Origin: an uncultured Chloroflexia bacterium | Lineage (GTDB): Bacteria; Chloroflexota; Limnocylindria; Limnocylindrales; CSP1-4 | Assembly: GCA_963746405.1 (NCBI GenBank) | Contig: CAVVAV010000003.1 | Span: forward strand, 933,589 to 997,588 | Length of the DNA stretch: 64,000 nucleotides | Direction: 5' to 3' | Part shown: one piece after another, positions 1-64,000 of the stretch | Layout of the letters: the number at the start of each line of letters is the position of its first letter | Numbering within the stretch: position 1 is the stretch's first letter | Program-made: the position numbers and the translations under genes | Notes under the pieces: generated by a model | Told to the model about the DNA's origin: nothing | The model's input: the letters and a program-made list of their open reading frames with translations, nothing else | Databases searched by the model: none

Positions 1-69
1 ATGGCCCGTCGTACCTCGCTGTCGTGCTAACGTAGTAGCGTGCTAAAACGCTAACACGGTGACACGACG

Positions 70-801
70 GTGGCAAGCGGCTTCGACATCCTCGCGGCGA
101 TCGACATTCGGGGCGGGCGCGTGGTTCGCCTGCAGCAAGGCGACTTCGAGCGCGAGACGACCTTCGCCGACGACCCAGCCGTGGTGGCGCGATCCTTCGC
201 CGATGCGGGGGCGCGGTGGCTTCACGTCGTTGATCTCGATGGAGCGCGGACCGGGGAACCGGCACATACCGGGCTGATCCAGGACCTCGCGGAGGACATC
301 GGCGGGCGTGTCGCCGTCGAAGCCGCGGGGGGTCTGCGCACGGCCAACGCCGTGTCGACGGTCCTCGCTGCCGGAGCGCGACGAGCCGTCGTCGGCACTG
401 CGGCACTCCGCGATCCCCAATTCGCCGGCTACCTGGTCGGGACCCACGGCGCCGACCGCATCGTCGTCGCGCTGGACGTCCGAGACGGCCTTGCCCTCGG
501 GGAGGGGTGGCGGGCCGGTGCCGGCGGCGTCCGGGCCGAGGACGCGCTGGTCGCACTCGCCGACCAGGGCGTGACGACGTTCGAGGCGACCGCGATCGAT
601 CGGGACGGCCTGCTCGGTGGCCCGGACCTCGACCTCCTTGGTCGACTGATCGCCTTGGGTCGTGGCGCCGTCATCGCGTCCGGCGGCATCGCCTCGCTCG
701 ACGACATCGAGGCCGTCAGGTCGATCGGCTGCGCCGGCGCGATCGTCGGTCGGGCGCTGTACGAAGGCCGGATCGACCTCGGTCGGGCCTTGCGGACGTA
801 A
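70..801 (+). CDS. hisA: Phosphoribosylformimino-AICAR isomerase HisA/PriA
   Basis: ORF 243 aa; N-term FDILAAIDIRGGRVVRL and GG(I/L) phosphate-binding motifs typical of HisA (TIM barrel). Confidence 0.85.
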   Translation: MASGFDILAAIDIRGGRVVRLQQGDFERETTFADDPAVVARSFADAGARWLHVVDLDGARTGEPAHTGLIQDLAEDIGGRVAVEAAGGLRTANAVSTVLAAGARRAVVGTAALRDPQFAGYLVGTHGADRIVVALDVRDGLALGEGWRAGAGGVRAEDALVALADQGVTTFEATAIDRDGLLGGPDLDLLGRLIALGRGAVIASGGIASLDDIEAVRSIGCAGAIVGRALYEGRIDLGRALRT

Positions 802-809
802 CGACCCGG

Positions 810-2900
810 TCAGCGGCCGTGGCCGCCCGATCCGTCGCTCGCCTTGCGGTGCTCCTCGATGACCTTCTCGGCGAGGTGACCGGGCACGTCCTCGTAGTGG
901 TCGAGGACCGCCGTGAACGAGCCACGCCCGTGCGCCAGCGAGCGCAGCTCCGTGGCGTAGGAGAACAGCTCGGCCTGCGGGACGTGGGCCGTGATGATCT
1001 GGTCGCCGCCGTCGGTGTCCATGCCGAGGACGCGACCTCGCTTGCCGTTGAGGTCGCGGTTGACCTCGCCCATGTACTGATCCGGTACCCGGATCTCGAC
1101 CGCCATGATCGGCTCCATCAGGGCCGGCTTGGCCTGGTGAACGCCGTCCTTGAGCGCCATCGACGCCGCGATCTTGAACGACAGCTCATTGGAATCGACG
1201 GGGTGGAACGACCCGTCGTACAGGGTGGCCTTGAAGTCGGAGAGCGGATAGCCGGCGATGACGCCTTCGGCGGCGGCCTCGCGAATGCCCTTCTCGACGC
1301 CCGCGAAGAACCCCTTCGGCACGGAGCCGCCGACGACCTTCTCGGCGAATTCGACGCCGGCTCCCGGGTTGGGCTCGAGCTCCAGCCACACGTCCCCGAA
1401 CATCCCGTGGCCGCCGGTCTGCTTCTTGTACCGGCCGTGGACCTTCGTCGTGCCGCGGATGGTCTCCTTGTAGGGCACCTTCGGGGTGTGGGTCGTGATC
1501 GCGGCCCCGAACTTGCGCTTGAGCCGCTCGATGATGACCGCGGTGTGGGCCTCGCCCATGGTCCGAAGGATCTGTTCGCCGGTCTCGGAGCGTTCCAGGC
1601 GCGCGGTCGGCTCTTCCTCGAGCATCCGGGCGAGGGCCGGGCCCATCTTGTCGAGGTCCTGCTTGGACACGGGCTCGATGGCGACGACCAGCGACGGTGC
1701 CGGGAACTCGAGCGGCGGCAGCCGCAGCGGTCGCTCCTTGGTCGCCAAGGTGTCGCCGGTCTCGGTGACCGACAGCTTCGCGACGGCGCCGATCTCGCCC
1801 GCCTTGAGCTCGCCGATGGCTTCCTGCTCCTTGCCATGCAGCAGGAGCAGCTGGCCGATCCGTTCGTCCTCGTCGCGCGTCGTGTTCCAGACATGCGCCT
1901 GGGAGTGCATCGTTCCCGACAGGACGCGCAGATAGGTCAACCGACCGACGAACGGGTCGGCGGTCGTCTTGAACACGCGGACGAGCAACGGGCCCTTCTC
2001 GTCCGCCGGGATCTCGACGTCGGCCCCGCCCTTGTCGGTGGCGACGACCGGTGCCTCGTCGGCCGGGGAGGGGAGGTAGCGGACGATCGCGTCGAGCAGG
2101 CTGCGCAGGCCGATGCCCTTGGCAGCCGATCCGACGAGGACCGGCGCGAGCACGCTCTCCTTGACGCCCTTGCGCAGGCACGCCTCGAGCTCGGGGTCCG
2201 AGACGTCCTCGCCGTCGAGGTACTTGACCAGGACGTCGTCGTCCGCCTCGGCCGCGGCCGCGAGCAGCTGGTCGCGACGCATCGCGACCTCGTCGGCGAG
2301 CTCCTCGGGGATCGGGATCTCGACTTCCTTCGAGCCATCCCACTGGAAGGCCTTGCGATGGACGAGGTCGATGTAGCCGGTGAAGGACTCCGCCGCACCG
2401 ATCGCGATCTGGAGCGGCGCGATCTTCTCGCCGAACGTCGCCCGGAGGGCGTCGAGCGCCGCCGTCGGGTCGGCGTTCTCCCGGTCGGCCTTGTTGATGA
2501 AGAAGCAGGCCGCCGTGCCGGTCCTACGCCCCAGGCCGACGGCCTGTTCGAGGCCGGATCCGATGCCGGCGGAGGCGTCCATGACGAACAGCGCACCGTC
2601 CGCGGCGGCGAAGCCCTCGATCATGTCGGCCACGAAGTCCGGGTAGCCCGGCGTGTCGACGAGCGAGATCCGCGTGCCGTCGTGTTCGAACGTGCCGACC
2701 GCGAGGCTCAGCGACTCGCGGCGCTTCTGCTCCTCGGGCTCGAAGTCCAGATGGGCACTGCCGTCGTCCACGCGACCGAGTCGGGGGATCGCCCCGGCGC
2801 TGTGCAGCAGCTGCTCTGCCAGCGTCGTCTTGCCGCCGCCGGCATGGCCGACCAGGACGACGCTTCGGAGGTGGGGCAGGTCGACGCTCTTCATCGTCAT
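810..2900 (-). CDS. Elongation factor G-like translational GTPase (EF-G paralog)
   Basis: ORF 717 aa; G1 motif VGHAGGGKTTL, DTPG, NKxD, EF-G domain II-V-like sequence; likely start at MTMK (2900) preceded by GGAGG; convergent with hisA. Confidence 0.85.
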   Translation of the reverse strand: MTMKSVDLPHLRSVVLVGHAGGGKTTLAEQLLHSAGAIPRLGRVDDGSAHLDFEPEEQKRRESLSLAVGTFEHDGTRISLVDTPGYPDFVADMIEGFAAADGALFVMDASAGIGSGLEQAVGLGRRTGTAACFFINKADRENADPTAALDALRATFGEKIAPLQIAIGAAESFTGYIDLVHRKAFQWDGSKEVEIPIPEELADEVAMRRDQLLAAAAEADDDVLVKYLDGEDVSDPELEACLRKGVKESVLAPVLVGSAAKGIGLRSLLDAIVRYLPSPADEAPVVATDKGGADVEIPADEKGPLLVRVFKTTADPFVGRLTYLRVLSGTMHSQAHVWNTTRDEDERIGQLLLLHGKEQEAIGELKAGEIGAVAKLSVTETGDTLATKERPLRLPPLEFPAPSLVVAIEPVSKQDLDKMGPALARMLEEEPTARLERSETGEQILRTMGEAHTAVIIERLKRKFGAAITTHTPKVPYKETIRGTTKVHGRYKKQTGGHGMFGDVWLELEPNPGAGVEFAEKVVGGSVPKGFFAGVEKGIREAAAEGVIAGYPLSDFKATLYDGSFHPVDSNELSFKIAASMALKDGVHQAKPALMEPIMAVEIRVPDQYMGEVNRDLNGKRGRVLGMDTDGGDQIITAHVPQAELFSYATELRSLAHGRGSFTAVLDHYEDVPGHLAEKVIEEHRKASDGSGGHGR

Positions 2901-2989
2901 CGGGCCAGACGTTCCTCCTGTGAAAGGGGTGCGACCGGGGGCCGGGGCGAGGGGTCCGGCCATGATAGTCGGCTATACTCCGGCCCGCG

Positions 2990-3742
2990 ATGTCAGGTCA
3001 TAGCAAGTGGTCCACGATCAAGCGCCAGAAGGGCGTCACCGACGCCAAGCGCGGCGCACTCTTCACGAAGGTCGCGCGCGAGATCAGCGTCGCGGCACGA
3101 CAGGGTGGCGGGGACCCGGACGCCAACTACCGGCTACGCCTCGCGATCGAGAAGGCGCGCTCGGTGAACATGCCGTCCGACAACATCAAGCGGACGATCG
3201 ACAAGGCGACCGGCGGCGGCGAGGCCGACGAGTACGAGGAGATCGTCTACGAGGGCTACGGTCCCGGCGGCGTGGCTGTCCTCGTGGAGGCCCAGACCGA
3301 CAACCGCAACCGGACCGCCGCGGAGGTCCGCTCGATGTTCGCCAAGAGCGGCGGCCAGCTGGCCGGCTCCGGCGCCGTCGCCTGGCAGTTCGAGCCGCGC
3401 GGCCTCATCACCGTGCCGCGGGGCGGGCTCGACCCCGACGAGGTGACGCTCACGGCCATCGACGCGGGGGCGGAGGACGTCGACACCGAGGACGACGAGT
3501 CGATCGAGGTGTACACGACGCCGGGCGAGCTCGAAGCCGTGCGGGCGGCGCTCGAGGGCGCCGGTGTGCCGGTCGAGTCCGCCGAGGCGACGATGGTCGC
3601 CAGGCAGACCGTCGAGCTGGACGCCGCCAAGGCGCGCCAGGCGCTGCGGCTCATCGAGGCGCTCGAGGAGCTCGAGGACGTGTCGCGGGTGACCGCCAAC
3701 TTCGACATCCCCGAGGAAGTCTTCGCCGAGGTCGCCGGGTGA
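2990..3742 (+). CDS. yebC: YebC/PmpR family DNA-binding transcriptional regulator
   Basis: 250 aa; canonical N-term MSGHSKWSTIKRQKG; conserved yebC-ruvCAB context. Confidence 0.9.
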   Translation: MSGHSKWSTIKRQKGVTDAKRGALFTKVAREISVAARQGGGDPDANYRLRLAIEKARSVNMPSDNIKRTIDKATGGGEADEYEEIVYEGYGPGGVAVLVEAQTDNRNRTAAEVRSMFAKSGGQLAGSGAVAWQFEPRGLITVPRGGLDPDEVTLTAIDAGAEDVDTEDDESIEVYTTPGELEAVRAALEGAGVPVESAEATMVARQTVELDAAKARQALRLIEALEELEDVSRVTANFDIPEEVFAEVAG

Positions 3743-4356
3743 TCGTCCTGGGCATCGACCCGGGGACGGCGGCGCTGGGATACGGGATCGTCGAGGCGAC
3801 CCGAGGCCGCGTGCGCGAGGTCGATCACGGCTGCCTCGAGACCTCGCCGGACCTGTCGCTGCCCGAGCGCCTGCTCCAGATCCACACGCTGGTCGACGAC
3901 CTGATCGTGCTGCATCAGCCGCAACTCGTCGCGGTCGAGCGACTCTTCTTCTCGAAGAACGCCCAGACGGCCTTCGCGGTCGGGCAAGCCAGGGGCGTCG
4001 TCCTGCTGGCGGCGGCCCAGCATGGCGCGGCGGTCCGCGAGGCCACCCCGAACGAAGTCAAGAGCGCCATCGCGGGCTACGGGGCAGCCGACAAGGAGCA
4101 GGTTCAGCGCATGGTCCAGGTCGTCCTGGGCATGACCGAGCGGCCCCGACCCGATGACGCGGCCGATGCCCTCGCGGTCGCGGTCTGGGCGGCCAACTCG
4201 GAGGGATCCACCCTTGGCGCGGCGACGGCCGCCGTGATGGACCGCGCCGCGGTGGCGCCGATCACGCGCGGCGGCTCCGGCTACGAGCGGGCCGTGCGCG
4301 AGGCGATCGCCCGGGAGAAGGCCGAGGCACTCGCCACGAAGCGCAACGCGTCGTAG
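3739..4356 (+). CDS. ruvC: Holliday junction resolvase RuvC
   Basis: In-frame segment VIVLGIDPGTAALGYGIV...LVAVERLFF of ORF 3007..4356; GTG start overlaps yebC stop (GTGA). Confidence 0.85.
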   Translation: MIVLGIDPGTAALGYGIVEATRGRVREVDHGCLETSPDLSLPERLLQIHTLVDDLIVLHQPQLVAVERLFFSKNAQTAFAVGQARGVVLLAAAQHGAAVREATPNEVKSAIAGYGAADKEQVQRMVQVVLGMTERPRPDDAADALAVAVWAANSEGSTLGAATAAVMDRAAVAPITRGGSGYERAVREAIAREKAEALATKRNAS

Positions 4357-4363
4357 CGACGAG

Positions 4364-4960
4364 GTGATCGCGTCGGTCGAGGGGGTCGTCGGCGCGATCA
4401 CGACCGATTCGCTCGTCATCGAGGTCGGCGGGATCGGCTACCGGGTCTTCGCCGCACCGGCGATCATCGCGGCCGCCACGGCCGGCGGCCGGCTGAAGCT
4501 CCACACCTACCATCTGGTCCGCGAGGACCAACAGGCGCTCTACGGATTCCGGACGGCCGAGGAGCTCGGCTTCTTCAACCTGCTGCTGACCGTCAACAGC
4601 GTCGGCCCGAAGGTGGCGCTGGCCATCGTCGGATCACGCCCGATCGCCGACCTGCAGCTCGCGATCATGACCGCCGACCAGGCCGTGCTCGTGTCGATCC
4701 CCGGGATCGGCCGCAAGCTTGCGGAACGGATCATCTTCGAGCTCAAGGAGAAGGTCGCGGCGGCCGGTGTCGCCGCGCTCGGTCCCGATGGCAAGGGCGG
4801 CGCCGCGGGCGAGGGCGAGATCGTCGCCGCGCTCCAGGCCCTCGGGTACTCGCTGGCCGAGGCGCGCGAGGCGTCCCGGACCGCGCTGGCCGACGTCGGC
4901 GTGGGCAGCGATCTCGAGGAGCGGGTCAAGGCCGCGTTGCGGAGCCTCCTGCGCGACTGA
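4364..4960 (+). CDS. ruvA: Holliday junction DNA helicase RuvA
   Basis: 198 aa; MIASVEGVV...GIGYRVF, HhH motifs IPGIGRKLAERI. Confidence 0.9.
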   Translation: MIASVEGVVGAITTDSLVIEVGGIGYRVFAAPAIIAAATAGGRLKLHTYHLVREDQQALYGFRTAEELGFFNLLLTVNSVGPKVALAIVGSRPIADLQLAIMTADQAVLVSIPGIGRKLAERIIFELKEKVAAAGVAALGPDGKGGAAGEGEIVAALQALGYSLAEAREASRTALADVGVGSDLEERVKAALRSLLRD

Positions 4961-4997
4961 CCGACAGTCGAACATCCGTGCGAAATAGGCGCGGGCT

Positions 4998-6092
4998 GTG
5001 CTACCATCCGGCCCGATGGTCGACGACGTCTCCCGCATCCTGTCAGGCGACATCGAGGACGAGGCGGACCTCGTCGTCGAGGGCTCGCTCCGACCACGGT
5101 CGCTCGCCGAATACATCGGCCAGCACGAGGTCAAGGCCAATCTTTCGGTGCTCCTGCAGGCGGCAAAGGGCAGGGGAGAGGCGGCCGACCACATCCTTCT
5201 GTACGGGCCGCCAGGCCTCGGCAAGACGACGCTCGCGACGATCGTCGCCCGCGAGCTCGGGGTCAACGTCCGCTACACGTCGGGCCCCGCGATCGAGCGG
5301 GCCGGCGACCTCGCCGCGATCCTCACCTCGCTCGACGAGCGCGACGTCCTCTTCATCGACGAGGTCCACCGCCTGAATCGCGCGGTGGAGGAGATCCTCT
5401 ATCCCGCGATGGAGGACTACGCGCTCGACGTGATGATCGGGAAGGGGCCCTCGGCGCGGAGCCTGCGCCTCAGCCTGAAGCCGTTCACGATCGTCGGCGC
5501 GACGACCCGGGCGGGCCGCATCAGCTCCCCGTTGCGTGACCGGTTCGGCGCCACGTACCGGCTCGATTTCTATACGGATGACGAGCTCGCGTCGATCGTC
5601 CGGCGCTCGGCCGAGATCCTGGGGGTCACCATCGACGGGGCCGCGGTCGGGGCCATCGCGCGGCGCGGCCGGGGGACGCCACGGATCGTCAACCGGCTCC
5701 TCAAGCGGGTCCGCGACAATGCCGAGGTCCATGGGGACGGCCGCGTGGACGAGGCGACGGCGCGCTCGGCGATGCGGATGATGGAGATCGACGACGAGGG
5801 GCTCGACTCGGCCGACCGCAAACTGCTGGCCGCGATCGTCCAGAAGTTCGCCTCCGGCCCGGTCGGGGTCGCCGCGCTCGCGGCGGTCCTGTCGGAGGAG
5901 ACCGACACCATCGAGGACGTCCACGAGCCGTTCCTGCTCCGCCTCGGGTTCATCGACCGGACGCCGCAGGGCCGGATCGCCACGGACCTCGGCCGCGCAC
6001 ACCTCTCCGGGCTGGGCTACGAGATCCCGCCGCCGCGTCGATCGGATCCGGACATGGTCGGCCTGTGGGACGACGGATCGAGCCGGGAGTGA
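4998..6092 (+). CDS. ruvB: Holliday junction branch-migration ATPase RuvB
   Basis: 364 aa; Walker [21 protein letters not shown]; alternative start ATG 5016. Confidence 0.92.
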
Positions 6093-7273
6093 CCGACAGC
6101 GCGACCGTCTTCCACGGCCGTGTGGCCCGCTACGAGGTCGAGGTCCCACCGCCCGCGGATGGATCGACCCGAGCCCGGGCCGGCCGGCTGACGCTGCCCC
6201 ACGGCGAGGTCGAGACACCGCAGTTCATGCCCGTCGGCACGAACGCCACGGTCAAGGCGCTGACGCCGGACGACCTGCGCGACGCGGGGGCCTCGATCAT
6301 CCTGAGCAACACCTACCACCTCTACCTGCGGCCCGGCCACGAGCGCATCGCGCGGCTCGGCGGCCTGCACCGGTTCATGGACTGGGACCGGCCGATCCTG
6401 ACCGACTCGGGCGGCTTCCAGGTCGTGTCGCTGGGGGACCTGCGCGTTGTCGACGAGGACGGCGTCACCTTCCGCTCGCACCTGGACGGGTCGATCCACC
6501 GGTTCACGCCCGAGCATGCGACGGCCGTGCAGGAGGCATTGGGCGCCGACATCGCCGTCGCCTTCGATCAGCCGGTCTACCCGAGCTCGCCGGTCGAGGT
6601 CGTCGCCGAGGCGACCGCCCGCACCCACCGCTGGGCGGAGCGCTCGCTCGCGGCACACACGCGCCAGGACCAGGCCATGTTCGGGATCGTCCAGGGCGGG
6701 CTGGACCCCGAGCTGCGCGCGGACTCGACACGGTTCATCGCGAGCCTCCCGTTCGACGGGATCTGCATCGGCGGCCTCGCCGGCGACGAGACGCCCGAGC
6801 AGCGGGACGCGGCGCTCGACGTGGCCATCCCGCTGCTGGCGGACGACCCGCGGCCCCGCTATCTCATGGGGCTCGGCTCGCCGGCGGACCTGCTCGAGGC
6901 GGTCCACCGCGGCGTCGACCTGTTCGACAGCGTGCTCCCCGCGCGGGTGGCGCGAAACGGGCAGCTGTGGGTTCCCGGCGGCCGGCTGAATCTGCGCAAT
7001 CGAACCCACCTCGACGACCCGGCGCCCGTCCAGGAGGACTGCCCGTGCCTCCTCTGCCGGCGGTTCTCGCGCGCCTACCTGGCCCACCTGTTCCGGGCCA
7101 AGGAGCTCCTCGCGTACCGCCTCGCGACTTGTCACAACCTGACCTTCACCCTAGACTTCATGGTCAGGATCCGCGCCTCGATCCGGGCCGGAACGTTCCC
7201 CGCTGACATGCCTGATCTGCGCTCGCGCGCGGGCCGGGTGAGCGGTGGTGAAGTCGCGGAGCAGTCCGCGTGA
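6089..7273 (+). CDS. tgt: Queuine tRNA-ribosyltransferase
   Basis: [26 protein letters not shown], Zn-site CxCxxC (CPCLLC); start GTG 6089 overlapping ruvB stop (alt GTG 6065). Confidence 0.88.
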
Positions 7274-7315
7274 AGGATCGGTCGGTACGCTGCATGACAA
7301 CGCGGAGGCGAAGCG

Positions 7316-7483
7316 ATGGGCTCGCGAGATCGACCTGGCAAGGAGCTCAAGAAGAAGAAGAAAGCCAAGCTGGCCCAGCCGAGCCTGACGCCGCTGTCGG
7401 AGCCCCCGCAGAACGTCGAGGTGATCCGGAAGCCGCGCAAGGAGAAGCCAGTCGTCGTCGAGGACGACACGGAAGAAGGCTGA
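7316..7483 (+). CDS. Small basic hypothetical protein (55 aa, K-rich; not in ORF track)
   Basis: ATG preceded by GGAGG 7 nt upstream; GC3-rich codon usage; MGSRDRPGKELKKKKKAKLAQ...; lies between tgt and recA. Confidence 0.4.
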   Translation: MGSRDRPGKELKKKKKAKLAQPSLTPLSEPPQNVEVIRKPRKEKPVVVEDDTEEG

Positions 7484-7556
7484 TCGACGGGACGGTTGCC
7501 ATCGTGGCCCGCTCCGCTGACCGATCGAGCCGATCGATGAGGAGCGTGACGGACGG

Positions 7557-8612
7557 ATGGCGATGACGGACGAGCGGACAGCGGAGCGAGCGCTCGCGGA
7601 GCGCGGCAAGGCAGTGGATGCCGCGCTGTCCGCGATCGAGAAGCAGTTCGGGCGCGGCGCGATCATGAAGCTCGGCACGGCCGAGCGGCAGGCCGTCGAT
7701 TCGATCCCGACGGGGTCGATCGCGCTCGATCTCGCGCTGGGGGTTGGCGGCATCCCGCGCGGCCGGATCACGGAGATCTTCGGACCGGAGTCGTCGGGCA
7801 AGACCACGGTCTGCCAGCACGTGCTCGCGGAGGCTCAGGCCCGCGGCGGCGTCGTCGCCTTCATCGACGTCGAGCACGCCCTGGACCCCGCCTACGCCCG
7901 CGCCTGCGGCGTCAACGTGGACGAGCTGCTCGTCTCGCAGCCGGACACCGGTGAGCAGGCCCTCGAGATCACGGAGACCCTGATCCGCTCCGGCGGCATC
8001 GATTGCGTCGTGGTCGACTCGGTCGCCGCGCTCGTGCCCCGGGCCGAGATCGAGGGGGAGATGGGCGATTCGTTCGTCGGCATCCAGGCGCGGCTGATGA
8101 GCCAGGCCCTGCGCAAGCTGACCGGCGCCGTGTCGCGCTCCAACACGGCGCTCGTCTTCACGAACCAGCTGCGCGAGAAGATCGGCGTCATGTTCGGCAA
8201 CCCGGAGGTCACGCCGGGGGGTCGCGCGCTGAAGTTCTACGCCTCCGTCAGGCTGGACATCCGCCGCGTGGAGACCATCAAGACCGGCACCGAATCGGTC
8301 GGTAACCGTGCCCGGGTCAAGGTCGTCAAGAACAAGGTCGCGGCGCCGTTCCGCGTGGCCGAGTTCGACATCATGTACGGCGAGGGCATCTCCAAGGAGG
8401 GCGGGCTGCTCGACGTCGGCGTGGCGATGGATGTCGTGTCCAAGACCGGCGCGTGGTTCAACTTCGGCGAGATCCGACTCGGCCAGGGACGCGAAGCCTC
8501 CAAGGACTTCCTCAAGACCAGCCCCGAGATCGCGGCGGATATCGATCGCCAGATCCGCGGCAAGATCAACGAGGTCGTGATCCCGGTCGAGGGCATCGAA
8601 GAGGCCGAGTAG
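7557..8612 (+). CDS. recA: Recombinase RecA
   Basis: 351 aa; GPESSGKTT Walker A, full RecA core, no intein. Confidence 0.95.
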
Positions 8613-8619
8613 GGCGAGG

Positions 8620-9207
8620 GTGGCGGGCCGTCCAGGGCGCCGGGAGTCATTCGCCGAGCGGCGGGAGCGGCGCGCCGCCATCGACGACCCGGCCGTCGTG
8701 CTCGAGGCAGCCGCGCGATTCCTCGAGGTCCGGTCGCGCTCCGTGTCCGAAGTCCGGCGACGGCTGGGAGGGGCCGGCTATCGCGCGGACCTGGTCGATG
8801 GGGCGATCGCCCGGATGACGGAGCTCGGGATGCTCGATGACGAGGTCTTCGCCCGTGCCTGGGTGGAGTCCCGCGACCGCGCGCGTCCACGCGGTGAGCG
8901 GGCCATCCGCGAGGAGCTGCGGCTGAAGGGCATCGAGCGCGAGATCGTCGACCTCGTCCTGGGCGAGCGGCGCGACCGGGCCCAGACGACCGATCCCGAC
9001 GGCGATGACCCCCCGCCCGTGAGCGCCGACCGGACCGCCGCGGAAAGGCTGCTGGCGAAGAACGCCCGGTCCCTCGCGCGTGTCACGGACCCACGTCGTC
9101 GCCGCCAGCGCGCCTACGCCCTGCTCGCCCGCCATGGGTTCGACCCTGGGACCTGTCGCGACGTCGCGGCCACCCTCATCGACGTCCCGGATGACGCCTC
9201 CGCGTGA
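8620..9207 (+). CDS. recX: RecA regulator RecX
   Basis: 195 aa, immediately downstream of recA, RecX-like helical repeats. Confidence 0.8.
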   Translation: MAGRPGRRESFAERRERRAAIDDPAVVLEAAARFLEVRSRSVSEVRRRLGGAGYRADLVDGAIARMTELGMLDDEVFARAWVESRDRARPRGERAIREELRLKGIEREIVDLVLGERRDRAQTTDPDGDDPPPVSADRTAAERLLAKNARSLARVTDPRRRRQRAYALLARHGFDPGTCRDVAATLIDVPDDASA

Positions 9208-9211
9208 CGCG

Positions 9212-9230
9212 GCGGGTCTGCCAGACCCGC
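9212..9230 (+). terminator. Hairpin GCGGGTCTG-C-CAGACCCGC after recX (no U tract)
   Basis: Perfect 9-bp inverted repeat 5 nt after recX stop. Confidence 0.35.
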
Positions 9231-9457
9231 TTCGGCGTCGGGCTCGGTGACCTGCGGCACCGCACCGTAATGGGCCCGAGCGCTCCCGAACGCATCGCTC
9301 CGGACCAGCGTCCGCCCGGCCGTCCGGTGCGCGGTGCGGACCATGGTCAGGGGACCCGGGCGCGGGACCCCGGTCGATACTCGGACCGAGCCCAGGTGGC
9401 TCGTCGGCATATGCCGGGTCTTCATCTGTAGTCCGGGGCAAGGGAGTACGTGCATCG

Positions 9458-10165
9458 ATGCTGAAACGACGAACCAGGTGGCTTGCCGGGGCGGCGGGGT
9501 TGTTCCTCGTCCTGTCCATGAGCGGAGCCGCCATGGGTGTCACACCGCCCGACGCGGTGCCCGATGTCGATACGACCGCGACGTTCGAGGATGTCGACGG
9601 CAACGGGATCGATGACGATTGCCAGGACGCGGTCGCCGTGGCCGATCCGGATGCCGTCGCCGCCGAGCAGGCGACCGTCGATACCAATGCGGACGGCGTG
9701 ATCTCGACGACCGAAGCGGCGCACAGCAACCGCATCGGCGGGAAGAACTGCAACCACGGCGGGTACGTCAGCTGGATCGCCCATCAGGACGGCTGCGCCG
9801 CCGACCCCACGGAGCCGGTGGCCGAAGCGCCGACCGAGGGCGAGGTCGTGCTCGTCGTCAGTGAGCCGAACGACACCGATCCCGAGGCCACGGATCCCGA
9901 GGCGGTCGTGTGCGACGAGACCGACACGGACGCTGAGGCTGCCAAGAAGGACAAGGACGCAGCGCGGGCCGTCAAGGCAACCCTCAAGGCCGAGCGTGCT
10001 CTGGCCCGTGCGGCCGCGAAGGCCGAGCGAGCCGCTGCCCGCGAGACCAAGCGGTCGGAGCGGGCCGCTGCCCACGACGCGAGGAAGGCCGAGCGCCAGG
10101 CCGCGAAGGCTGCCAAGCAGGCCGAGCGGCACGCCGCAAAGGCCGCCAAGCAGAAGGGCCACTGA
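9458..10165 (+). CDS. Secreted hypothetical protein with K/A/E/R-rich C-terminal repeats
   Basis: Signal peptide MLKRRTRWLAGAAGLFLVLSMSGAAMG; acidic middle; KAERAAA-type repeats. Confidence 0.6.
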   Translation: MLKRRTRWLAGAAGLFLVLSMSGAAMGVTPPDAVPDVDTTATFEDVDGNGIDDDCQDAVAVADPDAVAAEQATVDTNADGVISTTEAAHSNRIGGKNCNHGGYVSWIAHQDGCAADPTEPVAEAPTEGEVVLVVSEPNDTDPEATDPEAVVCDETDTDAEAAKKDKDAARAVKATLKAERALARAAAKAERAAARETKRSERAAAHDARKAERQAAKAAKQAERHAAKAAKQKGH

Positions 10166-10201
10166 CCCGGACGTGACCGGGTTGTGACCAGATCCACGCA
10201 G

Positions 10202-10234
10202 GAGCGGCGTCGCGAGAGCGGCGCCGCTTCTTCG
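10202..10234 (+). terminator. Hairpin AGCGGCG-N12-CGCCGCT followed by TCTTCG
   Basis: Inverted repeat downstream of 9458..10165. Confidence 0.3.
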
Positions 10235-10517
10235 TGTCCGCCCGCCCGCCCCACGTCGTTGCACACATGCACCGTCCCGCGGCCGCTCGGTTGACCCTCC
10301 GAACCGGCGGCCGTAGGCTACGTGGATCGTTCCCGGGCCGCCGTATCGGCGCTCCCGAACTCGAAACACCGGCCGATCAAGTCCTCCGGCAGGGGCCCCG
10401 GACCGTCGATCCGACGGCACGGTGCCGGGTCTGACCTCATTCATGGGTCAGGTCACCTCCCGAGACGAGATCGCGCCTTCGTACACGTGACGCGTCCGGC
10501 CGCATCATCCGGTCCGG

Positions 10518-12062
10518 ATGGGAGGACAACCGATGGACACACCGGTCCTCGTGGCGGTGGCCGTTGCGGCCGCCGTCGGCGGAGCCATTCTCGGAGCACT
10601 CGCCCGCAGCATGTGGGCATCCCAGGGGATGAAGGCAGCGCAGGCGGAGGCGCGCCGCATCGAAGCGGAGGCTCGCGCCCGCCAGAAGGAGCTCATCCTC
10701 GAAGCCAAGGACGAGAAGCTTCGTCTCGGGCGTGAGGCTGAGGAAGAGGCCCGCGCACGCCGCGGCGAGCTGGCCGTCCAGGAGCGCCGCCTCGTCCAGC
10801 GCGACGAGCAGCTCGACCAGCGGGCGGAGATGCTCGAGGGCCGCGATCGCAAGCTGCTGGATCGCGAGCGCGAGCTCGAGAAGTCCAGGGAAGAGCTCAC
10901 CCGCGCCCTTGGGGAGCAGGTCGCCGCGCTCGAGCGCGTGTCGGGCCTGTCCGCCGACGATGCCAAGTCGATGCTCCTCGAGGCCGTCCGCGCCGAGGCG
11001 GAGCACGACGCCGTCAAGCTCGGCCGAGCGATCGAGCGGGCCGCCCGCGAAGAGGCCCAGGACAAGGCCCGCGACATCGTCCTGACCGCCATGCAGCGTG
11101 TGGCCGCGGACCACACGGCGGAGCACACGGTCAGCGTGGTGCACCTGCCGTCGGACGAGATGAAGGGCCGGATCATCGGCCGCGAGGGTCGCAACATCCG
11201 TGCGCTCGAGCAGGCCACCGGGGTCGACCTGATCATCGACGACACGCCCGAGACGGTGATCCTGTCGGGCTTCGATCCGGTCCGGCGGGAGGTCGCCCGG
11301 ATCGCCCTCACGAAGCTCATCGCCGACGGCCGGATCCATCCCGGCCGCATCGAGGAGGTCGTGACCAAGGCCCGCGCGGAAGTCGACATCATCATGCGCC
11401 AGGCCGGCGAGGCAGCGGCCTACGAGGCGGGAGTCCCGGGCCTGCCAGCCGAGATCATCAAGCTGCTCGGCCGGCTCAAGTACCGCACCAGCTATGGCCA
11501 GAACGTGCTCCGCCACTCGGTCGAGACGAGCAACCTCGCATCGGTCATCGCGGCCGAGATCGGGGCGGACGTCCAGGTCGCCAAGATGGGCGGCCTGCTG
11601 CACGACATCGGCAAGGCGGTCGATCACGAGGTCGAGGGCCCGCACGCGGCCATCGGCGCCCAGATCGCCCAGCGCCACAACCTGCCGTTCAAGGTCATCA
11701 ACGGCATCGCGGCACACCACCAGGAGGTCGAGTACGCCTGTCTCGAGGCCCCGATCGTCCAGGTCGCGGACGCCATCAGCGCATCAAGGCCTGGCGCCCG
11801 CGGCGAGACCATGGACACGTACGTCAAGCGGCTCGAGGATCTGCAGGCGATCGCCGAGAGCTTCGGTGGCGTCGAACGATCCTTCGCGGTCCAGGCCGGG
11901 CGCGAGGTGCGCATCCTCGTCCGACCCGAGGAGATCGACGACCTCACCGCGACGCGGCTCGCGCGTGACATCGTGAAGAAGATCGAGGAGCAGCTGACCT
12001 ACCCGGGCCAGATCAAGGTCACCGTCATCCGCGAGACGCGTGCGGTGGAGTACGCGAAGTAG
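10518..12062 (+). CDS. rny: Ribonuclease Y (membrane anchor, KH and HD domains)
   Basis: 514 aa; N-terminal TM, coiled coil, KH ([13 protein letters not shown]), HD (LLHDIGK...HH). Confidence 0.93.
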
Positions 12063-12067
12063 CGGCC

Positions 12068-12604
12068 ATGCGAGCGGTAGCGCTGGTCGCGCTCGTGTTG
12101 GCCGGCTGCACGGTCGGTCCGGGTGCGTCGCCTTCTCCCGCCGCGCCCACGGTCACGAGCGAACCCGCCACGCCGACGGCGAGCACGCCCACCCCCCAGC
12201 CGACCGCTGCAGCGAGCGCCACGCCCGTGACCGCCACGGTCTACACCGCCGATGACGACGAGATCGCCAAGCTCATCAGAGCCGGGGCGGACGAAGCGAT
12301 CCCGCAGCTCAAGCTGCTGAACGACATGGACCCGCAGAAGATGGAGGACCTGTTCCTGCCTCTGCTCGAGTGGATCACGAGCCAGCGCGCCGGCGTCGAG
12401 GCGTACACACCGAGCAGCTGCACGGCGCCCGCCGTGGCGCTGTTCAGCAAGGGCCTGGACCAGTACGACGCGATCAGGGAGCAGTTCATCGCCTGGCGGG
12501 ACTGGGGCGCGCAACGGCATGCGTTCCCGGTCGCGGCTCCCGGCCAGGCGGTCAAGACCTTCGAAGCGGCGCTGGTCGAGCTCGAGGCCCACTGCCCCGC
12601 CTGA
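12068..12604 (+). CDS. Lipoprotein, hypothetical
   Basis: Lipobox LAGC; T/P-rich linker. Confidence 0.6.
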   Translation: MRAVALVALVLAGCTVGPGASPSPAAPTVTSEPATPTASTPTPQPTAAASATPVTATVYTADDDEIAKLIRAGADEAIPQLKLLNDMDPQKMEDLFLPLLEWITSQRAGVEAYTPSSCTAPAVALFSKGLDQYDAIREQFIAWRDWGAQRHAFPVAAPGQAVKTFEAALVELEAHCPA

Positions 12605-12718
12605 GCCGGCCTCGACGCTCCCGGAGCGAGATAAGCGCCAGGTAAGGGCCCATCGCTACCGTGGTGTCGTCGCCCTGCCCGCCCCTCCGCCACCGGGGCC
12701 GTGGTAGGAGGCAGGTCC

Positions 12719-13507
12719 GTGAACCGATCCATCGCGCTGCTCGCGCTCCTCATGCTCGTCGGCGCAGCCACGCCCGTCTCGGCGGCCGGAGGCAGGACGT
12801 TCCCGTCGGACGCCGAGATGTACCGGGCCGTCCTCGACCGGATCGAGCGGCTCGAGCGGACCGGCGCCCCCCGAAAGACCATCGACCGTACCCTCGAGCG
12901 GGAATTCGGCTGGGTCCGCGAGCCTGAGCTCGCCGGCCTCGTCGCCCTGGGCGCGGCGTCGGCCAGTGACGTCGCCCTGTTCAGGCCCACCCTGTACCGC
13001 AACATCCCGCTGAACCGATACGAGGTCACGGCGAAGTGGCAGTGGAAGGACTGTGGCGCCAGCCGCTGCTGGATGCTCAACTACCCAGGCATCTCCGGCA
13101 ACGTCGGCGGACCGAACGGGTTCGCCCTCAACAGCAGCCGCAACGTGAACTTCCTCGCCACGACGTTCGCCACCTATGACGAGGATGGCGGCGCCTACCA
13201 CTATTCGAATCCGGAGGTCTTCGAGGCCGACGGCGTGGGCTTCACGGAACAGGATCGACAGCATTGGGCACCGTGGGACGACTTCACGTGGGACCACGGG
13301 ACCCTGGTCTTCGCCTTTCGATTGGCAGCGCCATGCCGGCCGGGCCAGCTCTGGAAGTTCACCTCGAAGCTGGGCCACACCTGGCAGAGCACCAGCATCT
13401 CCAGCCTGACGATCTCGCCGACGAACATCTCGATGACCTTCTCCAGCGTGGATGCGCGATGGACGGCGACGAGCCCGTCCCCGCTTGACTGGAAACCCTG
13501 CGGGTGA
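12719..13507 (+). CDS. Secreted hypothetical protein
   Basis: GTG start after GGTAGGAGG; signal peptide ALLALLMLVGAATPVSAAGG. Confidence 0.6.
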   Translation: MNRSIALLALLMLVGAATPVSAAGGRTFPSDAEMYRAVLDRIERLERTGAPRKTIDRTLEREFGWVREPELAGLVALGAASASDVALFRPTLYRNIPLNRYEVTAKWQWKDCGASRCWMLNYPGISGNVGGPNGFALNSSRNVNFLATTFATYDEDGGAYHYSNPEVFEADGVGFTEQDRQHWAPWDDFTWDHGTLVFAFRLAAPCRPGQLWKFTSKLGHTWQSTSISSLTISPTNISMTFSSVDARWTATSPSPLDWKPCG

Positions 13508-14034
13508 GACGTGCCCTGTGGGCCCTGATGGTCGGTGCTCTTTTGGCCGCGTGCGCTGCGGCACCGTCGGGCCGCATCCGCTCCGTTCTCGACGCGGCGC
13601 CGGAGGTCATCGGCGCGGCGGTCGGCGGTGCACAAGCCATCGAACGCCTGACCGAGGCGACCTTGCACTGTGCCCTGGTCGGCGCCGTGGTCGGCCTGGA
13701 CCAGTGGGTCTGCGAGGTCGACAACTCGGCGGGTTCCGATCGGGGGCGCTACTTCGTCACGATCCTCGTGGATGCGGAAGACCGGCTGCGGTTCATCGAC
13801 GCGCAGGCGCTGGCCGTGGGCGACGCCGGCCGAGTCGACGGCTTTGCGTCGTTCTTCCGCGACACCGTCGTCGGCCGCCTCGTCCCGGAGCTCGCGGCGA
13901 GCGACGATGCGGCGCGCTGGATCGAGCGTCATGTCGGGGGCGCCGGTTCCGACGTTCTGGGATCGGTGCACCTGCGGGTGGATCGCATCGATGGGACCGT
14001 GCGGCTCCAGCTCCGCCAGGCGACCGGTGCTTGA
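13504..14034 (+). CDS. Lipoprotein, hypothetical
   Basis: GTG start overlapping upstream stop (GTGA); lipobox LLAAC. Confidence 0.55.
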   Translation: MRRALWALMVGALLAACAAAPSGRIRSVLDAAPEVIGAAVGGAQAIERLTEATLHCALVGAVVGLDQWVCEVDNSAGSDRGRYFVTILVDAEDRLRFIDAQALAVGDAGRVDGFASFFRDTVVGRLVPELAASDDAARWIERHVGGAGSDVLGSVHLRVDRIDGTVRLQLRQATGA

Positions 14035-14193
14035 GGAGCGCGAAACCGGTTCGCCTCGGCGGGCGGCTCGTCCCGAGTGTTGCCCACCCGCACCGTCGAG
14101 GCGCCCTTCGCGCTACCAATCGAACCCTGTCGAGATCAGAATGGTGGCGATCGACGAATGCCGGGACGAACGGGTCACTGGAGGAGGTTGTCG

Positions 14194-15111
14194 GTGCGCG
14201 CGATGCGTCGAGTTGTCGCCCTCGTTCTTGGTTACACGCTCTCCGCCAGCCTTGCGGCCATGCCGGTCGCAGCGATCGGCGCGGCAGGCTCAAGTGGAGC
14301 TCTATGCGATTCGCATGTCGCAGAGGTCGATGCGGGCTTTGTCGGACGCGGTGGCAAGCTCCGCGAGCCTGACAACACCCAGGTTCGCCGGGACCTTCCC
14401 GCGTCGGCCAAGGGGCAGGCGACCTCGAGCTTCGCGGTGTCGGTGCCCGTCTACTTCCACGTCATCACCGACGGCGCCGTGGGGAATCTCAGCGCCAAGC
14501 AGATCGGCAGCCAGATCACGGTCCTCAACCGAACCTTCGGCGGCCGAGAAGGCGGCGCGCTGACGGGGTTCACGTTCCAGCTGGCCGGCGTCACGCGGAC
14601 CGACCATGCGGTCTGGTTCGCTTCCCGCTCGGGTGGCGCCGAACACGCCATGAAGAGGGCGCTCAAGCAGGGCGGTGACAACGCCCTCAACGTGTACTCC
14701 ACGAGCGGCGGCGCATACCTCGGCTGGGCGTACCTGCCTGAGATCACCGACACCGCGCAGGCGTATCTCGACGGGATCGTGATCGACTGGCAGACGGTGC
14801 CTGGCGCTTCCGACGCCTACGAGGGCGCATTCGACCTGGGCGAGACGCTGACCCATGAGGCCGGCCATTGGCTCAACCTCGAGCACACGTTCTACGGTGG
14901 CTGCAACCGTACCGGCGATTTCGTCGCCGACACGCCCGCCCAGAAGACGCCATCCTCGGGCTGCCCGGTCGGCAAGGACACGTGTCCCGCTCCGGGCGTC
15001 GACCCCATCCACAACTACATGGACTACTCATTCGACAGCTGCTACACGCAGTTCACGGTCGGCCAGACCCAGCGCATGCGCGATTCCTGGCTGCTGTATC
15101 GGGCCTCGTAA
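14194..15111 (+). CDS. Secreted zinc metalloprotease, M43 (pappalysin/ulilysin-like) family
   Basis: HEAGHWLNLEHTF (HExxHxxxxxH) and Met-turn region MDYSFDSC; signal peptide; GGAGGAGG RBS before GTG 14194. Confidence 0.75.
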   Translation: MRAMRRVVALVLGYTLSASLAAMPVAAIGAAGSSGALCDSHVAEVDAGFVGRGGKLREPDNTQVRRDLPASAKGQATSSFAVSVPVYFHVITDGAVGNLSAKQIGSQITVLNRTFGGREGGALTGFTFQLAGVTRTDHAVWFASRSGGAEHAMKRALKQGGDNALNVYSTSGGAYLGWAYLPEITDTAQAYLDGIVIDWQTVPGASDAYEGAFDLGETLTHEAGHWLNLEHTFYGGCNRTGDFVADTPAQKTPSSGCPVGKDTCPAPGVDPIHNYMDYSFDSCYTQFTVGQTQRMRDSWLLYRAS

Positions 15112-15381
15112 GCGAACGGTCGCCCACTCGATCCGGGGGTGCCGGGCCGCCCACGGCCCATGATCTGCACGTCCGCCGGCAGCGCGCGAGCGGTGCGGTC
15201 GGGTGCTAGGCTCGGAGGCGATGCTGTCACGTAGCGGCGCAAGCACCTGGGAATATCTGCGCGCTGGAGACGCGACGTAGCCGCGCCGGAGTCGGCGGCC
15301 GCCAAATCGGGCTCGATCGGCCTGACGCGCCTCGGCAACCCACCCAACGGTGATGCGCCGCGACCGCGGGGCGCGTGTCGC

Positions 15382-16173
15382 GTGCTCATGATCGGCGACC
15401 TCATCGGCAAGCCGGGCCGCCATGCGGTCGAGCAGATCCTGCCCGGGCTGCGCGAGGCGCGAAGCATCGACTTCGTCACCGCCAACGGCGAGAACGTCGC
15501 GGGCGGAATGGGTCTCACGCCGTCGCTGGCGGATGCGATCCTCGCTGCCGGCGTCGATGTGATCACGAGCGGCAACCACATCTGGGACAAGCGCGAGATC
15601 TATCCCTACCTCGAGGGCACCGATCGAGTGCTCCGCCCCCACAACTACGGCACGACCGAGGTCCCGGGCCGGGGCTGGGGCGTGTACGACGCCCTCGACG
15701 GGTCGCACGTCGCGGTCATCAACCTCCAGGGTCGGACATTCATGCAGCCGATCGAGAACCCGTTCACCGACGCCGACGCGCTCCTGGACGAGTCATCGGC
15801 GCCGGAGCAGCTGCCGCCGATCCGGCTGGTGGACTTCCATTGCGAGCTGACGTCCGAGAAGAACGCGCTCGGCCTGTACCTCGACGGACGGGTGAGTGTC
15901 GTCGTCGGCACGCATACACACGTCGTGACCGGCGACGAGCGGATCCTGCCCGGTGGGACGGCCTACCAGACGGACCTCGGGATGACGGGTCCGGTGTGGA
16001 GCGTCATCGGGTTCGATCCCGCGACGGTGCTGCCGCGGTTCATCAACGCCCTGCCGACCCGGTTCGAGGTCGGGGAGGGGCCGGTCGTCTTCAATGCCGT
16101 GCAGGTCGACATCGATCCGGCCACCGGGAAGGCCCTGGCGATCGAGCGGATCCAGCAGCTGGTGGAGGTGTAG
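15382..16173 (+). CDS. ymdB: YmdB-like 2',3'-cyclic-nucleotide phosphodiesterase (TIGR00282 metallophosphoesterase)
   Basis: 263 aa; MLMIGDLIGKPGR, GNH, GTHTHV motifs; rny-ymdB neighbourhood as in Bacillus. Confidence 0.85.
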   Translation: MLMIGDLIGKPGRHAVEQILPGLREARSIDFVTANGENVAGGMGLTPSLADAILAAGVDVITSGNHIWDKREIYPYLEGTDRVLRPHNYGTTEVPGRGWGVYDALDGSHVAVINLQGRTFMQPIENPFTDADALLDESSAPEQLPPIRLVDFHCELTSEKNALGLYLDGRVSVVVGTHTHVVTGDERILPGGTAYQTDLGMTGPVWSVIGFDPATVLPRFINALPTRFEVGEGPVVFNAVQVDIDPATGKALAIERIQQLVEV

Positions 16174-16591
16174 CAGCTCGGGTCAGGGTGGGGTCCTGTT
16201 ACCGGACGGATCCGTGCGCCTCCGCCCTCCGCGGCTCTGCCGCTAGCGGGCTCCGCGCCCGAATCCCGCCCGGCGCCACCCCTCCACGGCCGCCTGGGTG
16301 TGCGGACCCGCCGCCGGCCGGATCAGGTTCACCCGGACTCCAGATTCGCCCGGATATCGCCACAGGCGATCTTAAGTCGCACCGACGCGACCTATCGAGC
16401 GCATCCGCTGCCAAACTAGGCCCAGATATCCCGCCCGGCGATTTCTGGCGCCGATGCATTGCCGATTCAGCCGGCGAGGGCGGCGAACACCATCGAGCGC
16501 CGACCCACCATCGCCCGTGGCGAGATCTGGGGTTCGGCTGATCGTGCCTGTAACGTCTGGGATGCAAAGGATCCGGGTAGAGGGGAATGTG

Positions 16592-17335
16592 ATGAAGGTC
16601 GTGGTGGTGGGCGGAACGGGTCGATTGGGCTCGCAGGTGGTGGCCGAGTTGCAGCGCCGTGGGCACGAAGCGGTGGCCGCGGCACCGAGCACCGGCTTTG
16701 ACACGCTTACCGGTGCGGGCGTTCTCGAGGGCTTGAAAGGAGCGCAGGCCGTCGTCGACGTGTCGAACGCGCCGACGTTCGAGGACGCTGCGGTGCTCCA
16801 GTTCTTCCAGACCTCGACAGGCACCCTGCTGGCAGCCGAGCGAGAGGCCGGGATCGGGCACCACGTCGTGTTATCGATCGTCGGTGCCGATCGCGCGCCT
16901 GACAGCGGCTACATGCGGGCCAAGGTTGCGCAGGAGCACCTCGTGGTCGATGGCGGCGTGCCGTACACCATCATCCGTGCCACGCAGTTCTTCGAGTTCA
17001 TCGGCGGGATCGCCGACGCAAACACGACCGACGGCACCGTGCGACTCCCGTCGGCCCATCTCCAGCCCATCGCCGTCAGCGACCTGGCCGCCGCTGTGGC
17101 GGACGTAATCGAGGGATCGCCGACCGACGGCGTGGTGGAGGTAGCCGGACCAGAGGCGATCGGATTGGACGAGCTCGCCCGCCGGGTCCTGTCCGCGTCT
17201 GGCGACCCGCGGCCGGTCGTCACGGACGAGTCCGTGAAGTACTTCGGTGCCCAGCTCGACGATGCGACGCTGACCCCGGGGCGATCCGCTCGCATCGCCC
17301 CGACGCGCCTCGACGAATGGCTCAGCCGGCGGTGA
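16592..17335 (+). CDS. NAD(P)-binding NmrA/SDR-like oxidoreductase
   Basis: MKVVVVGGTGRLG Rossmann motif; 248 aa. Confidence 0.75.
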   Translation: MKVVVVGGTGRLGSQVVAELQRRGHEAVAAAPSTGFDTLTGAGVLEGLKGAQAVVDVSNAPTFEDAAVLQFFQTSTGTLLAAEREAGIGHHVVLSIVGADRAPDSGYMRAKVAQEHLVVDGGVPYTIIRATQFFEFIGGIADANTTDGTVRLPSAHLQPIAVSDLAAAVADVIEGSPTDGVVEVAGPEAIGLDELARRVLSASGDPRPVVTDESVKYFGAQLDDATLTPGRSARIAPTRLDEWLSRR

Positions 17336-17675
17336 GGTTGCCCGGGCATTCCCGGGGCCAAACGATGGCGCTCCACGCTCGGGAGGGTGGGGGATATCCG
17401 CGGCCACCTCGAGGTCGCCGCTGGCTCGCGGGTACGCGAACGCCGGCCTGAGGAGGAGGTTCCCGGCCGGCGTTTGGATCGCGCTTTGTGTTGCCTGTCG
17501 GTGCAGGAGGCAACGGGAGGTTTGTCGCTCTCATCCTGCCCGCCCGAGGGCACGGAGGCCATACTGAGAAGGTCCTACGTATCCGGCACCTGGACCCGTA
17601 GGCGCCGCACGCCGCTGTAATCGAGCACCCGTTACCGGCCGCGGCTCGAAGGCGTTGGTTGGTACGCTCGCGAGC

Positions 17676-18609
17676 ATGACTGACACCGGAGGGAGACGAC
17701 CGCGTCGTCGCCACGACCCTTGGTCGGCCGATGGCGCGGTGGTTCCGCCGGGGCCCTCGACCGTGGACCTGCATGCTCATTCGACGCGGTCGGATGGGGT
17801 GCTGGAGCCGGCGGCGCTGCTCGAGGCCGTCGCGGCGGCGGGGGTTCGCACGTTCTCCCTGACCGACCACGACACCCTCGCCGGATACCGGGATGTGGCA
17901 AAGAGCGGTGCGATCCCGCAAGGGCCTGACGCTCATCCCGGGTGTCGAGATCAACGCGCTGGTCACCCGGGACCTTGGGCTGTGGGAAGGCGAGCTGCAC
18001 ATCCTGGGGTTCGGGATGGATCCCGACGACGAGGTGTTCGAAGCAGCTCTGGTCGCGCAGCGTCAGGCTCGGCGGATCCGATTCGACCGGACGGTCGCGC
18101 TCCTGCGGGAGCTCGGGCTCCCGATCGACACGCAGGTCGCGGCGCTCCAGGTCGGTGCCGACGATGCGCTCGGTCGACCCACCATCGCCCGGGCGCTCAT
18201 CGGGGCTGGGTTCGCGACCAGTGTCGAGGACGCGTTCAGCCGCCTGATCGGGCACGGGGCGCCCGGCTACGTCCGGCGCGAAGGGCTGGGCCCGGAAGCG
18301 GCCATCGAGGCGATCGCGGCCGCCGGCGGGATCCCGGTGCTCGCCCACTTCCGCGAGGCCTCCGCCCGGATCGATGTGGTGCGTGAGCTGGTCGAGGTCG
18401 GGCTGGGTGGTCTCGAGGTCTATTACCGCTCGTTCGACATGCCAACCGTCCAGGCCGCCGAGGCGGTGGCGGCGAGTCTCGGCCTCATCGCGACGGGCGG
18501 CAGCGACTACCACGGGGACCTCGGCCCGTACGCGGAGGCCCACGCCGCACTGTGGGTTCCGCCCGAGGTCGGCGAGCGGCTGGTGGAGACTCTGTCCGCC
18601 CAGGCCTGA
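17676..18609 (+). pseudogene. PHP-domain metal-dependent phosphoesterase, frameshifted near 17915
   Basis: N-part VDLHAHSTRSDG...LTDHDTLAGY in frame of ORF 17655..18386, C-part PGVEINAL...ELHILGF...GGSDYHG in frame of ORF 17893..18609; shift at CCC/GGG run. Confidence 0.7.
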
Positions 18610-18622
18610 ACGCCGAGGGCCG

Positions 18623-19393
18623 TCAGCTCGCCGGCGTGTCCGCCTTTTCCTTGACGAACGTCGGGTGGAGTTCCACCGGTGTCTTGCTCCGGCGTCGCAG
18701 GTTGAGGAACTCCACGAAGACGCTGAAGGCCATCGCCGCGTAGATGTAGGCCTTGTCGATGTGGAAGCCGAACCCGTCGGCGATGAGCGTGACCCCGATC
18801 AGGAGCAGGAACGACAGCGCCAGGATCTTGACCGACGGATGGTCATGGACGAACTTCGAGAGCGGGCCCGAGGCAAAGAGCATCACGCCGACCGCGAACA
18901 CGACCGCGACGATCATGACCGCCACCTCGTCGACCATGCCGACCGCGGTCAGCACCGAGTCGAGCGAGAAGACGATATCGAGCAGCACGATCTGCAGGAG
19001 CACACCGCGCAACGACGCCGTCCCGGCCGTCGTGGAAGCATGCGCCTCGGCACCCTCGAGTGACTCGTGGATCTCGGTCGTGGCCTTCCACAGCAGGAAC
19101 AAGCCACCGCCGATGAGGATGACGTCACGCCACGAGAAATCCCGATCGAACAAGGTGAAGAGCGGCTGGGTCAGGCCGATGATCCACGAGATCGTGAGCA
19201 GCAGCAGGATGCGCATGCCCATGGCCAGTCCGAGGCCCACAAGCCGCGCCTGATCGCGTTGATGCGCCGGGAGCCGCTGCACGAGGATCGAGATGAAGAT
19301 GACGTTGTCGATGCCGAGCACGATCTCGAGCACGGTCAGCGTCACCAGGGCGACCCAGGTCTCCGGAGAAGTGAACAGCGCCACAAGATCCAT
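18623..19393 (-). CDS. TerC family integral membrane protein
   Basis: Start at MDLV; LEIVLGIDNVIFISIL and second DxxD-type repeat; multiple TM. Confidence 0.85.
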   Translation of the reverse strand: MDLVALFTSPETWVALVTLTVLEIVLGIDNVIFISILVQRLPAHQRDQARLVGLGLAMGMRILLLLTISWIIGLTQPLFTLFDRDFSWRDVILIGGGLFLLWKATTEIHESLEGAEAHASTTAGTASLRGVLLQIVLLDIVFSLDSVLTAVGMVDEVAVMIVAVVFAVGVMLFASGPLSKFVHDHPSVKILALSFLLLIGVTLIADGFGFHIDKAYIYAAMAFSVFVEFLNLRRRSKTPVELHPTFVKEKADTPAS

Positions 19394-19443
19394 CGTGGGA
19401 GGATACCGGGCCGGCCGACGGTTCGGCGTACCATGGCGCGGCT

Positions 19444-21165
19444 GTGAGTGACACCCGCCTTTCGATGCGTGCGCTGCCGGTCCTCGACCTCCCGCCGCCG
19501 AGCGACCCTGGCACGACCTCGCCGCCACGGACGCCAGGCACGCCCGCCGACGCGCGGCTCGGTGAATACATTCCCGAGCTCGCCTCGCTGCCCCAATTCC
19601 ACGTGTGGACGCTGGGTTGCCAGATGAACCGCAGCGACTCGGAGGAGATGGCCGGACGCCTGCTTGCGGCCGGCTGCGCCGAGGCGCCGTCGATGGAGGC
19701 CGCGGATCTCGTCGTCATCAACACGTGCGCGATCCGCGAGGGTGCCGAGCAGAGGGTCATCGGCCGGCAGGGCCATCTCGCGACGCTCAAGGCCGCCCAT
19801 CCCGGACTCCGCGTCGTCATGACCGGCTGTTCCGTGCGCGAGCCCGATCGGGCCGGCCTTCGACGCCGCTACCCGGCCGTGGACTTGTTCCTTCGGCCGG
19901 ACGAAGAGCCGGAGCTCGTCGATCGACTGGGGCTGGCGTCCGCGCAGGGGGCGATCGGCCGGTCCGGGACGGCCGGTGCGCTGGGCGTCAACGGCCTGGG
20001 CACGGTCGGTGGCGTGGGCACGGTCGGTGCCACGACCACGGTCGGCCGCACGGTGGTCGGCGTCGCCGACGGACTGTCCGCGACCCGCGCTCATGCCGTG
20101 GGGGAGGGGACCGTCGCCCGAGGCTCCGCGATCAGCGCGTGGCTTCCGATCATCTACGGCTGCGACAAGACCTGCACCTACTGCATCGTGCCGTTCAGCC
20201 GCGGACCGGAACGCAGCCGCCCGTTCGATGAGATCGTCGATGAGGCCCGCGCCCTGGCCGGCGCCGGGTACCGGGAGGTGACGCTGCTCGGGCAGAACGT
20301 CAACTCGTACGGCCACGACCTGGAGCCCGAGGCCCGGTTCGCCCACGTGGATGCCGAGCGCTGGGCCGGCCGTCGGCTGGATCTCCACGGCCGCCCGGAC
20401 CTCGCCGAGCTGATCCGCGCGATCGACGGACTGCGCACCGCCGACGGACAGCCGGCCATCCCCCGGCTGCGGTTCGTGACCTCGCACCCGTGGGACCTGT
20501 CGGATCGGCTCATCGCGGCCCTCGCCGACTGTCCCAGTGTCTGCGAGCACCTGCATCTCCCGGTCCAGTCCGGCGACGACGTCGTCCTCCGCCGGATGGG
20601 TCGCCAGTACACGATCGAGCACTACGAGGAGCGGCTCGCCCGCATCCGGGACGCGGTGCCGGGCATCACCGTGTCGACCGACGTGATCGTCGGGTTCTGC
20701 GGCGAGACCGAGGAACAGTTCCGGCGATCGCTCGACGTCCTCGAGCGCGTCCGGTACGACCAGGTCTTCGCCGCGGCCTACTCACCCCGGCCGGGCACGC
20801 CGGCCACGCGTCTCGACGACGACGTTCCGGCCGCGGTCAAACGTCGGCGCCTCAACGACCTGCTCGCGCTCCAGGAGGGGATCGGGCTCGAACGGAACGA
20901 GGCGTGGCTGGGGCGGACCGTCGGGGTCCTCGTCGACACGGTGACGCCGCGACGCGCGCATGCCCATGAGACCGCCGACGAAGCGACCGACGAGGCCGCA
21001 AAGGGCGGCGTCCGACTGTCCGGCCGGACCCGGGGCAACAAGCTCGTGCACCTCGCCGGACGCCCGGATCTCGTCGGGCGCGCCGTGACCGTCCGCATCG
21101 ACCATGCCGGGCCGTACGCCCTTCGTGGCCAGCTCGCGTCGACCCACGACGCGGTGGTGCGTTGA
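19444..21165 (+). CDS. miaB: tRNA (i6A37) methylthiotransferase MiaB with Gly/Thr/Val-rich insertion
   Basis: MTTase N-domain Cys (LGCQMN, NTCAIRE, MTGC), radical-SAM CxxxCxxC (CDKTCTYC), TRAM C-term; ~70-aa low-complexity insert. Confidence 0.9.
   Translation: MSDTRLSMRALPVLDLPPPSDPGTTSPPRTPGTPADARLGEYIPELASLPQFHVWTLGCQMNRSDSEEMAGRLLAAGCAEAPSMEAADLVVINTCAIREGAEQRVIGRQGHLATLKAAHPGLRVVMTGCSVREPDRAGLRRRYPAVDLFLRPDEEPELVDRLGLASAQGAIGRSGTAGALGVNGLGTVGGVGTVGATTTVGRTVVGVADGLSATRAHAVGEGTVARGSAISAWLPIIYGCDKTCTYCIVPFSRGPERSRPFDEIVDEARALAGAGYREVTLLGQNVNSYGHDLEPEARFAHVDAERWAGRRLDLHGRPDLAELIRAIDGLRTADGQPAIPRLRFVTSHPWDLSDRLIAALADCPSVCEHLHLPVQSGDDVVLRRMGRQYTIEHYEERLARIRDAVPGITVSTDVIVGFCGETEEQFRRSLDVLERVRYDQVFAAAYSPRPGTPATRLDDDVPAAVKRRRLNDLLALQEGIGLERNEAWLGRTVGVLVDTVTPRRAHAHETADEATDEAAKGGVRLSGRTRGNKLVHLAGRPDLVGRAVTVRIDHAGPYALRGQLASTHDAVVR
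19981..20066. repeat. Imperfect tandem repeats (GGCACGGTCGGTG units) encoding GTVGGVGTVGATTTVGRTVVGV within miaB
   Basis: Direct visual repetition in DNA and protein. Confidence 0.6.
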
Positions 21166-21292
21166 CATCCGCAAGAGGGCACCATTACCGTGGGCCAACT
21201 CCGGCGGGTCACCCGTTGACCTGCGCTGTCGGATGGAGGGGTGCACGGAACGGCGACTGATGGGTCGCGTGGTCGAGGAGGAGTAAGCGCCA

Positions 21293-23001
21293 TGGACTTC
21301 AAGCGCCTGGATCGGGTCCGCCGATCAGCCACCCCGCTCGAGCTCGACGTCGTCGAGGCGTACGCGAACGGGCGGATCACCCGACGTCAATTCATCCAGC
21401 GCGCGACGGTCATCGGCCTGTCGTTGCCCGCCATCGGCGCCGTGATCGCCGCGTGCGGCCCGGGAACGGCAAGCGTGGCGCCCAGCGCCGCTTCGGCCGC
21501 CCCCGGCGCGAGCGCGCCGCCCAGTGCGCCCGCCAGCGCCGTGGCAGGTGGCACCATCCGTTGCGCCATCCAGCGCCCCGTCTCGATCGATCCGGTCGCC
21601 ATGCAGGACCTGGGCGGCTACGGCATCGTCGCCCAGTCGATGGAGTTCCTGTGCACGCAGAACCCGGCCGATCCGGGTGTTCTCGCGCAGGCTCTCGCCA
21701 CCGAGTGGACCTCCAACGACGACGGCACGGTCTGGACGTTCAAGCTCCGCCCGGACGTCAAGTGGCATGACGGCGCCGCCTTCACGTCGGCCGACGTCGT
21801 CGCATCGATGGAGCGTCTCGTCGCGGCCGGCAACTCCGGCCTGAAGGGCGTCCTGGACCCGGGCGGCGCGGTCGCCACCGATGACCTCACGGTCACCTTC
21901 ACGCTCGTCGCCGCCAACGGCAACTTCCCGTACCTCGTCTCGATCTACAACGCGCAGACCGTCATCACTCCCGCCGATTACGTGGCCGGGACGACCCTCG
22001 ACCAGCGGCCGACCGGAACGGGTGCCTGGAAGCTCCTGAACTACAACCAGCAGACGGGCGCGACGTTCGAGCGGAACGCCGACTGGTGGGGCGGCACGAC
22101 GCCGCTCGACGGCACGGAATTCCTGTTCTTCGACACGACCGGTCCGATGATCACCGCCTATCAGGGCGACCAGGTCGACGCCATCGTGCAGTTCGACGTC
22201 CTGTCGGGGGCCGCGCTCTTCGACGACCCGAACTTCAGCCTCATCGCGACGCCGGCTGCCTTGCATCGGCAGATCTGGATGCGGACCGACACGGGCGCAT
22301 TCACCGACAAGCGGGTTCGCCAGGCGCTGGCGCTCACGTGGGATCGGCAACAGCTCGTCGACCAGCTGTTCAAGGGTCGCGCCGAGATCGGCAACGACCA
22401 TGTCATCTGGCAGGGCTATCCGTACTTCGACGACGCCGTCACCCAGCGCACGCAGAACATCGACATGGCCAAGCAGCTCCTCGCCGACGCCGGCGCGACG
22501 AACCTGACGGCCGTGCTCCACGCCGGTCAGCTGCAGGAGATCCCGGACCTCGCCACGCTCCTCAAGAGCCAGGCGGAGCAGGCCGGCATCACGCTCAACG
22601 TCGAGGTGGAGAGCCTCGACACCTTCTATGGCGCGCAGTGGTGCCCCGCTGAGCCCGCGAACCCGCCGTGCTCCGGCGCAGCCGAGCTCGGCATCGTGGA
22701 CTACGGCCATCGCGCGACGCCGGACGTGTACCTGAACGCCGCGCTCAAGACGAACGGCATCTGGAACTCGTCGCAGTACTCGTCCGACCCGTTCGATGCG
22801 GCCTTCACGGAGTTCCAGGCGGCCGTGACCGTCGACGCCCAGAAGGCCGCCTGCACGAAGATCGAGACGATCCTCAACGACGACGTCCCGGTCGGCCTGC
22901 CGTACTTCTACAACTACCTCGCCGGCAACTCGAACAAGTTCGCCGGGGTGTTCTCGAGCGCCCTGGGGCAGATGTCGTTCTCGACGACCACCCGCGTCTG
23001 A
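21293..23001 (+). CDS. ABC transporter substrate-binding protein, family 5 (peptide/nickel/opine type), Tat/lipobox signal
   Basis: RRQFIQRATVIGL twin-arginine + IAAC lipobox; SBP_bac_5-like length and motifs; GAGGAGGAG RBS. Confidence 0.85.
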
Positions 23002-23079
23002 CGACGCAGCGCGTGGGGACGGTGGCGCGAGCCGTCGTCCCCATGCCACGATCCGTCTGAGTCACGGCCGAGGGAGCCG

Positions 23080-24033
23080 ATGGCACGTTTCATCACGCGC
23101 AGGCTGCTGCTCTCCCTGCTCACGTTGTGGCTCCTTGCCACGATCGTGTTCATCATCGCGAACGTCCTGCCCAACGACGTCGGTCGGACCATCGCGGGCC
23201 CCTTCGCGCCGCAGGAGACCGTCGACGCGATCAACGAACGGCTCGGGACCAATCGGCCGATCATCACGCGCTATGTCAATTCGATCGTGGGCGTGTTCAC
23301 GCTCGACTTCGGCGATTCGTTCGTCACGAACCGGCCCGTCCTCCCGACGCTGATCGATGCCATCGGGCGCTCCGCGAAACTGGCCGGATTGGCGCTGCTC
23401 ATCACGATCCCGGTGGCGATCCTGGCCGGCCTGTTCGCCGCTCGACGGCGTGACCGTCCGGTCGATCGTGCGATCGTCCTGCTCGGCGTTACGTCGGCGT
23501 CGATCCCGGAGTTCGTGACCGCCACGATCCTCGTGGTCGTGGTGGGCGTGCAGCTGAAGCTGCTGCCCGTCCTCGCGACGCCGCCACGCGACGCGGACAT
23601 CCTGACCCAGGTCCGGTACCTGCTGATGCCGGCGTTGGCGATGGCGATCGTCTACTTCGGGTACATCGCACGCATGACGAGGGCCGGGACCATCGAGGTC
23701 CTGCAGTCGGACTACACCCGGACCGCGACGATGAAGGGTCTGACGACGGCCCAGACCATGCGCCGCCACGTGCTGCGCAACGCGTTGATCCCGACCGTCG
23801 CGGTCATCGCGGTCCAGGTGGGCTACCTGTTCGGCGGGATCATCGCCGTGGAGCGGATCTTTGCCTATCCGGGGATGGGCCAGACGATGCTGTTCGCGGC
23901 CCAGCGCAAGGACATCCCGACGCTCACGGCTGGCGTGATCATCATCGGCGTCGTGTACATGCTCGCGACGCTCATCGCTGACCTGACGATCGCCTGGATG
24001 AACCCACGCATCCGCCTGGACGCAGAACGCTGA
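23080..24033 (+). CDS. ABC transporter permease (DppB/OppB-like)
   Basis: 317 aa, 6 TM, EAA-like loop. Confidence 0.85.
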   Translation: MARFITRRLLLSLLTLWLLATIVFIIANVLPNDVGRTIAGPFAPQETVDAINERLGTNRPIITRYVNSIVGVFTLDFGDSFVTNRPVLPTLIDAIGRSAKLAGLALLITIPVAILAGLFAARRRDRPVDRAIVLLGVTSASIPEFVTATILVVVVGVQLKLLPVLATPPRDADILTQVRYLLMPALAMAIVYFGYIARMTRAGTIEVLQSDYTRTATMKGLTTAQTMRRHVLRNALIPTVAVIAVQVGYLFGGIIAVERIFAYPGMGQTMLFAAQRKDIPTLTAGVIIIGVVYMLATLIADLTIAWMNPRIRLDAER

Positions 24034-24932
24034 TGGACGCTCCCGTCATCAGCCCCTCATCGGTCGCACCGGTGGCGGCCGCGCCCACGCCTGTCTCGGA
24101 GCGCTCACAGGCCCGGCGGGAGACCCTCCGCCAGCTCGTGCGGCGCCCCGCGTTCATCATCGGCGTGCTCGTCATGATCGGGTGGGTCATCACCGCCATC
24201 CTCGGCGAACGGATCACGCCGTACGACCCGTTCAATGACTTCCGGGACAACCACCAGCCCCCGGGATCGGCGCACCTGTTCGGCACGGACCGTCTGGGTC
24301 GCGACGTCCTGTCACGGGTCATGGTCGGGTCACGTGACGTCCTGATCGTGGCGCCCATGGCCGCGATCGTGGGCGTCGGCGCCGGGACGTTGCTCGGCCT
24401 GATCATGGGCTTCTACCGCGGCATCGTCGATGACGTGCTGAGCCGGCTCGTCGAGGCGTTCCTCGCCCTGCCCGTCGTCCTGGTCGCCCTGCTCACCCTC
24501 GTCGTGCTCGGGTCATCGTCGTTCGTGGTCGTGGCGGTGGTGGGGATCCTGTTCACGCCGATCGTGGCCCGCACGGTCCGCTCGGCCGTGCTGTCCGAGC
24601 GACAGCTCGACTACGTCACCGCGGCCAGGCTCCGCGGCGAGTCCGGACTGTTCATCCTGTCGCGCGAGATCTTCCCGAACGTGCTCGGCCCGACGGTCGT
24701 GGAGCTGACCGTTCGCTTCGGCTACGCCATCTTCACCGTCGCCACGCTCTCGTTCCTCGGGGTGGGGATCCAGCCGCCCTCGCCGGACTGGGGGCTGTCG
24801 GTCAGCGAGGAATACACGAACATGATCTCGGGCGTCTGGTGGCCGACCCTGTTCCCGGCGCTCGCGATCGCGAGCACGGTGATCGCGGTGAACCTCATCG
24901 CTGACTCGCTCCAGTCGGTCCTGAACGAATGA
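24033..24932 (+). CDS. ABC transporter permease (DppC/OppC-like)
   Basis: 299 aa; ATG overlaps upstream TGA. Confidence 0.85.
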   Translation: MDAPVISPSSVAPVAAAPTPVSERSQARRETLRQLVRRPAFIIGVLVMIGWVITAILGERITPYDPFNDFRDNHQPPGSAHLFGTDRLGRDVLSRVMVGSRDVLIVAPMAAIVGVGAGTLLGLIMGFYRGIVDDVLSRLVEAFLALPVVLVALLTLVVLGSSSFVVVAVVGILFTPIVARTVRSAVLSERQLDYVTAARLRGESGLFILSREIFPNVLGPTVVELTVRFGYAIFTVATLSFLGVGIQPPSPDWGLSVSEEYTNMISGVWWPTLFPALAIASTVIAVNLIADSLQSVLNE

Positions 24933-27019
24933 CCGTCGAGACGACCGCGCCGCCACCGCCACCCGCCGCCCCCACGTCCGCCGCCCTGAAGGTGGAGGAC
25001 CTGTCGCTGGCCTACGTGGTCCGCGGGATCCGGCGGCCGGTCCTGCGCAATGTCTCGTTCGAGGTCCGCCCCGGCGAGTCGTACGGCCTCGTCGGCGAAT
25101 CGGGCTGTGGCAAGTCCACGACGGCCTACGCGGCCGTCCGCTACCTGCCGCGCAATGCCGTGATCACCGGCGGCCGGATCCTCGTCGCCGGCGACGACGT
25201 CACGAAGATGAACGACGAGCAGCTGCGCCGGTTCCGGATGCGGCACGCGTCGATGGTCTACCAGGACCCGGGGGCGGCGCTCAACCCGACGACCAAGGTC
25301 GGTCCACAGGTCGTCGAGGCGTTCACGATCCTGGGCCAGAGCGCCGAGCAGGCGCGCGAGAGCGCGCTCGCCTCGATGCGCCGGGTCCAGATCGCCGACC
25401 CCGAGCGGGTCTTCCAGCGCTACCCGCACCAGCTGTCGGGTGGGATGCAGCAGCGCGTCGTCATCGCGATCGCCCTCGCGTCCGACCCGAAGCTCCTCGT
25501 GCTCGACGAACCGACCACGGGCCTGGACGCCACGGTCGAGGCGAGCGTGCTCGACCTCGTCCGGACGCTCGTCGCCGATACCGATGCCGCGGTCCTCCTC
25601 ATCGCCCACAACCTCGGCGTCATCCGCACGATGTGCGACCGGGTCGGCGTGATGTACGCCGGCAAGATCGTCGAGGAAGGCAACGCGATCCAGGTCTTCG
25701 AGCGTCCGCAGCACCCGTATACGGTCGGTCTGCTCCAGTCGCTGCCGCGTCACGGGATCCGCAAGTCCGAGCGGCCGCTGACGACGATCCCGGGGACGCT
25801 GCCGCAGATCGGGACGCCGTTGCCGACGTGCGTGTACGTCGACCGCTGCCCGCTCGCGACCGACCTGTGCCGCGAGGTCGTCCCGCCGGTCGTCGACGTC
25901 GCCCCCGGCCAGTGGACCCGCTGCCACCACTGGGAGCGCATCGGCGAGCTCAAGCCGCCGCCACCCGGCGTCGGCCAGGCCCTCGTCGCGCAGGGCGACC
26001 TGACGCTGGACATGGCCAACGTGTCCAAGACGTTCCGCTCGTCCGGGCACGACGTTCCGGCGGTCGTGGGCGTGAACCTGCAGCTGCACGACGGCGAGAC
26101 GCTCGGGCTCGTCGGCGAATCGGGCTCGGGGAAGTCGACCCTGGCGAAGACGATCCTCGGCATCGAGAGCCCGGACGCCGGTGGCAGCCTGGAGCTCGAC
26201 GATCACGCCCTCGCGCCGCAATCGGGCGACCGGCCGACCGCGGACAAGCGGTCCATCCAGATGGTGTTCCAGAACCCGGATTCGGCGCTCAATCGGGGCT
26301 GGACCGCGCGGCACATCCTGGCGCGCTCGGTCGAGAAGCTGACCGGTCTGCGTGGGAAGGCGGTGAGCGAACGCGTCGACAAGCTCGCCGACGGCCTGCG
26401 GTTGACCCAGCGCCACCTCGATCTCAAGCCGCGTCAGCTGTCGGGCGGGCTCAAGCAGCGCGTGGCGATCGCGCGGGCGTTCGCCGGCGACCCGCAGATC
26501 GTCGTGGCCGACGAGCCCACGAGCGCGCTCGACGTCTCGGTCCAGGCCGCCATCCTGAACGTGCTCTCGGAGCTCCAGGCGAAGAGCCGGACGAGCTACC
26601 TGCTCATCTCGCACGACCTCGGCGTCGTCCGCTACCTGGCCGATCGGATCGCGGTGATGTATCTCGGGCGGATCATGGAGGTGGGCGATTCGGAAGCCGT
26701 GTTCCGCGGCCCGAACCACCCGTACACCGAGGCGCTCCTGTCCGCGGTGCCCAGCATCGATGGCGAGGACCGCGTGCGCATCCGCTTGCAGGGCGAAGTG
26801 CCGAGTCCCGCCAACCCGCCATCGGGCTGCGTCTTCCACACGCGCTGCCCGCGCGTGATCGCGGGCCTGTGCGAGGTGACCGAGCCGCCGCTTGCCGAGG
26901 TGGAGCCGGGACACCTGATGAGCTGCCACATCCCGCTCGAGGAGCTGCGCCGGCTGCAGCGACGGGATGCCCCGCCGCCGGTCCGTGACGAGGCCGTCCC
27001 GACCGAGCCGGAAGCCTAG
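24929..27019 (+). CDS. ABC transporter ATP-binding protein, fused tandem ATPase (DppD-DppF-like)
   Basis: Two Walker A (GESGCGKST, GESGSGKST), two LSGG signatures, oligopeptide-type C-terminal extensions. Confidence 0.9.
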   Translation: MTVETTAPPPPPAAPTSAALKVEDLSLAYVVRGIRRPVLRNVSFEVRPGESYGLVGESGCGKSTTAYAAVRYLPRNAVITGGRILVAGDDVTKMNDEQLRRFRMRHASMVYQDPGAALNPTTKVGPQVVEAFTILGQSAEQARESALASMRRVQIADPERVFQRYPHQLSGGMQQRVVIAIALASDPKLLVLDEPTTGLDATVEASVLDLVRTLVADTDAAVLLIAHNLGVIRTMCDRVGVMYAGKIVEEGNAIQVFERPQHPYTVGLLQSLPRHGIRKSERPLTTIPGTLPQIGTPLPTCVYVDRCPLATDLCREVVPPVVDVAPGQWTRCHHWERIGELKPPPPGVGQALVAQGDLTLDMANVSKTFRSSGHDVPAVVGVNLQLHDGETLGLVGESGSGKSTLAKTILGIESPDAGGSLELDDHALAPQSGDRPTADKRSIQMVFQNPDSALNRGWTARHILARSVEKLTGLRGKAVSERVDKLADGLRLTQRHLDLKPRQLSGGLKQRVAIARAFAGDPQIVVADEPTSALDVSVQAAILNVLSELQAKSRTSYLLISHDLGVVRYLADRIAVMYLGRIMEVGDSEAVFRGPNHPYTEALLSAVPSIDGEDRVRIRLQGEVPSPANPPSGCVFHTRCPRVIAGLCEVTEPPLAEVEPGHLMSCHIPLEELRRLQRRDAPPPVRDEAVPTEPEA

Positions 27020-27969
27020 CGGGCGAACGTCTCCAGCAGGAGGGCGAGGAACTTCGGGGCGTCCGCATCGAACGCGACGAACGCGTTCGGTTTTCGGCCG
27101 AAGCGGCCGCCGTGGTCGATGACCGTTCGTCCGATCGTCAGCTCACCGCGCGTCTCGACATCGACGTGTGCCGGCCGGCCGGCGACGACAGCGGGATCGA
27201 CCAGGTAGGCGATACACAGTGCGTCGTGGACCGGGGCGCTCTGCGGCGTGTCCATCGGCTGGAGATCGTCGTACGCCCGGATCCGCCCTTCGATGAAGGT
27301 TGCCGCGGCCCCGCCGGCCGGGGTGCCAAGCTCGCGCAGCTGCCGGCAGTCGTCGAGCGACACGAGAGCGCGATGGGTGGCGTCGAGCGGCATGACCGCG
27401 ACGTTCCGTAGACCCGCCCCGAACACGACCTTGGCCGCCTCGGGATCGACCCACACGTTGAACTCCGCCGCAGGGGTCGTGTTCCCGGACAGATGCGCAC
27501 CGCCCATGATGACGGTCTCGGGGATGCGGTCCACGATCCGTGGCTCCAGCCGGATCGCCATCGCGACGTTCGTGAGCGGGCCGACCGGAACGAGCGCGAT
27601 GGGCTCGGTCGTGGCCATGTAGGTCTCGACCAGGTACTCCACGGCCCGCCGGTCCTGCTTGACCGAGCGCGGGGCCGGGATCGGCAGCTCGCGTGGATGC
27701 ATGCTCCCTCGGGCGTGGACGACCGCGCGTGGGACCGGGAAATCGTCGCGGGCCATCGGCGTCGCTGCGCCCTCGTAGACGGGGATGTCGACGCCCAGGA
27801 GGTCGAAGACCCGGAGCGTGTTGTCTGTGCACGCGGCGACCGGGTTGTTGCCATTGACGGTCGTCGCCGCGATGAGCTCGAGGCCTGGGTGCAAGGCCGC
27901 CAGCATCAGCGCGACGGCGTCATCCGTGCCGGTGTCGACGTCGAGGATCAGCTTCTTGCGCGCACCCAA
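27016..27969 (-). CDS. Nucleoside hydrolase (IU-NH family)
   Basis: N-terminal DVDTGTDDAVAL aspartate cluster; 317 aa. Confidence 0.85.
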   Translation of the reverse strand: MGARKKLILDVDTGTDDAVALMLAALHPGLELIAATTVNGNNPVAACTDNTLRVFDLLGVDIPVYEGAATPMARDDFPVPRAVVHARGSMHPRELPIPAPRSVKQDRRAVEYLVETYMATTEPIALVPVGPLTNVAMAIRLEPRIVDRIPETVIMGGAHLSGNTTPAAEFNVWVDPEAAKVVFGAGLRNVAVMPLDATHRALVSLDDCRQLRELGTPAGGAAATFIEGRIRAYDDLQPMDTPQSAPVHDALCIAYLVDPAVVAGRPAHVDVETRGELTIGRTVIDHGGRFGRKPNAFVAFDADAPKFLALLLETFAR

Positions 27970-27981
27970 GCGAGCGGTCGC

Positions 27982-29532
27982 CTAGACGTCCGAGTCGGGG
28001 AAGCTCGCCTTGCGCTGATCCATCCAGGCCACGAGCTCCTCGTGGACCGCCTGGTCGAGCAGCGGCTCCTCGTACTCGGCGAGCCGGCGCTTCCAGGCCG
28101 CGTTGGCCCGCTGTGCGGCGTCGTGACCGCCGTTGAGCTCCCACTGCTCGAAGCTGTTGTTGTCCGACAGGTCGGAGCGCCAGAACGCGTTCTCGAAGTT
28201 GGCGAGCGTGTGTGGCGAGCCCAGGAAATGCTGCCCTGGCCCGCCGTCGAGCATCGCCTGGAGGGCGAGTCCGTTCTCGGAGAGGTCGACGCCGGCGAGA
28301 TACGCCCCGGCCATCGAGGCCTGGTCCTCGTCGAGCATGAACTTCTCGTAGCCGATGGCCAGACCGCCCTCGAGCCAGCCGGCCGTGTGCAGGTTGAAGT
28401 TGACCCCCGCCTGCATCGTCGCCATGAAGCTGATGGCGCTCTCGTAGGCCGCCTGGTAGTCGGGCAGCTTGGAGGCCGTGAAGTTGCCGCCGCTGCGGAA
28501 CGGCACGCCGAGCCGGCGGGCCAGCGCGGCCAGCACGAACAGGACGAGCTGCGGCTCCGGGGTGCCGAACGTGGGCGCACCTGTCTGCATCGACATCGAT
28601 GACGCGAACGAGCCGAAGATGACCGGCGCCCCGGGCCGGACGATCTGGCAGAACGCCATGCCCGCCAGCGCCTCCGCCAGCGTCTGGGTCGCGGACGCGG
28701 CGACCGTGACCGGGGCCATGGCGCCACCGAGGATGAACGGGGTGATCAGCATGATCTGGTTGTTCTCGGCGTAGACCTTGGCCGAGCCCAGCATGTTGAA
28801 GTCCCACGACATCGGCGAGTTCGCGTTCGCCAGACCCATGATCACGTGTTCGCGTTCGAGGGTCTCCGGACCGAACGCGATCTTCGCCATATCGACCGAG
28901 TCCTGGGCACGACTCGGGTGGGTCACCGAGCCCATGAACGCCTTGTCCGTGTAGCGGATGTGGCTGTAGACCATCTCGAAGTGGCGCTTGTTGACCGGCA
29001 GGTCCGTGGGCTCGCACAGCGTTCCCCCGCCGTGGTGGAGGGTCGTGCTCGTGTAGGTCAGCTTCACGAAGTTGCGGAAGTCCTCGATCGTGGCGTAGCG
29101 CCGGCCGTCGTCGAGGTTGTGGATGAACGGCGAGCCGTAGGTCGGGACGAGGACCATATGCGGGTCGCCGATGACGACGCTGCGCTCGGGGTTGCGGGCA
29201 CGCTGCGTGAAGCTCCGCGGCGCCGTGGCCCGGACCAGCGAGCGGCACATCCCGCGCTCGAACCGGACACGCGAGCCCTGCACGTCGGCGCCGGCAGCGC
29301 GGAAGATCTCGACCGCCTCGGGGTAGTTGACGACCTCGATACCGACCTCCTGGAGGAGGGTATCGGCGTTGTGCTCGATGGCTTCGAGGCCGTCCGGGGA
29401 GACCACCTCGACCGGCGGCAGCTGCCGGGTCAGGTAGGGGAGGTGCTCCATCGACCGCGCGAGGCGCTCGGCTTGTCGCGCCGTCCGCCCGCGGCGCACG
29501 GTCGGGTGATCGGGTGCCTCGGAGGTCGTCAC
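27982..29532 (-). CDS. MttB-superfamily (trimethylamine/quaternary-amine) methyltransferase, non-pyrrolysine
   Basis: 516 aa TIM-barrel MttB-like sequence; no in-frame amber codon. Confidence 0.75.
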   Translation of the reverse strand: MTTSEAPDHPTVRRGRTARQAERLARSMEHLPYLTRQLPPVEVVSPDGLEAIEHNADTLLQEVGIEVVNYPEAVEIFRAAGADVQGSRVRFERGMCRSLVRATAPRSFTQRARNPERSVVIGDPHMVLVPTYGSPFIHNLDDGRRYATIEDFRNFVKLTYTSTTLHHGGGTLCEPTDLPVNKRHFEMVYSHIRYTDKAFMGSVTHPSRAQDSVDMAKIAFGPETLEREHVIMGLANANSPMSWDFNMLGSAKVYAENNQIMLITPFILGGAMAPVTVAASATQTLAEALAGMAFCQIVRPGAPVIFGSFASSMSMQTGAPTFGTPEPQLVLFVLAALARRLGVPFRSGGNFTASKLPDYQAAYESAISFMATMQAGVNFNLHTAGWLEGGLAIGYEKFMLDEDQASMAGAYLAGVDLSENGLALQAMLDGGPGQHFLGSPHTLANFENAFWRSDLSDNNSFEQWELNGGHDAAQRANAAWKRRLAEYEEPLLDQAVHEELVAWMDQRKASFPDSDV

Positions 29533-29637
29533 GGGGTCACCTTACATCGCGAGTCCGACTCGAACAGACCCATTGACGAACGCGACGCCGCGATGGATGC
29601 TCGAATCGAGATCGGTCATACCGGACAGGAGGCGCCG

Positions 29638-29829
29638 ATGGTTCGAGCGCTGCGCCACATCGGGATCGCGATCGGCTCGATCGTCATCGCGTGGTTGGCG
29701 GTGTCGCTGGTTGCCGGAGTCCTGCTAGGCTCGAACGCGTCGGGCAATTACCTGATCGTCCTTATCACCCTCTTCATCGGTGGTCTGGTGTACCGGGACA
29801 TCATTCGACGGGAGCGGCGCACCCTCTGA
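29638..29829 (+). CDS. Small membrane protein, hypothetical (63 aa, 2 TM)
   Basis: ATG 6 nt after AGGAGG; hydrophobic MVRALRHIGIAIGSIVIAWLAVSLVAG...; visible as C-terminal part of antisense-looking ORF 28846..29829. Confidence 0.5.
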   Translation: MVRALRHIGIAIGSIVIAWLAVSLVAGVLLGSNASGNYLIVLITLFIGGLVYRDIIRRERRTL

Positions 29830-29837
29830 GCGCCGCG

Positions 29838-31825
29838 TCACAGGACTCTGCCGAGGGCTCGGCCCTCGAAGAACGCGAGGCTCGCTCGCCGGGGCGCAAC
29901 GCAATCGCCGATCTGGTGGAACGCGACTCCGGCCGCCGCGAGCCCGATTGACAGCGATGTCTCCGCGACGGGCGTTTCGGCGATGACCAGGGTGTCCGCT
30001 GCGAGGCGTTCCTCGACGCCCGTCTGCGTGGAGCTAACCGTCGCTCCGTCGGCGTCCCAGCCGAGGACCACGGTGTTCGGCCGCATGACGCCGCCGGCAG
30101 CCGTGAACCGGCTTCGGAGCGGTACGTCGGCCGCGCTGTGGAAGAGACCGCCGCCGACGACCGCGGCCGACGTGACGATCGTGACCTGGTGACCTGCCTC
30201 GGCCAGATGCAGTGCGGTCCCGAGGCCTCGCCAGTCACCCAGGTCGTCCAGGACGAGCACGCGGGAACCCGGACGAGCGGCGCCACCGAGCACATCGTGG
30301 ATCGAGACGGCGTCCGAACGTTCCGCGCCCGGCAAGCGGTCGACCATGGGCAGGGCCCGCTGGAAGCCGGTTCGTGGCGGCCGCGCCCCCGTCGCGAGCA
30401 CGACCTCGTCCACATCCGCGGCCGCGATGTCATCGGCCGTGGCCGCGGTCTCGAGCCGGACGGTGACCCCCAGATCCTCGAGCGAGCGCCCGTACCATGC
30501 CAGCAGGTCGCGGATCTGGTCGCGTGAGGGCTGACGACCGGCGAGCCGGAACTGTCCGCCGAGCTCGGCGCCTCGCTCCAGGAGCGTCACGTCGTGGCCA
30601 CGCTCGGCAGCGACCCTGGCCGTCTCCAGGCCGGCTGGACCCCCGCCGACGACGAGGACCCGCCGCGGAGCCACCGCCCGCGTGAACCGGTCACCGCCCC
30701 ACTCGAACTCGCGCCCGGCCGACGGGTTCACCAGGCACGAGATCCAGTAGTCCCGCGAGCGGCGTCCCCAGCACAGCTGGTTGCACGAGATGCACGGCCG
30801 GACCTCGTCGGCGCGATCGGCGCGTGCCTTGGCGACGAGGTGCGGGTCGGCGATCTGGCCGCGCACGATGCTAACCATGTCGGCCCCTCCGGCGGCCAGC
30901 ACCGCCTCGGCGGCGGCCGGGGTCCGGATGTGGCTTTCGGCCTGGACCAAGGCGTGCGTGACGACACGCTTGAGCGCCGCGGCGAACGGGACACCGAGCT
31001 GCTGCTCGTACAGCGACACCGGGATGATCGGGTAGAAGTCGAAGTACGAGCCCGTGCCGCATGTCACGTAGTCCATCGCGCGTCTGGCGTCGTGCCAGGC
31101 GACGATCTCGGTCAGCTCGTCGATGGACAGGGCAGGGGCCGAGCGCTCGTCAACGCTCACGGCCAGGCCGATGATGAAGTCGTCCCCACAGGCCGCCCGG
31201 ATCCGCTCGAGGATCGTCGCCGAGAAGCGCATCCGTCTCTCGAACGAGCCGCCCCAGCCGTCCGTCCGCCGGTTCGACCACGGGGTCCAGAACTGGTCGA
31301 CGAGCGCGTGGTACGCGGCGAAGACCTCGACGCCGTCGAAGCCCGCGTCCTGGGCGCGTCGCGCGCTCGCGACGAACCCGTCGATGACCTCGTCGATCTC
31401 GGCCTCGGTCATCGCGTGGCTGCCGTCGGCGTCGTGGTAGGACGGCAGCCCGGACGGCGACCAGTTCGGCGCGAAGGAGTTGTCCGCATCCCCGTGCTGG
31501 CCCACGTGGTACAGCTGCTGGATCATCACCACGTCGGGGTTCGCCTCGCGGCACGCGTCGGTCAGGCGGCGGAATGCGGGATGACGGCGTCGTCATCGTG
31601 GCGGAAGTTGCCTCGCGTCAGGACGGCGGTCCGGTGGACGGGCACCGGCTCCACGACGATCATCCCGGCGCCACCGAGGGCGCGCTCGCGGTAGTAGCCG
31701 ATGTGTCGATCGCCGGGCAGCCCGGCCTCGGCCATGTTCGCCGTGTGCGCCCCGAAATGTGATCCGGCTCGTCAGCGTCCTGATGGCGCAGCGTCGACGG
31801 GCTCGAACACGTGCGGGAAGGGCAT
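29838..31825 (-). pseudogene. FadH/TMADH-family Fe-S flavoenzyme (OYE-like TIM barrel + FAD/NAD domains), in-frame TGA at 31772-31774 and -1 frameshift near 31578
   Basis: N-term MPFPHVFEPVD...R*RAGSHFGAHT...GYYRERALGGAGMIVVE then QQLYHVGQ, 4Fe-4S motif CISCNQLCx11C, VLVVGGGPAGLE; aligns to E. coli FadH N-term by recall. Confidence 0.7.
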
Positions 31826-31845
31826 CGCTCGTGCAGTATGGCCAG

Positions 31846-32776
31846 ATGGCCGACGCCCCACCGCTCGTCGTCGTCGCCGGTGCGACGGCGACCGGCAAGA
31901 CCGAGCTCGGGCATCCGGCTCGCGGAGGCGTTCATCGCGGAGGGCCGGCCCGCGACGGTCATCTCGGCCGATTCCCGGCAGGTCTACCGAGGGCTCGATA
32001 TCGGCACGGCCAAGGTGGGCGCTGCGGACCGGGCGCGCGTCCCGCACGAGGGACTGGATCTCGTCGATCCGCCGGAACGGTTCGCGCTGGCCGACTTCGT
32101 GGCGCACGCCCGTGGGGTCCTGACCGATCTGGCCGCGCGCGACGGCGTCGCCCTGCTCGTGGGGGGCACTGGGCTCTACCTGCGGGCGGTGGCGCGCGGG
32201 ATCGACCTCGAGGCGCTGCCCGACGACCCCGACCTGCGACAGCGGCTGGAGGTGGAGCTTGCCGCGACCGGGCTGCCGGCGCTCGCCGAACGCCTCGTGG
32301 CGACGGCCCCGACGCTCGCGGCGCAGACCGACACGGCCAATCCCCGCCGGGTCCTCCGCGCGCTCGAGATCGCCGAGCTCCGCGGCGACGGCCCGCGACC
32401 GGCCCCGCGCGGTTACGACGGTCCCGTCGCCTGGATCGGGCTGACCCTCGATCGAGCCGAGCATGAGCGTCGCATCGCCGCCCGCGCCCGACGGCAGTTC
32501 GACGACGGGCTGATCGAGGAGGCCGTCGCCCTGCGCGAACGCTACGACCCAGGCCTGCCGGCGTTCTCCGCGATCGGGTACCACGAGGCATGGGACGTGG
32601 CGGACGGCCGCACGCACGCTCGAGGAAGCCCTCGCGACCGACGCGCACGCAATGTGGCCTTCGCAAAGCGCCAGCGAACGTGGTTCCGCAGCGAGCCCGA
32701 CATCGCGTGGCTGGACGGTACCGAGGCCGACCCGCTCGAACGGGCCCTCGCGCTCGCCCGCACCGCGACCAGATGA
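31846..32776 (+). pseudogene. miaA: tRNA dimethylallyltransferase MiaA, +1 frameshift near 31910 (GGG run)
   Basis: P-loop N-term MADAPPLVVVAGATATGKTELG in frame of ORF 31759.., remainder IRLAEAF...SADSRQVYRGLDIGTAKV... in frame of ORF 31811..32776. Confidence 0.75.
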
Positions 32777-32800
32777 CCGCCTGCGTCCGGCGGGTCGTCG

Positions 32801-33400
32801 TCAGCCGTCGGCGAGCTCGGTCTCGTCGATGACCTCTTCGACGCCATCGACCGTCTCGATGACCCCGGCGATGGTGTCGCCGTCATCGATGTCGTCGACG
32901 ATCCCGCGCACGACCACGGTCGAGCCGCGCGTGCCGATGACAAGGCGGTCCGCGAATCCGCTCGTCGCGGCGTCGGCCCCGAGCGCGTCACGGATGCGGG
33001 CGGTGAGATCGAGTTCGCCCGAGTCGCCCACCGCGCCGGCCACCTCGACGCCTTCGGGATCCTCGGCGTCGACTCGGAAGGGCGGGTCCGAAGGTGCCAC
33101 GTATGCAAGCCCTTCCTCGGCGGCGACGTCCGGATCGTCGGTCTCGCCCTCGCGCAAGTCGTCGAGCGCCAGCCCGTCGAGGCTCTCGGTCTCTCGGTCC
33201 TCCGCGTCCGGGTCCGGAGCGGACTCGCCCCGGTCGAGCTCGGTCAGCGTCGGTGTTCGCCGGGTTTCGATCTCATCGGGCTCCAGGAACGCGTCCTGGT
33301 CGACCGGCATCGCCTCGCCTTGCAGGTTCGCGATCTCTTCGATGTCCGCCACGTCGTCGGGATCCGGCGATCGAGGGGTCTCTGGTCGCGGTTCGGACAT
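32801..33400 (-). CDS. Acidic BON-domain protein
   Basis: Start MSEPRPETP after AGGAGG; D/E-rich N-half, C-terminal BON-like LTARIRDAL...VVVRGIV... Confidence 0.6.
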
Positions 33401-33482
33401 GGGGCACCTCCTGGGGATCGCCAGCTTCGCACGGATCGTGTTGCAGCGGCCCTCATCGCCCAGCGCGCTATCCTGCACGCGC

Positions 33483-34808
33483 ATGACCACCCGTCTCATC
33501 GACCTCGAAGTTCCCATCGAGAAAGCCTTCCTCGTCGCCGTCGACATCGGCACCGGCAACGGCTGGACCGCCCAGGAATCCCTTTCCGAGCTGGCCAACC
33601 TCGCGACCACCGCCGGCGCCGAGGTCGTCGGTGCGGAATGGCAGAACCGCCGCCATGTCGACCCGAACTGGTACATCGGCAAGGGCAAGGCAGAGGAGCT
33701 GGCGGCCGCCAAGCGCGAGACCGGCTTCGACCTGCTCATCGCCGACGACGAGCTGTCGCCGGCCCAGCAGCGCGCCCTCGAGGACCTGTTGCGGGTCAAG
33801 GTCATCGATCGCAGCCGCCTGATCCTCGACATCTTCGCGCTCCACGCCCAGACCCACGAGGGGCGTCTGCAGGTGGAGCTGGCCCAGCTCGAGTACCAGC
33901 TCCCGCGCCTCACCAAGCTGTGGACCCACCTGTCGCGGACCCAGGGCGGCATCGGCTCCCGCGGACCGGGCGAGAGCCAGCTCGAGACCGACCGGCGCAT
34001 CATCCGGACGCGGATCTCGAAGATGAAGGAGCGCGTCGAGCAGGTGCGGCAGCAGCGCTCGACGGCGGCGCGTGGCCGTGACCGCCGGCTGTGGCCGACC
34101 GTCGGCATCGTCGGCTACACGAATGCGGGCAAGTCGACCCTGCTCAACACGCTCGTGGGCTCGGAAGTCGCGAAGGCGGAGGACAAGCTGTTCGCCACGC
34201 TCGATCCGACCAGCCGCCAGGTGAAGCTCGGGGAGGGCCAGACCGCGATCATCACCGACACCGTCGGGTTCATCCACAAGCTGCCCCACCAGCTCGTCGA
34301 CGCGTTCCGCGCGACGCTCGAGGAGGTCAACCGGGCCGACGTCCTCGTCGAGGTCGTCGACGCATCGGACCCGCATGTCGAGGAGCATCGGGCGACGGTC
34401 CAGACCGTGCTCGACGAGCTCGGGGCAGGGGAGAAGCCACGCTTGCTCGCGTTCAACAAGGCGGACCTCGTGGAACGGGCCGCGCTCGACGGGGACGCCA
34501 TCGCCCCCGCCGTGGCCGGCTCTGTCCTGGTGTCCGCGCTGACGGGTTTCGGCATGGACACGCTGCGTGCCGAGATCGCGGCCCTGCTGGGCACGCTGTG
34601 GGTCGATGTCGATGTTTCGCTGCCGTACGTCGCGGGCGAGCTCCTCGCCCGGGTCCGTGAGCGCGGGACGGTCGAGCTCGAATATGGCGAGCGCGATGTC
34701 CGGATCGTCGGGCGCGTCGCACCGGCGCTCGCCGGCGAGCTCGAGGCAGCGGCCCGTGCATGGGCGGAAGGCCTGGACGCGACCTCGACGGCCGTCGCCG
34801 GGGCGTGA
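33483..34808 (+). CDS. hflX: GTPase HflX
   Basis: HflX N-domain plus G-domain [24 protein letters not shown]; alt GTG start 33438. Confidence 0.9.
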
Positions 34809-34837
34809 ACGCCGCGGTCCGGCGCTTCAGCGAGGCC

Positions 34838-36982
34838 ATGCCGGACGGCGGGGCCCGATGGTCGTTCCTCTTCGTCCTCGCCGCCGTCGCGATCTTCACG
34901 ATCACCGTCGTCGGCGTGCCGCCATTCCCGGTGACGTTCGACGAGGCCAAGTACCTCGGCATCGGGTACAGCATGGTCGAGGGACAGGGGCCGCGGATCG
35001 TGTTCGGGAGCTACTTCCTGCCGCACGCCCCGGTCTGGCCGACGGTGGTCGTCGCGCCCGCCATCGCCCTCGGGATCGATGCCTTGACCGTGGGGCGGGC
35101 GCTCAATGCGCTCAGCGGCGTCGGGCTGATCGTGCTGACCGCGGCCCTCGCGTGGCGCGTTCGCCCGGCCGCCGCGGCCCTCGCCGCGATCGCCCTCCTC
35201 GGGACCACCTTCTTCCATGAGCTGACGCGGACCGCGCGTCTCGACGTCCCGTCGGCAGCGCTCGCGATCGCGTTCCTGGCCCTCGGGCTCGTCGCCGTCC
35301 GGCGCGGATCGGCGCCATTGGCCGTCGCGGCGGGATTGCTGTTCGGCGTGGCGTTCCTGGTCAAGGAGATCGCGCTGCCACTCGCCCCGGTGCCCATCCT
35401 CGCCGCGATCCTGCACCGCCAGCCGTGGCGACCGATCCTTCGCACGGCCGGCTGGCTGATCCTGAGCGGGACCGTCGTCGTCGCACCCTGGTTCATCTTC
35501 GTCGCCGACGTGAGCGATCGTGTCTACCGCCTCGGAACGCCGGGCTGGACGCTGCTGCCGATCGGCGCCGCGCTCCTGGCGGTCGGAGTCGTGGCGGTGA
35601 TCGCAGGCCGCGGTGAGGACGACCGGCCGGCGATCGGGCTGGCGGACCGCCTCGAGGGTCGCAGGCGCACCTGGCTGGCGGTCGCCATGACGCTCGCCTG
35701 GACGCTCGCCCTGACGCTGGTGTTCACGGGCGTCTTGCGGACCCGGACCACCGGGCTGGTCGACCTTGCCCAGATCGTGCGCTACATCGAGCTGTGGTGG
35801 GCGTTCCACCTGACGGCTGCGATCGGCGCTGTCGGCCTCGTGCTGTCGATCTTCGCGTGGCGACATCTCGACCGGGGGCGGCGGCAGGCCGCCGAGGACC
35901 TGTGGCTCGCGACCATCTGCGGGCTACCGCTCGTCATCCTCGTCGTCGGGGTCGGGGAGGGGCCGCGCAACTACCTCGCCCAGCTCGCGATCGGGGCCGC
36001 GATCGCCGCCGTCGGCTGGCTGTGGCTCTTCGATGTGGCGGTGCGCCGCTGGACGACGGTCACCATCCTCGCGGTCGGGGCCCTGTTCGGCCCAGTCGTC
36101 GGCCTGGTCATCGGCGAGTTCGTGGGCGTCCGGTTCCGGGTCGGTGCGGCTGCCGGACTGGTGGGCGGAGTCCTGCTGGCCGGAGCGATCGGCGCCACCC
36201 TGCGGGCCGGTCGTCTCGGAGATGGGAGCGGCCGGGTCCCGCCGGAACGGGCGGTCGCCGCCCTCCTGGCCGTGGGCCTGGTCAGTGCCTCGGCCCTGCT
36301 CGCCCTGGCCATGCACCTGCGCCAGCCGACCCCCACGAGGGATGAGGCGGTCGCCACGGTGGCCGCGTGGGCCAAGGAGAACGTCGAGCCCGGGTCGACA
36401 GTGGCCTTCGGGTCCTATCTCGGCTACGAGATGGCGCTCCCGCTTCGGAAGGACTTCCGGATCCGCCAGGTCCGCCACGTCCTCGTGGTCGGCGATGTCG
36501 AGGCGCCCGATGGGGTGAGGGTCTTCGGCAAGCCAGCTGTGGACGACTGGGTGTCGATGGACATCGCGCCCAAGAACATCCATGAGTTCCAGGCCTTCTC
36601 AGCCAGCCTGTTCATCGCGCAGCTGCGCCGGAGCGAGGCGGCCTACTGGATCTACTCGACCGGCACCTCGACGGCGGCCGACACGATCATCCCGGCCCTC
36701 GAGGGCGCAGTCGGGTTCGAGCAGCTCGCCCATTGGTCGTTCCCACGCCGGACCGGCGACCCGATCGACACGTACGCCTATCGGCTCGATCTCGATCGTC
36801 TCGCGATCGACCCTGCGCGGATCCACATGGCGCCCGACGCGCTCGAGCGGATGGTGAACCTCGTGGAGAGCACCGGCGCCACAGATCTCGCGCGGCGGCT
36901 GGCCCCCCAGGTCGAGGCCGTGCCCGCAAGTCCGGAGACCGACGCGCTCATCGCTCGATTGCGGCAGGTCGCCGGAACCTGA
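34838..36982 (+). CDS. GT39/ArnT-like membrane glycosyltransferase (PMT family)
   Basis: ~715 aa polytopic membrane protein; alt GTG start 34805 overlapping hflX stop. Confidence 0.65.
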   Translation: MPDGGARWSFLFVLAAVAIFTITVVGVPPFPVTFDEAKYLGIGYSMVEGQGPRIVFGSYFLPHAPVWPTVVVAPAIALGIDALTVGRALNALSGVGLIVLTAALAWRVRPAAAALAAIALLGTTFFHELTRTARLDVPSAALAIAFLALGLVAVRRGSAPLAVAAGLLFGVAFLVKEIALPLAPVPILAAILHRQPWRPILRTAGWLILSGTVVVAPWFIFVADVSDRVYRLGTPGWTLLPIGAALLAVGVVAVIAGRGEDDRPAIGLADRLEGRRRTWLAVAMTLAWTLALTLVFTGVLRTRTTGLVDLAQIVRYIELWWAFHLTAAIGAVGLVLSIFAWRHLDRGRRQAAEDLWLATICGLPLVILVVGVGEGPRNYLAQLAIGAAIAAVGWLWLFDVAVRRWTTVTILAVGALFGPVVGLVIGEFVGVRFRVGAAAGLVGGVLLAGAIGATLRAGRLGDGSGRVPPERAVAALLAVGLVSASALLALAMHLRQPTPTRDEAVATVAAWAKENVEPGSTVAFGSYLGYEMALPLRKDFRIRQVRHVLVVGDVEAPDGVRVFGKPAVDDWVSMDIAPKNIHEFQAFSASLFIAQLRRSEAAYWIYSTGTSTAADTIIPALEGAVGFEQLAHWSFPRRTGDPIDTYAYRLDLDRLAIDPARIHMAPDALERMVNLVESTGATDLARRLAPQVEAVPASPETDALIARLRQVAGT

Positions 36983-36988
36983 CCGGCG

Positions 36989-38605
36989 TCAGGACCTCGG
37001 CATGGGTCCCGGCGGCGGTAGCCGATCGGTGATCTCGGTCAGGTCGTACGGCCGGAACTTGCCGGCCGACGTGTAGGAGCGGTCGGGGAGCAGCGGCAGA
37101 TCCGCATCGAAGTACGCGCCGAGGATGAGGCGGAACGTGTTGACGGAGCTGAGGGTGGGCGGCAGCTCGGGTGCCTCGTCACCGGGGAGGTACATCGCGT
37201 TGAGGATGCCGTACTTGATCTCGAGCTCCTCCGTCGTCGCCGTCGCCCAGTCGTATTCGACCGTGTTGCGAGCGTAGTTGCGCGGGTACGGTCCCTCGTC
37301 CGCCTGCAGGATGATGATCGGTCGCTCGGCCTCCGGGCGGGCCAGCAGGCGGTCGACCAGGCCGTTGATGCGCGTCTGGAGATACGCCAGCTGGTCGGCG
37401 TAGCCGTTGCGCTGCGACGGCCCGCTCTCGGGCGCGTCGTCCACGAACGACCCGTCGGGCGCGAACACGTACGGCGGGTGTGGGATGAGCATGTGGGCGT
37501 ACACGAATGACGGACCGGGCTCGGACGCCAGCTCGTCGAGCGTGTCGAGCTGGAACTTGCCGACTGTGTAGCGACGCTCCCGGTCGGGGGCTGCGCCGAG
37601 CACCCCCAGGCGGCGCGCGATCGATGGCAACGCCGACGTGTCGTACAGCGACGCGAGGAAGTCCGATGGCCCGCCGGAGCGCAGGTTGCGGTCCGCGATG
37701 GGGCTCGATTCGGTGGGTCCGTAGTTGGACCCGACGTGCACGTACGTGTAGCCGCGCTCACGCAGGAAGCGCCCGACAGCGTGGTTCGACAGGCGCTCGT
37801 AGATCGGCCCGTGATCGTCCGATGCCGGATCCTGCGCGGCGACGAGGTCATCGAGATAGTCCAGGTTCAGGGTCGCAGCCAGGGACAGCGTGGTCTTCAC
37901 GTAGTTGGCATGGCTGTCGGTCGCGACCTGGAAGCCGCGCTGGCGGAGCCCGTCGAGGAACGGCTTCTCGTCGATGCCGTACAGCAGGTCGAGCGAGCGG
38001 GCGGACCCGTAGCGGTCGAAGACCAGGTAGTAGATGTCGCGGCCCGGGCCGGCCGCTCCATCGACGGTCGCCGCCGCCGCGGTGCTCCGACCGAACCGCT
38101 GCGCCTCGGCCGGCACGATCGTGACCAGGGCGAAGGCCACGAGGACCGCCGCTACCAGATTGAGTGCCCGGGTCACGCTCGCGAGCCGTTCGGGTCGGAG
38201 ACGGATCGCAACGACCGCCACCAGCACGAGCGCGACGGCCCAGCCGATCTGCTGGAACCCGGCCCGCGCCCCGAGCGGCGCGAGGACGCCCGAGAGGTGG
38301 CCATACAGCAGCAGGTACGCCGCCAACGCGGAGACGACCAGTGCCGCCCGGCGACTGTCGCGCAGGAGGTAGGCGCCGATGACAGTGGCCACCAGCGCGG
38401 CCACGACGACCGCGCCGAGCGGGGCGACGAGATCGGCCAGCGTCAGCTCGCCCAGGTTCTCGCCGTACAGGAACAGGACGGGATAGGCCGCCAGGAGGAG
38501 CGGATGGATGGGCACCGGGCGTCCGGCCCACGGCGCCCCGAGCATCGCGCGCGGTTCAGGACGGCCCAGCGCCCGTGTGCGGAGGGCCGTGCTATCGTTG
38601 GTCAC
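36989..38605 (-). CDS. LTA synthase/sulfatase-like membrane protein (alkaline phosphatase superfamily)
   Basis: N-terminal TM helices, extracytoplasmic sulfatase-like domain; alt start 38545. Confidence 0.65.
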   Translation of the reverse strand: MTNDSTALRTRALGRPEPRAMLGAPWAGRPVPIHPLLLAAYPVLFLYGENLGELTLADLVAPLGAVVVAALVATVIGAYLLRDSRRAALVVSALAAYLLLYGHLSGVLAPLGARAGFQQIGWAVALVLVAVVAIRLRPERLASVTRALNLVAAVLVAFALVTIVPAEAQRFGRSTAAAATVDGAAGPGRDIYYLVFDRYGSARSLDLLYGIDEKPFLDGLRQRGFQVATDSHANYVKTTLSLAATLNLDYLDDLVAAQDPASDDHGPIYERLSNHAVGRFLRERGYTYVHVGSNYGPTESSPIADRNLRSGGPSDFLASLYDTSALPSIARRLGVLGAAPDRERRYTVGKFQLDTLDELASEPGPSFVYAHMLIPHPPYVFAPDGSFVDDAPESGPSQRNGYADQLAYLQTRINGLVDRLLARPEAERPIIILQADEGPYPRNYARNTVEYDWATATTEELEIKYGILNAMYLPGDEAPELPPTLSSVNTFRLILGAYFDADLPLLPDRSYTSAGKFRPYDLTEITDRLPPPGPMPRS

Positions 38606-38655
38606 GAGCGGATTATCAGTCGGATAACACTTTTGACGGGAGTCACCCGCGAACC

Positions 38656-38841
38656 ATGCCTGAACTCGCGTATATCGATCCGGGCACCGGCAGCCTGATC
38701 ATCCAGACGGTCATCGCTGCTGCGATCGCCGTCCCCCTCTTCTTCCGGCACCACATCGGCCGGTTCCTCAATTCAGTGCGCCGTCGAGGCGGCCCGGACG
38801 AGACGTCGGCAACCGTGGATGACGGCGCCAGGGGTCGCTGA
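38656..38841 (+). CDS. Small membrane protein, hypothetical (61 aa)
   Basis: MPELAYIDPGTGSLIIQTVIAAAIAVPLFF TM segment; overlaps start of downstream methyltransferase. Confidence 0.35.
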   Translation: MPELAYIDPGTGSLIIQTVIAAAIAVPLFFRHHIGRFLNSVRRRGGPDETSATVDDGARGR

Positions 38842-40261
38842 CCCGCCCACGCCGCAACGGGGGACTGGCGAGGGGAGCGGCGCCGTCGAGCGGGACGGTG
38901 GGTCGTTCCGGGACCCCAGTGGCTTCGTTTTCTGGCAGGACGGTCAGCCGTATCGTCAGATCCAGCGCCGCTTCGCGGCCGAGTGGGACGCCTTCGAGGC
39001 CAGCCCGCTCAAGAGCCAGCTGATCGCCCAGGGGCGACTCATCCCGTATGAGACCGTGCCGCTCGAGCGGGCGCAGGGCCCGGACGCACATGCCGTCATC
39101 CGCCCCGAGCGGATCGAGTTCATCAGCCACCCCTTCGAGTGGACGTTCGGGGAGCTGCGCGACGCGGCGCTGCTGACACTCGACGCGCAGCTCGACGCGC
39201 TGGCTGCCGGCTGGCAGCTCAAGGACGCCTCGGCGTACAACGTCCAGTTCCGCGACACCCGCCCGATCCTCATCGACTCGTTGTCGTTCGAGCCGCACGA
39301 GGACGGGGCGCCGTGGGTGGCCTACCGCCAGTTCTGCGAGCATTTCCTGGCACCCCTCGCGCTCATCGCCAAGCGTGACGTCCGGCTGGCCGGCCTGCTT
39401 CGTGCCGACCCCGACGGCGTGCCGCTGGATCTGGCCAGCAAGCTGCTGCCGTGGCGGACCAGGCTCGACTTCGGTCTGTTGTCCCATGTGCACCTGCACG
39501 CCCGGGCGCAGCGCCGCTACGCCGGGAACGAGGACGAGGGCAGGGCGGCGCGTGGGGCACGGATCAGCCGATCTCGGCTCGCGGGTCTCATCGGGAATCT
39601 GCGGGGCACGGTCGCGAAGCTCCGCTGGGAGCCCGCCGGGACGGAGTGGTCGGATTACGCGGACCACACGAGCTATGGCGACACGGCCACGGCCGCGAAG
39701 TCGCGGCTGGTCGAGGCGTTCGTGCGGGATGCCCCGGGGTCCCGGGCATGGGACCTGGGCGCGAACACCGGCCGGTACAGCCGGATCGCGGCCGACGCGG
39801 GCAAACGCGTGCTCGCCTTCGACATCGACCCGGCGGCCGCGGAGCGCAACTACCGCCAGATCCGCGGCGAGGGCCGAACGGACATCCTGCCGCTCATCCT
39901 CGACGTGGCCAATCCGAGCCCGGGTATCGGCTGGGCCGCGCGCGAGCGACGTTCGTTGCTGGAGCGGGCGGATCCCGACGTCGTGCTGGCACTGGCCCTG
40001 GTCCACCACCTCGCCATCTCGCGGAACGTGCCCCTCTCGATGGTGCTCGGGCTGTTCGCCGACCTCGCGCCCGCCGCCGTCGTCGAGTTCGTGCCCAAGG
40101 AGGACGCGATGGTCCGGCACCTGCTGGCCTCGCGCCGCGACGTCTTCCCCGATTACACGCTCGAGGGGTTCCGGGCCGCTGCCGGCGAGCGGTTCGACAT
40201 CGCCGCGGAATCGCCGATCGAGGACAGCCTGCGCGTCCTGTTCCTGCTTCGCCGTCGCTGA
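38819..40261 (+). CDS. Class I SAM-dependent methyltransferase with N-terminal extension
   Basis: 480 aa; C-terminal DLGANTGRYS...AFDID MTase fold motif I. Confidence 0.65.
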   Translation: MTAPGVADPPTPQRGTGEGSGAVERDGGSFRDPSGFVFWQDGQPYRQIQRRFAAEWDAFEASPLKSQLIAQGRLIPYETVPLERAQGPDAHAVIRPERIEFISHPFEWTFGELRDAALLTLDAQLDALAAGWQLKDASAYNVQFRDTRPILIDSLSFEPHEDGAPWVAYRQFCEHFLAPLALIAKRDVRLAGLLRADPDGVPLDLASKLLPWRTRLDFGLLSHVHLHARAQRRYAGNEDEGRAARGARISRSRLAGLIGNLRGTVAKLRWEPAGTEWSDYADHTSYGDTATAAKSRLVEAFVRDAPGSRAWDLGANTGRYSRIAADAGKRVLAFDIDPAAAERNYRQIRGEGRTDILPLILDVANPSPGIGWAARERRSLLERADPDVVLALALVHHLAISRNVPLSMVLGLFADLAPAAVVEFVPKEDAMVRHLLASRRDVFPDYTLEGFRAAAGERFDIAAESPIEDSLRVLFLLRRR

Positions 40262-40324
40262 GTCTCGCCGCGCTGCGTGTGGACGGCGTGTGGATAGCAC
40301 CGCCAAATGCAAGCCTGCAGTAAC

Positions 40325-40470
40325 GAAAGTAGTGGATAACTCGATTGTCGCGGCCTGACCGCCCGGGTAAGGTACGTCTTGCCTGAAGGGGCCACGGACA
40401 TCTAGTGATCTGATCTGTGTTTACATGGATCGGGGCAACTAGTGATCGAGGTTCCTTCGGGCGTTCTCGT
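40325..40470 (+). promoter_or_regulatory. Conserved 5' element copy 1 (GTGGATAAC ... TGCcTGAAGGGGC ... GTGTTTACAT-N13-CAACTA ... GTTCCTTCGGGCGTT)
   Basis: Shares blocks and spacing with 41335..41490 upstream of the next-but-one gene. Confidence 0.5.
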
Positions 40471-40541
40471 TTCCGCCCCGGAACCGGGGCCGGTCAGCGG
40501 AACCGGGCCGGTCACCCGATCGCGCGTGGCACCATGGACGC

Positions 40542-41270
40542 ATGCGGCTCCGGGACGGCCTCCACCGCCTCGGCAATGGCACCGTCAACGTGTACCTCAT
40601 TGCCGACGGCAGCGATGTCACGATCATCGATGCGGGCGTGCCCGGCTACTGGGGCGATCTCCCGGCCGAGCTCGCGGCCATGGGCCGCACCCTCGACGAC
40701 GTCCGGGCAGTGGTCCTGACCCACGGCCACTCCGACCACATCGGCTTTGCCGAGCGTGCCCGCCGAGAACGCCGCGTGCCGGTCAGCGTCCATGAGCTGG
40801 ACGCGGCCCTGGCACGGGGCGAGGTGCCCAGCCCGGTCAAGGGCATGGGACCGGTCAGGCTGCGGCCGCTGCTGTCGTTCCTGGTCTTCGGTGCGCTCAA
40901 GGGCGCCCTCCGGACGCGGCGGCTCGACGAGGTCGGGACGTACGCGGACGGCGCGACGCTGGATGTGCCCGGGGCCCCACGCGTGACGCTCGTGCCCGGC
41001 CACACGCCGGGCAGCGCCGCCCTCCATGTCCCGAGCCACGACGCGTTGTTCGTCGGCGACGCGCTCGCGACGCTGGCCGTGACGACCGGGGCGACGGGGC
41101 CGCTGATCGCGCCGTTCACCGCCGACCGATCGACCGCGTTGCGCTCCCTCGACCGGTTGATCGGCATCGAAGCGGGTTGGCTGCTCCCCGGCCACGGCGA
41201 GCCGTGGACCGGCGGCGTGGCCGCGGCGATCGAACGGGTCCGTGCTCGCGGCACGTCCGTCGCGGCGTGA
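40542..41270 (+). CDS. MBL-fold metallo-hydrolase
   Basis: HxHxDH motif LTHGHSDHIG; 242 aa. Confidence 0.8.
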   Translation: MRLRDGLHRLGNGTVNVYLIADGSDVTIIDAGVPGYWGDLPAELAAMGRTLDDVRAVVLTHGHSDHIGFAERARRERRVPVSVHELDAALARGEVPSPVKGMGPVRLRPLLSFLVFGALKGALRTRRLDEVGTYADGATLDVPGAPRVTLVPGHTPGSAALHVPSHDALFVGDALATLAVTTGATGPLIAPFTADRSTALRSLDRLIGIEAGWLLPGHGEPWTGGVAAAIERVRARGTSVAA

Positions 41271-41334
41271 CAGCCACGCCTCCCGCGGATGGGTTTCTGT
41301 GGACGGCCTGTGGACGATCCGGGGGCGTCATCCG

Positions 41335-41490
41335 GGAAAGTCGCAAACTCGTGGATAACCCCCCTTCCCAGGCCGATGGACCAGCGGATACAGTTCGACT
41401 TGCTCGAAGGGGCGCCAGACCGCAAGTGGCGGTACCGGTGTTTACATCGGTAGTGTCAACTACGGACCGGCCGTTCCTTCGGGCGTTTTC
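41335..41490 (+). promoter_or_regulatory. Conserved 5' element copy 2
   Basis: Same ordered blocks as copy 1; ends directly at ATG of 41491 gene. Confidence 0.5.
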
Positions 41491-42465
41491 ATGTCCGCGG
41501 CGACCCACCCGGTGATCACGGTCCCGGAGCTGGAACCGGCGGCCATCCGTTCCGCCCAAGGGCGGATCGACCCGGTCTTCACGAACTCCCCGCAGTACGT
41601 GCACGAGGCCCTCTCGGCGCGGCTGGGCGTCCCGGTGATCGTGAAGGTTGAGACGGTCAATCCCATCCGCTCGTTCAAGGGCCGCGGGACCTGGGTCGCC
41701 ATGGTGGGCCTGGTGGGGGAGGGGACCGTCGGACCCGAACGGGCCGTGGTCTGCGTCTCGGCCGGCAACTTCGGCCAGGGCGTCGCCTACGCCGCGCGCG
41801 CGATGGGGGTTCCGGCCGTGGTGTTCTGCTCGACCAGCGCGAACCGGGGCAAGGTCGCCCGGATGCGGGCGCTCGGCGCCACCGTCATCGAGGCCGGCGA
41901 CGATTTCGACGCCGCGCGTGGCACCTCCGAGGCCTACGCCGCCGAACACGGCGCCGTCCTGCTCGTCGACGGGGACGATGCGCGCATCTCGACCGGCGCC
42001 GCGACCCTCGCGCTCGAGGTGACCGACGGCGTGGCCGCCGGTTTCCTGCCGATGCCGACCCTGGCGGCCGTGCCGGTCGGCAACGGCGCGCTCATCAACG
42101 GCGTCGGGTCGTGGCTGCGCCACGCCGCGCCCGGGTGCCGGGTCGTGGGGATCCAGGCCGAGGCCGCGCCGGCGATGACCCTGTCCTGGCGGGCCGACCG
42201 GCCGATCGACACGGACAGTGCCGCCACGTATGCCGACGGCATCGCCTCGCGCGTGGCGATCCCATCCGCGGTCGAGCTCATGCGCGGCCGGGTCGACGAC
42301 ATGATCACGGTCTCCGAGGAGCAGCTCCGTGCCGCCCAGGGCGAGCTGACCGAGGAACTCGGCGTCACCGTCGAGGGGGCCGCCGCGGCCTCGTGGGCAG
42401 GGCTGCTGGCAGGGGAGCGGCCGACCGGGCCTGCCCTCCTCATCGTCACCGGCAGCAACGCCTGA
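41491..42465 (+). CDS. PLP-dependent threonine/serine dehydratase-like enzyme
   Basis: PLP-lysine motif NPIRSFKGRG; fold type II; no ACT domain. Confidence 0.8.
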   Translation: MSAATHPVITVPELEPAAIRSAQGRIDPVFTNSPQYVHEALSARLGVPVIVKVETVNPIRSFKGRGTWVAMVGLVGEGTVGPERAVVCVSAGNFGQGVAYAARAMGVPAVVFCSTSANRGKVARMRALGATVIEAGDDFDAARGTSEAYAAEHGAVLLVDGDDARISTGAATLALEVTDGVAAGFLPMPTLAAVPVGNGALINGVGSWLRHAAPGCRVVGIQAEAAPAMTLSWRADRPIDTDSAATYADGIASRVAIPSAVELMRGRVDDMITVSEEQLRAAQGELTEELGVTVEGAAAASWAGLLAGERPTGPALLIVTGSNA

Positions 42466-42490
42466 GCGGGCCGGTAGGGGAGGGGCCGCG

Positions 42491-43312
42491 ATGAGTGCCG
42501 CGCGTCGCTACCTGCCGAGCGACCCCGCCGATCTCGCCCGCTCGGCGGTGCCACTCGGGCTGCTCGTACTCGCGGCCGCGGTGCCGAGCCTGCGGGTGAT
42601 CGTCCTCGTGGCGCTCGTCGCCGGGACCGCGGTTGCAGTCGTCCGGGACGCGCCGGTGCGCTGGGCGTGGGCGGCGGCGGTGCCCGTCGCCCTGAGCCTG
42701 TTCTGGGGCGGGCTGCCGGCGCCGATGCCGGCGCCCGATGGGTCGGACTGTGCCAACCCGGCCTCCCCGGTCGCGACCTGGCGAGCCATCGAGGCAGTCG
42801 TGGTCCTGGTCGCGCTCGCCGGGCTGACCATGATCCTCGGCGCGACGGCCGGGTCGCTGTGGATCCGCTGGCCGGCGCGACGCTGGATCCCGTGGGCGCT
42901 CGCCGGCTTCCTCGTCACGGGCCCCGTCGCGCTGGTCGTGGGGCCGTACCTCGCACGGCCGTTCTTCGGCGATGTCGGCTACGCGTTCGTCGCGGCGGCC
43001 CTCGTGCCCGCGCTCGTGTTCGCGGTCGCGAACGGGGTGATGGAGGAGCTCATCTATCGCGGCGCCCTGCTGGGGTGGTCGGCCAGGGTGATGGGCCTGG
43101 GCCCGGCCCTCGTCGGCCAGGCGATCGTGTTCGGCGTGGCGCACTCAGGCTCGGACGTGCTGGGACTCCAGCTGCCGCTGATGGTCGCGCTCGGCGTGGG
43201 CGGCCTCCTGGCCGGTGTCATCACCGTGCGCACCCGCTCGCTGCTGATCCCGATCGCCATCCACATCGGGCTCGACATCCCGATCTACTTCGCGTTGGCC
43301 TGCGGGACATGA
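42491..43312 (+). CDS. CPBP family intramembrane glutamic endopeptidase (CAAX protease-like)
   Basis: EELIYRG (EExxxR) and FGVAHS (FxxxH) motifs; polytopic. Confidence 0.8.
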   Translation: MSAARRYLPSDPADLARSAVPLGLLVLAAAVPSLRVIVLVALVAGTAVAVVRDAPVRWAWAAAVPVALSLFWGGLPAPMPAPDGSDCANPASPVATWRAIEAVVVLVALAGLTMILGATAGSLWIRWPARRWIPWALAGFLVTGPVALVVGPYLARPFFGDVGYAFVAAALVPALVFAVANGVMEELIYRGALLGWSARVMGLGPALVGQAIVFGVAHSGSDVLGLQLPLMVALGVGGLLAGVITVRTRSLLIPIAIHIGLDIPIYFALACGT

Positions 43313-43317
43313 AATGG

Positions 43318-43343
43318 ACGGGTGGGGGAGTGGCCCCACCCGT
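43318..43343. terminator. Bidirectional hairpin ACGGGTGGGG-gagtgg-CCCCACCCGT between convergent genes
   Basis: Perfect 10-bp inverted repeat. Confidence 0.45.
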
Positions 43344-43360
43344 CCTGTGGTGCCGCGGGA

Positions 43361-44794
43361 TCAGCGCACGGCGACCCGGAGGTTGCCGTACGGGAACGAC
43401 TCGGGGAAGCCGCCGATCTGCACGTAGTACGACGTGCCGGCCACCGTGTCGAACGTCACCGCCGACTGCAGGCTGCGACCCACCGGCACGACCGGGACAT
43501 CATCCACGCACGCACCTGGGACCGGCGTGAAGGCGCCGCCGCTGGACGTGTACACCGCGATGACGGTGTCGTAGTCACTGCCGGCGGTGTCGATCGTCAC
43601 GGGCGAACCCGTGCCGACGATCCGGTACCAGACCGTGTGCCCGACGGGGACCTCGAACACCTCGCCGTTCTCCTCGAAGGTCAGGCATTCGTACGGTGCC
43701 TCGCGGTTCGGCGACGCGCCCTTGGTCGCGACCGAGGTCTTCGAGCCGACCGTGAGCAGCTTCGCCCCGCTCGGCAGGTCGTTGGCCGGGACCTTGCCAC
43801 CGGGCTTGGGGCCCCTCGGGAAGGTGGTGATCTCCTTGCCCTTGGCGTCCACGCCGATGCAGGCGCCGAGGTCGAAGACCATGGTGCCGAGCCTGAGCGT
43901 TCCCTCCAGGTCGACGGTCGTGCCGCGCACGACGACCCGGGTCGTCGAGTTGCGGATCATGTAGTCGAATCGCTCGCCGGCGCCGACGATCTCGACGTGG
44001 ATGGAACCCCCGGCGGGGATCGGCTCGCCGGTCTCCGGGTCGAACGTCTCGAGCGGTGCGTCGAACACGTTGCCGACCAAGGTACCGAAGCCGAATGCCG
44101 CGATCTCCTGGGTGCCGTCGGCCGACGTGCCGAAAGCGTCGACGAACACCTCACTCTCGTTCAGGCTGGCGAACAGGAAGCCCGTCTCACCAGCGGCATT
44201 GGTCAATTCACAGCTCACGCTGCGGTCCGAGAAGTGGCGAACGATCGAGTTCGGGTTCGTCGTGAAGACGCTGACGGTGGTCGCGTCCGCGAAGCATTCG
44301 TCGAGCGAGAATGTCGAGGTGCCGATCGTGAGGGTGCCGCTCGGGTCCATCGGCTGCGTGACACCGCTGAACCGCTCCCGGCGGTTGCCGTCCTTGAAGG
44401 TGTCGTCGAACGGGATCGGGTCGCCCGCTGGGGTGAGGGTCGCGTTGAACGCGGCGACGCCGGCGGGGTCTCCGTTGCCGTCGATGAGCGGGATGGATCC
44501 CTGGAGGGCTGTGCCGTTCCAGGTGACGACGGGCGCCTGCCCGAAGTCCCGGAACCGGTCGGGGTTGCCGTCCGGCTCGTTGGTCGTCCAGTAGTCGACG
44601 AACGCGTCTGGCCCGAACTGCTGGGACGTGACGGCGCCGAAGAACACGAAGCCACTGCCCGCAGTGGCGGCCATGCCGTCGCAATTGATGCCGACCGTGC
44701 GGTCGGTGTAGCGCGTCGGGCGCGCCGCCGATGCCGTGGCGGGCAGTGTCGCGAGGATCGCGAGCGCAGCCACGATCGCCAAGAGCCGTCTCAT
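43361..44794 (-). CDS. Secreted protein with C-terminal PPC-like beta-sandwich domain, hypothetical
   Basis: Start MRRLLAIVAALAILATLPATASA after GGGAGGGA; C-term SDYDTVIAVY...YYVQIGGF resembles pre-peptidase C-terminal domain. Confidence 0.6.
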   Translation of the reverse strand: MRRLLAIVAALAILATLPATASAARPTRYTDRTVGINCDGMAATAGSGFVFFGAVTSQQFGPDAFVDYWTTNEPDGNPDRFRDFGQAPVVTWNGTALQGSIPLIDGNGDPAGVAAFNATLTPAGDPIPFDDTFKDGNRRERFSGVTQPMDPSGTLTIGTSTFSLDECFADATTVSVFTTNPNSIVRHFSDRSVSCELTNAAGETGFLFASLNESEVFVDAFGTSADGTQEIAAFGFGTLVGNVFDAPLETFDPETGEPIPAGGSIHVEIVGAGERFDYMIRNSTTRVVVRGTTVDLEGTLRLGTMVFDLGACIGVDAKGKEITTFPRGPKPGGKVPANDLPSGAKLLTVGSKTSVATKGASPNREAPYECLTFEENGEVFEVPVGHTVWYRIVGTGSPVTIDTAGSDYDTVIAVYTSSGGAFTPVPGACVDDVPVVPVGRSLQSAVTFDTVAGTSYYVQIGGFPESFPYGNLRVAVR

Positions 44795-45012
44795 CCGTGT
44801 CCCTCCCTCGCCCCGGACGCGGCCTGCCGCCGCATCCTGCGGGGCGCTCCCTCCTGTCGGCGCGCGTGCTGGGGGTCCAACGCAGCGCCCTGACCGGGCA
44901 AGTCTAGGCATCCGCGTAGCGGTTGCAAGGCCCGGTTTCGCGGAGGCGGACTGCCGGTCGCCGCGCCCCGCGGGCTTGACGGGTTCGGGGCGTGTTGTAG
45001 TATGCAACAACG

Positions 45013-45264
45013 ATGCTGACCGTGCCTGAGGCCGCGCGACGCGCAGGGCGCAATCCGGAGACCATCCGACGATGGATCCGTGAGGGCAAACTGCGCGCCC
45101 GCAAGGTCGGGACGCAGCATGTCCTCGAGGAGGCCGACCTCGCTGAAGTACTCGGAGCGTTCGAGGATACGGTCGAGCTGCCGCCCGAATGGCAGCGAAC
45201 CTTCTGGGGCGGTGCCATGCCGGACGTCGTCGCGGCCGTCCGACGGTCTCGCGCGGGACACTGA
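45013..45264 (+). CDS. Antitoxin, excisionase/MerR-like HTH (VapB-like)
   Basis: MLTVPEAARRAGRNPETIRRWIREGKL HTH; 83 aa; adjacent to PIN toxin gene. Confidence 0.7.
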   Translation: MLTVPEAARRAGRNPETIRRWIREGKLRARKVGTQHVLEEADLAEVLGAFEDTVELPPEWQRTFWGGAMPDVVAAVRRSRAGH

Positions 45265-45265
45265 C

Positions 45266-45670
45266 GTGCTGCTGGTCGTGGATGCCAGCGTGATCGTCCA
45301 GGTCAGCCTCGCGGGCGGCTCGTTGGGGCCGCTCGAGGATCACGACCTCATCGCCCCGACGCTGTTGGCATCGGAGGTCACCTCGGTCCTGTGCGAGATG
45401 ACGCACCGCGGTGAGGTTCCGCATGACCACGCGCGCGTGGCCGTTGGGAGGCTGGAGAGCCTGCCGATCCGCTACGAGCGTCCGGACGGCCTTGCGGAGC
45501 GCGCATGGGACCTCGCGCGATCCCTCGGATGGGCCAAGACGTACGACGCCGAGTACCTCGCCCTGGCGCTCATCAATGAGGCGCCGCTCATCACGATCGA
45601 CGAACGCATGCGACGCGGGGCGGGCCACGTCGTGTCGATGCCGAGTCCGACCGAGCTCGCGGCGATCTGA
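45266..45670 (+). CDS. vapC: PIN-domain toxin VapC
   Basis: LLVVDASVIV (first Asp), later acidic residues; GTG 2 nt after antitoxin stop. Confidence 0.7.
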   Translation: MLLVVDASVIVQVSLAGGSLGPLEDHDLIAPTLLASEVTSVLCEMTHRGEVPHDHARVAVGRLESLPIRYERPDGLAERAWDLARSLGWAKTYDAEYLALALINEAPLITIDERMRRGAGHVVSMPSPTELAAI

Positions 45671-45745
45671 TGGAGGGTGGGGGAGGGGTGCCGTCGCCAC
45701 GACGCTGAGCCCTGCGAGGGAGTCACGCTGCGCTACGCTGCGACG

Positions 45746-46510
45746 GTGACCGCAGTCTCGTTCGCCGTCGAGGGTCGGGTCGCGCTCGTGACCGGCGCGA
45801 CCGGTGGCATCGGCGCCGACCTGGCCATGGCGTTCGCCGAGGCCGGCGCACGGGTGGGCGTCGCCGGGCGGGCGGGGGAGCGCGTCGACGCCGTCGTCCG
45901 CGCCATCCGCGCTACGGGTGGGGAAGCCTCCCCCGTCGAGCTCGATCTGACCGACCGGGCGTCGATCGAACGCGCCGTCGCGCAGGTTGTCGACACATTC
46001 GGCCGGCTCGACATCCTGGTCAACAACGCCGGGCTCGGGACAAACCACGATGCGATCGACGCGACCGAGGCCGAGTGGGACGAGCTCTTCGCGGTCAACG
46101 TGCGTGGGCTGTTCTTCGCCTCGCAGTCGGCCGCCCGAGTGATGCTGCCGCAGGGCTCTGGACGCATCATCAACATGGCGTCACAGGCGGGCCTCGTGGG
46201 CATCCCGCGCCACGCGGCCTATTCGGCAAGCAAGGCGGCGGTGATCGGCCTGACGCGCGTGCTGGCGCTCGAATGGTCGCCGCACGGCGTGACGGTCAAC
46301 GCCGTCGCCCCGACCTGGGTCTACACGCCCGGGACGGCGGAGCGCCTGGACGATCCGGCGTTCCTCGCGTCGGTCCTGGAACGGATCCCGGCTGGCCGGG
46401 TCGCGACAACGGCCGATGTCGCTGCCGCGGTGCTGTATCTGGCCTCGCCGGCGGCAGGGATGGTCACAGGGACCGTCCTGACGGTCGACGGCGGCTGGAC
46501 GGCGCGGTAG
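45746..46510 (+). CDS. SDR family oxidoreductase
   Basis: VTGATGGIG, NNAG, YxxxK (YSASK); alt ATG start 45677. Confidence 0.85.
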   Translation: MTAVSFAVEGRVALVTGATGGIGADLAMAFAEAGARVGVAGRAGERVDAVVRAIRATGGEASPVELDLTDRASIERAVAQVVDTFGRLDILVNNAGLGTNHDAIDATEAEWDELFAVNVRGLFFASQSAARVMLPQGSGRIINMASQAGLVGIPRHAAYSASKAAVIGLTRVLALEWSPHGVTVNAVAPTWVYTPGTAERLDDPAFLASVLERIPAGRVATTADVAAAVLYLASPAAGMVTGTVLTVDGGWTAR

Positions 46511-46539
46511 AGCGGCCATCCAGGCCCTGCGAAGGCTCT

Positions 46540-47289
46540 CTAACCACTTCCGATAAGGTGAGTTATGTCTGACTGGGGACGGAGATGGTCCGCGGCGGAT
46601 TCATGAACTCGAGACGACCCTATTCTGTGCTTTGGGGTCTCGCCCAGCCGATCGATTAGGGCGTTGAGGCCGCCGGTAAGCCCGAGAGACGCAATCCCTA
46701 AGATGGCCAACAGGACCGCGACGAGCGTCCATCGCCGCGCGGTAAATAGGTCTTGCGCCACACGGGATCCGCTCAGGTACGCGGATTGGGTAGCGCGGCG
46801 TAGTGCCTCAGCTGCGGCGGCTTGGAGCGACGCCTCGGTTGGCTCCTCGTTACGAAGCGACCGCGCGAGGATTCCGAGGCGATCGAGACTTATGCCGCCC
46901 GATTCGGTCAATCCGCTCGCGAGCGACGCTATTGCAATCGCAATCGCCAGACTAACGTCTGCAAGCAGCAAGATGACGAGTGGCGTCCAATCCCAAAGGC
47001 TCGCATATGGCGCAGGGATCACGACTGCCGTAGCACCAAGCGCGAACGGAACCAACGCAAGGAGAAGCGTGAGATGGGTTGAGACCTTGGACTGGAGGCT
47101 ATCAACAGCCCCATCGGCTAGCTCCAGGCTCTTAATCGCGAGCTCTAGGGCTACCTCGCTTCGCCGCTCATCCCCTGCCGCGTCGCGAATCCACTCTGGT
47201 GGCGGTGTTGCCGGAAGTCGCTCAAGCCCTTCAGCGGTTCGTGCATCGCCTGCGATGAATGCGACAAATCGGCGGAGCGTCCCGGCCAC
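46540..47289 (-). CDS. Membrane protein (3 predicted TM), hypothetical, low-GC island
   Basis: GTG start abuts ATP-grasp stop (TAAGTG); hydrophobic segments. Confidence 0.55.
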   Translation of the reverse strand: MAGTLRRFVAFIAGDARTAEGLERLPATPPPEWIRDAAGDERRSEVALELAIKSLELADGAVDSLQSKVSTHLTLLLALVPFALGATAVVIPAPYASLWDWTPLVILLLADVSLAIAIAIASLASGLTESGGISLDRLGILARSLRNEEPTEASLQAAAAEALRRATQSAYLSGSRVAQDLFTARRWTLVAVLLAILGIASLGLTGGLNALIDRLGETPKHRIGSSRVHESAADHLRPQSDITHLIGSG

Positions 47290-48219
47290 TTAACGAGTCC
47301 TCGTTAGCGCTCTAGCGAGTGCTTCCGTGATCCGTCCGTTATATGTATCGTCGAGAAAGAGCCACTGTCCGTTTGGATTCGCTTCGAGAAATACGCTCTC
47401 GCCGCTGCGGCTCACAATCCAGTCTTGGGATGAATACCCGAGCCCGAGGGCGCTCGCCACACGCAGCGCATCGTCGGCAACTCTTGGATGGGCACCATCG
47501 GCCACGACAAAGCGTTGATGATTCTCGGTCTTGAGCCGCCAATCGAGATCCTCGGTGGTTAACGCGGCTACGAAAGCCGCGCGTTCGACTGTTACCACGC
47601 GTAGGTGTGTGGATGCCTCCATGAGCTCTTGCAGGATTACTGGTACTCCGCCGAGGTCACGAAGCTGCTCAGGCCCGACCTCCGTTGTGAACGCGACCCT
47701 GGGAGGATCGTTCGAGACCAGCCCGTAGCGAATTGGCTTAACCACAACGCGACCATGATCGCGAACAAATCGCCGTGCGCGCCGTGCGTCTGACGTAACA
47801 ATTGTCTTGGGAATTCGAAGCCCGAGTGAGTTGGCAACCGCGAGCTGGTAGCCCTTTACCTCTGACCGCTGCAAGACGTGCGGAGGGGTGAGCCAGTCCA
47901 CAGTCGTGTGGGCCGCGAACATCAGCGTTTCGCGCCACTCTTGAATGACAAACTCGGAATACAGACTGTCAACGTCGTCGACTACCACGCGACCGGGCCG
48001 CCTCCAGAACCCGCGCGTTGTAGCGTCTATGAGATGTCGGTTCCCAACGATCCAGTGGGGTGGATCAGGCGTCCAATAGAAAGACGCGGAAGCCAACGTA
48101 TCCCTGGACAACCGAATCGTTCGAGCGCCTAGGCGAAAGAGGGCCTGCTCAAGCGCGTCGCCATGTTCATCCGAGGGGGCCGATACTAGGAGGACTTCAG
48201 CCCCAGCTGGGCTCGTCAT
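47290..48219 (-). CDS. ATP-grasp enzyme, RiPP-maturase-like (graspetide/microviridin-type)
   Basis: 309 aa; LDWR and FLEANPNGQWLFLD motifs recalled from MdnC/ATP-grasp ribosomal peptide maturase families; low GC. Confidence 0.65.
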   Translation of the reverse strand: MTSPAGAEVLLVSAPSDEHGDALEQALFRLGARTIRLSRDTLASASFYWTPDPPHWIVGNRHLIDATTRGFWRRPGRVVVDDVDSLYSEFVIQEWRETLMFAAHTTVDWLTPPHVLQRSEVKGYQLAVANSLGLRIPKTIVTSDARRARRFVRDHGRVVVKPIRYGLVSNDPPRVAFTTEVGPEQLRDLGGVPVILQELMEASTHLRVVTVERAAFVAALTTEDLDWRLKTENHQRFVVADGAHPRVADDALRVASALGLGYSSQDWIVSRSGESVFLEANPNGQWLFLDDTYNGRITEALARALTRTR

Positions 48220-48436
48220 CAGTCGTCTCAGGAGGCTGGCTCCTGGTCAATCTCGTACCGCCAGGGACCTCGCCAGGAACTGATCTAGCAACCCTAGCCA
48301 GCAATGGGAGTCCTCCTCCCACGACTAGGTCAATCGCTGTCAGCCCGGGGTCATCCGATGTCTCGGCTGTCTTGGTGAAGACGGTTTGGCCTTCCGCGTG
48401 GCCTTGGACCTCAACTGAGATCTTTTCGAGGATCAT
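48197..48436 (-). CDS. Candidate precursor peptide/small ORF upstream of ATP-grasp
   Basis: Only ORF in the 345-nt gap; G-rich SD upstream; MILEKISVEVQGHAEGQTVFTKTAETSDDPGL rich in T/S/K and D/E; 3' part rare-codon, may be non-coding. Confidence 0.25.
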   Translation of the reverse strand: MILEKISVEVQGHAEGQTVFTKTAETSDDPGLTAIDLVVGGGLPLLARVARSVPGEVPGGTRLTRSQPPETTDDEPSWG

Positions 48437-48565
48437 GTGTCGCACTCCCGTGCTCCCTCCCCCGTCGCCGGCAGCGTCGGGCCGTCAATCCAGAGTCTAT
48501 CGACCGAACAGTCGGTTTGTACACACTCGCCACTCTGCTCGTGACTGATCCAATACGAATTGCAG

Positions 48566-50888
48566 CTAGGCGAGGTAGGAGCGGACTCTTCCGGGTGCGT
48601 ATAGAAAGCGATCAATCGACGCCGATACGTTGTAGTAGTACGGCGGATGCTCGATGTAGTTCGCCAGAAGCGCCTCGAGGAACGCGGGATCAGCGCGCTG
48701 GGTGATGACAGCCACGGCCGCGACCCGGATTTGTGCACTCTCGCTGTGGAGGAGCGCCTCGAACTCTGAGATAGGCACGTTGCCGTCGGCGCCTAGCGCC
48801 TGAACCGCCGCGTGGACAAGCTCTGCGTCGGCGCTCCCCAGGAGCGAACGCGCAAACTCCGTGCCCCCAAGCCGAAGACTCGCTGCGGTCAATGCTTCAC
48901 GCTCTTCGTCCATCGTGAGCCTCGCGGACTCTGCGAGCAACGGCGCATCACGACGCTCTCCAACCAATGCTAGGGCGGTTGCCACGTCAGCCTTCGCGGA
49001 CCGATTGATGTGCTCCAGGGCCTGTCGGATGAGGTCAATGTCGTCGGCGCCTCGCACGTCGGGGGAAAGCCGAGCGAGCAATTGCGCGGCGGCATTAGTT
49101 CGGCGCCCGTAGAGATAGCCGAACACGCTCTTCTCACCAGCCAGCGCCGGTAGCTCCGCAGCCGCCGAAGAGGCCCACTCATCCTCTGTCTGGGACAGGA
49201 GTTGGCGCGCTTCGTCCGCCATCGACTCGCCGTCCAGCCACGTCAAGGCCTCCCATGCCTCGTGATCAAGCGCCGACCCAGCGGACCGACGCAACTCATC
49301 AAGGGGGATGCTCATTGCCATTAGGCGCGGCCTGAGCGCGGTCGCCCATGGGCTTCGTTCATCGACGAGCCGATCCAAAAGCTGTTGTGCCAAGACTCTC
49401 CGAGCGTCGACGTAGTCCAGGACAAGGTTGGTCAGGTCGGAACTCGCGTCGTCCACCGCGTTGGCAAGCTGATCAACACTACAATTCCCCCGGTTCAGCA
49501 ACTCAACCAGCGCTGCCCGTCGCAACGGAGTCTTTATGCGCCGCTTGATCAGGTTCGCGAGATCGACGTCGTCCAGCAGGGCGACGTCCCGCTGGAGGAG
49601 TTCGCGAGCCCATGGCCTAATGTCGTATCTGTCGCCGATCGCAACGGCCACAAGTGGACTGTGGTCGCCTTGAAAGGCTGCTCTAAGCGCTTGGACATCC
49701 GCGGTGCCGACGTCGTCGGGTGCCCCCTCGACGATTGCACGCAATAGCCCCTCGTCATGCCGCTCGGCCAGACCTGCCAAGTACTTGGTTGCGTTCATCG
49801 AGCGCAATGGATCGGCAAGCAGCTTCACCCATCGCTCGGCCTTTTCGGCCAGTTCTGATTGCGTCGTTTCGTCGTTCGCCCAAAGGTCGCGCGGTCGCAC
49901 GGACATGATGTTGAGCAGACGCAGCGCGCCCCGCGCCGCGGTCAAGTCGTCGCCTTGGGCCATCGCCGCGAGCCGCCTCTCCAAATCGGCTTCTCCGACA
50001 ATTGCCCAACCCGGCACGACCAATTCTGCGACGTCCTCGGACGCGAAATCTGTCGCGAGTGTCTTGAGCCACTGCTCGGCTTCGCCCACGATCAACGAGA
50101 TCTCTGCATGACGACGGTACAGACGGTTCACCACGTGGGTGGGCAAGGCGTCCCCGTTGCCAATTGCGATCGAGAATAGAAGTAGGCGGTCAGGATCAAG
50201 CGAGGTGGAGGGTCGGTCACCGGCGACGACGCGTCGGAATCCATCGAGAACGTCTGTGATCTGTTCCTGTGCTGATCTGCGCTCGCTGTCGGGGTCCTCC
50301 TCTTGCGAACTGGTCGGACGCCCTGCGGCGGAATCGCCGGAGTCGGCAGGGGCGGCCGTAGGTCCGGGAGCGGTCCGGCCTTCCGTCACGGCGCGATCTG
50401 TGACCACGCCCACGAGGTACGCGACGAGCTGTCTATCTAGATCAGGAAGCGAATCGAACTCGCGATACAACGCAAGCTGCTCGTCGCGGATTCGTCCCCG
50501 AAACTCAAGCACACGCTGCAGCCTGCGGACCGGCGTCAGCCTCCTCGCCTTCGAGAAGGCGTTTGAAGAAGAGTCCAATAGCCGGGGTGTGCGCCGTGGC
50601 TCGCCTTCCGACGACTCGTTCGAACTCTTCGGCGAAACCGGAATCGTTAGCCCCGGTATTGGACCCCCACCGTCGGTGAAGTAGCCCGACAAAGATGTCG
50701 CAAGAATCCACCAACGGGTTGATCAGGTCCTGTGGACGACCGAGGTCCGGGGCAACTCGCTCCCAACCGGTTACGCGAATTCGAACGCCCAGACTGACGC
50801 CGCACATTTCCACGACGCGGTCCGCCACAACGCGCACCAAAGCGCGTTCCTCGGGAAGATCACCTGGTGAAGCGATGAATAGTTCCAA
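48566..50888 (-). pseudogene. DUF4062 N-domain + HEAT/ARM-like repeat protein, frameshift near 50533
   Basis: N-term MELFIASPGDLPEER (DUF4062-like, ORF 50505..50888) continues in other frame into 708-aa ORF with C-terminal HEAT-like repeats. Confidence 0.55.
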
Positions 50889-50934
50889 CTCAATTGCCTC
50901 GGTGACCAGCGTTCATCCTCCTACACCCACGGCC

Positions 50935-51225
50935 CTAATCGAGGTTGGCTAGTCCGTTTCCCGATGGCGTTGTCTTATCTTCGGGCCTCGTCGTGGTCGC
51001 TAGCTCTGGCCACAATCGTCTTTGGAATCCGCTTTCGGCTGGCAGCGCGAGATGGCCATCTTGTCGTCCCTCCTTCGCGCTCGTCCTGAAGTCGCACTTG
51101 GGAAGCCCGGGCCCAGCCGGCCCCACCGTACCTGGGGTTCCAGGCGGGTCGGAGCAGGGCCAGCAGAAACCGGCGACGAGTCGAGCGGACACGCCGGTCG
51201 CCGCCTGGGCCGCGAAACCGATCAC
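50935..51225 (-). pseudogene. Relic fragment of DUF2075-like gene
   Basis: AAQAATGVSARLVAGFCWPCSDP...KCDFRTSAKEG vs AQAATGATARLVAGFCWPWSDP...KSDFWASAKEG in 52553..54478; ~70-nt DNA identity; high-GC patch. Confidence 0.6.
51147..51214. repeat. ~70-bp dispersed repeat copy A (matches 53042..53110)
   Basis: CAGGGCCAGCAGAA(A/G)CCGGCGACGAGTCGAGCGG...GCCGCCTGGGC shared. Confidence 0.7.
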
Positions 51226-52494
51226 TTCCGCTTCACGGCGTCAGCGACGATATCAAGCAGCCGTTTCACCAGATCATTTCCGTCGTCAGCTGTACTTCCA
51301 GCTACTGGCGCTGTGAGAAACGACCGTTTAGCGAGGTCATACTTGAGCTCGTTACGCTTCTCGTCGTCGAGCAACGCGACGAAGGGATCAAGCGCGGTGA
51401 GGTCGAGTTCCGACTTTCGAGCGCGCCACTCGGTCTGCCGGTGGCGGCCTGACTCTGCGAGTGCATAGAGACCGATGCCGAGAAGAGGCAGCGCGACAAG
51501 CAGCCTGCCTGTTAGCCATTGCAGTGTGAACTCTGTGGCGCCGGTAGTGACGATTGTGAAGACTCCCCAGGCGGCAATAGCGACGAAGAGACCGATGCCG
51601 ACCCATCGCCACCGGTCGGCGGCCTTGTGCTCGGATTCGGCTTGGCCCAGATAACCCCCGCTCGCTGCCTCCGCACCCAGGGCACTTAAGACCTTCCGCG
51701 CGTCGTCGCGGGACGCCGTCATGTCTTCGAGCAGGGTTTCAGCGCCTGCGCGGAGCTCCTCCGCGGAAGTGCTTGCAAGTTCACGCTGCTCGGTCATGAA
51801 CGTGGCGTGTTCCTCGGCCGCGCGCGCAGTCTGCTGTCGCGAACTGCTCAGCCCGCTGCGACTCCGCTGTGGAGAACTGTGACTGGAACTGGGCAATCGC
51901 CGCGTCAAGCCGGCTCTTCTGGTTCGAGATCTCAGCCGTCAACTCCGTCTGCCTTGCCGCCAGGGGCGCGAGAGCGGACTGGGCCTCTGCCGTGGCCTGA
52001 TCTACGAGCTGTTCGATCTCGGAGCGCACTCGTGCAAGGGCTTGCTCAAGTTCCGCCGCTCGGTCTCGGTTTCGTCCTGCTTCACCGCGGAGGTCCTCCA
52101 GAACCTCCTCCACGTCCCGCCGAAGCGCCGCGATCGTCTGCCGTGCTTCGCGAGCCGGGCGCTGTAGCCAAGTCGTGAGGGCGTCGAGGACTTGCTCGAG
52201 GTAAGCGTTCGCACTGGTGAGCTGGGCGGCGTCGCCGGACGAGACGTACGCGCTTGTCGCGTTCTGAACCTGGCTGAGTGCAGGCGAAGGTGCGTCGATG
52301 ATTCGCGCCGACAGAAGTTGGGGATCCGCGCTGAGAATGATCGCGCGGGCGACTTCGATACCTGCCCTGAGTCGCTGCTGGTCGTCCCGTTCTTTGTCGG
52401 ATTTGGGGTCCGGCAGTTTGCTCAGAAGTTCGACGAGGGCACGCGTTAGTGCGACCGTCTGACTGCCAGCATGCCGGTCACGCCACTCACTCAT
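51222..52494 (-). pseudogene. Coiled-coil protein with two C-terminal TM helices, frameshift at (GC)n ~51817-51826
   Basis: ORFs 51781..52494 and 51222..51908 join into Q/A/E-rich coiled coil then WRWVGIGLFVAIAAWGVFTIV and LLVALPLLGIGLYALA TM. Confidence 0.5.
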
Positions 52495-52552
52495 CGCAGC
52501 GCCTTACAGAGCGGGAGGGTCCGCAGATAGCGCGGGGTATAGGCGGCACGAG

Positions 52553-54478
52553 CTACTCCTCGTACGTCGCGGCAGCTTGCGCTGCCATATGAGTGTCCGT
52601 GGTTGCGAGTTCCGTTCGGCTCAGGAAGAAGTCGCGCGTCGGGGCGTCCATGAAGTAGACGTAGCAGCCGCGGAGACCGCGGGTCAGCAGGACGCGGTAG
52701 GTGCTCTTGACGTAGCGGGTGAACTCGGCCTCGGTGACGCCGCGGCGGACGACGCGGTCGTGCGACTGGTCGCGCTGGCCGACCCATCCCCCGTCCATCG
52801 GCCGGTAGACGAGGTCGGGGCCGACGATCACGCCGACGTAGTCGAACTCGAAGCCCTGCGCCGTGTAGACGCAGCCCACCTGGTCGATCCCCTCCTTCGC
52901 GCTCGCCCAGAAGTCCGACTTCGGGATGCCGGGGCCGAGCCGGCCGACGCCGTCCCTGGCGTTCCAGGGCATCGACCACTCCCCTACCCTGACGTCCGGC
53001 ACGAGCTGGCCGTCGTCGTCGGGGTCGGACCAGGGCCAGCAGAAGCCGGCGACGAGTCGAGCGGTCGCGCCGGTTGCCGCCTGGGCGCGGATCTTCTGCT
53101 CGAGCTGGCCGATCGAGCCGACGATCTGGAAGTCGAACTCGTCGTCCATCGACCAGAGCACCTGCGGCGTCCGGTTGAGCTCGAGCGTGTTGTCGACCCA
53201 CTGGATGAACGAGTCGGAGCCGTTCGAGCGGAACTGCGCCTCGAGCTTGAAGTCGCGCACCTCGATCGAGCGCTTGGCGGCCTCCTCGCGGATCAGGTCG
53301 GTGCTGCCGACCTCGCCCGGGCGCACGACCTGCAGGTCATCGATGAAGAAGACGGTGACCCGGCTCGAGTCCAGGATGTCGTCGATCTGGGACTTGCCCG
53401 TGCGCGCCTTCGCGGGCGTGAAGCGGCTCGTGCTGATCGTCCGGATGCGGTGGGCCTCGTCGAGGATGGCGACGTCGAGCTTGTCGGTGACGGTCGCGGT
53501 GTCGCGGAAGTACTTGAACAGCGCGCCGGCTCGACCGCCGACGATCTTGCGCAGGTTCTCCGTGAACGCCTTGGAGCCGGTCAGGTGGAGCGTGCTGAGG
53601 CCGCGCTCGGCGAGCTCCGCGACGAGGTTGAGGGCGATGACCGACTTGCCGGTGCCCGGGCCGCCTTCGATGAGGAAGATGACGTTCTGCTCGTTTGTGC
53701 CCGCGTGGCCGACGGCGTCGAGGATGGCGTTGTAGGCCACGAGTTGTTCGTCGAGGAGCACGAAGGTCGGCTCGATGCGGATGACGCGGGCGACGTGGTC
53801 GAGCAGGCGCTTGTGTGGCTTGAACGCAGTCGCGGCGACGCGCTCCAGGATCTCGCCCTCGTCCGGGCCGGCGATGTGCTGATCGAGGAACGTCGCGAGC
53901 GCATCGGACTGGTCGCCGGCAAACGCGGGGTTGGAACCAAGGAGCGCCGTGAAATCCGCGTGGTAGAGCGGAGACATCGGGTCGTGCTGCGCGTAGTGAA
54001 GGTACGCGCAGGCATCGAGGGCGATCGCGCGGTCGTCCGAAAACGCGGGATGGGTATCCAGCAGGTACCGCTGGTACTGCGCGACCTGGCGCGACGGGTG
54101 GAGCGTGTCGCGCGGCTTGCCGCCGTAGTCGACGGTGACGCAGTCGGTGATGTTCGACCGGCCGACTTCGGTCCACTGCTTGAGCTCGACGATCACGGCC
54201 GCGTCGCGGCGCGTGTCGGGGTTCGAGCCGGTGATGAGGACGTCAAGCCGCTTCGAGCTGAGCGGCATCTTGAGTTCGACGAGGATGCCCTGATCGGTCA
54301 GGTCGGCCGTCTGGAGCACGTGGGCCATCGCGCTGAGGCTGTTGCGCCAGCTCGTGACTTCGCTCGGAGATGGTCGGTAGCGGAACTCGTCGAACCAGCG
54401 GTCGCTCAGCATGTTGGCGAGCCGAGCCTGGGTTGCGTCCGCGATGAACTGCCGGGTCGAGCCCTGGTAGAGGTGCAA
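52553..54478 (-). CDS. DUF2075-like protein: N-terminal PD-(D/E)xK-like (NERD-type) segment + SF1-like P-loop ATPase
   Basis: ILVELK / VIVELKQW segments; Walker A IEGGPGTGKSV; Walker B LDVAILDEAHRI; TTG start with G-rich SD. Confidence 0.65.
   Translation of the reverse strand: MHLYQGSTRQFIADATQARLANMLSDRWFDEFRYRPSPSEVTSWRNSLSAMAHVLQTADLTDQGILVELKMPLSSKRLDVLITGSNPDTRRDAAVIVELKQWTEVGRSNITDCVTVDYGGKPRDTLHPSRQVAQYQRYLLDTHPAFSDDRAIALDACAYLHYAQHDPMSPLYHADFTALLGSNPAFAGDQSDALATFLDQHIAGPDEGEILERVAATAFKPHKRLLDHVARVIRIEPTFVLLDEQLVAYNAILDAVGHAGTNEQNVIFLIEGGPGTGKSVIALNLVAELAERGLSTLHLTGSKAFTENLRKIVGGRAGALFKYFRDTATVTDKLDVAILDEAHRIRTISTSRFTPAKARTGKSQIDDILDSSRVTVFFIDDLQVVRPGEVGSTDLIREEAAKRSIEVRDFKLEAQFRSNGSDSFIQWVDNTLELNRTPQVLWSMDDEFDFQIVGSIGQLEQKIRAQAATGATARLVAGFCWPWSDPDDDGQLVPDVRVGEWSMPWNARDGVGRLGPGIPKSDFWASAKEGIDQVGCVYTAQGFEFDYVGVIVGPDLVYRPMDGGWVGQRDQSHDRVVRRGVTEAEFTRYVKSTYRVLLTRGLRGCYVYFMDAPTRDFFLSRTELATTDTHMAAQAAATYEE
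53042..53110. repeat. ~70-bp dispersed repeat copy B
   Basis: See 51147..51214. Confidence 0.7.
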
Positions 54479-54526
54479 CCCCTCCCCTTCCCCGATGGGC
54501 CGCCGTGACGGTCGACGACGTGGTGA

Positions 54527-55582
54527 CTATACGGCCTGATCCGACGGCGGATCCGCCCCCGCGCTGCCAGACATCGGCGTGGTCTTCCCCTCCCCGTCTC
54601 GATTCGTCATCGAGCCTTTATCGCGGCCCGGGCGCGCTGCCCATGGTCCCGTCGCCGGGGCGAGGGTCGTCTCGATGCGGCGCCCCAAGCGATCGACCTC
54701 CGCGACGTCGATCGCGGGCGGAAGCGCTCGGATGCGGGCCAGCAGGTCCGTGTGCGACGTCAGCGTGACACCGGCGATCGACTTGGGGCCGAACAGCCCG
54801 AACTGACCGCCCACGACGCAGATAACGCACTCCACGTGCTCGACCGACAGTGCGGCCCTCAGCGACGCGGCCTGCCGCTCGACCTGCTCGACGAATGTCG
54901 TCGCCCGATGACCCTTCAGGAACAGCTCTTTGCCCCGGACGCGGACGTCACCCGCGTAATGCTTCGTCTCGATGACGATGACGCCGGGCGGGCCAACGAC
55001 GATGTGGTCGATGTTGTCGCGGCCACCCGGCCGGCGCCGGTCGTGGAAGACGTGGAAGCCATCCGCCTCCAGCATGGCGAGTGTCCGCCCGATCTGCTCC
55101 TCGCCAGCCGCACCGATGCGCCAGGCCAGCACATCCGGTGGTTTGGCATACAGCTCGGCGAGGGTCCACGCGAGGCCGGCGAAGATCAGGGCAACGCCGA
55201 GGAGCGGCAGAGTAGACCCTTGTGGCACGAGGGCGATCCCCGCGAGGATCATGACGCCCCCGACGGCGAGGATGTCGGGCCGGCGCCTGCGTATCCGAGC
55301 CTCATGCGCCGCCAGCCGACGCTCATACGTCGCGCGTGTCGAACCGCCCGCCCGTGGCGACTCGATCGCCGTGGTCATGGCCGTGATCGGCGGGGTCGGC
55401 GCCGTTCCGTCCACCGCGGTCTCGAGCGCGCGTGTGCCCCGGCAGGTCGGGAAGTGTGAGCACCCCCAGAAGGCAGCGTCGTCGGCGCGCCGGGTGCGCA
55501 GGATCATGGACGATCGGCAGCGCGGACATATCGGTGGTTCCGACTCAGTCCCGCTCCGTGCAGTCGCCGGCTGGGCGGCCAT
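54527..55582 (-). CDS. NERD-domain protein with N-terminal C4 zinc ribbon and two TM helices
   Basis: Start [11 protein letters not shown] after GGGGGAGGGGAG; CPRC...CSHFPTC zinc ribbon (topo-type); NERD motif [20 protein letters not shown]. Confidence 0.7.
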
Positions 55583-55742
55583 CGCTCCCCTCCCCCGGTT
55601 CGACCCGCGAGGGTCGCTATCGACCCGCAGTGTACGGGAGGGCATCGCGCTCGCTCCCCTCGGCTGCGCGGCGGGATTGCGGATGGCATTCGACGCCCAT
55701 AGGCTTGAGACCAGCCATCCCGCCAGAAAGTCGCCTTCCCGT

Positions 55743-56774
55743 ATGAGCCTCGATGACTTCCCGCGCGTGTCTTTGATGTTCGGGCCGTCGCCTGCGCATC
55801 CGCTGCCACGCCTGAGCGCAGCGCTCGGAGGACGGGTAGAGATCTGGGCCAAGCGCGAGGACTGCAACTCGGGCATCGCCTTCGGCGGCAACAAGGTCCG
55901 CAAGCTCGAGTACCTGGTCGCCGATGCGCTGGCCAACGGCTGCGACACGCTGGTCTCCATCGGCGGGGTCCAGTCGAACCACACCCGCGCTGTCACGGGT
56001 GCCGCCAGACACTTGGGTCTCGGCGCCGTCACCGTCCAGGAGCACTGGGTCGACTGGGACGACCCCGGCTACGAAACCGTCGGCAACATCCAGCTGACGC
56101 GGATCATGGGTGGTGACATCCGGATGAACCCAGCTGGTTTCGATATCGGTGTGCGAGACAGCTGGCGAGAGGCGCTCGAGTCGGTCGAGAAGGCTGGCGG
56201 CAGGCCGTACCCGATCCCCGCGGGAGCCTCCGACCATCCGCTCGGGGGCCTGGGCTTCGCGAACTGGGTGCGTGAGGTCGCTGCGCAGGAGGCGCAGCTC
56301 GGGCTGCTGTTCGATCACGTCATCGTCTGCACCGTCACCGGCTCGACACACGCCGGGATGATCGCCGGGACGGCCCTGGAGGACCGAGGCGGCGGAAGTG
56401 GTCGCCGAGTGATCGGCATCGATGCGTCGAAGACGATCGAGCGGACGCGCGACCAGGTGACTCGGATCGCGCGCGCCACCGCCGAGCTGATCGGCGTGGA
56501 CCGTGAGCTGCGCGACGACGAGGTCACGTTGATGGATGGGTATGCAGGCCCGGTCTATGGCGTGCCCGACGACCAGACGATCGAGGCGATCCAGCTCGCT
56601 GCGCGGACCGAGGGGATGATCACCGACCCTGTCTACGAGGGGAAGTCGATGGCAGGTCTCATCGGGATGATCCGCTCCGGCGATATCCCGCCGGGTTCGC
56701 GGGTCCTCTACGCGCACCTCGGCGGACAGCCCGCCTTGTCGGCCTACGCGCACACTCCGGGACTGGGCGGCTAG
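55743..56774 (+). CDS. acdS: 1-aminocyclopropane-1-carboxylate deaminase
   Basis: Near full-length colinearity with recalled AcdS: FGPSP...[23 protein letters not shown]-Lys, [16 protein letters not shown]. Confidence 0.85.
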
Positions 56775-56879
56775 GCCGTCCCACGGTGACCCGCGAGGCG
56801 CGGACTCATTGGCGGCCCGGGGCGTCGTTGATCCAGACGCCGCTACGATGCCTACCTACGTTCGCTGGTCGGAGACCGC

Positions 56880-57368
56880 ATGCCCACCTATCAATTCGTG
56901 ACCACTTGGCGCATCAAGGCTCCCATCGAGCAGGTGTTCGCCGAGATCGACGCCGTGAAGGCGTGGCCCGAGTGGTGGCCGATGGTCAAGGCGGTGGAGC
57001 GGCTCCAGGACGGCGATGCGGACGGCATCGGTGCGGTGCACCGGATGACCTTCGTCGGGAGACTGCCGTACCGGTTGCAGTTCGACATGCGCGTGGCGCG
57101 CCGGGAATCGCCGACATCGATCGTGGGCGACGCGACGGGCGAGCTGGCGGGCACTGGTGACTGGTTGCTGCACGAGGAGGGGCAGACGACGATCGTCCGC
57201 TACGTGTGGTCGATCCGCACGACTCGAGCCTGGATGAACCTGCTGGGTCCCCTGCCCTTCGTGGACGGGATCTTTCGGTTCAACCACCACGCGGTGATGC
57301 GCAACGGCCTGCGTGGCATCCGACAGCGGCTGGGCGGGGTCGCCGGGACCTATACGCGCGAGGAGTGA
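56880..57368 (+). CDS. SRPBCC (polyketide cyclase/START-like) family protein
   Basis: 162 aa; Bet v1-like pattern. Confidence 0.6.
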   Translation: MPTYQFVTTWRIKAPIEQVFAEIDAVKAWPEWWPMVKAVERLQDGDADGIGAVHRMTFVGRLPYRLQFDMRVARRESPTSIVGDATGELAGTGDWLLHEEGQTTIVRYVWSIRTTRAWMNLLGPLPFVDGIFRFNHHAVMRNGLRGIRQRLGGVAGTYTREE

Positions 57369-57976
57369 GGGAGACCTCGACCCCCCGAGTCGGCGCGTGA
57401 CGCCTCCGATGGGCGAGGGATGACGTGCAGGACTCGTGCGACGTAGATGCCGAAGTCTTCCATGAACCGCGTGAGGAAAGCCTCGGTGGACTCGTCGGTG
57501 ACCTTGCCGTCCCCGGGGAAGGTCTCCGGTGCGTACTCGATGTAGGCCTCAGGAGCGGTCATCTGGCGGGCGTTGCAGTAGCTGAGGACGCCGCGCAGAC
57601 TCTGCTGCGCCAATGCCGTACCGAGTTGCCCGGGCGATGTCCCGATCACGGCGGCGGCCATCTGGTCGAAGGAGTTCTCACCCCACGGGCGCGACGCCCA
57701 GTCGATCGCATTCTTGAGGGCACCCGGGATGGATCGGTTGTACTCCGGGGTGACGAACAGGATGGCGTCCGAGTCGGCGATCGCCTTCTTCAGCGCCCTG
57801 GCCTCCGGCGGGAAATCCGCGTCGTGGTCCGGGCTGTACAGTGGCAGATCACCGATCGGGATCTCGGTGAACTCGAGATCGTCGGGCGCCAACTGGATCA
57901 GCGCTTTGGAGAGTTCGCGGTTGATCGACGTCGAGGAGAGGCTCCCAACGAAGTAGCCGACTTTGAACGTGCTCAT
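57350..57976 (-). CDS. NAD(P)H-dependent FMN reductase
   Basis: FMN_red family pattern VGSLSSTSINR, TPEYN. Confidence 0.8.
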   Translation of the reverse strand: MSTFKVGYFVGSLSSTSINRELSKALIQLAPDDLEFTEIPIGDLPLYSPDHDADFPPEARALKKAIADSDAILFVTPEYNRSIPGALKNAIDWASRPWGENSFDQMAAAVIGTSPGQLGTALAQQSLRGVLSYCNARQMTAPEAYIEYAPETFPGDGKVTDESTEAFLTRFMEDFGIYVARVLHVIPRPSEASRADSGGRGLPHSSRV

Positions 57977-58185
57977 CGGGTCGAGTTCCTTCTACGGGGT
58001 CTGGATCCAAGCATCAAGCGTCCCCCGCGGGCTTTGCCCCACCGATCGGGTTCGCCGCGTGACAGCCGGCCGACAGACCCGCTGGGCTAGCTCGTGTCAG
58101 CGCACTCGGGATGGTGGCCGGATCATGCCCCAGCCGCCCGTCGCCTCCCGACGGCTCGCTGGTCGAGGTCGGCATACTCTCGATC

Positions 58186-59427
58186 ATGTCGTTCCTGCGA
58201 AAGCTCTTCGGGTCGGGGGATAAGCCGAGGCGGCCCTCCGCTCGACGCGCCTCGTCCCCTCCCCCGTCACGACCTCCGTCGCCGCCGGCTGGCACGCCGC
58301 CGCCTCGGATCCCGACGCTGGCTGAATCGTCGCCGCGGGCGCTGCACGCCTACTTCGAATACGTCGGCGGCGGGTCCTCGAAGTTCTACGCGGTCAGCCT
58401 GGAGGAGGAGGACGGGGAGACCTGGCGTGTCCGCTTCAACTTCGGGCGGATCGGGTCCCGCCGGGAATGGGCTACGCGTGTCGAGGGTGTGACGTGGGCA
58501 AAGGCAGCCACCACGTACGTGGCCTTGATCGACGAGAAGCAGGGTAAGGGCTACGAGATCCAGCGCTGGCCGGCGGCCCTGCGGCTGCCGGACGGCTCGA
58601 CGATCGAGGAGGATCCATCGGCGGACAGCGTCCAGACCCGCTTCCGAGCCGCGACCCGCGGCTCGCTGCCGCCTGAGACCGGCGGCACGATCGCCGGCGT
58701 CGCGCTGCCGGATGGTCGGCTCTATGCGCCCGAGCCAGAGGGTGGGTCACGCGGCGACGACCCCGTGATCTGGGCGTCCTCGGCGCCGGTCAAGGACGTG
58801 GCACGGATCTGGTCCCAGCTGGCCCTTGCGTTCCCGCAGACCGGAATCTGGCCGTTCGTCATCGACGCCTCGTTCGGCTTCGACGGATTCGACGAACGTC
58901 TCATGGATCTCCCGAGGGGCCGCCACACCGAGGTCATGACGATCCTCCGACGGGGCTGGAACGAATTGGTGGAGTCAGACGAGGACGATGAGGCCGAGGA
59001 GCTGTCCCCGTTCGGGAATGCGTTCCCCGGCCTCGCCCGACCGACGCCGTCGGATCAGCCGGCATCCATCGACGCCATCGTGGCGACGTTGAGCGGTCAT
59101 CTGGGTCTGGTCGCCGTCAACCGTCCGGCTGACATCCTCGATGCGGTCGGCTGGATGGGCGCCGCGAACTACGACGGCGACCCGCTCGACATGACCACGG
59201 TGCTCCGCTCATGGGAGCTTCGGTTCGACGCCTACGTCGTCGAGCTGGGCACGGACACGCTGACCCTCGCCGTGGGCCGCCCGGCGCGCGACCTCGAGTC
59301 GGCCCTGGCGATCGCCGCGGAGCACTACGCCTTCTGCCCCGACAACGTCCAGCAGGGCGAAGGGTCGATCCAGGCGTACGCTGAGAGCCTCGTCGACGCG
59401 GAGGTGTGGCCGTTCTGGTGGGACTGA
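58186..59427 (+). CDS. WGR-domain protein with C-terminal DUF4253-like domain
   Basis: WGR signature YFEYVGGGSSKFYAVSL...WRVRFNFGRIGS; P-rich linker; C-term ...EVWPFWWD. Confidence 0.6.
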   Translation: MSFLRKLFGSGDKPRRPSARRASSPPPSRPPSPPAGTPPPRIPTLAESSPRALHAYFEYVGGGSSKFYAVSLEEEDGETWRVRFNFGRIGSRREWATRVEGVTWAKAATTYVALIDEKQGKGYEIQRWPAALRLPDGSTIEEDPSADSVQTRFRAATRGSLPPETGGTIAGVALPDGRLYAPEPEGGSRGDDPVIWASSAPVKDVARIWSQLALAFPQTGIWPFVIDASFGFDGFDERLMDLPRGRHTEVMTILRRGWNELVESDEDDEAEELSPFGNAFPGLARPTPSDQPASIDAIVATLSGHLGLVAVNRPADILDAVGWMGAANYDGDPLDMTTVLRSWELRFDAYVVELGTDTLTLAVGRPARDLESALAIAAEHYAFCPDNVQQGEGSIQAYAESLVDAEVWPFWWD

Positions 59428-59434
59428 CCTGACT

Positions 59435-59797
59435 ATGGCTCGATACACCTTCACGACGCACATCGGGGCCCCGCCTGAGCACGTGTTCGCGCTCTGGACG
59501 AATGTCGAGCGCATGGGCGAATGGGTCGGCGGGGTGACCGGCGTCAGCGACTTGTCGGGGTCCGTCGATCAGGTAGGCACCACCTACGTCGTCCACTTCG
59601 GCCCGGTGAAGAGCCCGACGGAGGTTCTCGAGGTCGAGGGCCCGCGGCTGTTTTCCACGAGGTTCGGCAGCTGGATCCTCCGTGGTCGGTCGAGCGCGAC
59701 CTTCGAACCGGACGGAGGCGGCACGCGGGTCACGCAGACGCTCGAGACCGTCGGCCTGATCTCGGCGATCTCGTCGTGGGTCTTCTCCCGCGGCTAG
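59435..59797 (+). CDS. SRPBCC family protein
   Basis: 120 aa; MARYTFTTHIGAPPEHVFALWT. Confidence 0.6.
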   Translation: MARYTFTTHIGAPPEHVFALWTNVERMGEWVGGVTGVSDLSGSVDQVGTTYVVHFGPVKSPTEVLEVEGPRLFSTRFGSWILRGRSSATFEPDGGGTRVTQTLETVGLISAISSWVFSRG

Positions 59798-59861
59798 TAC
59801 GAGGGAAGCTTTCGCGACGAGCTCGAGAAGTTCGCTCGCATCGCCGAGCGCGAGCGTCCGG

Positions 59862-60541
59862 ATGGGTGACCCGGCCATCATCGATGGCGGGGCGTTCGAC
59901 CACGTGATCCTGGCGACACTCGATGCCGAGGCAACCGCGGCTCGTCTGCGTCGGGATTTCCGTTTGGGAGCGATCAGAGGCGGGTCGCATCCATGGGGCA
60001 CGGCCAACTTGATCGTGCCGCTCGAGCCGCCGACGTATCTCGAGATCCTCTACCCGGAGCATCCCGATCGACTCGTCGAGGACCCGGAGGGCAAGGAGCT
60101 GCTCGATCGGATGCGCCGTGGCGAGTTCTGGGCCGGCTGGGCGCTGCGCCCCGCGGCGATCGAGGATCTCGCGCAGCGACTCGACCTCGACGTTGAAGTC
60201 GGGCAGGCGACGCGGCCCGATGGCTCGGTGTCGTCCTGGCGCAGCGCGGCACCGAAAGCCGACATCGACGGTTCCCTCCCCTTCTTATCGATTACGACGA
60301 CCCAGCCGACCGGCTCGAGCGATTCTCAGCGAGCTACGCGGCGGCGGGCCATGAGCGGAGGGTCGGCTCGGTCGCTTGGATCGAGATCGAGCTTGAACCG
60401 GAAGCCGACGGGGCATGGATCCTTGACAGACTCAAGGCAGACATCGAGGTCCGGGTTGTCATGGGTACTTCGTCGGGCATCCGCGCCGTGGGCCTCCACG
60501 TGGATGATCAGGTGATCACGCTTCGGGCCGGGGAGCGGTGA
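59862..60541 (+). pseudogene. Glyoxalase-like (VOC) domain protein, -1 frameshift near 60283
   Basis: FDHVILATLD...GSHPWGTANLIVPL...YLEIL then other frame LIDYDDPADRLERFS...VAWIEIELE. Confidence 0.6.
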
Positions 60542-60565
60542 TGGTCCTCGACACCGACCGGTGGG

Positions 60566-61589
60566 TCAGCGCCAGCCGAGGCCCGGAGCCACGTACCTGA
60601 GGATGCTCTCGATCGCGTGGGCGTTGTACTCGACGCCGAGCTGGTTCGGGACGGTCAGCAGCAGCGTGTCGGCGGCCTGGATGGCGGTGTCGCCGGCGAG
60701 CTCCTTGACGAGGACGTCGGGCTCCGCGGCGTAGGAGCGCCCGAAGATCGCCTTCGTCTGCGCGTCGATGTAGCCGACCTTGTCGGTCTCCTCGTTGCCG
60801 CGACCGAAATACGCCCGGTCCCGATCGTCGACCAGCGCGAAGATGCTGCGACTCACCGACACCCGCGGCTCGCGCTGGTGCCCCGCGGCCGTCCATGCCT
60901 CGCGGAACAGGCGGATCTGCTCGGCCTGGAGCTCGTGGAACGGCACACCGGCGTCTTCGGTCAGCAGGGTCGACGACATCAGGTTCATCCCCTGCTGGCC
61001 CGTCCATTGGGCGGTCGCCCGGGATCCCGCGCCCCACCAGATGCGCTCTCGCAGGCCCGGCGAATGCGGCTCGAGGCGGAGCAGTCCGGGCGGGTTCGGG
61101 AACATCGGCGTGGGGTTCGGCTGGGCAAACCCGACCCCGGACAGGGCCTGCAGGAACACCTCCGTGTGGTCGCGCGCCATGTCCGCGTCGGTCTTGCCTT
61201 CCGGCGGGCGCGTAGCCGAAGTAGCGGAAGCCGTCGATGACCTGCTCGGGCGAGCCGCGGCTGATCCCGAGCTGCAGCCGACCACCGGCGATCAGATCAG
61301 CCGCACCGGCGTCCTCGACCATGTACAGCGGGTTCTCGTAGCGCATGTCGATCACGGCCGTGCCGATCTCGATCCGCTTCGTCCGCGCCCCGATCGCCGC
61401 CAGGAGCGGGAACGGCGACGCGAGCTGCTGCGCGAAGTGGTGGACGCGGAAGTAGGCGCCGTCGGCCCCCAGATCCTCGACGGCTTCCGCGAGCTCGATC
61501 GATTGGATGAGCGCGTCGGATGCCGAGCGCACCTGGGAGTACGGCGAATCGGACCAGTGTCCGAACGAGAGGAATCCGATCTTCTTCAC
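60566..61589 (-). pseudogene. LLM-class flavin/F420-dependent oxidoreductase, +1 frameshift near 61200 (GG run)
   Basis: N-part KKIGFLSFGHW...RIEIGTAVI...FRYFGYAPA in ORF 60516..61595 frame; C-part EGKTDADMARDHTEVFLQAL... in ORF 60566..61285 frame. Confidence 0.7.
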
Positions 61590-61649
61590 GGGCAAAGTCT
61601 ACGGTCGAAGACGCTCCAGCCACTGTCTGACGGTCAACGTGCCCGGGCC

Positions 61650-62021
61650 TCAGCCCGGTCCGGCTCGCCGCATCCGCTCGAGCTCGCGGCGGAGACGCTT
61701 GCTCGGCCGGCCCTCCCCACGGACCGCTTTGATGCCGGGCGCGATCTCTCGGATCGCCGGCGGTGGGCTGTTGTCGACATAGCACGTGGCGGCGGCCGGC
61801 GCTCCGACGCGCGTTTCGATCGGCCGCACGACCTCGACGATCCGTTCACGTTCGGCGATGAGCGCATGCACCACGTCGCCGGCACGAACCTTCGTCGACG
61901 GCTTTGCCGGGTTGCCGTTGACGCGGACGTGCCCGCCATCGCACAGCTGGGTCGCCATGGGCCGGGTCTTGACGAGGCGCACCGCGCACAACCAGCGATC
62001 GATCCGTGTGTCGTCGGGCAT
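61650..62021 (-). CDS. S4 RNA-binding domain protein (Hsp15/HslR-like)
   Basis: RIDRWLCAVRLVKTRPMATQLCDGGHVRVNG S4 motif. Confidence 0.7.
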   Translation of the reverse strand: MPDDTRIDRWLCAVRLVKTRPMATQLCDGGHVRVNGNPAKPSTKVRAGDVVHALIAERERIVEVVRPIETRVGAPAAATCYVDNSPPPAIREIAPGIKAVRGEGRPSKRLRRELERMRRAGPG

Positions 62022-62055
62022 CCGGCAACCCTTCCCCGCGGCGCGTCGTCGCGTC

Positions 62056-62574
62056 CTAGCCCGAGACCGTGCCGGTCAGCGTCTCGCGGGGGAGCGCCTG
62101 GTTGGCAGGGTCGTACTCAGTCTCGATGGTCCCGGTTCCGCGGAGCTTCTCGAACGCGCCAGTGCCGCTAACGATCGTCCACGTACCCGCGTGGGGCACG
62201 CCCTCCATCTCCGCCGGCGTGAACACGATCCTGATCGTCCCGTCCGAGCAAGTGATCTTGCGGTCGATCAGGCCCAGCGGCTCGACGGCGGGGTCGAGGT
62301 TCGCATGCGAATCGCGGATGGTTCCGCCGGCGCAAAAGGTCCCGCCTCCAAGCGTGGACCCCTCGAGGACCTTCCCGGTGGCAATGGGCTCCGCACCTGA
62401 TGTGTCGGCGATCGCCATCTCCGTCAGGACCGTCATCGACTCCCCGGCCGACTCGCCGGTCGACAGCGCACTCGTTGGATTCCCACTACCCGACGTGGCG
62501 GCGCACGCCCCCACAAGAACCGCCACCGCAAGGCGCAGCACCACCGCTCCGCGCATCACCGCTCCCTCAAGCAT
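62056..62574 (-). CDS. Lipoprotein, hypothetical
   Basis: Lipobox LVGAC. Confidence 0.5.
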   Translation of the reverse strand: MLEGAVMRGAVVLRLAVAVLVGACAATSGSGNPTSALSTGESAGESMTVLTEMAIADTSGAEPIATGKVLEGSTLGGGTFCAGGTIRDSHANLDPAVEPLGLIDRKITCSDGTIRIVFTPAEMEGVPHAGTWTIVSGTGAFEKLRGTGTIETEYDPANQALPRETLTGTVSG

Positions 62575-62759
62575 CGACCACGCATGACTCGTGCAGTGTC
62601 GTCGCGAAACAACGTGTCGACAAGGGTCCCCGGCCGGGAGCTTGCGGTGAGCACGACGTGACGGCTAGTGTCCTTGTTCGTGGAGACTCTCCCGACGGCT
62701 GCGGCACTCCTCGCCGCCTCCAGCGCGGCCCTCACGACGATGGCACCGGCGGGAGTCCG

Positions 62760-63299
62760 ATGACCCGATACCTCGCCCTCCTGCGCGGCATCAACGTCGG
62801 CGGCCGGAACAAGGTGCCGATGGCGGCCCTCCGAGAGCTCCTCGAATCGCACGGCCACACCAAGGTCTCCACGTACATCGCCAGCGGCAACGTGATCCTG
62901 AGCTCCGACCGAACAGCGGCCGAGATCAAGCGCGAGCTCGAGGAAGCGCTCCCGAAGACGTTCAAGCTCGACAGCGAGCTGATCGCGGTCCACGTCCTGA
63001 CGCGAGCGCAGCTCCGAGCCGTCGTCCGGAAGCGGCCGAAGGGCTTCGGCGACAAGCGGGACACGTACAACAGCGACGCGATCTTCCTGATGGGAATCGA
63101 CACGCCGACGGCGATGAAGGTCTTCGACCCACGGCCAGGCGTCGACGAGGTGTGGCCGGGCACCGGCGTGATCTACTCGCAGCGGCTCAGCGCGCAACGG
63201 ACGAAGAGCCGCCTCGGCAAGATCGTGGGCACGCCGGCCTATAAGTCGATGACGATTCGCAGCTGGGCGACGACGATGGCGCTGCACGAGCGTATGTAG
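62760..63299 (+). CDS. DUF1697 family protein
   Basis: MTRYLALLRGINVGGRNKV signature N-term. Confidence 0.7.
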   Translation: MTRYLALLRGINVGGRNKVPMAALRELLESHGHTKVSTYIASGNVILSSDRTAAEIKRELEEALPKTFKLDSELIAVHVLTRAQLRAVVRKRPKGFGDKRDTYNSDAIFLMGIDTPTAMKVFDPRPGVDEVWPGTGVIYSQRLSAQRTKSRLGKIVGTPAYKSMTIRSWATTMALHERM

Positions 63300-63398
63300 G
63301 CGCCCGAGGACGACGCCTGACCTCTGGCTATTCGCTCGGCTGCATCGGGACCCGCGAGGGCGCGCCAACCGCCTAAGAACGCGGTAGCCTCTCTCCTC

Positions 63399-64000
63399 AT
63401 GGCACTCGGGTTCGGACTCCTCAGCGCACAGCTCCGGCCGGGCGAGACGGAGTGGACCCGCGCCTACGACGAGACGGTGCGCCTCGCGGTCGAGGCCGAA
63501 CGGCTCGGCTTCAGCTCCGTCTGGACGACAGAGCACCACTTCGTCGATGACGGCTACATGCCCTCGCTCCTCGTCGTCAGCGCGGCCCTAGCGCAGGCGA
63601 CCTCACGGATCGAGATCGGCACCGGCGTCATCCTCGCGCCGATGCATCACCCGCTGCGGCTTGCAGAAGATGCGGCGACCGTCCAGCTGCTGAGCCACGG
63701 TCGACTCGCGCTCGGCCTCGGGCTCGGCTGGTCGGAGGTCGAATACGCCGGGCTCGGAGCCGACATGCGCCGTCGCGGCGCGGCGATGGAGGAGACCCTC
63801 CAAATCCTGCCGCAGGCGTGGGCCGGTGAGCCCTTCACCCACCGGGGATCGGTCTATCAGCTCCCGACCCTCGCCGTCCGTCCGACACCGTCGACCCGGA
63901 TCCCGGTCCTCATCGGCGGCGGCGCCGAGCCGGCCATCCGCCGCGCGGCCCGACTCGCGGACGGTATCTTTTCGAACGCCCCGGCGGACCAGTTCCGCGA
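63399..64000 (+). CDS. LLM-class luciferase-like oxidoreductase (partial, continues past window)
   Basis: MALGFGLL...[12 protein letters not shown]...RIEIGTGVI. Confidence 0.75.

Follow-up and report, generated by a model that had tools for sequence, protein, structure and literature searches.

Results

Broken genes and their repair

The window, which is the whole 64,000-nucleotide stretch of DNA that was analysed, contained 12 single-base indels (9 insertions and 3 deletions, ~19 indels per 100 kb) and 1 point nonsense codon, and 8 of its ~58 genes (14%) were broken in an otherwise gene-dense sequence. To fix the positions of the lesions, the DNA was aligned with that of a syntenic relative, and intact orthologs were aligned to it with a frameshift-aware protein-to-DNA method. 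When 9 bases were taken out and 3 were put in, the encoded proteins were colinear with the orthologs and of the same length. The database gene calls of the source contig (1,568,495 bp in NCBI and ENA) were exactly the fragments seen in the window. The remaining scanned genes with a Pfam family match showed full or near-full domain coverage. The in-frame stops at 27984 (MttB/nucleoside hydrolase), 45668 (PIN/SDR) and 47290 (ATP-grasp/membrane protein) were rejected as lesions and assigned to ordinary gene boundaries. No further stops were found downstream of the shifts in the broken genes of the window, and the coding density was undiminished. The window came from an uncultured soil bacterium of 70% GC, which, from the names on the homolog matches, appears to be a Limnocylindria-like member of the Chloroflexota.

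The initial annotation had counted seven frameshifts and one nonsense codon. All seven frame switches were present within ~10 nt of the positions it gave, and the continuity across the frames that it had noticed was borne out, with a single Pfam match or a single BLAST alignment crossing each repaired junction. Its total fell short of the 12 indels and the TAG at 59795-59797, since a +1/-1 pair in miaA, three insertions in a reductase gene as such, and the TAG itself had been missed. The lesions were gathered in local clusters, including 7 indels within 1.07 kb in the reductase gene and miaA, and the lesions at 59795, 60288 and 61205 within 1.4 kb. Neighbouring genes were hit together, namely the DUF4062 gene with a coiled-coil gene, and the SRPBCC gene with the Glyoxalase_3 and LLM genes.

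The OYE and miaA genes

The OYE/2,4-dienoyl-CoA-reductase-like gene (29838..31825, minus strand), previously described as FadH/TMADH-like, carried four indels, including one deletion at ~31572-31581 and three insertions at ~31757, ~31782 and ~31795, and each of five different references gave the identical four events. The repaired protein was 661 aa, most of the listed orthologs were 659-661 aa at 79-88% identity, and the Pfam Oxidored_FMN match (2-342/342) ran in one uninterrupted stretch. The TGA at 31772-31774, which had been read as a nonsense codon, was present but was not a point nonsense. It was located inside ~40 nt read out of frame between the three 1-nt insertions, and arose because these insertions shift the frame. 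Read in the original frame, 21 of the 22 residues of the shifted segment were identical to those of orthologs.

Three indels were found in miaA (31846..32776, plus strand): an insertion at ~31909-31912, directly past the P-loop, and an insertion at ~32612 and a deletion at ~32647 that formed a compensating pair 35 nt apart. The repaired protein was 309 aa, the same as the miaA product of the related assembly L083, and the Pfam IPPT match covered 1-242/243. After correction, 8-9 of the 11 residues in the 35-nt out-of-frame segment were identical to orthologs; this 11-codon segment was RTLEDAVATDA in L083 and STLDEAVATDA in the related assembly L001, and started with R/S in the window.

The SRPBCC, Glyoxalase_3 and LLM genes

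The SRPBCC (Polyketide_cyc2) gene (59435..59869, plus strand), absent from the earlier list, contained the in-frame TAG at 59795-59797. An ortholog with 78% identity (L088) had TCG (Ser) at this codon with identical flanking residues, and reading through the stop raised the Pfam coverage from 1-109/142 to 1-142/142. By this comparison, the TAG is a true point nonsense codon, TCG to TAG. In the Glyoxalase_3 gene (59862..60541, plus strand), one base was missing at ~60288, which was probably the G of TTG ATC. The repair, based on Pfam and the frame switch, gave one Pfam Glyoxalase_3 stretch (1-170/176) through the junction; a JGI locus from the LLM match (L087) was rejected as a reference for this gene, as it was not syntenic with the window. 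The luciferase-like monooxygenase (LLM) gene (60566..61589, minus strand) had one extra base at 61202-61208, where CC was read as CCC. The insertion was placed at 61202/61208 with five references, the Pfam Bac_luciferase match crossed the junction, and the repaired protein of 340 aa had the length of orthologs at 95-97% identity.

The PHP gene and the defence-like island

The PHP-domain gene (17676..18609, plus strand) had one extra base at ~17919-17925, placed at 17919 by the frameshift-aware aligner, and the Pfam PHP match crossed the junction. Its L001 ortholog was a single ORF, which was aligned with residues 19-307 of the repaired window protein in one HSP at 84% identity.

The DUF4062 and helical-repeat gene (48566..50888, minus strand) and the gene of a coiled-coil protein with two transmembrane segments (51222..52494, minus strand) were located in an island with a foreign GC content of 62% and PADLOC-type hits. 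In the DUF4062 gene, one extra base was placed at 50522 with all four homologs (773-793 aa). The repaired protein was 773 aa, and its residues 1-765 were covered by a single tblastn HSP against L081/L082; the sole database entry was a 634-aa fragment from the source contig. Extra events at ~50330-50368, seen with 1 of 4 references in a low-complexity linker, were dismissed as alignment noise. The one extra base of the coiled-coil gene, near a (GC)4 stretch, was placed by the aligner within 51783-51839. The C-terminal fragment matched the C-terminal halves of ~410-425 aa proteins, and a single HSP over the junction aligned residues 137-423 of the repaired 423-aa protein with P0300 (424 aa).

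Sequence context of the indel sites

The lesions had been ascribed to short G/C runs or (GC)n, for which the evidence was weak. No run at the resolved sites was longer than 3, several sites were outside any run, and none of the 80 runs of at least 5 bases in the window was hit by an indel. In this window of 70% GC, 34% of the bases were in G/C runs of at least 2 and 11% in runs of at least 3. At the (GC)4 site, the change was of a single base and not of a 2-nt unit. Over the 28 indel sites of three assemblies, the motifs CGCA and GCGC were enriched about threefold (11 observed, 3-4 expected), but this was marginal after multiple testing and was not relied on as an explanation; an association with GATC, which by eye fitted 2 of the 12 sites, was dropped.

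Selection and essential genes

The codon changes of the window lineage were mostly synonymous, with synonymous to nonsynonymous counts of 52 to 14 in OYE and 34 to 3 in miaA, and of 10 to 1 in the 120 OYE codons that carry the four indels. The intact neighbours were alike (TerC 14 to 1, miaB 72 to 21 and HflX 52 to 8), and N/(N+S) was 0.21 in OYE and 0.08 in miaA compared with 0.07-0.57 in intact neighbours. In OYE and miaA, the dN/dS-type check suggested for the split genes spoke against decay, with no relaxed selection detected in the window lineage. This test was informative for these two genes; five genes with a single lesion each lie beyond its reach.

As the initial annotation had noted, no lesion was present in recA, rny, ruvB, miaB, hflX and the EF-G-like gene. 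Its lean towards genuine pseudogenisation on this ground fails because its essential set made up only 17% of the window and could escape by chance (P = 0.10 if the 12 events are independent, P = 0.39-0.47 for 4-5 clusters). The chance escape of a broader housekeeping set had P = 0.03-0.31. No avoidance of essential genes beyond chance was found in the window with the former set. A restriction to non-essential genes was therefore indistinguishable from chance, and OYE, LLM and miaA were highly conserved in the lineage, where they had hundreds of orthologs of 80-96% identity.

Lesions in related assemblies

The closest relatives of the source contig were MFD Nanopore MAGs. Relatives were scanned for lesions with the proteins of L083 as reference. 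In L001, a Microflora Danica Nanopore MAG, 12 lesions (11 insertions) were found in TerC, miaB (four), an ABC substrate-binding protein (three), a permease, an ABC ATPase and OYE. L086, an ENA assembly taken as long-read from its Flye-style contig names, had 4 insertions, in miaB, MttB, miaA and a PALP gene. Every compared gene was intact in the JGI/Logan assemblies L083, L084 and L085, which are presumed from naming and source to be short-read assemblies; they were 100% identical over the compared genes and are treated as three assemblies of a single population. The lesion positions differed among the window, L001 and L086, and the insertion bias was common to them (24 insertions to 4 deletions). 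None of the window lesions was shared by relatives, which were no closer than ~88-96% protein identity. The searched collections contained no other assembly of this strain, their best relatives being 88% (OYE) and 96% (LLM) identical. L001 and L086 were rejected as a same-strain control pair, as their DNA identity was only 92.7%.

Discussion

Our comparisons of sequences indicate that the lesions are probably errors in the consensus of a metagenome assembly from long reads and not mutations in the organism, with a probability of about 0.83, and the broken genes look like a data-quality issue rather than decaying genes. The source assembly, as we infer, would be long-read and most likely Nanopore-only, and leftover single-base insertions, with few deletions and one substitution, would have outlasted the polishing of the consensus. 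Such errors would gather in few local patches, possibly through poor coverage or basecalling, or through mixed strains, and gene callers would then cut the affected genes into fragments. The initial annotation had also considered sequencing or assembly error at homopolymers; the error is supported by the evidence, but not as classical homopolymer error, and the position of most sites outside homopolymers, unlike the textbook Nanopore error, counts against our reading. Lesions in adjacent genes could also be produced by the loss of co-functional gene clusters, and defence genes are often inactivated.

If all lesions were genuine and very recent, eight genes would be in the course of being lost and selection would shield the essential ones. 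The presence of the lesions in the deposited sequence, the unhit essential genes and the lesions in adjacent genes (DUF4062 with coiled-coil; SRPBCC with Glyoxalase_3 and LLM) would agree with this, yet it is very unlikely, since the sparing is expected by chance, OYE, LLM and miaA are conserved in the lineage, and the same lesion type occurs in miaB and MttB of related long-read-style assemblies. Neutral decay that collects 7 indels should add far more substitutions than indels, mostly nonsynonymous, so that 7 indels in 1.07 kb with no nonsynonymous excess are incompatible with gradual neutral decay. Bacteria are usually described as deletion-biased, and the 9 to 3 excess of insertions is opposite to this; 14% of broken genes would also be extreme for a dense, free-living-type genome. 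Equally improbable is a very recent burst of real single-base insertions in a free-living, high-GC, Chloroflexota-like soil bacterium, possibly brought about by a mutator state or by error-prone repair in local patches. It would have inactivated conserved genes such as miaA and the lineage-wide OYE reductase, and the frame would have been partly compensated within the genes. Real lesions would make the window an unusual case, in which genes of a free-living soil bacterium were inactivated rapidly and with a bias to insertions, but the evidence points the opposite way.

A mixture, in which most indels (especially those in OYE and miaA) are assembly errors and one or few lesions are genuine mutations or population variants, is unlikely, though less so than wholly genuine lesions. 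The candidates would be the TCG-to-TAG change in SRPBCC, a substitution and as such an error class other than indels, and the insertions found singly in two genes (DUF4062 and coiled-coil) of the defence-like island, which has a foreign GC content and PADLOC-type hits. Genes of defence islands have a rapid turnover, and single lesions are out of reach of the selection test. However, the candidate sites are indistinguishable from the others and share their local clusters (59795, 60288 and 61205), and the reading frames past them remain uninterrupted and match the orthologs in length. Programmed recoding or phase variation, by ribosomal or transcriptional slippage or at contingency loci, was effectively refuted: some sites adjoin short runs (GGG, CCC and (GC)4), but there is no conserved shift site because every compared ortholog reads through unshifted, no tract is long enough to slip, the (GC)4 change is not by its repeat unit, the longest runs are untouched, and the mechanism would be needed in eight unrelated genes.

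With consensus error as the preferred reading, the finding is mainly a caution on data quality. About 14% of the window genes, miaA and lineage-conserved oxidoreductases among them, would appear in an annotation as pseudogenes or split proteins, and metabolic or "genome decay" inferences from the assembly would be wrong.

Compensated frameshifts in functional genes resemble the +1/-1 pair of miaA and the three insertions within 40 nt of OYE, which regain the frame. The shifted segments of the window differ in that they still encode ortholog-like peptides in the old frame and one of them holds a stop, and the compensation restores nothing because each gene keeps an uncompensated shift. Pseudogenes of reductive evolution, as in Mycobacterium leprae and Leifsonia xyli subsp. 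xyli, are similar in having frameshifts and stops in many genes with intact housekeeping genes. Unlike them, the window showed no relaxed selection, coding-density loss, downstream stops or deletional bias, and its lesions were not common to the relatives compared (~88-96% protein identity at the closest).

Nanopore bins below ~40x require polishing (PMC9262707), the MFD long-read catalogue was built from Nanopore data only with Flye and one Medaka round (PMC12313526), and high-coverage mock data had ~4 indels per 100 kb (PMC13087279). The rate in the window is above that of the mock data, and similar to or below those of L086 and L001. The window differs from the usual Nanopore errors in its sites mostly outside long homopolymers, its 3 to 1 ratio of insertions to deletions and its strong clustering. 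It resembles the frameshift-truncated calls of Nanopore-only metagenomes, a problem that the IDEEL test measures (PMC9262707, PMC13087279, PMC12007338), in that single-base indels split intact conserved genes, and its source, like such assemblies, is a megabase-scale contig of an uncultured soil lineage.

Single-base lesions and their repair

The frame switches were viewed in three-frame translations and then pinned by two approaches, DNA alignment against L001 (a syntenic locus from a Microflora Danica (MFD) Nanopore MAG, its ABC ATPase sharing 76% protein identity with that of the window) and a purpose-written frameshift-aware protein-to-DNA aligner with intact orthologs as queries. All seven frame switches claimed in the initial annotation were confirmed in the translations, and the lesions are truly present in the sequence as given. 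A total of 12 single-base indels, including 9 insertions and 3 deletions, were located. The PHP gene carried +1 at ~17919; OYE, the gene first called FadH/TMADH-like, -1 at ~31575 and +1 at ~31757, 31782 and 31795; miaA +1 at ~31909, +1 at ~32612 and -1 at ~32647; the DUF4062 gene +1 at 50522; the coiled-coil protein gene +1 within 51783-51839; Glyoxalase_3 -1 at ~60288; and the luciferase-like monooxygenase (LLM) gene +1 at 61202-61208. The TGA at 31772-31774, previously read as a nonsense codon, was present but lay where the OYE insertions shift the reading frame, and was not a nonsense substitution. A true point nonsense had been overlooked, TAG at 59795-59797 in an SRPBCC/Polyketide_cyc2 gene, where the ortholog in locus L088 has TCG between identical adjacent codons; when this stop was read through, the Pfam match extended from 1-109 to 1-142 of 142. 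The natural stop of the SRPBCC gene overlapped the start of the glyoxalase gene.

After single bases were taken out or put in at the indel sites, each repaired protein gave a single unbroken match spanning the junction, in agreement with the continuity across frames described initially. Repaired OYE (661 aa) matched Oxidored_FMN over 2-342 of 342, and most of the 120 listed orthologs were 659-661 aa long, at 79-88% identity. Repaired MiaA (309 aa, equal to that of L083, a JGI locus) matched IPPT over 1-242 of 243, and in its corrected 35-nt shifted segment 8-9 of 11 residues matched RTLEDAVATDA (L083) or STLDEAVATDA (L001). The Bac_luciferase match of LLM crossed the junction, and the repaired protein had the length of its orthologs (340 aa; 95-97% identity). 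Glyoxalase_3 was matched in a single stretch (1-170 of 176). Single HSPs were obtained for PHP with L001 (residues 19-307), DUF4062 with the homologs in loci L081/L082 (residues 1-765) and the coiled-coil protein with P0300, a 424-aa homolog (137-423). Three database proteins (P0001, P0086 and P0299), all from one 1,568,495-bp contig in NCBI and ENA, were 100% identical to window fragments, and the gene calls of the deposited source record were already split into the fragments.

Distribution and sequence context of the lesions

Seven indels fell inside 1.07 kb, which was reached in none of 200,000 simulations, and three more lesions lay inside 1.4 kb at 59.8-61.2 kb, so that lesion positions were clearly non-random; a local depth drop, basecalling context or mixed strains could cause this clustering. 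The placement at G/C runs or (GC)n reported initially was weak, because a few insertions did lengthen a run from 2 to 3 but several fell between unlike bases, such as GTCG[A]CGCT and CGCCA[T]CAGG (compared with two references). One deletion dropped a lone G and another turned GG into G. None of the 80 runs of 5-6 bases in the window was affected, and 34% of window bases lie inside G/C runs of at least two. The insertions at 31909, 31782 and 32612 looked as if two alternative alleles had been entered one after the other (GG[G][C], CA[T][C] and [A][C]GC); at 31909 and 32612 L083 and L001 each have one of the two bases, and at 31782 the C allele alone was seen, in L083. Such insertions could be a mixed-strain consensus, which is a lead only, or may be coincidence at degenerate codon positions.

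Lesions in related assemblies

The lesions of relatives were counted with reference proteins of L083 (a 164-kb JGI contig). Over the compared genes, L084 (from another JGI sample) and L085 (assembled by Logan from an SRA run) were 100% identical to L083. The three therefore count as separate assemblies of a single population, in which every compared gene was intact. L001 contained 12 lesions, 11 of them insertions, in TerC, miaB (four), a substrate-binding protein (three), a permease, the ABC ATPase and OYE. L086 (ENA ERZ25039550, "contig_13695", a Flye-style name) contained four insertions, in miaB, MttB, miaA and a PALP gene, and its gene calls showed the resulting fragments. No indel was common to the window and L001 or L086, nor to L001 and L086. 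The insertion bias was common to all three "contig_"-type or megabase assemblies (24 to 4 in total), which argues that lesion type follows the kind of assembly, with the sequencing technology presumed for the source and for L083-L086, and not the importance of the gene. CGCA and GCGC k-mers were marginally enriched, about threefold, over the 28 indel sites of these assemblies. One-nucleotide insertions in miaB lay within ~10 nt of each other in L001 (5397, codon 276) and L086 (20304, codon 273). A systematic basecalling context, perhaps methylation-linked, may lie behind the miaB and k-mer pattern.

Gene content and the low-GC island

The window is gene-dense (70% GC), with ~58 genes by GC3 frame analysis and Pfam scans, including hisA, an EF-G paralog, yebC-ruvCAB, tgt, recA-recX, rny, ymdB, miaB, an oligopeptide-type ABC transporter, mttB, the OYE-type reductase, miaA, hflX and several oxidoreductases; homolog names, where given, were Chloroflexota or "Candidatus Limnocylindrales". 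Compared with L083, the window has an additional inosine-uridine nucleoside hydrolase gene (27019-27981) between the ABC ATPase gene and mttB, and an additional block (34800-41270) between hflX and the PALP gene, with a PMT_2-type membrane glycosyltransferase, a sulfatase-like protein, a methyltransferase and a metallo-beta-lactamase-fold protein. The region 44790-45667 contains a probable small antitoxin gene followed by a PIN-domain (VapC-like) gene (~45250-45667); in L083 and L088, too, PIN genes lie near syntenic genes and have an HTH or Phd antitoxin gene as partner.

The minus-strand island at 46.4-55.4 kb (46400-55400; 62% GC) looks like a defence island. It encodes a membrane protein (46543-47289), a protein judged ATP-grasp-like by visual inspection (47293-48246), which had no match in Pfam or PADLOC, the DUF4062 plus helical-repeat protein, the coiled-coil protein with two transmembrane segments, a Schlafen-group-3/DUF2075 helicase (52556-54526) and a NERD plus zinc-ribbon protein (54530-55399). 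In PADLOC, the N-terminal part of the DUF4062 protein matched PDC-S60, and the helicase matched the PDC-S41, Nhi and AbiO-like models. In L081, the DUF4062 homolog (45% identity) adjoins a CAP12/PCTIR TIR gene.

Discussion

Residual consensus error in a presumably long-read metagenome assembly is the best explanation of the lesions, with a probability of roughly 0.83. The initial annotation had leaned to genuine pseudogenisation, given that lesions seemed limited to dispensable genes. This restriction carried little meaning: the essential set (EF-G, recA, rny, miaB, hflX, ruvB and ABC ATPase) takes up 17% of the window (11.1 kb), and the probability that it is missed by chance is 0.10 with 12 independent events, 0.22 with 8 and 0.39-0.47 if the lesions are counted as 4-5 clusters. 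Nor were the hit genes obviously dispensable, since orthologs of OYE and LLM number in the hundreds (80-96% identity) and miaA was kept in all relatives examined; miaB, counted as essential, carries lesions in relatives.

Three to four real indels in a gene would imply long neutral evolution. In a codon alignment of the window, L001, L086 and L083, window-unique changes were counted where the other three agree. The synonymous and nonsynonymous changes were 52 and 14 in OYE (10 and 1 in its first 120 codons, which hold four indels) and 34 and 3 in miaA, against 14 and 1 in TerC, 72 and 21 in miaB, 52 and 8 in HflX, 39 and 4 in MttB and 62 and 21 in the ABC ATPase, all intact. Window-specific amino-acid change (OYE 3.5%, miaA 2.9%) was in the lower half of the 0.8-12.5% range. 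The two multiply hit genes resembled their intact neighbours, and the relaxation expected of pseudogenes was not seen in them. Seven indels per kb without substitution excess do not fit neutral decay and fit indel-dominated consensus error. Wholesale pseudogenisation is unlikely, and a mixture in which most lesions are errors and one or a few are real variants is slightly more probable, but still improbable. Programmed recoding or phase variation was excluded for practical purposes, because all compared orthologs read straight through and slippery tracts were absent.

The MFD long-read catalogue was built from Nanopore data only, with Flye assembly and a single Medaka round (PMC12313526). Nanopore bins below ~40x require short-read polishing for HiFi-like quality, and gene calls become frameshifted through consensus indels (PMC9262707). 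Frameshift truncations in soil data are commoner in ONT than in HiFi assemblies and "in general ... will be errors" (PMC13087279). At ~19 indels per 100 kb, the window exceeds high-coverage mock data (roughly 4 per 100 kb), but its rate is similar to or below those of L086 and L001.

What the first reader, a model, noticed from the sequence alone, without database searches (positions are those of the whole stretch)
40325..41490. ~150-bp conserved upstream element duplicated before two adjacent unrelated genes (MBL hydrolase and PLP dehydratase-like)
Both 5' regions share ordered blocks: GAAAGT..(A/C)GTGGATAAC (a near DnaA-box-like 9-mer), CTTGC(C/T)(T/C)GAAGGGGC, GTGTTTACAT-N13-CAACTA, and (C)GTTCCTTCGGGCGTT(C/T)TC containing a C(UUCG)G-type hairpin. 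In copy 2 the block ends exactly at the ATG; in copy 1 it ends 70 nt upstream. The conserved spacing suggests a shared promoter/operator or a structured leader RNA controlling both genes.
Basis: seen in the sequence. Interest (0 to 1): 0.55.

Follow-up and report, generated by a model that had tools for sequence, protein, structure and literature searches.

The report
Two sibling small-RNA genes, new family
The repeated ~200-bp block is most likely a pair of related small structured-RNA genes, each with its own regulated promoter and built-in terminator, rather than a shared control region for the two enzymes, and it belongs to a large RNA family of uncultured soil Chloroflexota that is absent from Rfam.

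Summary
The duplication is real: two collinear ~200-bp copies at 40278-40474 and 41298-41496, far above background.

Each copy has four parts:
- Three phased GTGGA 9-mers that resemble DnaA boxes.
- A weak -35 and a TANNNT -10.
- An 84-85-nt hairpin starting about 7 nt after the -10.
- A U-rich tail.

Across 107 copies from 72 Limnocylindria (Chloroflexota) genome loci plus the window:
- The hairpin is 97.6% paired, and 13 pairs show compensatory changes.
- There are 729 G-U cells against 11 A-C cells, so the + strand is the RNA.

The two window copies are paralogue types A and B. In relatives they usually sit 230-300 nt apart with no gene between them. The MBL gene is a lineage-specific insertion.

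Some type-A copies lack the boxes. They use a canonical TTGAC/TAYGGT promoter and face convergent genes. These are therefore free-standing sRNA genes, not leaders.

The same promoter, 13-bp closing stem and tail also enclose 115-175-nt branched interiors in at least 120 metagenome contigs, at several distinct loci. Rfam has no match for any form.

Function is unknown. My best guess is trans-acting structured RNAs under a DnaA-box-binding regulator.

The parts
40278..40286 (+). Copy 1 box 1, TGTGGACGG (7/9 to TGTGGACAA)
   Evidence: Sequence. The family position is conserved as yGTGGa, 11 nt before box 2.
40289..40297 (+). Copy 1 box 2, TGTGGATAG (8/9 to TGTGGATAA, the complement of the DnaA box TTATCCACA)
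   Evidence: The family consensus is cTGTGGAcaac, 41-43 nt before box 3.
40325..40340 (+). Copy 1 box 3 with its conserved 5' flank, GAAAGT-AGTGGATAA-C (9-mer at 40331-40339)
Evidence: The family consensus is GAAAsTCGTGGATAAs, and its G lies 36-38 nt before the -10.
40345..40350 (+). Copy 1 putative -35, TTGTCG
   Evidence: It lies 17 nt upstream of the -10. The type-A consensus is cTTGyCGc. Inferred.
40368..40373 (+). Copy 1 putative -10, TAAGGT
   Evidence: A TANNNT ends 6-7 nt before the GCY of the hairpin in 100 of 104 family copies.
40380..40463 (+). sRNA type A: an 84-nt hairpin with a 13-bp closing stem, an invariant middle helix (CUAGUGA on both arms), a covarying upper stem and a UUUA cap
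   Evidence: (-47.4 kcal/mol; z = -3.1). The covariance model R1 scores it at 106 bits.
40464..40474 (+). U-rich tail (TTCTCGTTTCC), the terminator tract of sRNA A
   Evidence: There are 5-7 T in the 9 nt after the stem in 102 of 106 copies.
41298..41306 (+). Copy 2 box 1, TGTGGACGG
   Evidence: (repeat D7).
41309..41317 (+). Copy 2 box 2, TGTGGACGA (8/9 to TGTGGACAA)
41344..41359 (+). Copy 2 box 3 with flank, CAAACT-CGTGGATAA-C (9-mer at 41350-41358)
41365..41370 (+). Copy 2 putative weak -35, TTCCCA
   Evidence: It lies 18 nt before the -10. The type-B consensus is cTTCCCag. Inferred.
41389..41394 (+). Copy 2 putative -10, TACAGT
41401..41485 (+). sRNA type B: an 85-nt hairpin with the same closing stem and cap as type A, and a middle part made of a CCG/CGG helix plus an MAAG/ACUA internal loop
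   Evidence: (-49.5 kcal/mol; z = -3.2). The covariance model R1 scores it at 104.5 bits.
41486..41496 (+). U-rich tail TTTTCATGTCC. The ATG at 41491 is the likely PLP-gene start in this sublineage
   Evidence: The tail is conserved regardless of the downstream gene. L042 keeps the ATG but has GCG in place of the in-frame GTG.
40542..41270 (+). MBL-fold hydrolase gene inserted between sRNA A and sRNA B. It is not part of the element. A leaderless-type -10 (CACCAT, 40530-40535) lies 6 nt before its ATG
   Evidence: Pfam PF00753. The insertion is present only in the window, L048 and L030. Promoter motif.

Best explanation
The two blocks are two independent, paralogous small-RNA genes (types A and B). 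They belong to a large RNA family of Ca. Limnocylindria (Chloroflexota) that has no match in Rfam 15.

Inferred from sequence:
- Each gene has an upstream module of three GTGGA 9-mers on one face of the DNA helix. Boxes 1 and 2 are 11 bp apart, and box 3 lies 42 bp further on, just upstream of a weak -35.
- A TANNNT -10 follows.
- The transcript starts at the base of a long hairpin. That hairpin's 13-bp G+C-rich closing stem plus U tract also acts as its own intrinsic terminator.

Shown by comparison:
- The hairpin is conserved at the RNA level on the + strand.
- The promoter architecture is conserved.
- The RNA is independent of any particular downstream gene.

Inferred about mechanism:
- A site-specific DNA-binding protein controls transcription through the boxes. 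DnaA is the best sequence match (my estimate about 0.3-0.4).
- The RNAs act in trans as folded molecules that bind a protein or another RNA, rather than through a single-stranded seed.
- The closing stem and the middle helix are invariant on both strands, and every loop is just a stable cap.
- The closing stem is a constant handle. The interior is a variable payload: one arm in types A and B, two to six arms in the longer relatives.
For: Structure and strand:
- RNAalifold on a MAFFT alignment of 87 copies gives 28 pairs, 11 of them with compensatory changes.
- On 107 copies, 97.6% of cells are paired and 13 pairs show double changes in 363 cells. No shuffle in 500 reaches this, and slid registers give 38-49%.
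- There are 729 G-U cells against 11 A-C cells. The mean folding energy is -48.5 kcal/mol on the + strand and -33.9 on the - strand, with + more stable in 106 of 106.
- The covariance model scores about 105 bits on the + strand and 24-37 bits on the - strand.

Promoter and terminator:
- A TANNNT ends 6-7 nt before the hairpin in 100 of 104 copies.
- Eleven or more type-A copies have no boxes but carry CTCTTGAC-N17/18-TAYGGT at the same distance. The promoter scanner finds TTGACG-18-TATGGT ending 1 nt before the RNA in L016.
- There are 5-7 T in the 9 nt after the stem in 102 of 106 copies.

Boxes:
- YGTGGAYAA occurs 129 times in 588 kb. Of these, 121 sit at two fixed promoter positions.
- Spacings are 11, 41-43 and 36-38 nt.

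Not a leader:
- The order is A then B in 31 of 34 two-copy loci, mostly 229-297 nt apart.
- Downstream genes vary and are often convergent.
- Several downstream genes have their own leaderless-type promoter.

Family:
- At least 120 metagenome contigs carry the same closing stem and tail around a 115-175-nt interior.
- Of 113 such contigs with enough upstream DNA, 107 have the same -10 at the same distance and 107 have box 3.
- The two large classes covary: 18 and 14 pairs with double changes.
- Loops are GNRA or CUUG caps.

No Rfam match.
Against: - There is no expression data. The transcription start, the 3' end and the very existence of the RNA rest on sequence inference.
- No binding partner or target was identified.
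- The 13-bp closing stem shows only one-sided (wobble) variation, so covariation does not prove it.
- In the window and seven related loci the PLP gene's likely start codon sits 5 nt after the type-B stem. Type B could therefore also serve as a leader there.
- The box consensus has conserved flanks (AAGTTCG...), and in the long forms one box reads GGGGATAA. Both are atypical for DnaA boxes.
- No dnaA or oriC region from these genomes was available for comparison.
Confidence: 0.7

Rival explanations
1. Cis-acting leader or attenuator. The hairpin plus U tract would be a regulated terminator in the 5' UTR of the gene that follows (MBL after copy 1, PLP enzyme after copy 2).
For: - Both copies lie upstream of same-strand genes.
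- The hairpin is followed by a U tract.
- In eight loci the PLP gene's ATG or GTG lies 5 nt after the type-B stem, and no separate promoter is recognisable there.
- Type B is followed by the PLP gene in many loci.
Against: - A and B are adjacent with no gene between them in most loci.
- The MBL gene is a lineage-specific insertion, and L010 has an unrelated gene at that spot.
- Downstream genes belong to many unrelated families. They are convergent in at least 7 of 11 box-less type-A loci and in many long-form loci.
- The acyltransferase gene and the MBL gene have their own TACCAT/CACCAT-N6-8-start promoters.
- The RNA starts at the first base pair of the hairpin, so there is no upstream RNA to form an antiterminator.
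Confidence: 0.12
2. Classical base-pairing sibling sRNAs. Types A and B would regulate mRNAs by antisense pairing through a conserved seed, like OmrA/B, PrrF1/2 or the Neisseria NmsRs.
For: - The genes are tandem homologues, each with its own promoter and terminator and a shared upstream site.
- Invariant 12-13-nt stretches differ between A and B, which could encode target specificity.
- Sibling sRNAs are an established class (PMC5362039, found).
Against: - Almost every nucleotide is paired, and the loops are interchangeable caps: UUUA, CUUG and GNRA.
- No conserved single-stranded stretch exists.
- Long relatives are compact multi-arm junctions rich in GNRA loops, which is typical of RNAs that work through their fold.
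- No complementary site was found in the 64-kb window. This is a weak test.
Confidence: 0.15
3. The primary function is at the DNA level. The locus would be a cluster of DnaA boxes (a datA/DARS-like titration or reactivation site, or a replication origin), and the hairpins would be ordinary terminators.
For: - There are three phased 9-mers per unit, and six within about 500 bp where A and B are adjacent. They match TTATCCACA or TTGTCCACA at 7-9 of 9 positions.
- The 11-bp spacing of boxes 1 and 2 matches DnaA arrays. This rests on my own knowledge.
Against: - The hairpin is equally conserved in lineages with no boxes at all.
- RNA-level covariation and the G-U bias show selection on the transcript.
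- There is no AT-rich unwinding element.
- Flanking genes run in the same direction on both sides, and GC skew does not turn.
- No dnaA or dnaN gene is nearby.
Confidence: 0.06
4. A dispersed repeat or mobile element: a MITE, a REP/BIME element, or integron attC-like cassette boundaries.
For: - The element is an imperfect inverted repeat of about 85 nt that recurs between unrelated same-strand genes.
Against: - There are only two copies in 64 kb, and one to a few syntenic loci per genome.
- The order is fixed as A then B.
- There is no match in plasmids, phages or viral contigs.
- No integrase or transposase gene is nearby.
- Compensatory substitutions indicate selection for structure, not recent copying.
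Confidence: 0.02

Closest known systems
Rsm/Csr-type sRNA families (RsmX/Y/Z, CsrB/C)
   Same: - Paralogous sRNAs of different lengths built from repeated hairpin modules.
- Each has its own promoter preceded by a conserved upstream binding site for one regulator.
- Each ends in an intrinsic terminator.
- They are sometimes tandem.
- They work by binding a protein rather than through a seed.
   Different: - There are no GGA motifs in the loops; the loops are UUUA, CUUG or GNRA caps.
- The whole RNA is enclosed by one invariant 13-bp closing stem that is also the terminator.
- The upstream site is DnaA-box-like, not a GacA box.
- No CsrA-type partner is known.
- This is a resemblance in architecture only.
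Sibling (tandem paralogous) base-pairing sRNAs, e.g. Neisseria NmsRs (PMC5362039), OmrA/OmrB, PrrF1/PrrF2
   Same: - Two homologous sRNA genes sit head to tail.
- Each has its own promoter and terminator.
- They share a regulator site.
- The core is conserved, with paralogue-specific segments.
   Different: - Known siblings expose a single-stranded seed.
- Here about 95% of the RNA is paired and no seed is visible.
Structured ncRNAs of unknown function with multi-stem junctions and GNRA loops (raiA motif RNA, OLE, ROOL/GOLLD)
   Same: - The long relatives (~180 nt) are mostly four-way junctions (three hairpins in 101 of 118) with GNRA or CUUG caps and strong covariation.
- They are free-standing genes found in varied contexts.
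   Different: - No Rfam model matches.
- They are smaller than those RNAs.
- They form a multi-paralogue family with a constant closing stem and promoter.
- The window members are single-arm minimal versions.
DnaA boxes, DnaA-regulated promoters and DnaA-box clusters (datA, DARS, B. subtilis clusters)
   Same: - The 9-mers match TTATCCACA or TTGTCCACA (PMC4285127 Table 1).
- There are several boxes in helical phase, including an 11-bp array.
- One box lies just upstream of the -35.
   Different: - Flanking bases are conserved (GAAAsT / AAGTTCG).
- Box 3 consistently ends in ...CACG.
- One box in the long forms reads GGGGATAA.
- The regulated product is an RNA gene.
- DnaA binding was not tested.
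Intrinsic (Rho-independent) terminators
   Same: - A G+C-rich stem is followed directly by a U-rich tract.
   Different: - The stem-loop is 84-85 nt long, or up to ~190 nt in relatives.
- It begins at the predicted +1.
- Its sequence is conserved across a bacterial class.

Membership tests
Any Rfam 15 family | Covariance-model score at or above the family's gathering threshold | tested here: not met
   - The whole window at gathering threshold gives 0 hits.
- Window 40200-41600 at E<=10 gives only chance hits, the best being mir-2944 at 26.9 bits against a threshold of 56.
- Eight other loci give nothing on the elements.
- The 35 long-form loci give nothing.
Cis-regulatory leader / riboswitch / attenuator | Consistent position in the 5' UTR of same-strand genes of one functional class | tested here: not met
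   - Downstream genes vary: acyltransferase, PLP enzyme, CAAX protease, MBL, EamA, MFS and others.
- They are convergent in many loci.
- A is usually followed by B, not by a gene.
Cis-regulatory leader / riboswitch / attenuator | An alternative (antiterminator) structure competing with the terminator | tested here: not met
   The predicted transcript starts at the first pair of the hairpin, so no upstream RNA is available.
Sibling / tandem sRNA genes | Two or more homologous RNA genes, each with its own promoter and terminator | tested here: met
   - Promoter and terminator signals are found in silico for both copies.
- The tandem A-B order holds in 31 of 34 loci.
- Expression was not tested.
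Sibling / tandem sRNA genes | A conserved single-stranded seed complementary to target mRNAs | tested here: not met
   There is no conserved unpaired stretch, and the loops are variable caps.
Csr/Rsm sponge RNAs | Multiple A(N)GGA motifs exposed in hairpin loops | tested here: not met
   Loops are UUUA, CUUG and GNRA. Some relatives carry a repeated GAUCACAUCAA loop instead.
Intrinsic terminator | A G+C-rich stem immediately followed by a U tract | tested here: met
   - The closing stem has 13 bp.
- There are 5-7 T in the next 9 nt in 102 of 106 copies.
- The scanner flags copy 2.
DnaA-box cluster / DnaA-regulated promoter | 9-mers matching TTWTNCACA / TTGTCCACA, several per site | tested here: met
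   - Window boxes match at 7/9, 8/9 and 8/9 in each copy.
- The family consensus is TGTGGACAA for box 2 and CGTGGATAA for box 3.
- Reference consensus from PMC4285127.
DnaA-box cluster / DnaA-regulated promoter | Bound by DnaA, with the same box type at oriC or the dnaA promoter of the same genome | not testable with these tools
   No dnaA or oriC region is present in the window or in any fetched locus.
Chromosomal origin (oriC) | A box cluster plus an AT-rich unwinding element, a GC-skew switch, and usually dnaA/dnaN nearby | tested here: not met
   - GC content stays at or above 57%.
- GC skew does not turn at 40 kb.
- Genes on both sides run in the same direction.
- No dnaA gene is present.
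MITE / REP / integron attC | Many dispersed copies, or an integrase-linked cassette array | tested here: not met
   - Two copies in 64 kb.
- Syntenic single loci in other genomes.
- No plasmid, phage or viral hits.
   Minimum-energy and consensus folds pair this segment with the GAAGGGGC block about 70 nt upstream. That helix is 99.5% paired, with C-G to U-G changes.

The most novel reading that the evidence does not exclude
The family is a regulon of modular RNAs switched by the replication initiator DnaA, or by a dedicated regulator that reads DnaA-like boxes.

- A constant 13-bp closing stem plus tail would serve as terminator and as a common handle for one partner.
- The interior arms, one in A and B and up to six elsewhere, would be exchangeable payloads.
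- Some interiors are GNRA-capped junctions. Others repeat a GAUCACAUCAA loop that resembles the 3' end of 16S rRNA.
- Type B carries an internal loop that resembles a GNRA-tetraloop receptor.
- The arms would bind or sequester cellular factors, or dock onto each other.
- This would couple replication status to RNA or ribosome metabolism in an abundant, uncultured soil lineage.
Probability: 0.15. Interest if true: 0.8.

Novelty: new member of a known kind. Interest (0 to 1): 0.58.

Why it matters
Ca. Limnocylindria are abundant soil and freshwater Chloroflexota with almost no cultured representatives and no described riboregulation.

What this locus shows:
- A well-supported RNA family with strong covariation.
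- At least 107 short copies and at least 120 long copies.
- Five or more architectures, spread over at least four conserved loci.
- No match in Rfam.

Its design is unusual. One promoter module and one closing stem/terminator enclose interchangeable arms. The upstream sites look like DnaA boxes.

If DnaA does drive these genes, that would be, to my knowledge, an undescribed link between the replication initiator and a set of structured RNAs.

For annotation, the practical point is that the MBL and PLP genes are not co-regulated by a shared operator. The intergenic blocks should be annotated as ncRNA genes.

Tried and rejected
- **Rfam.** Searched at gathering and lax thresholds on the window and on 43 related loci. 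Nothing matched.
- **Mobile-element origin.** No similarity in plasmids or phages, and no viral contig carries the closing-stem pattern.
- **oriC.** No skew turn, no AT-rich element and no dnaA gene.
- **Local UUCG hairpin.** Replaced by a long-range helix.
- **Minus-strand RNA.** z = -0.75 and -1.4; 72.7% paired; 24-37 bits.
- **Targets in the window.** I searched for complements of the type-specific motifs and found only chance-level matches.
- **Other boxes in the window.** The one further GTGGACAA, at 48812, lies in coding sequence with no partner boxes.
- **Conserved neighbour c5.** This 188-aa protein after hflX, absent from the window, has no Pfam or PDB relative, so it gives no clue.
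- **Literature.** Searches for the sequence blocks, for Limnocylindria sRNAs and for DnaA-controlled sRNAs found nothing relevant.
- **PLP start codon.** I first thought the PLP gene starts at GTG 41512, following the M-I-x-V-P-E-L pattern of other loci. L042 has GCG there and keeps the ATG, so ATG 41491 is more likely in this sublineage.
Full report
**1. The observation**

- The pattern GTGTTTACAT-N13-CAACTA occurs twice in 64 kb, against none expected.
- Local alignment of the two units scores 59. Shuffles give 16.7 +/- 2.3, and the best other tile of the window scores 25.
- The similarity begins about 45 nt further upstream than reported, at TGTGGACGGCNTGTGGA (40278 and 41298). Each unit is therefore about 200 bp.

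**2. The core is an RNA hairpin on the + strand**

- Both copies fold into one long hairpin, with energies of -80 and -88 kcal/mol for the ~195-nt units and z = -3.1 and -3.2. The reverse strands give z = -0.75 and -1.4.
- GTGTTTACAT is the apical stem-loop.
- The supposed local C(UUCG)G hairpin therefore does not exist as such.

**3. Relatives**

One exact-pattern scan of 185,579 species genomes returned 81 stretches.

- 72 of them have the right spacing and carry the other blocks. Nearly all are from MAGs labelled Chloroflexota, Chloroflexia or Ca. Limnocylindria(les).
- The window is thus from this lineage. L048 is its closest relative: same arrangement, MBL protein 96% identical.

A covariance model built from 87 copies found 107 copies in 73 sources, and only the two known ones in the window.

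On that alignment:
- 97.6% of cells are paired.
- 13 pairs show changes on both sides, in 363 cells.
- No shuffle in 500 reaches this, and slid registers give 38-49%.

An independent MAFFT/RNAalifold analysis gave 28 pairs, 11 of them compensatory.

Strand evidence:
- There are 729 G-U cells against 11 A-C cells.
- The + strand is more stable in 106 of 106 copies.
- The model scores about 105 bits on the + strand against 24-37 bits on the reverse strand.

**4. Gene anatomy**

- A TANNNT hexamer ends 6-7 nt before the hairpin in 100 of 104 copies.
- The stem is followed by 5-7 T in 9 nt in 102 of 106 copies.
- The predicted transcript is therefore essentially the hairpin itself, about 95 nt, and it terminates itself.

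Upstream, 84 copies carry three boxes:
- Box 1 is yGTGGa.
- Box 2 is cTGTGGAcaac, 11 nt downstream of box 1.
- Box 3 is GAAAsTCGTGGATAAs, 41-43 nt downstream of box 2 and 36-38 nt before the -10. That places it just upstream of a weak -35.

All three boxes lie on one face of the helix. The 9-mer YGTGGAYAA occurs 129 times in 588 kb, 121 of them at these two fixed positions.

The boxes match the DnaA-box consensus TTATCCACA / TTGTCCACA (PMC4285127 Table 1).

A subset of type-A copies has no boxes. These carry CTCTTGAC-N17/18-TAYGGT at the same distance. This independently fixes the transcription start, and it shows that the hairpin is the functional core while the boxes are a regulatory add-on.

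**5. Two paralogue types**

- Copy 1 is type A. Its middle helix is invariant and carries CUAGUGA on both arms in 49 of 53 copies.
- Copy 2 is type B. It has a CCG/CGG helix, an MAAG/ACUA internal loop, and RGAYCG on both arms.
- In both types the upper stem covaries freely.
- The cap is interchangeable: UUUA, CUUG, GUGA or GCAA.
- In 31 of 34 two-copy loci the order is A then B, mostly 229-297 nt apart.

**6. Context**

The usual neighbourhood is miaA ... hflX - an unknown 188-aa gene - [A][B] - AT3/SGNH acyltransferase - PLP enzyme - CAAX protease - ABC transporter.

- The window's lineage has a methyltransferase-like gene upstream instead. It also has an MBL gene inserted between A and B, as do L048 and L030. 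L010 has an EamA-like gene at that spot.
- Box-less type-A copies sit elsewhere, often convergent with a Zn-peptidase gene.
- The acyltransferase and MBL genes have their own leaderless-type promoter, (GGG)TACCAT or CACCAT, followed by 6-8 nt and the start codon.
- Together these points rule out a dedicated leader function.
- One exception remains possible. In the window and seven related loci the PLP start codon lies 5 nt after the type-B stem, inside the conserved tail. Read-through or processing could feed that gene.

**7. A much larger family**

A cluster of boxes in L035 led to a third gene on the opposite strand. It has the same promoter, closing stem and tail, but a 156-nt branched interior.

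- Of 113 contigs with enough upstream sequence, 107 have the -10 at the same distance and 107 have box 3 (AAGTTCGTGGAYAAG). Here the upstream boxes are one inverted and one direct.
- They fall into at least five architectures. The two large classes have 18 and 14 pairs with compensatory changes.
- Most are four-way junctions: 101 of 118 have three hairpins.
- The loops are almost all GNRA or CUUG (example fold).
- Some carry one to four GAUCACAUCAA loops.
- They occupy several distinct conserved loci. One is next to thymidine kinase, one follows a DnaB/RecA-like ATPase gene (named by eye, not scanned), and one lies between Rieske and MFS genes.
- At the hflX locus itself, two- or three-arm versions replace the A-B tandem.
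- None of these forms matches Rfam.

**8. Interpretation**

Shown:
- The RNA structure is conserved and strand-specific.
- The promoter and terminator geometry is conserved.
- The RNA is independent of its downstream genes.
- It belongs to a multi-locus family.

Inferred:
- The RNAs are transcribed as predicted.
- A box-binding protein, perhaps DnaA, controls them.
- They act in trans through their fold.

I favour fold-based binding of a protein or RNA over seed pairing. No conserved nucleotide is single-stranded, both strands of the closing and middle helices are invariant, and the long relatives look like compact tertiary folds. The nearest functional analogy is the Rsm/Csr type of modular sRNA family with a shared upstream regulator site, but its defining GGA loops are absent here.

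**9. Verdict**

It is wrong on the target, because these are RNA genes and not controls of the two enzymes. Within the limits of Rfam 15 and the literature searched, the family has not been described.

Noticed in passing
window 40474-40515: Between the sRNA A tail and the MBL promoter there is a 19-nt tandem direct repeat (CGGAACCGGG appears twice, repeat D18). It includes the palindrome CCCCGGAACCGGGG. L048 has it too. It may be a scar of the MBL insertion or a second hairpin.
   Followed up: no
window 40530-40544; loci L011, L023, L034, L038, L045, L055, L079 and others: A leaderless-type promoter motif recurs: (GGG)TACCAT or GTGGCACCAT, followed 6-8 nt later by the GTG or ATG of a long ORF. 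It precedes the AT3/SGNH acyltransferase, the window's MBL gene and some PLP genes. This suggests leaderless mRNAs are common in this lineage.
   Followed up: partly
window 41491 vs 41512: The PLP gene has two candidate starts. The ATG lies inside the conserved sRNA tail, and an in-frame GTG gives the M-I-x-V-P-E-L N-terminus seen in other loci. L042 has GCG in place of the GTG, which favours the ATG. No Shine-Dalgarno sequence precedes either start.
   Followed up: partly
window 46500-54500, minus strand: A low-GC stretch (62% against 70%) encodes several proteins with no Pfam match. It also encodes a 641-aa Schlafen-group-3 helicase (PF09848) that weakly matches candidate defence models PDC-S41, Nhi and AbiO. 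It may be an acquired defence island.
   Followed up: partly
L011, L023, L045, L079 and others (not in the window): A conserved 188-aa gene lies between hflX and the sRNA pair. It has no Pfam or PDB relative. The miaA...hflX synteny here has no hfq between them.
   Followed up: partly
L167, L186, L192, L111, L120; one copy each in class-1 loci such as L091 and L131: Long family members carry one to four hairpins with the loop GAUCACAUCAA. The first six bases equal the start of the 16S rRNA 3' tail GAUCACCUCCUUA (from my own knowledge). Type A carries the complementary GUGAUC on both arms.
   Followed up: no
window 41420-41470 (type B) and all type-B copies: The conserved internal loop CCG-MAAG / ACUA-CGG resembles the 11-nt GNRA-tetraloop receptor CCUAAG/UAUGG (from my own knowledge). 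The long relatives are rich in GNRA loops.
   Followed up: no
L034, L040: Two contigs that carry typical family members are labelled Patescibacteria and Deferrimicrobiaceae. They are probably mis-binned Limnocylindria contigs.
   Followed up: no
L141, L153, L157, L185, L110, L127: At the same hflX-c5 position where most genomes have the A-B tandem, some metagenome contigs have a single gene. In it, one closing stem encloses two B-like arms or three GGUGCUUGCAC arms. This suggests that separate genes and fused multi-arm RNAs interconvert.
   Followed up: partly

Follow-up and report, generated by a model that had tools for sequence, protein, structure and literature searches.

Within the 64-kb stretch of DNA analysed here (hereafter the window), a 6.1-kb low-GC block (46518-52610; unstranded as a feature) packed with minus-strand genes marks what we judge, with good confidence, to be a fast-changing defence-island slot, holding several unrelated and separately acquired modules and not one new multi-gene system. 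The locus is real, and of a fairly ordinary and already known kind, the defence-island hotspot. As in other defence islands and variable hotspots, several genes of defence type cluster here, the composition is atypical, a toxin-antitoxin pair lies at the edge, and close relatives hold different cargo at the identical two breakpoints. It differs from them in that no integrase, tRNA gene or flanking att-like repeat was found to account for the entry of cargo into the slot, in that one boundary cuts into the 3' end of DUF2075, itself a defence gene, the final ~20 codons of which vary with the cargo, and in additionally holding a RiPP cassette.

Composition and flanking genes

The block was delimited by its composition and by blastn breakpoints shared with a sister genome (L008). 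GC content is 62.0% over 46511-52552 against 69.8 ± 1.0% (s.d.) in 6-kb windows elsewhere, the lowest of which is at 67.8%, and the tetranucleotide distance of the block is 0.374, compared with 0.09-0.16 for background windows. As the original prediction had claimed, windowed GC is mosaic, with two low stretches (61.3% and 63.5%) separated by the core of a DUF2075 relic at 68.9%. The block adjoins a DUF2075 and a NERD gene of native composition (tetranucleotide distance 0.162; GC3 0.93 and 0.83, respectively), and the proposed insertion into an older DUF2075/NERD locus agrees with this picture of younger low-GC cargo beside a native-composition pair. Defence families are grouped at the locus, namely DUF2075 (PDC-S41/Nhi-like), DUF4062 (PDC-S60-like), NERD and a PIN toxin-antitoxin pair, and profile searches returned DUF2075, NERD and DUF4062 in Pfam and PDC-S41, PDC-S60 and Nhi in PADLOC, in keeping with a composite, compositionally mosaic island of defence-type families. 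All reading frames described beforehand do lie on the minus strand in the expected places, but it had been missed that the coiled-coil/2-TM and DUF4062-HEAT genes are each one gene split by a frameshift.

The flanking genes were also correctly anticipated. On the left a short-chain dehydrogenase (SDR; 45677-46510, plus strand; adh_short_C2 1e-66) anchors the slot, and on the right lies an ACC-deaminase-like PLP enzyme (55743-56774, plus strand; PALP 5.8e-45). The nearby vapBC-like pair, on the plus strand, consists of an HTH_17/MerR-type vapB-like antitoxin (45013-45264; Pfam HTH_17 1.1e-10) and, adjoining it downstream with a 5-nt overlap, a vapC-like PIN toxin (45260-45670; Pfam PIN 2.1e-07, 32 bits against a cut-off of 23.6). 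A PIN toxin after a small DNA-binding protein, encoded by overlapping genes, is the arrangement of VapBC type II toxin-antitoxin systems, whereas the antitoxin here is HTH_17/MerR-like and the pair sits outside the variable block, 0.85 kb to its left, and is kept in relatives (antitoxin and toxin are 70% and 40% identical to the HTH_17 and PIN proteins of locus L006).

The slot in related genomes

Comparison with syntenic genomes set the insertion boundaries. In L008 the flanks are 93-95% identical at the nucleotide level, and blastn homology ends at 52611 and is picked up again at 46517, 7 nt beyond the SDR stop. Between these same breakpoints L008 holds a different low-GC cargo of 6.9 kb, comprising a nucleotidyltransferase (PDC-S09), a GNAT protein and an ASCH protein (PDC-M11B). 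Four further syntenic loci each hold other cargo: CHAT, DUF2075 and Mrr_cat in L006/L007, bPH/SHOCT with an OLD-family ATPase in L011, a SAM methyltransferase in L012, and ArsR, AHSA1 and a hydrolase in L051. The DUF2075 alleles are all collinear to '...FFLSRTE' and have unique tails thereafter, and the slot is limited by the last ~20 codons of this gene and by the SDR stop codon. The relatives compared are MAGs or metagenome contigs, and L008 itself has frameshifts in DUF2075, so assembly errors may be present among them.

The abrupt compositional change, in what is apparently a metagenome-assembled contig, could also arise if the block were foreign DNA joined into the contig as an assembly chimera. 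We regard this as highly improbable: both breakpoints fall at gene ends, an independent MAG (L008) has other low-GC cargo at exactly these two breakpoints, and the block contains a DUF2075 relic that shares homology with the resident gene.

The original prediction had further supposed the combination not to be a described system. Read as a single, integrated defence/RiPP system new to the literature, the eight genes would have nuclease-helicase, TIR-like protein, membrane effector and graspetide enzyme cooperate. Short gaps, tight packing on one strand and the conflict-type nature of all the families speak for such a system. However, in tblastn searches with every module of the window the modules recur elsewhere with different neighbours and never together in more than 100 fetched loci (1 to 7 independent contexts per module); L008 retains DUF2075 and none of the remaining modules, its slot cargo being entirely different; the composition indicates at least two ages of acquisition; and a pseudogene fragment stands between modules. 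The idea of a single system is already largely refuted, and we give it very little credence. A slot with independent modules is the reading developed below.

The resident DUF2075 and NERD genes

The intact DUF2075 gene (52553-54478, minus strand; 641 aa) matches SLFN-g3_helicase at 1.4e-87 and, in PADLOC, PDC-S41 at 1.6e-18 and Nhi at 2.6e-13. Its product carries an N-terminal motif of PD-(D/E)xK type followed by an SF1 helicase. The DUF2075 (PF09848) helicase match spans the whole profile, and in 75 homologues the Walker A sequence GGPGTGKS (272-279) and D340-E341 are invariant, as are E68, D79 and E98-L-K100 in the N-terminal part. A D...ExK motif followed by a Walker A/B DUF2075 helicase is the domain order of Nhi and Nhi-like proteins, single-gene defences described in the literature as DUF2075 with an N-terminal nuclease. 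The PADLOC models for Nhi, AbiO and candidate PDC-S41 are matched partially; those for the Nhi family of S. epidermidis and for AbiO cover the helicase core only (aa 238-426, for Nhi profile positions 180-339 of 470), and the N-terminal domain, in a further difference from Nhi-like proteins, has no sequence match in Pfam or PDB. DUF2075 often stands alone, with no co-directional downstream ORF in 35 of 84 loci, a number to which contig ends contribute. The gene is 80-93% identical at the nucleotide level in the syntenic loci L006, L008, L012 and L051. We take it for the intact resident anchor of the slot and, judging from its architecture, for a putative stand-alone Nhi-like nuclease-helicase. 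Next to it, the NERD gene (54527-55582, minus strand; 351 aa) encodes a NERD domain (Pfam 7.4e-18), an N-terminal Zn ribbon (Zn_ribbon_Top1 1.3e-08) and two TM segments at about aa 101-146; a homologue with 47% identity occupies the corresponding position in L011.

The anticipated DUF2075 relic is real and marks a past rearrangement, the actual homology being at 51056-51215 (minus strand). This non-coding fragment of ~160 nt (tblastn 1e-10; native-like GC of 68.9%) matches the intact gene at 52890-53086 with about 87% nucleotide identity; it is internal, equivalent to aa ~461-531, and has decayed through a 52-nt deletion and three indels of 1-2 nt. Displaced gene fragments occur in 3 independent loci of the 84. 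A secondary and weaker novelty would be that DUF2075 genes recombine repeatedly within their conserved 3' region and so capture downstream cassettes, with fragments left behind.

Two frameshifted cargo genes

The DUF4062-HEAT gene (48566-50888, minus strand) is present as two ORFs, DUF4062 (50505-50888) and then a HEAT-like frame (48566-50692), which together make up a single gene, interrupted by a +1 (1-nt) frameshift near 50514-50528. With one base removed it encodes 773 aa, and the repaired protein matches homologues of 755-820 aa at 99% coverage. The DUF4062 domain (Pfam 4.7e-07) scores 30.4 bits against a gathering cut-off of 24.7. Across 24 members of the family E88 does not vary; it may be the counterpart of KpSwz E97 and is a candidate for the conserved catalytic Glu of the TIR-like fold. 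The PADLOC PDC-S60 match (5.6e-16) covers only the N-terminal 110 aa, positions 6-117 of a 906-position profile, and the HEAT-like part has no PADLOC match. In an AF2 model of the homologue P0068 (pLDDT 89) the C-terminal part resembles the solenoids of PP2A-A, CAND1 and importin-beta. Another homologue, in L093, adjoins an AAA_15/21 ATPase and a HEPN gene.

The recurrence of DUF4062 in defence loci had been foreseen, but not that proteins combining DUF4062 with auxiliary domains are now, in 2026 preprints, a described single-gene family. There DUF4062 is a TIR-like NADase that defends as a single gene and depends on its auxiliary domain (bioRxiv 10.64898/2026.05.01.722283; 10.64898/2026.06.25.731849). 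The gene in the window appears to be of this recently described Swarozyc/Evangelion type, a likeness drawn from domain content and the preprint descriptions. The shared features are an N-terminal DUF4062 above the Pfam threshold, with an invariant Glu as candidate catalytic residue (E88 here), a lengthy auxiliary part at the C-terminus of the same chain (so in all full-length homologues, and here only after one base is removed) and a defence-island context. In contrast, the auxiliary region here is a ~600-aa HEAT/ARM-like solenoid absent from plasmid-borne DUF4062 proteins, whose matches are confined to the first ~25% of the protein, and this copy is split by a frameshift.

The second gene, at 51222-52494 on the minus strand, joins a coiled-coil ORF (51781-52494) and a 2-TM ORF (51222-51908) across a +1 frameshift near 51823-51840. 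With one base removed it encodes a rare 423-aa protein with TM helices at about aa 296-349, collinear with the 429-aa P0125 (65% identity, 100% coverage, no gaps across the junction). Pfam and PADLOC returned coiled-coil noise only, and AF2 with Foldseek was uninformative. A homologue in L092 adjoins MmeI-like and Mrr genes.

Two of the three cargo modules are thus frameshifted and therefore possibly non-functional in this genome. The cargo could be mostly a graveyard, in which the frameshifts are real, both genes are pseudogenes, and the graspetide trio, DUF2075 and NERD alone function; this is quite possible, although we lean slightly against it. Each of the two genes needs one base removed to match full-length homologues, neither frameshift site is a long homopolymer, the source record annotates the fragments separately as P0066 (237 aa) and P0067 (634 aa), and the genuinely decayed DUF2075 relic lies between them. 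The single indel aside, however, each of the two genes keeps an open, conserved reading frame throughout, free of other stops or deletions. Related MAGs of the MFD series have a DUF2075 that is conserved apart from several frameshifts, a pattern typical of consensus errors in long reads, and the source contig measures 1.57 Mb.

The graspetide cassette

The remaining member of this set of separately acquired modules comprises three minus-strand genes. Its ATP-grasp enzyme (47290-48219; 309 aa) is of graspetide type, as had been recognised, and resembles peptide maturases (NCBIfam TIGR04187 4.6e-44, MvdC 7e-30, MvdD 4.4e-28); the RimK model reaches only 5.8e-06, which places the enzyme with the MvdC/MvdD peptide-maturase clade. 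It keeps all invariant columns in an alignment of 20 sequences. On TIGR04187 (the GRASP_SAV_5884 subfamily) it scores 150.9 bits, under the curated cut-off of 350, and it belongs to a clade related to, and separate from, TIGR04187. What had been missed on the RiPP side is that the small ORF at 48197-48445 (82 aa) is the graspetide precursor and that the 3-TM protein (46540-47289; 249 aa, three hydrophobic segments) is the conserved partner of the cassette. The precursor has two core repeats, TVFTKTAETSDD and TRLTRSQPPETTDDE, in a layout shared with other loci: a leader-like P-hydrophobic-hydrophobic motif and then T.x.T(K/R/E)...ET(T/S)D(D/E) cores. A two-repeat precursor lies directly upstream of the ATP-grasp also in L001 (tblastn 1.8e-08), L002, L003 and L005, making five loci in all, with cores rich in potential Thr/Ser/Lys donors and Asp/Glu acceptors. 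The 3-TM protein, which has no match in Pfam, PADLOC or NCBIfam, belongs to a small family (52 representative clusters among 1.84 billion); in L001, L003 and L005 a homologue (33-40% identity, E 1e-16 to 1e-19) is encoded immediately after the ATP-grasp.

Comparable graspetide loci are on record (PMC8939145), in which one ATP-grasp accompanies repeated cores and a membrane protein that is uncharacterised. Like the Thuringinin/plesiocin-type clusters reported there, the cassette has only one ATP-grasp, related to MvdC/MvdD and immediately preceded by the precursor, as well as core motifs in repeats, a leader-like motif of proline and hydrophobic residues, and a small membrane protein downstream. 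Unlike them, its ATP-grasp falls far under the curated cut-offs of TIGR04187, MvdC and MvdD and is at most 39% identical to plasmid-borne annotated maturases. No relatives of the 3-TM partner were detectable in the plasmid collection.

The trio of precursor, ATP-grasp and TM partner recurs with unrelated neighbours in L001, L003/4, L005, L104/5 and L106/7, and adjoins defence-type genes in 5 of 7 independent contexts. Those neighbours are DUF4062 and DUF2075 in the window; GmrSD, Dcm/Vsr, DndB, ThsB-TIR and a caspase in L001; Dcm/Vsr and HATPase_c_3 in L005; a KAP NTPase in L104/5; and GAP1-N2 with DO-GTPase2, along with transposases, in L106/7. The cassette is small, rare and patchy in distribution, and RiPPs near defence systems have been reported in general terms (PMC11118758). 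The trio might itself serve in conflict or defence and move about within defence islands, for instance by making a cross-linked protease-inhibitor peptide against phage or as a toxin/immunity pair, and not be an ordinary secondary-metabolite cluster landed by chance. We nonetheless hold this to be unlikely: the seven contexts come without a background control, housekeeping genes flank the trio in L003/4, the trio has no PADLOC match, viral contigs hold no close relative of it, and variable regions gather all sorts of accessory genes. A shade less likely again is that it represents a previously unrecognised small mobile graspetide conflict module, whose cross-linked peptide would serve in phage defence or in a toxin/immunity pair. 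If true, a conflict module of defence islands would account for the immune-gene neighbours in 5 of 7 contexts.

Proposed history and functions

Gene content, composition, breakpoints, differences between relatives, independence of the modules and the frameshifts are shown above, whereas the recombination history and all biochemical functions are what we infer for the locus. The NERD/Zn-ribbon membrane protein and the stand-alone Nhi-like nuclease-helicase would form its older, compositionally ameliorated part. Cargo in the slot beside them turns over rapidly, with the vapBC-like pair just past the SDR limit, and the slot now contains three unrelated, horizontally acquired modules, each of which would work alone. 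The ~160-nt DUF2075 fragment, between the DUF4062-HEAT and coiled-coil genes, would be the scar of an earlier recombination that placed the coiled-coil gene beside the intact DUF2075 gene. In the graspetide trio, the ATP-grasp would introduce cross-links between the side chains of Thr/Lys and those of Asp/Glu within both core repeats of the precursor, and the 3-TM partner would export the product or give immunity. By analogy with Swarozyc/Evangelion, the HEAT solenoid would be the sensor for a phage component and the TIR-like domain the effector that depletes NAD+, bringing about abortive infection; the frameshift as sequenced would separate effector from sensor. The coiled-coil/2-TM gene possibly encodes a membrane effector.

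Significance

The value of the locus is that of a catalogue entry, with three candidates that can be tested (graspetide trio, DUF4062-HEAT gene, coiled-coil/2-TM gene), and not of a new kind of system. It documents slot turnover with defined breakpoints, between genomes whose flanks are 93-95% identical, in an uncultured and little-studied lineage of high-GC Chloroflexota. The DUF4062 NADase defence family, only just described, also gains a lineage with a HEAT solenoid. The chief lead from the locus is the rare graspetide cassette flagged here, which has a conserved membrane partner and tends to sit among immune genes, being found beside defence genes in 5 of 7 contexts.

A variable slot beside an older DUF2075/NERD pair

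In our ORF reading of the window, two plus-strand genes, an SDR gene (45677-46510) and an ACC-deaminase-like PALP gene (55743-56774), bracket a stretch whose plausible genes are all on the minus strand. From the PALP side these genes encode a NERD protein that pairs a topoisomerase-type Zn ribbon at its N-terminus with two hydrophobic helices (54527-55582; Pfam 7.4e-18 and 1.3e-08); a 641-aa DUF2075 protein (52553-54478; SLFN-g3_helicase, 1.4e-87); a coiled-coil ORF (51781-52494) overlapping a 2-TM ORF in another frame (51222-51908); a DUF4062 ORF (50505-50888; 30.4 bits against a cut-off of 24.7) overlapping a 708-aa HEAT-like ORF (48566-50692; weak HEAT match); and a trio made up of an 82-aa putative graspetide precursor (48197-48445), an ATP-grasp enzyme (47290-48219) and a protein of 249 aa (46540-47289) that has three hydrophobic segments. 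A promoter and terminator scan gave a result below chance, and an Rfam scan found no families. Beyond the PALP gene, at 58111-59427 (plus), a 438-aa protein carries a WGR domain and, at its C-terminus, DUF4253 (1.7e-36), with SRPBCC, FMN-reductase and glyoxalase-like genes as neighbors.

The original prediction was of a composite, nested island of mosaic GC in which younger cargo sits beside an older DUF2075/NERD pair, and both composition and comparison with relatives bear this out. Windowed analysis of the window, whose mean GC is 69%, placed 46511-52552 at 62.0% GC against a mean of 69.8% for 6-kb windows elsewhere (sd 1.0, minimum 67.8), and at a tetranucleotide distance of 0.374 from the remainder against 0.09-0.16 for background windows. 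The low-GC stretches stand at 61.3% and 63.5%, and the DUF2075-like fragment between them at 68.9%. The DUF2075 and NERD genes are background-like (tetranucleotide distance 0.162, GC3 0.93 and 0.83).

Synteny was explored with a lineage-specific flanking protein, the 895-aa ORF at 43361-46048 (minus), which retrieved four Chloroflexota MAG loci, and with a DUF2075 search, whose 444 relatives gave 80 metagenome loci. The 895-aa ORF was rejected as a single gene: its first ~245 codons are an antisense shadow of a vapBC-like pair, whose predicted presence nearby was confirmed at 45013-45670 (plus). Its matches are still usable despite this antisense part. The real gene within it spans about 43361-44950 (minus; ~529 aa, without a Pfam match) and is conserved beside an Rce1-like gene at every related locus.

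The sister genome, the uncultured Chloroflexia MAG locus L008, is 93-95% identical to the window in the DNA of both flanks. Homology ends at window position 52611, 58 nt ahead of the DUF2075 stop, and restarts at 46517, 7 nt past the SDR stop; between these two breakpoints L008 carries 6.9 kb of different DNA, also low in GC (58-65%), encoding a nucleotidyltransferase (PDC-S09-like), a GNAT protein and an ASCH protein (PDC-M11B, 6e-20). Other related loci differ too, reading CHAT, DUF2075, Mrr_cat, a relic, other genes and PIN/HTH_17 in L006 and L007; NERD, bPH/SHOCT, an OLD-family ATPase and vapBC in L011; MmeI_N, DUF2075 and a SAM methyltransferase in L012; and DUF2075 followed by ArsR, AHSA1 and a hydrolase in L051. 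All DUF2075 alleles (at 52553-52611 in the window and at the equivalent places in L008, L006 and L012) are collinear and read the same up to '...FFLSRTE' and then run into unrelated tails of 18-37 aa and unique cargo, so the gene's 3' terminus changes together with the cargo downstream. Since no tRNA or integrase is present and no meaningful direct or inverted repeats flank the slot, the most economical inference is that cargo would be exchanged by recombination within the conserved flanking DNA. MmeI-family (type IIL restriction-modification) fragments lie upstream of the DUF2075 orthologue at L012:38-364 and upstream of a homologue of the coiled-coil/2-TM gene at L092:3-743.

The predicted relic of a DUF2075 gene is real. 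It occupies 51056-51215, begins a few bases beyond the coiled-coil/2-TM stop codon, and matches aa ~461-531 of the intact gene at ~87% nucleotide identity, interrupted by small indels and a deletion of 52 nt; compared with three DUF2075 alleles it is 87-89% identical to each, which singles out none as its origin. Among 84 loci scanned, displaced DUF2075 fragments occur 3' of the main gene at two further independent loci. The first is represented by L006:14064-14180 and L007:7496-7705, where a fragment covering aa ~455-527, nearly the same segment as in the window, lies 3' of the Mrr_cat gene and is 89.5% identical in nucleotides to the main gene. Two explanations suggest themselves: a relic ancestral to both lineages, or a segment that is a preferred crossover point. 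The second, a distant DUF2075 locus (L061:4433-6577), has a displaced copy of the last ~70 codons (aa 553-622, 60% amino acid identity), with a reverse-transcriptase gene (RVT_1) on the opposite strand between main gene and copy, and RadC and a ResIII helicase following the copy.

Candidate defense families within the island

Defense-family HMM matches were found for two of the genes, and beyond these PADLOC returned coiled-coil noise only. The DUF2075 protein matches the candidate family PDC-S41 (1.6e-18) and, via its helicase core only, Nhi and AbiO (about 1e-13). Across 75 homologues E68, D79, E98-L-K100, Walker A and the DE motif are invariant, and the N-terminal domain matched nothing in Pfam at E <= 10 or among PDB sequences. 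The protein appears to share its order of nuclease and helicase with Nhi and 'Nhi-like' single-gene defenses, and from its family it would most likely be an Nhi-like nuclease and helicase. Many of its homologues are not followed by a gene in the same orientation. Both NERD and the coiled-coil gene were ruled out as obligate partners of DUF2075, as neighbors upstream and downstream differ in every related locus.

The DUF4062 ORF matches the first 110 positions of PDC-S60 (5.6e-16) and retains an invariant Glu (E88). Removal of one base near 50514-50528 fuses it with the HEAT-like ORF into a 773-aa protein, which aligns over 99% coverage with 'DUF4062 domain-containing' proteins of 755-820 aa; the best, P0068, shows 45% identity. 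In an AF2 model of P0068 (pLDDT 89), the N-terminal domain is alpha/beta and leads into an all-helical solenoid weakly resembling PP2A-A, CAND1 and importin-beta (E about 1e-3). The similarity to DUF4062 proteins from plasmids is confined to the first ~25%, which makes the solenoid a candidate lineage-specific sensor. In L093 a homologue adjoins an AAA_15/21 ATPase and a HEPN gene. DUF4062 has been shown in 2026 preprints to be a TIR-like NADase that requires an auxiliary domain and triggers abortive infection in Swarozyc and Evangelion (bioRxiv 10.64898/2026.05.01.722283; 10.64898/2026.06.25.731849), and by family the window protein most likely would act in this way.

Likewise, with one base removed near 51823-51840, the coiled-coil ORF reads on into the 2-TM ORF, giving a 423-aa protein that is 65% identical to P0125 (429 aa) over 100% coverage and gapless across the junction. 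Pfam and PADLOC gave coiled-coil noise only, with weak LeoA, LmuB, ZorA and SMC matches; a weak S_4TM match (E 0.087) was rejected, and no plasmid match was found. The AF2 model of a homologue was poor (pLDDT 68.5, pTM 0.33) and Foldseek returned nothing below E 0.3. A homologue in L092 follows MmeI-like and Mrr genes. The coiled-coil/2-TM protein of the window remains an orphan membrane protein, unexplained by family or fold searches.

Both frameshifts may be either sequencing error or real decay, and the two are indistinguishable here because a long homopolymer is absent at both sites, the contig of origin is 1.57 Mb long, and the closest related MAG has several frameshifts in a gene that is otherwise conserved. 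There, at L008:72-1994, the DUF2075 orthologue is split into four frames despite 89-96% amino acid identity, a break of the kind typical of long-read consensus errors, which calls for caution in reading the window frameshifts.

A graspetide cassette in changing company

The predicted graspetide-type ATP-grasp held up: NCBIfam matches to TIGR04187 (4.6e-44), MvdC (7e-30) and MvdD (4.4e-28), all far below curated cut-offs, place it putatively among graspetide maturases. The precursor's last codons overlap the enzyme's annotated ATG start by 23 nt (48197-48219), and a GTG at ~48195 would begin the enzyme directly after the precursor stop codon. The source-record call is much shorter (232 aa) and loses the conserved N-terminal residues D17 and H19.

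We surveyed homologues with 35-47% identity in six contexts besides the window. Their neighbors are GmrSD, Dcm/Vsr, DndB, ThsB-TIR and caspase in L001; IS elements in L002; SufBD and other housekeeping genes in L003/L004; Dcm/Vsr and HATPase_c_3 in L005; a KAP NTPase in L104/L105; and GAP1-N2 with DO-GTPase2 and transposases in L106/L107. A small ORF precedes the ATP-grasp in every context, and a ~190-240-aa protein follows it in all except L002, where the TM partner is not recognizable. The upstream peptides of the window, L001, L002, L003 and L005 each contain two copies of a unit that combines a proline-hydrophobic leader-like motif with a T.x.T(K/R/E)...ET(T/S)D(D/E) core. The 3-TM partner is homologous to the downstream membrane protein in L001, L003 and L005 (E 1e-16 to 1e-19). 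The partner belongs to a small family, with 52 representative clusters in a set of 1.84 billion, and had no match among Pfam, PADLOC and NCBIfam families or plasmids; viral contigs yielded distant ATP-grasp relatives only (<= 38% identity), without the 3-TM partner. Published graspetide loci combine a single ATP-grasp, repeated cores, a proline and hydrophobic leader motif, and an uncharacterized membrane protein with a proposed role in peptide export (PMC8939145); as judged from sequence, the trio would fit this pattern.

The closest of these contexts is L001, where the precursor is immediately preceded on its own strand by genes for a ThsB-type TIR protein, a caspase-like peptidase (Peptidase_C14) and a protein of 157 aa (L001:7860-9671). 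The window shows a similar arrangement, its precursor having the TIR-like DUF4062 gene upstream.

Independent modules rather than one system

The suggestion of a novel combined system found no support: tblastn of every module against all fetched loci revealed no case in which any two window modules co-occur. The locus is not a new system; it is a defense-island hotspot of known or recently described families, joined by a RiPP cassette and a single orphan membrane protein. Its most interesting residue, as a lead from a small, uncontrolled sample, is that the graspetide trio repeatedly lies among immune genes, in five of seven contexts.

What the first reader, a model, noticed from the sequence alone, without database searches (positions are those of the whole stretch)
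48566..50888. DUF4062-like N-domain fused to a long HEAT/ARM-type repeat region, interrupted by a frameshift
N-term MELFIASPGDLPEER...VGLLHRRWGSNTG matches my recollection of DUF4062. After a frame change near 50533 the reading continues about 690 aa, with an acidic linker and C-terminal HEAT-like repeats (...SAQIRVAAVAVITQRADPAFLEALL...). An effector-like N-domain plus a repeat sensor is a common innate-immunity protein layout. There is no P-loop.
Basis: partly seen in the sequence, partly recalled or inferred. Interest (0 to 1): 0.5.

Follow-up and report, generated by a model that had tools for sequence, protein, structure and literature searches.

The report
Frameshifted DUF4062 NADase–HEAT solenoid gene
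The two reading frames are one gene for a probable anti-phage protein (a TIR-like NAD-destroying head joined to a long helical-repeat sensor) that is cut in two here by a single extra base; the kind of protein was described in 2026, so this is an untested variant of a known kind, and the copy is either dead or mis-assembled.

Summary
On the minus strand, 50888-50523 and 50521-48566 are two pieces of one 773-codon gene, separated by one extra base (G, 50522). Forty-seven full-length relatives (755-859 aa) align across the join without a gap, and DNA of the closest intact relative differs there by one base (CAG-CTG versus CAGGCTG).

- **Rest of the protein:** an acidic disordered linker, then a ~575-residue HEAT/ARM-type solenoid. 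There is no P-loop.
- **Known function:** two 2026 preprints show that DUF4062 is a TIR-like NADase in single-gene abortive-infection systems (Swarozyc, Evangelion). Their sensor domains are small and unrelated to this one.
- **Sensor family:** the solenoid defines a large family (599 clusters at E<=1e-30). It is almost always fused to DUF4062, rarely to SIR2 or SEFIR/TIR.
- **The break:** it falls inside the TIR-like fold, so this copy is inactive as written. I cannot say whether the break is real.
  - Every highly conserved position is intact.
  - Two more one-base insertions disrupt other genes in the window.
  - Two of the three insertions lie in this 6-kb low-GC island.

Moderate interest.

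The parts
50523..50888 (-). 5' piece of the gene (frame A), codons 1-122: strands A-D and helices A-C of the TIR-like DUF4062 domain
   Evidence: ORF list; Pfam DUF4062 on residues 4-90; alignment with 47 relatives, with invariant D118 and G120 still in this frame
50619..50879 (-). Stretch matched by the Pfam DUF4062 model (residues 4-90; the model has only 82 positions)
   Evidence: E=4.7e-7 and 1e-6; 30.4 and 29.2 bits against a threshold of 24.7; PADLOC PDC-S60 N-terminal positions 6-117, E=5.6e-16
50625..50627 (-). Codon of Glu88 (invariant E87-E88-F89 at the start of helix C), the likely catalytic glutamate
   Evidence: Invariant in 48 and in 25 sequences; helix 84-99 in the models. Assignment to the published catalytic Glu (KpSwz E97, Eva01 E87-Y88) is by motif position and is an inference
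50522..50522 (-). The extra base (G; CAGGCTG where the closest intact relative has CAG-CTG), which causes a +1 frame change after codon 122
   Evidence: Sequence; reconstruction; gapless protein alignment over the join; blastn alignment of L052 with the window shows a single 1-nt gap here
50505..50507 (-). Premature stop reached in frame A, five out-of-frame codons (AAACA) after the shift
48566..50521 (-). 3' piece of the gene (frame B), codons 123-773 plus the stop
   Evidence: invariant L123 and F129 are in this frame
50378..50521 (-). Helix D, strand E and the long helix E (residues 123-170) that complete the TIR-like fold; cut off from the rest by the shift
   Evidence: AlphaFold2 models: pLDDT 90.7 (full length) and 91.9 (domain alone); elements H121-136, E140-144, H147-170
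50297..50374 (-). Disordered acidic linker (residues 172-197)
   Evidence: pLDDT 35-48; 6 Asp/Glu against 2 Lys/Arg in residues 171-200
48569..50293 (-). All-helical HEAT/ARM-type solenoid (residues 199-773), the presumed sensor
   Evidence: About 30 helices, pLDDT mostly above 90; Foldseek matches to PP2A-A, SF3B1, transportin and CAND1; a profile of this region finds 599 cluster representatives at E<=1e-30
48656..48847 (-). Weak sequence match to Pfam HEAT_2
   Evidence: E=0.007, 17.1 bits, below the 27.7 threshold; the same family is hit by 30 of 60 relatives
48599..48640 (-). Conserved C-terminal motif YYYNV-x4-D-x2-LY (Y750, Y752, N753, D759)
   Evidence: Invariant or nearly invariant columns

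Best explanation
This is one gene for a 773-residue single-chain sensor-effector protein. Its parts are an N-terminal DUF4062 domain (a TIR-like NAD+ hydrolase), a long helix, a disordered acidic linker, and a ~575-residue HEAT/ARM-type solenoid.

Shown here:
- The two ORFs are one gene split by a single inserted base at 50522.
- The domain identities and folds.
- The family is large, taxonomically scattered and stand-alone.
- The same solenoid occurs behind SIR2 or SEFIR/TIR domains in rare relatives.

[quoted passage not shown] In bacteria it acts in single-gene abortive-infection systems, in which a C-terminal auxiliary domain binds a phage component and releases the autoinhibited TIR-like head.

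Inferred:
- The intact form of this protein works the same way, with the solenoid as the trigger-binding and oligomerising part and Glu88 as the catalytic residue. The trigger is unknown.
- As written in this sequence the gene cannot work. The shift falls after strand D, so the 127-aa product lacks helix D, strand E and helix E, and the sensor is not joined to it.

Whether the extra base is a real inactivating mutation or an assembly error is undecided; I put it near 50:50.
For: One gene:
- 47 relatives of 755-859 aa cover 98-99% of the joined protein.
- Invariant residues lie on both sides of the join, with no gap.
- The DNA alignment shows a 1-nt gap exactly at the join.

Domains:
- Pfam DUF4062 is above threshold.
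- The AlphaFold2 model has pLDDT 90.7.
- Foldseek matches the rest to HEAT/ARM solenoids.
- F4, Q53, W74 and E87/E88-F89 are invariant. They correspond in position to the published aromatic, Q/W/E and catalytic E-Y motifs.

Function of DUF4062: Swarozyc, TEP1; Evangelion.

Modularity: of 60 proteins carrying this solenoid, 58 have DUF4062, one has SIR2_2 and one has SEFIR/TIR_2.

Context:
- The gene lies in a 6-kb island with GC3 0.62-0.70, against 0.88-0.93 in the flanks.
- The island is flanked by a DUF2075/Schlafen-type helicase, a NERD protein and a PIN protein.
- The two closest relatives sit next to a CAP12-type TIR gene, or next to an AAA_15/21 ATPase plus a HEPN protein.
- No neighbour is conserved across 17 loci.
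Against: - No experiment exists for any DUF4062-solenoid protein.
- The published systems have small, unrelated auxiliary domains (an HTH/winged fold in KpSwz).
- Foldseek on the isolated domain gives only generic flavodoxin-like matches.
- In 14 more distant loci most neighbours are housekeeping genes. Only 4 integrases, 2 ThsA-type genes and one RepSA stand out among 125 ORFs, so defence-island association is modest for the family as a whole.
- In this window the gene is interrupted.
Confidence: 0.7

Rival explanations
1. The frameshift is a sequencing or assembly error. The organism carries an intact, functional gene.
For: Apart from the one base the gene is flawless. All 52 alignment columns that are at least 90% conserved among 47 relatives are kept on both sides of the join, and there are no internal stops. 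Two other genes in the same 64 kb are broken by the same kind of lesion, one extra base next to an identical base. One is a coiled-coil/membrane gene near 51819, intact in P0075 at 65% identity over 100% of its length. The other is a native high-GC3 luciferase-like monooxygenase near 61203, where the Pfam match grows from profile positions 7-118 to 7-235 once the frames are joined. The source contig is 1.57 Mb, which is compatible with a long-read assembly.
Against: Two of the three shifts lie in the 6-kb low-GC3 island and only one in the other ~58 kb. Under a uniform error rate this has a probability of about 0.025; it is a post-hoc estimate, and my GC3-based scan of native genes is not exhaustive. 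The island also holds a gene remnant that no sequencing error can make: a degraded copy of part of the DUF2075 gene. The locus is therefore really decaying. The site is not a long homopolymer (G to GG).
Confidence: 0.5
2. The intact protein is not an immune NADase. It is a nucleoside or nucleotide N-glycosidase or transferase of the NDT/MilB type, or a non-catalytic TIR-like scaffold, with the solenoid as a protein-interaction platform for a housekeeping role.
Against: The family motifs match those required for NADase and defence activity in KpSwz and Eva01. Distribution is patchy across at least five phyla with no conserved neighbour, and the gene here sits in a low-GC island. The closest relatives are next to TIR, HEPN and AAA_15/21 genes. 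The same solenoid is found behind SIR2 and SEFIR/TIR domains, the classic NAD-consuming immune effectors.
Confidence: 0.15
3. Programmed +1 ribosomal frameshifting, or a deliberately split two-protein system.
For: Only that both frames are open across 188 nt (50505-50692).
Against: None of the 47 aligned relatives, the 150 best representatives or the 17 full-length loci is split. The break falls inside the TIR-like fold, between strand D and helix D. No slippery or stimulatory element is conserved, because the relatives simply lack the base.
Confidence: 0.02
4. The two ORFs are unrelated and the DUF4062 resemblance is chance.
For: None found.
Confidence: 0.01

Closest known systems
Swarozyc (KpSwz), a DUF4062 anti-phage system (Osinski et al., bioRxiv 10.64898/2026.05.01.722283)
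   Same: N-terminal DUF4062 TIR-like domain with a conserved catalytic Glu on helix C. A long helix E ('stalk') follows the domain. It is a single-gene system with a C-terminal auxiliary domain required for activity. The expected output is NAD+ hydrolysis and abortive infection.
   Different: The KpSwz auxiliary domain is a small HTH/winged-helix module that rings the phage portal. Here it is a ~575-residue HEAT/ARM-type solenoid behind an acidic disordered linker. The trigger is unknown, the family is untested, and this copy is frameshifted.
Evangelion (Eva01-04), plasmid-borne DUF4062 defence family (Ibarra-Chavez et al., bioRxiv 10.64898/2026.06.25.731849)
   Same: A DUF4062 core with an N-terminal aromatic residue, the Q/W/E motif and the catalytic E-Y region (here F4, Q53, W74, E88-F89). 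The architecture is modular: a core plus a diversified auxiliary region.
   Different: Eva01 has a short auxiliary region and lies on resistance plasmids of Firmicutes and Proteobacteria. This family is ~770-830 aa, chromosomal, and found mainly in Actinomycetota and Acidobacteriota. No sequence similarity was detected outside the core.
DSR2 (defence-associated sirtuin 2) and SARM1
   Same: The same logic: an NAD+-consuming head (SIR2 in DSR2, TIR in SARM1) is held in check by, and triggered through, a long HEAT/ARM repeat region in the same chain. One relative of the present solenoid (P0189) carries SIR2_2 in place of DUF4062.
PADLOC candidate PDC-S60
   Same: The N-terminal 110 residues match positions 6-117 of the 906-position model at E=5.6e-16.
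   Different: The remaining ~650 residues do not match the model (no hit at E<=0.01 for the 708-aa ORF). It therefore shares the head but not the body. PDC-S60 is itself only a candidate system.

Membership tests
Pfam DUF4062 (PF13271) | Score above the curated gathering threshold of the family model | tested here: met
   30.4 bits against 24.7, E=4.7e-7, residues 4-90 matching profile positions 3-80 of 82; 58 of 60 family representatives also hit
DUF4062 / TIR-like NADases (as defined in the 2026 preprints) | Five-stranded parallel beta/alpha TIR-like fold | tested here: met
DUF4062 / TIR-like NADases | Conserved N-terminal aromatic residue, Q/W/E motif and catalytic Glu (E-Y region) | tested here: met
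   F4, Q53, E87 and E88 are invariant and W74 is nearly invariant in 48 sequences. Correspondence to KpSwz E97 and Eva01 F11/E87-Y88 is by motif order and helix position, not by direct alignment to those proteins.
DUF4062 / TIR-like NADases | NAD+ hydrolysis to ADP-ribose and nicotinamide | not testable with these tools
   Needs an enzyme assay
Swarozyc | HTH/winged-helix auxiliary domain that binds the phage portal | tested here: not met
   The C-terminal region is a ~575-residue all-helical solenoid whose best structural matches are PP2A-A, SF3B1 and transportin. The KpSwz sequence itself was not available for a direct comparison.
Evangelion (Eva01 lineage) | Short C-terminal auxiliary region; plasmid or mobile-element location | tested here: not met
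   The auxiliary region is ~600 residues. The gene is on a 1.57-Mb contig in a low-GC3 island, and no plasmid genes were seen nearby.
HEAT repeat proteins (Pfam HEAT_2, PF13646) | Sequence match above the gathering threshold | tested here: inconclusive
   This copy scores 17.1 bits against 27.7. Thirty of 60 relatives hit HEAT_2 at E<=0.001 (best 1.4e-21) and 14 hit HEAT. Fold matches are HEAT/ARM solenoids but with low TM-scores of 0.18-0.26.
STAND / NLR-like NTPases with a DUF4062 head (TEP1, NWD1 type) | P-loop NTPase (NACHT/NB-ARC) domain between head and repeats | tested here: not met
   No Walker A motif, no NTPase Pfam hit, and the region after the head is all-helical
PADLOC PDC-S60 | Match along the whole model | tested here: not met
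   Only profile positions 6-117 of 906 are matched

The most novel reading that the evidence does not exclude
The HEAT-type solenoid defines a separate, very large and so far untested lineage of single-chain NADase immune proteins: at least 599 clusters at 50% identity, found in Actinomycetota, Acidobacteriota, Cyanobacteria, Planctomycetota and Bacteroidota. Its sensor is portable between DUF4062, SIR2 and SEFIR/TIR heads and recognises a trigger different from the portal or replication proteins seen by Swarozyc and Evangelion. It would be a DSR2- or SARM1-like repeat-gated NADase built on the DUF4062 head.
Probability: 0.5. Interest if true: 0.45.

Novelty: new variant of a known kind. Interest (0 to 1): 0.35.

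Why it matters
DUF4062 was shown to be a TIR-like NADase and an anti-phage effector only in 2026, and both founding studies tested proteins with short auxiliary domains from Proteobacteria and Firmicutes. The architecture found here, DUF4062 plus a ~575-residue solenoid, appears to be one of the larger sub-families. It dominates in soil phyla and has rare SIR2 and TIR versions of the same sensor. That makes it a natural system for asking how a repeat sensor gates different NAD-consuming heads and what it detects. For this particular genome the finding matters less. The copy is interrupted, and the window shows three one-base insertions. Annotators should treat these either as a sign of an indel-prone assembly or as a decaying island.

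Tried and rejected
- **Sequence search of solved structures.** A profile that still contained TPR-bearing relatives returned only TPR proteins and was uninformative. The 172-residue domain alone gave nothing significant.
- **Conserved partner genes.** All-against-all BLASTP of flanking ORFs in 17 loci plus the window found only common dehydrogenase families (SDR, zinc-ADH) at varying positions. I reject an operon partner.
- **Identifying the source genome.** Exact look-ups of three window proteins found no indexed contig. There is no tRNA in the window. The GTDB representative scan did not return the window's own genome.
- **First attempt at search for related loci.** The 48-sequence alignment failed for lack of a conserved 7-10-column stretch. 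It was repeated with 7 sequences.
- **GC3-phase scans for further frameshifts.** The two loose versions were too noisy or too insensitive. The strict version finds only the monooxygenase shift among native genes.
- **Precursor peptide upstream of the ATP-grasp gene.** No family hit was found.
- **Promoter and terminator scan of the island.** Nothing above shuffled expectation.
- **HEAT/ARM terms in the supplement of the Swarozyc paper.** None found.

Full report
**What is in the sequence**

On the minus strand there are two overlapping ORFs. One is 50505..50888 (127 aa, TTG start, MELFIASPGDLPEER...). The other is 48566..50692 (708 aa).

Reading the DNA, frame A runs ...GAG GAG GCT GAC GCC GGT CCG CAG (..EEADAGPQ). 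It then goes on for five codons (AAACA) to a TGA stop. Frame B, one base further on, reads CTG CAG CGT GTG CTT GAG TTT (LQRVLEF...).

Joining frame A through Q122 (last base 50523) to frame B from L123 (first base 50521) gives a 773-residue protein and leaves out one base, 50522.

**One gene, one extra base**

A search with the joined protein found 58 relatives. Most are single polypeptides of 755-859 aa that cover 98-99% of the query. The closest are P0002 (773 aa, 45% identical) and P0003 (775 aa, 42%). Named examples come from Actinomadura, Streptomyces, Jiangella, Aeromicrobium and Paramicrobacterium. The only 100% hit is a 634-aa ORF called on the same 1.57-Mb contig, that is, the truncated annotation of this gene.

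- In a 48-sequence alignment the join DAGPQ|LQRVLEF lines up without a gap against DPGVQLRKVLDF, DAGPELSKVLEF and similar. Invariant D118 and G120 lie in frame A, and invariant L123 and F129 lie in frame B.
- At the DNA level, the gene of P0002 (locus L052) aligns with window 50892-50455 at 68% identity. It has exactly one gap: GGGCCGCA-GCTG against GGTCCGCAGGCTG.

The lesion is therefore a one-base insertion, not two genes and not a conserved recoding site.

**Domain anatomy**

*Sequence family of the head.* Pfam DUF4062 matches residues 4-90 at 30.4 bits (threshold 24.7). The PADLOC candidate model PDC-S60 matches the same head at E=5.6e-16, but only over positions 6-117 of 906.

*Predicted structure.* AlphaFold2 with the 48-sequence alignment gives a confident model, mean pLDDT 90.7. 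It has three parts:
- a beta/alpha domain with strands 2-6, 38-41, 65-70, 103-109 and 140-144, ending in a long helix 147-170
- a disordered, acidic stretch at residues 172-197
- about thirty helices from residue 199 to residue 773

- nucleoside-deoxyribosyltransferase-type enzymes: MilB (11.8), NDTs (11.6-10.4)

Foldseek on the head alone gives only generic flavodoxin-like matches, and sequence searches of the PDB give nothing.

*Fold of the tail.* Foldseek with the whole model matches the helical part to HEAT/ARM solenoids: PP2A A subunit, SF3B1, transportin, CAND1, importins and beta-catenin. Probabilities are near 1, E-values are 5.6e-4 and weaker, and TM-scores are low. The sequence-level HEAT_2 hit in this copy is below threshold. 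However, 30 of 60 relatives hit HEAT_2 and 14 hit HEAT.

*Other checks.* There is no Walker A motif.

*Position of the break.* The frameshift falls at residue 122, in the loop before helix D. It therefore cuts the TIR-like fold itself, not the linker.

**What DUF4062 does, from the literature**

Two preprints from 2026 are directly relevant.

- **Osinski et al. (10.64898/2026.05.01.722283).** They show that DUF4062 is a TIR-like NADase that makes ADP-ribose and nicotinamide through a conserved Glu.
  - Klebsiella 'Swarozyc' (KpSwz) gives abortive-infection defence that needs this Glu (E97) and a C-terminal auxiliary domain.
  - That auxiliary domain, a small HTH/winged-helix module, binds the phage portal and activates the enzyme.
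  - The resting enzyme is an autoinhibited dimer-of-dimers with helical stalks below the heads.
  - Human TEP1 is also an active NADase.
- **Ibarra-Chavez et al. (10.64898/2026.06.25.731849).** They describe 'Evangelion', single-gene DUF4062 systems on resistance plasmids.
  - Conserved features are F11, a Q/W/E motif and a catalytic E87-Y88.
  - The auxiliary regions are short and diversified.
  - NAD+ depletion and abortive infection are reported.

In the present family F4, Q53, E87 and E88 (followed by F89) are invariant and W74 is nearly invariant. E88 sits at the start of helix C. I take this as the same catalytic apparatus.

Neither paper's main text, nor the held supplement of the first, mentions a HEAT-type auxiliary domain.

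**The solenoid family**

A profile of the C-terminal 575 residues only (10 sequences) was searched against 1.84 billion cluster representatives. It found 599 proteins at E<=1e-30 and 1762 at E<=1e-10.

In nearly all of the best 150 the match begins at about residue 195-230 of a 770-830-residue protein. Of 60 of these scanned with Pfam:
- 58 carry DUF4062
- one carries SIR2_2: P0189, with SIR2 at 95-236 and the solenoid at 301-929
- one carries SEFIR/TIR_2

The sensor-like body is thus almost fixed to DUF4062. Where it is not, the replacement heads are the classic NAD-consuming immune effectors.

**Distribution and context**

In species-representative genomes, full-length relatives occur in these phyla:
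- Actinomycetota: Arthrobacter, Acrocarpospora, Nocardioides, Planctomonas, Microbacterium, Rubrobacter
- Acidobacteriota
- Cyanobacteria (Nodosilinea)
- Planctomycetota (Brocadia)
- Bacteroidota (Fibrella)

No neighbouring gene is conserved across 17 loci and the window, so it is a stand-alone gene.

The two closest relatives lie beside defence-type genes. P0002 is next to a CAP12-type TIR gene. P0003 is next to an AAA_15/21 ATPase and a HEPN protein. In 14 more distant loci, 125 flanking ORFs include 4 integrases, 2 ThsA-Macro genes and a pSAM2-type RepSA, and are otherwise mostly housekeeping genes. Aeromicrobium and one metagenomic locus likewise show metabolic neighbours. Defence association is therefore clear for the nearest clade and modest for the family as a whole.

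In the window the gene lies in a ~6-kb stretch (46540-52494) whose genes have GC3 of 0.62-0.70, against 0.88-0.93 for the flanking genes. The stretch holds:
- an ATP-grasp RiPP-maturase-like gene and a membrane protein
- this gene
- a fragment of a DUF2075 gene
- a coiled-coil/membrane gene

It is flanked by a DUF2075/Schlafen-type helicase that also hits PADLOC PDC-S41, Nhi and AbiO models, a NERD plus zinc-ribbon protein, and a PIN protein.

**Is the break real?**

I could not decide this.

*For an artefact.*
- Apart from one base the gene is perfect. All 52 columns that are at least 90% conserved among the 47 relatives are kept on both sides of the join.
- The same kind of lesion, one extra base beside an identical base, breaks two other genes in the window.
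  - The coiled-coil/membrane gene (51781-52494 plus 51222-51908), once joined, is 65% identical over 100% of its length to the intact 429-aa P0075, without a gap at the join. The DNA shows one extra base near 51819.
  - The native high-GC3 luciferase-like monooxygenase (60566-61598) has a Pfam match that grows from profile positions 7-118 to 7-235, and from 70 to 95 bits, when the frames are joined at about 61203.

*For a real mutation.*
- Two of the three shifts are in the 6-kb island, and only one was found in the remaining ~58 kb by a strict GC3-phase scan. Under a uniform error rate the probability is roughly 0.025. This is a post-hoc figure, and the scan is not exhaustive.
- The island also contains 51068-51210, a degraded partial copy (81-92% identical, with a 54-nt deletion) of 52890-53086 in the neighbouring DUF2075 gene. 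This is true decay that no sequencing error can produce.
- The site is not a long homopolymer.

I put the two possibilities at about even odds. Reads would settle it.

**How it most likely works**

*Shown.* The architecture, the conserved catalytic-type motifs, the modular head swapping, and the stand-alone, patchy distribution.

*From the literature.* DUF4062 is an NADase that is autoinhibited at rest. It is switched on when the auxiliary domain engages a phage component. NAD+ loss then aborts the infection.

*Inferred.*
- In the intact protein the solenoid binds an unknown phage or stress-derived ligand.
- This brings heads together through the helix-E stalk and frees the active site around Glu88, so that NAD+ is hydrolysed.
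- The logic resembles DSR2 (SIR2 plus HEAT repeats) and SARM1 (ARM repeats plus TIR). That resemblance is from my own knowledge and was not tested here; neither protein appears among the top structural matches.

**Verdict**

The protein belongs to the DUF4062 family, whose function became known in 2026. It is not a member of Swarozyc or of the Eva01 lineage, because the auxiliary domain is entirely different. It is best described as a new, large, untested variant of a known kind of single-gene NADase defence protein. In this sequence it is present as a frameshifted copy, either inactive or mis-assembled. Interest is moderate (0.35).

Noticed in passing
window 51222-52494 (minus strand; shift near 51819): The ORFs 51781-52494 and 51222-51908 are one coiled-coil plus transmembrane gene broken by a one-base insertion. 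Joined, it is 65% identical over its full length to the intact 429-aa P0075, which lies next to an Mrr restriction gene in another metagenome (L049). Function unknown.
   Followed up: yes
window 60566-61598 (minus strand; shift near 61203): A native, high-GC3 luciferase-like monooxygenase is also split by one extra base (..GYAPA | EGKTDADMA..). Joining the frames extends the Pfam Bac_luciferase match from profile positions 7-118 to 7-235.
   Followed up: yes
window 51068-51210: A degraded partial copy (65 nt at 92% and 47 nt at 81% identity, with a 54-nt deletion between them) of 52890-53086 in the neighbouring DUF2075/Schlafen-type helicase gene. It corresponds to residues ~465-530 of that protein and is a remnant of a second copy or of a rearrangement at the island border.
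   Followed up: partly
window 46540-48445 (minus strand): A 309-aa ATP-grasp protein resembles ribosomal-peptide (graspetide/microviridin-type) maturases: TIGR04187 E=4.6e-44, MvdC and MvdD 1e-30 to 1e-28, all below the family cut-offs. Its coding region abuts that of a 249-aa membrane protein. An 82-aa ORF just upstream (48197-48445) has no family hit, so no precursor peptide was identified.
   Followed up: partly
window 52553-56032 and 45080-45670: Defence-type genes flank the island. There is a DUF2075/SLFN-g3 helicase (PF09848, 1.4e-87; PADLOC PDC-S41, Nhi and AbiO models), a 501-aa NERD plus topoisomerase-type zinc-ribbon protein, and a PIN-domain protein.
   Followed up: partly
window 50910-50916: An ATG (50916-50914) directly follows a GGAGG and is one base out of frame with the gene. 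If base 50913 were removed the protein would start MTLVTEAIELELFIASPGD, similar in length and form to the N-termini of P0002 and P0003 (MTTVASELQLFIASPSD). This could be a second one-base insertion, or just chance. The TTG at 50888 gives a start like that of some other relatives.
   Followed up: no
proteins P0189 and one other of alignment A5 (not in the window): The same C-terminal solenoid is fused to a SIR2_2 domain (P0189, 952 aa) and, in one other representative, to a SEFIR/TIR_2 domain instead of DUF4062.
   Followed up: partly
window 58111-59427: A 438-aa protein combines a WGR domain and DUF4253 (E=1.7e-36). It was not examined further.
   Followed up: no
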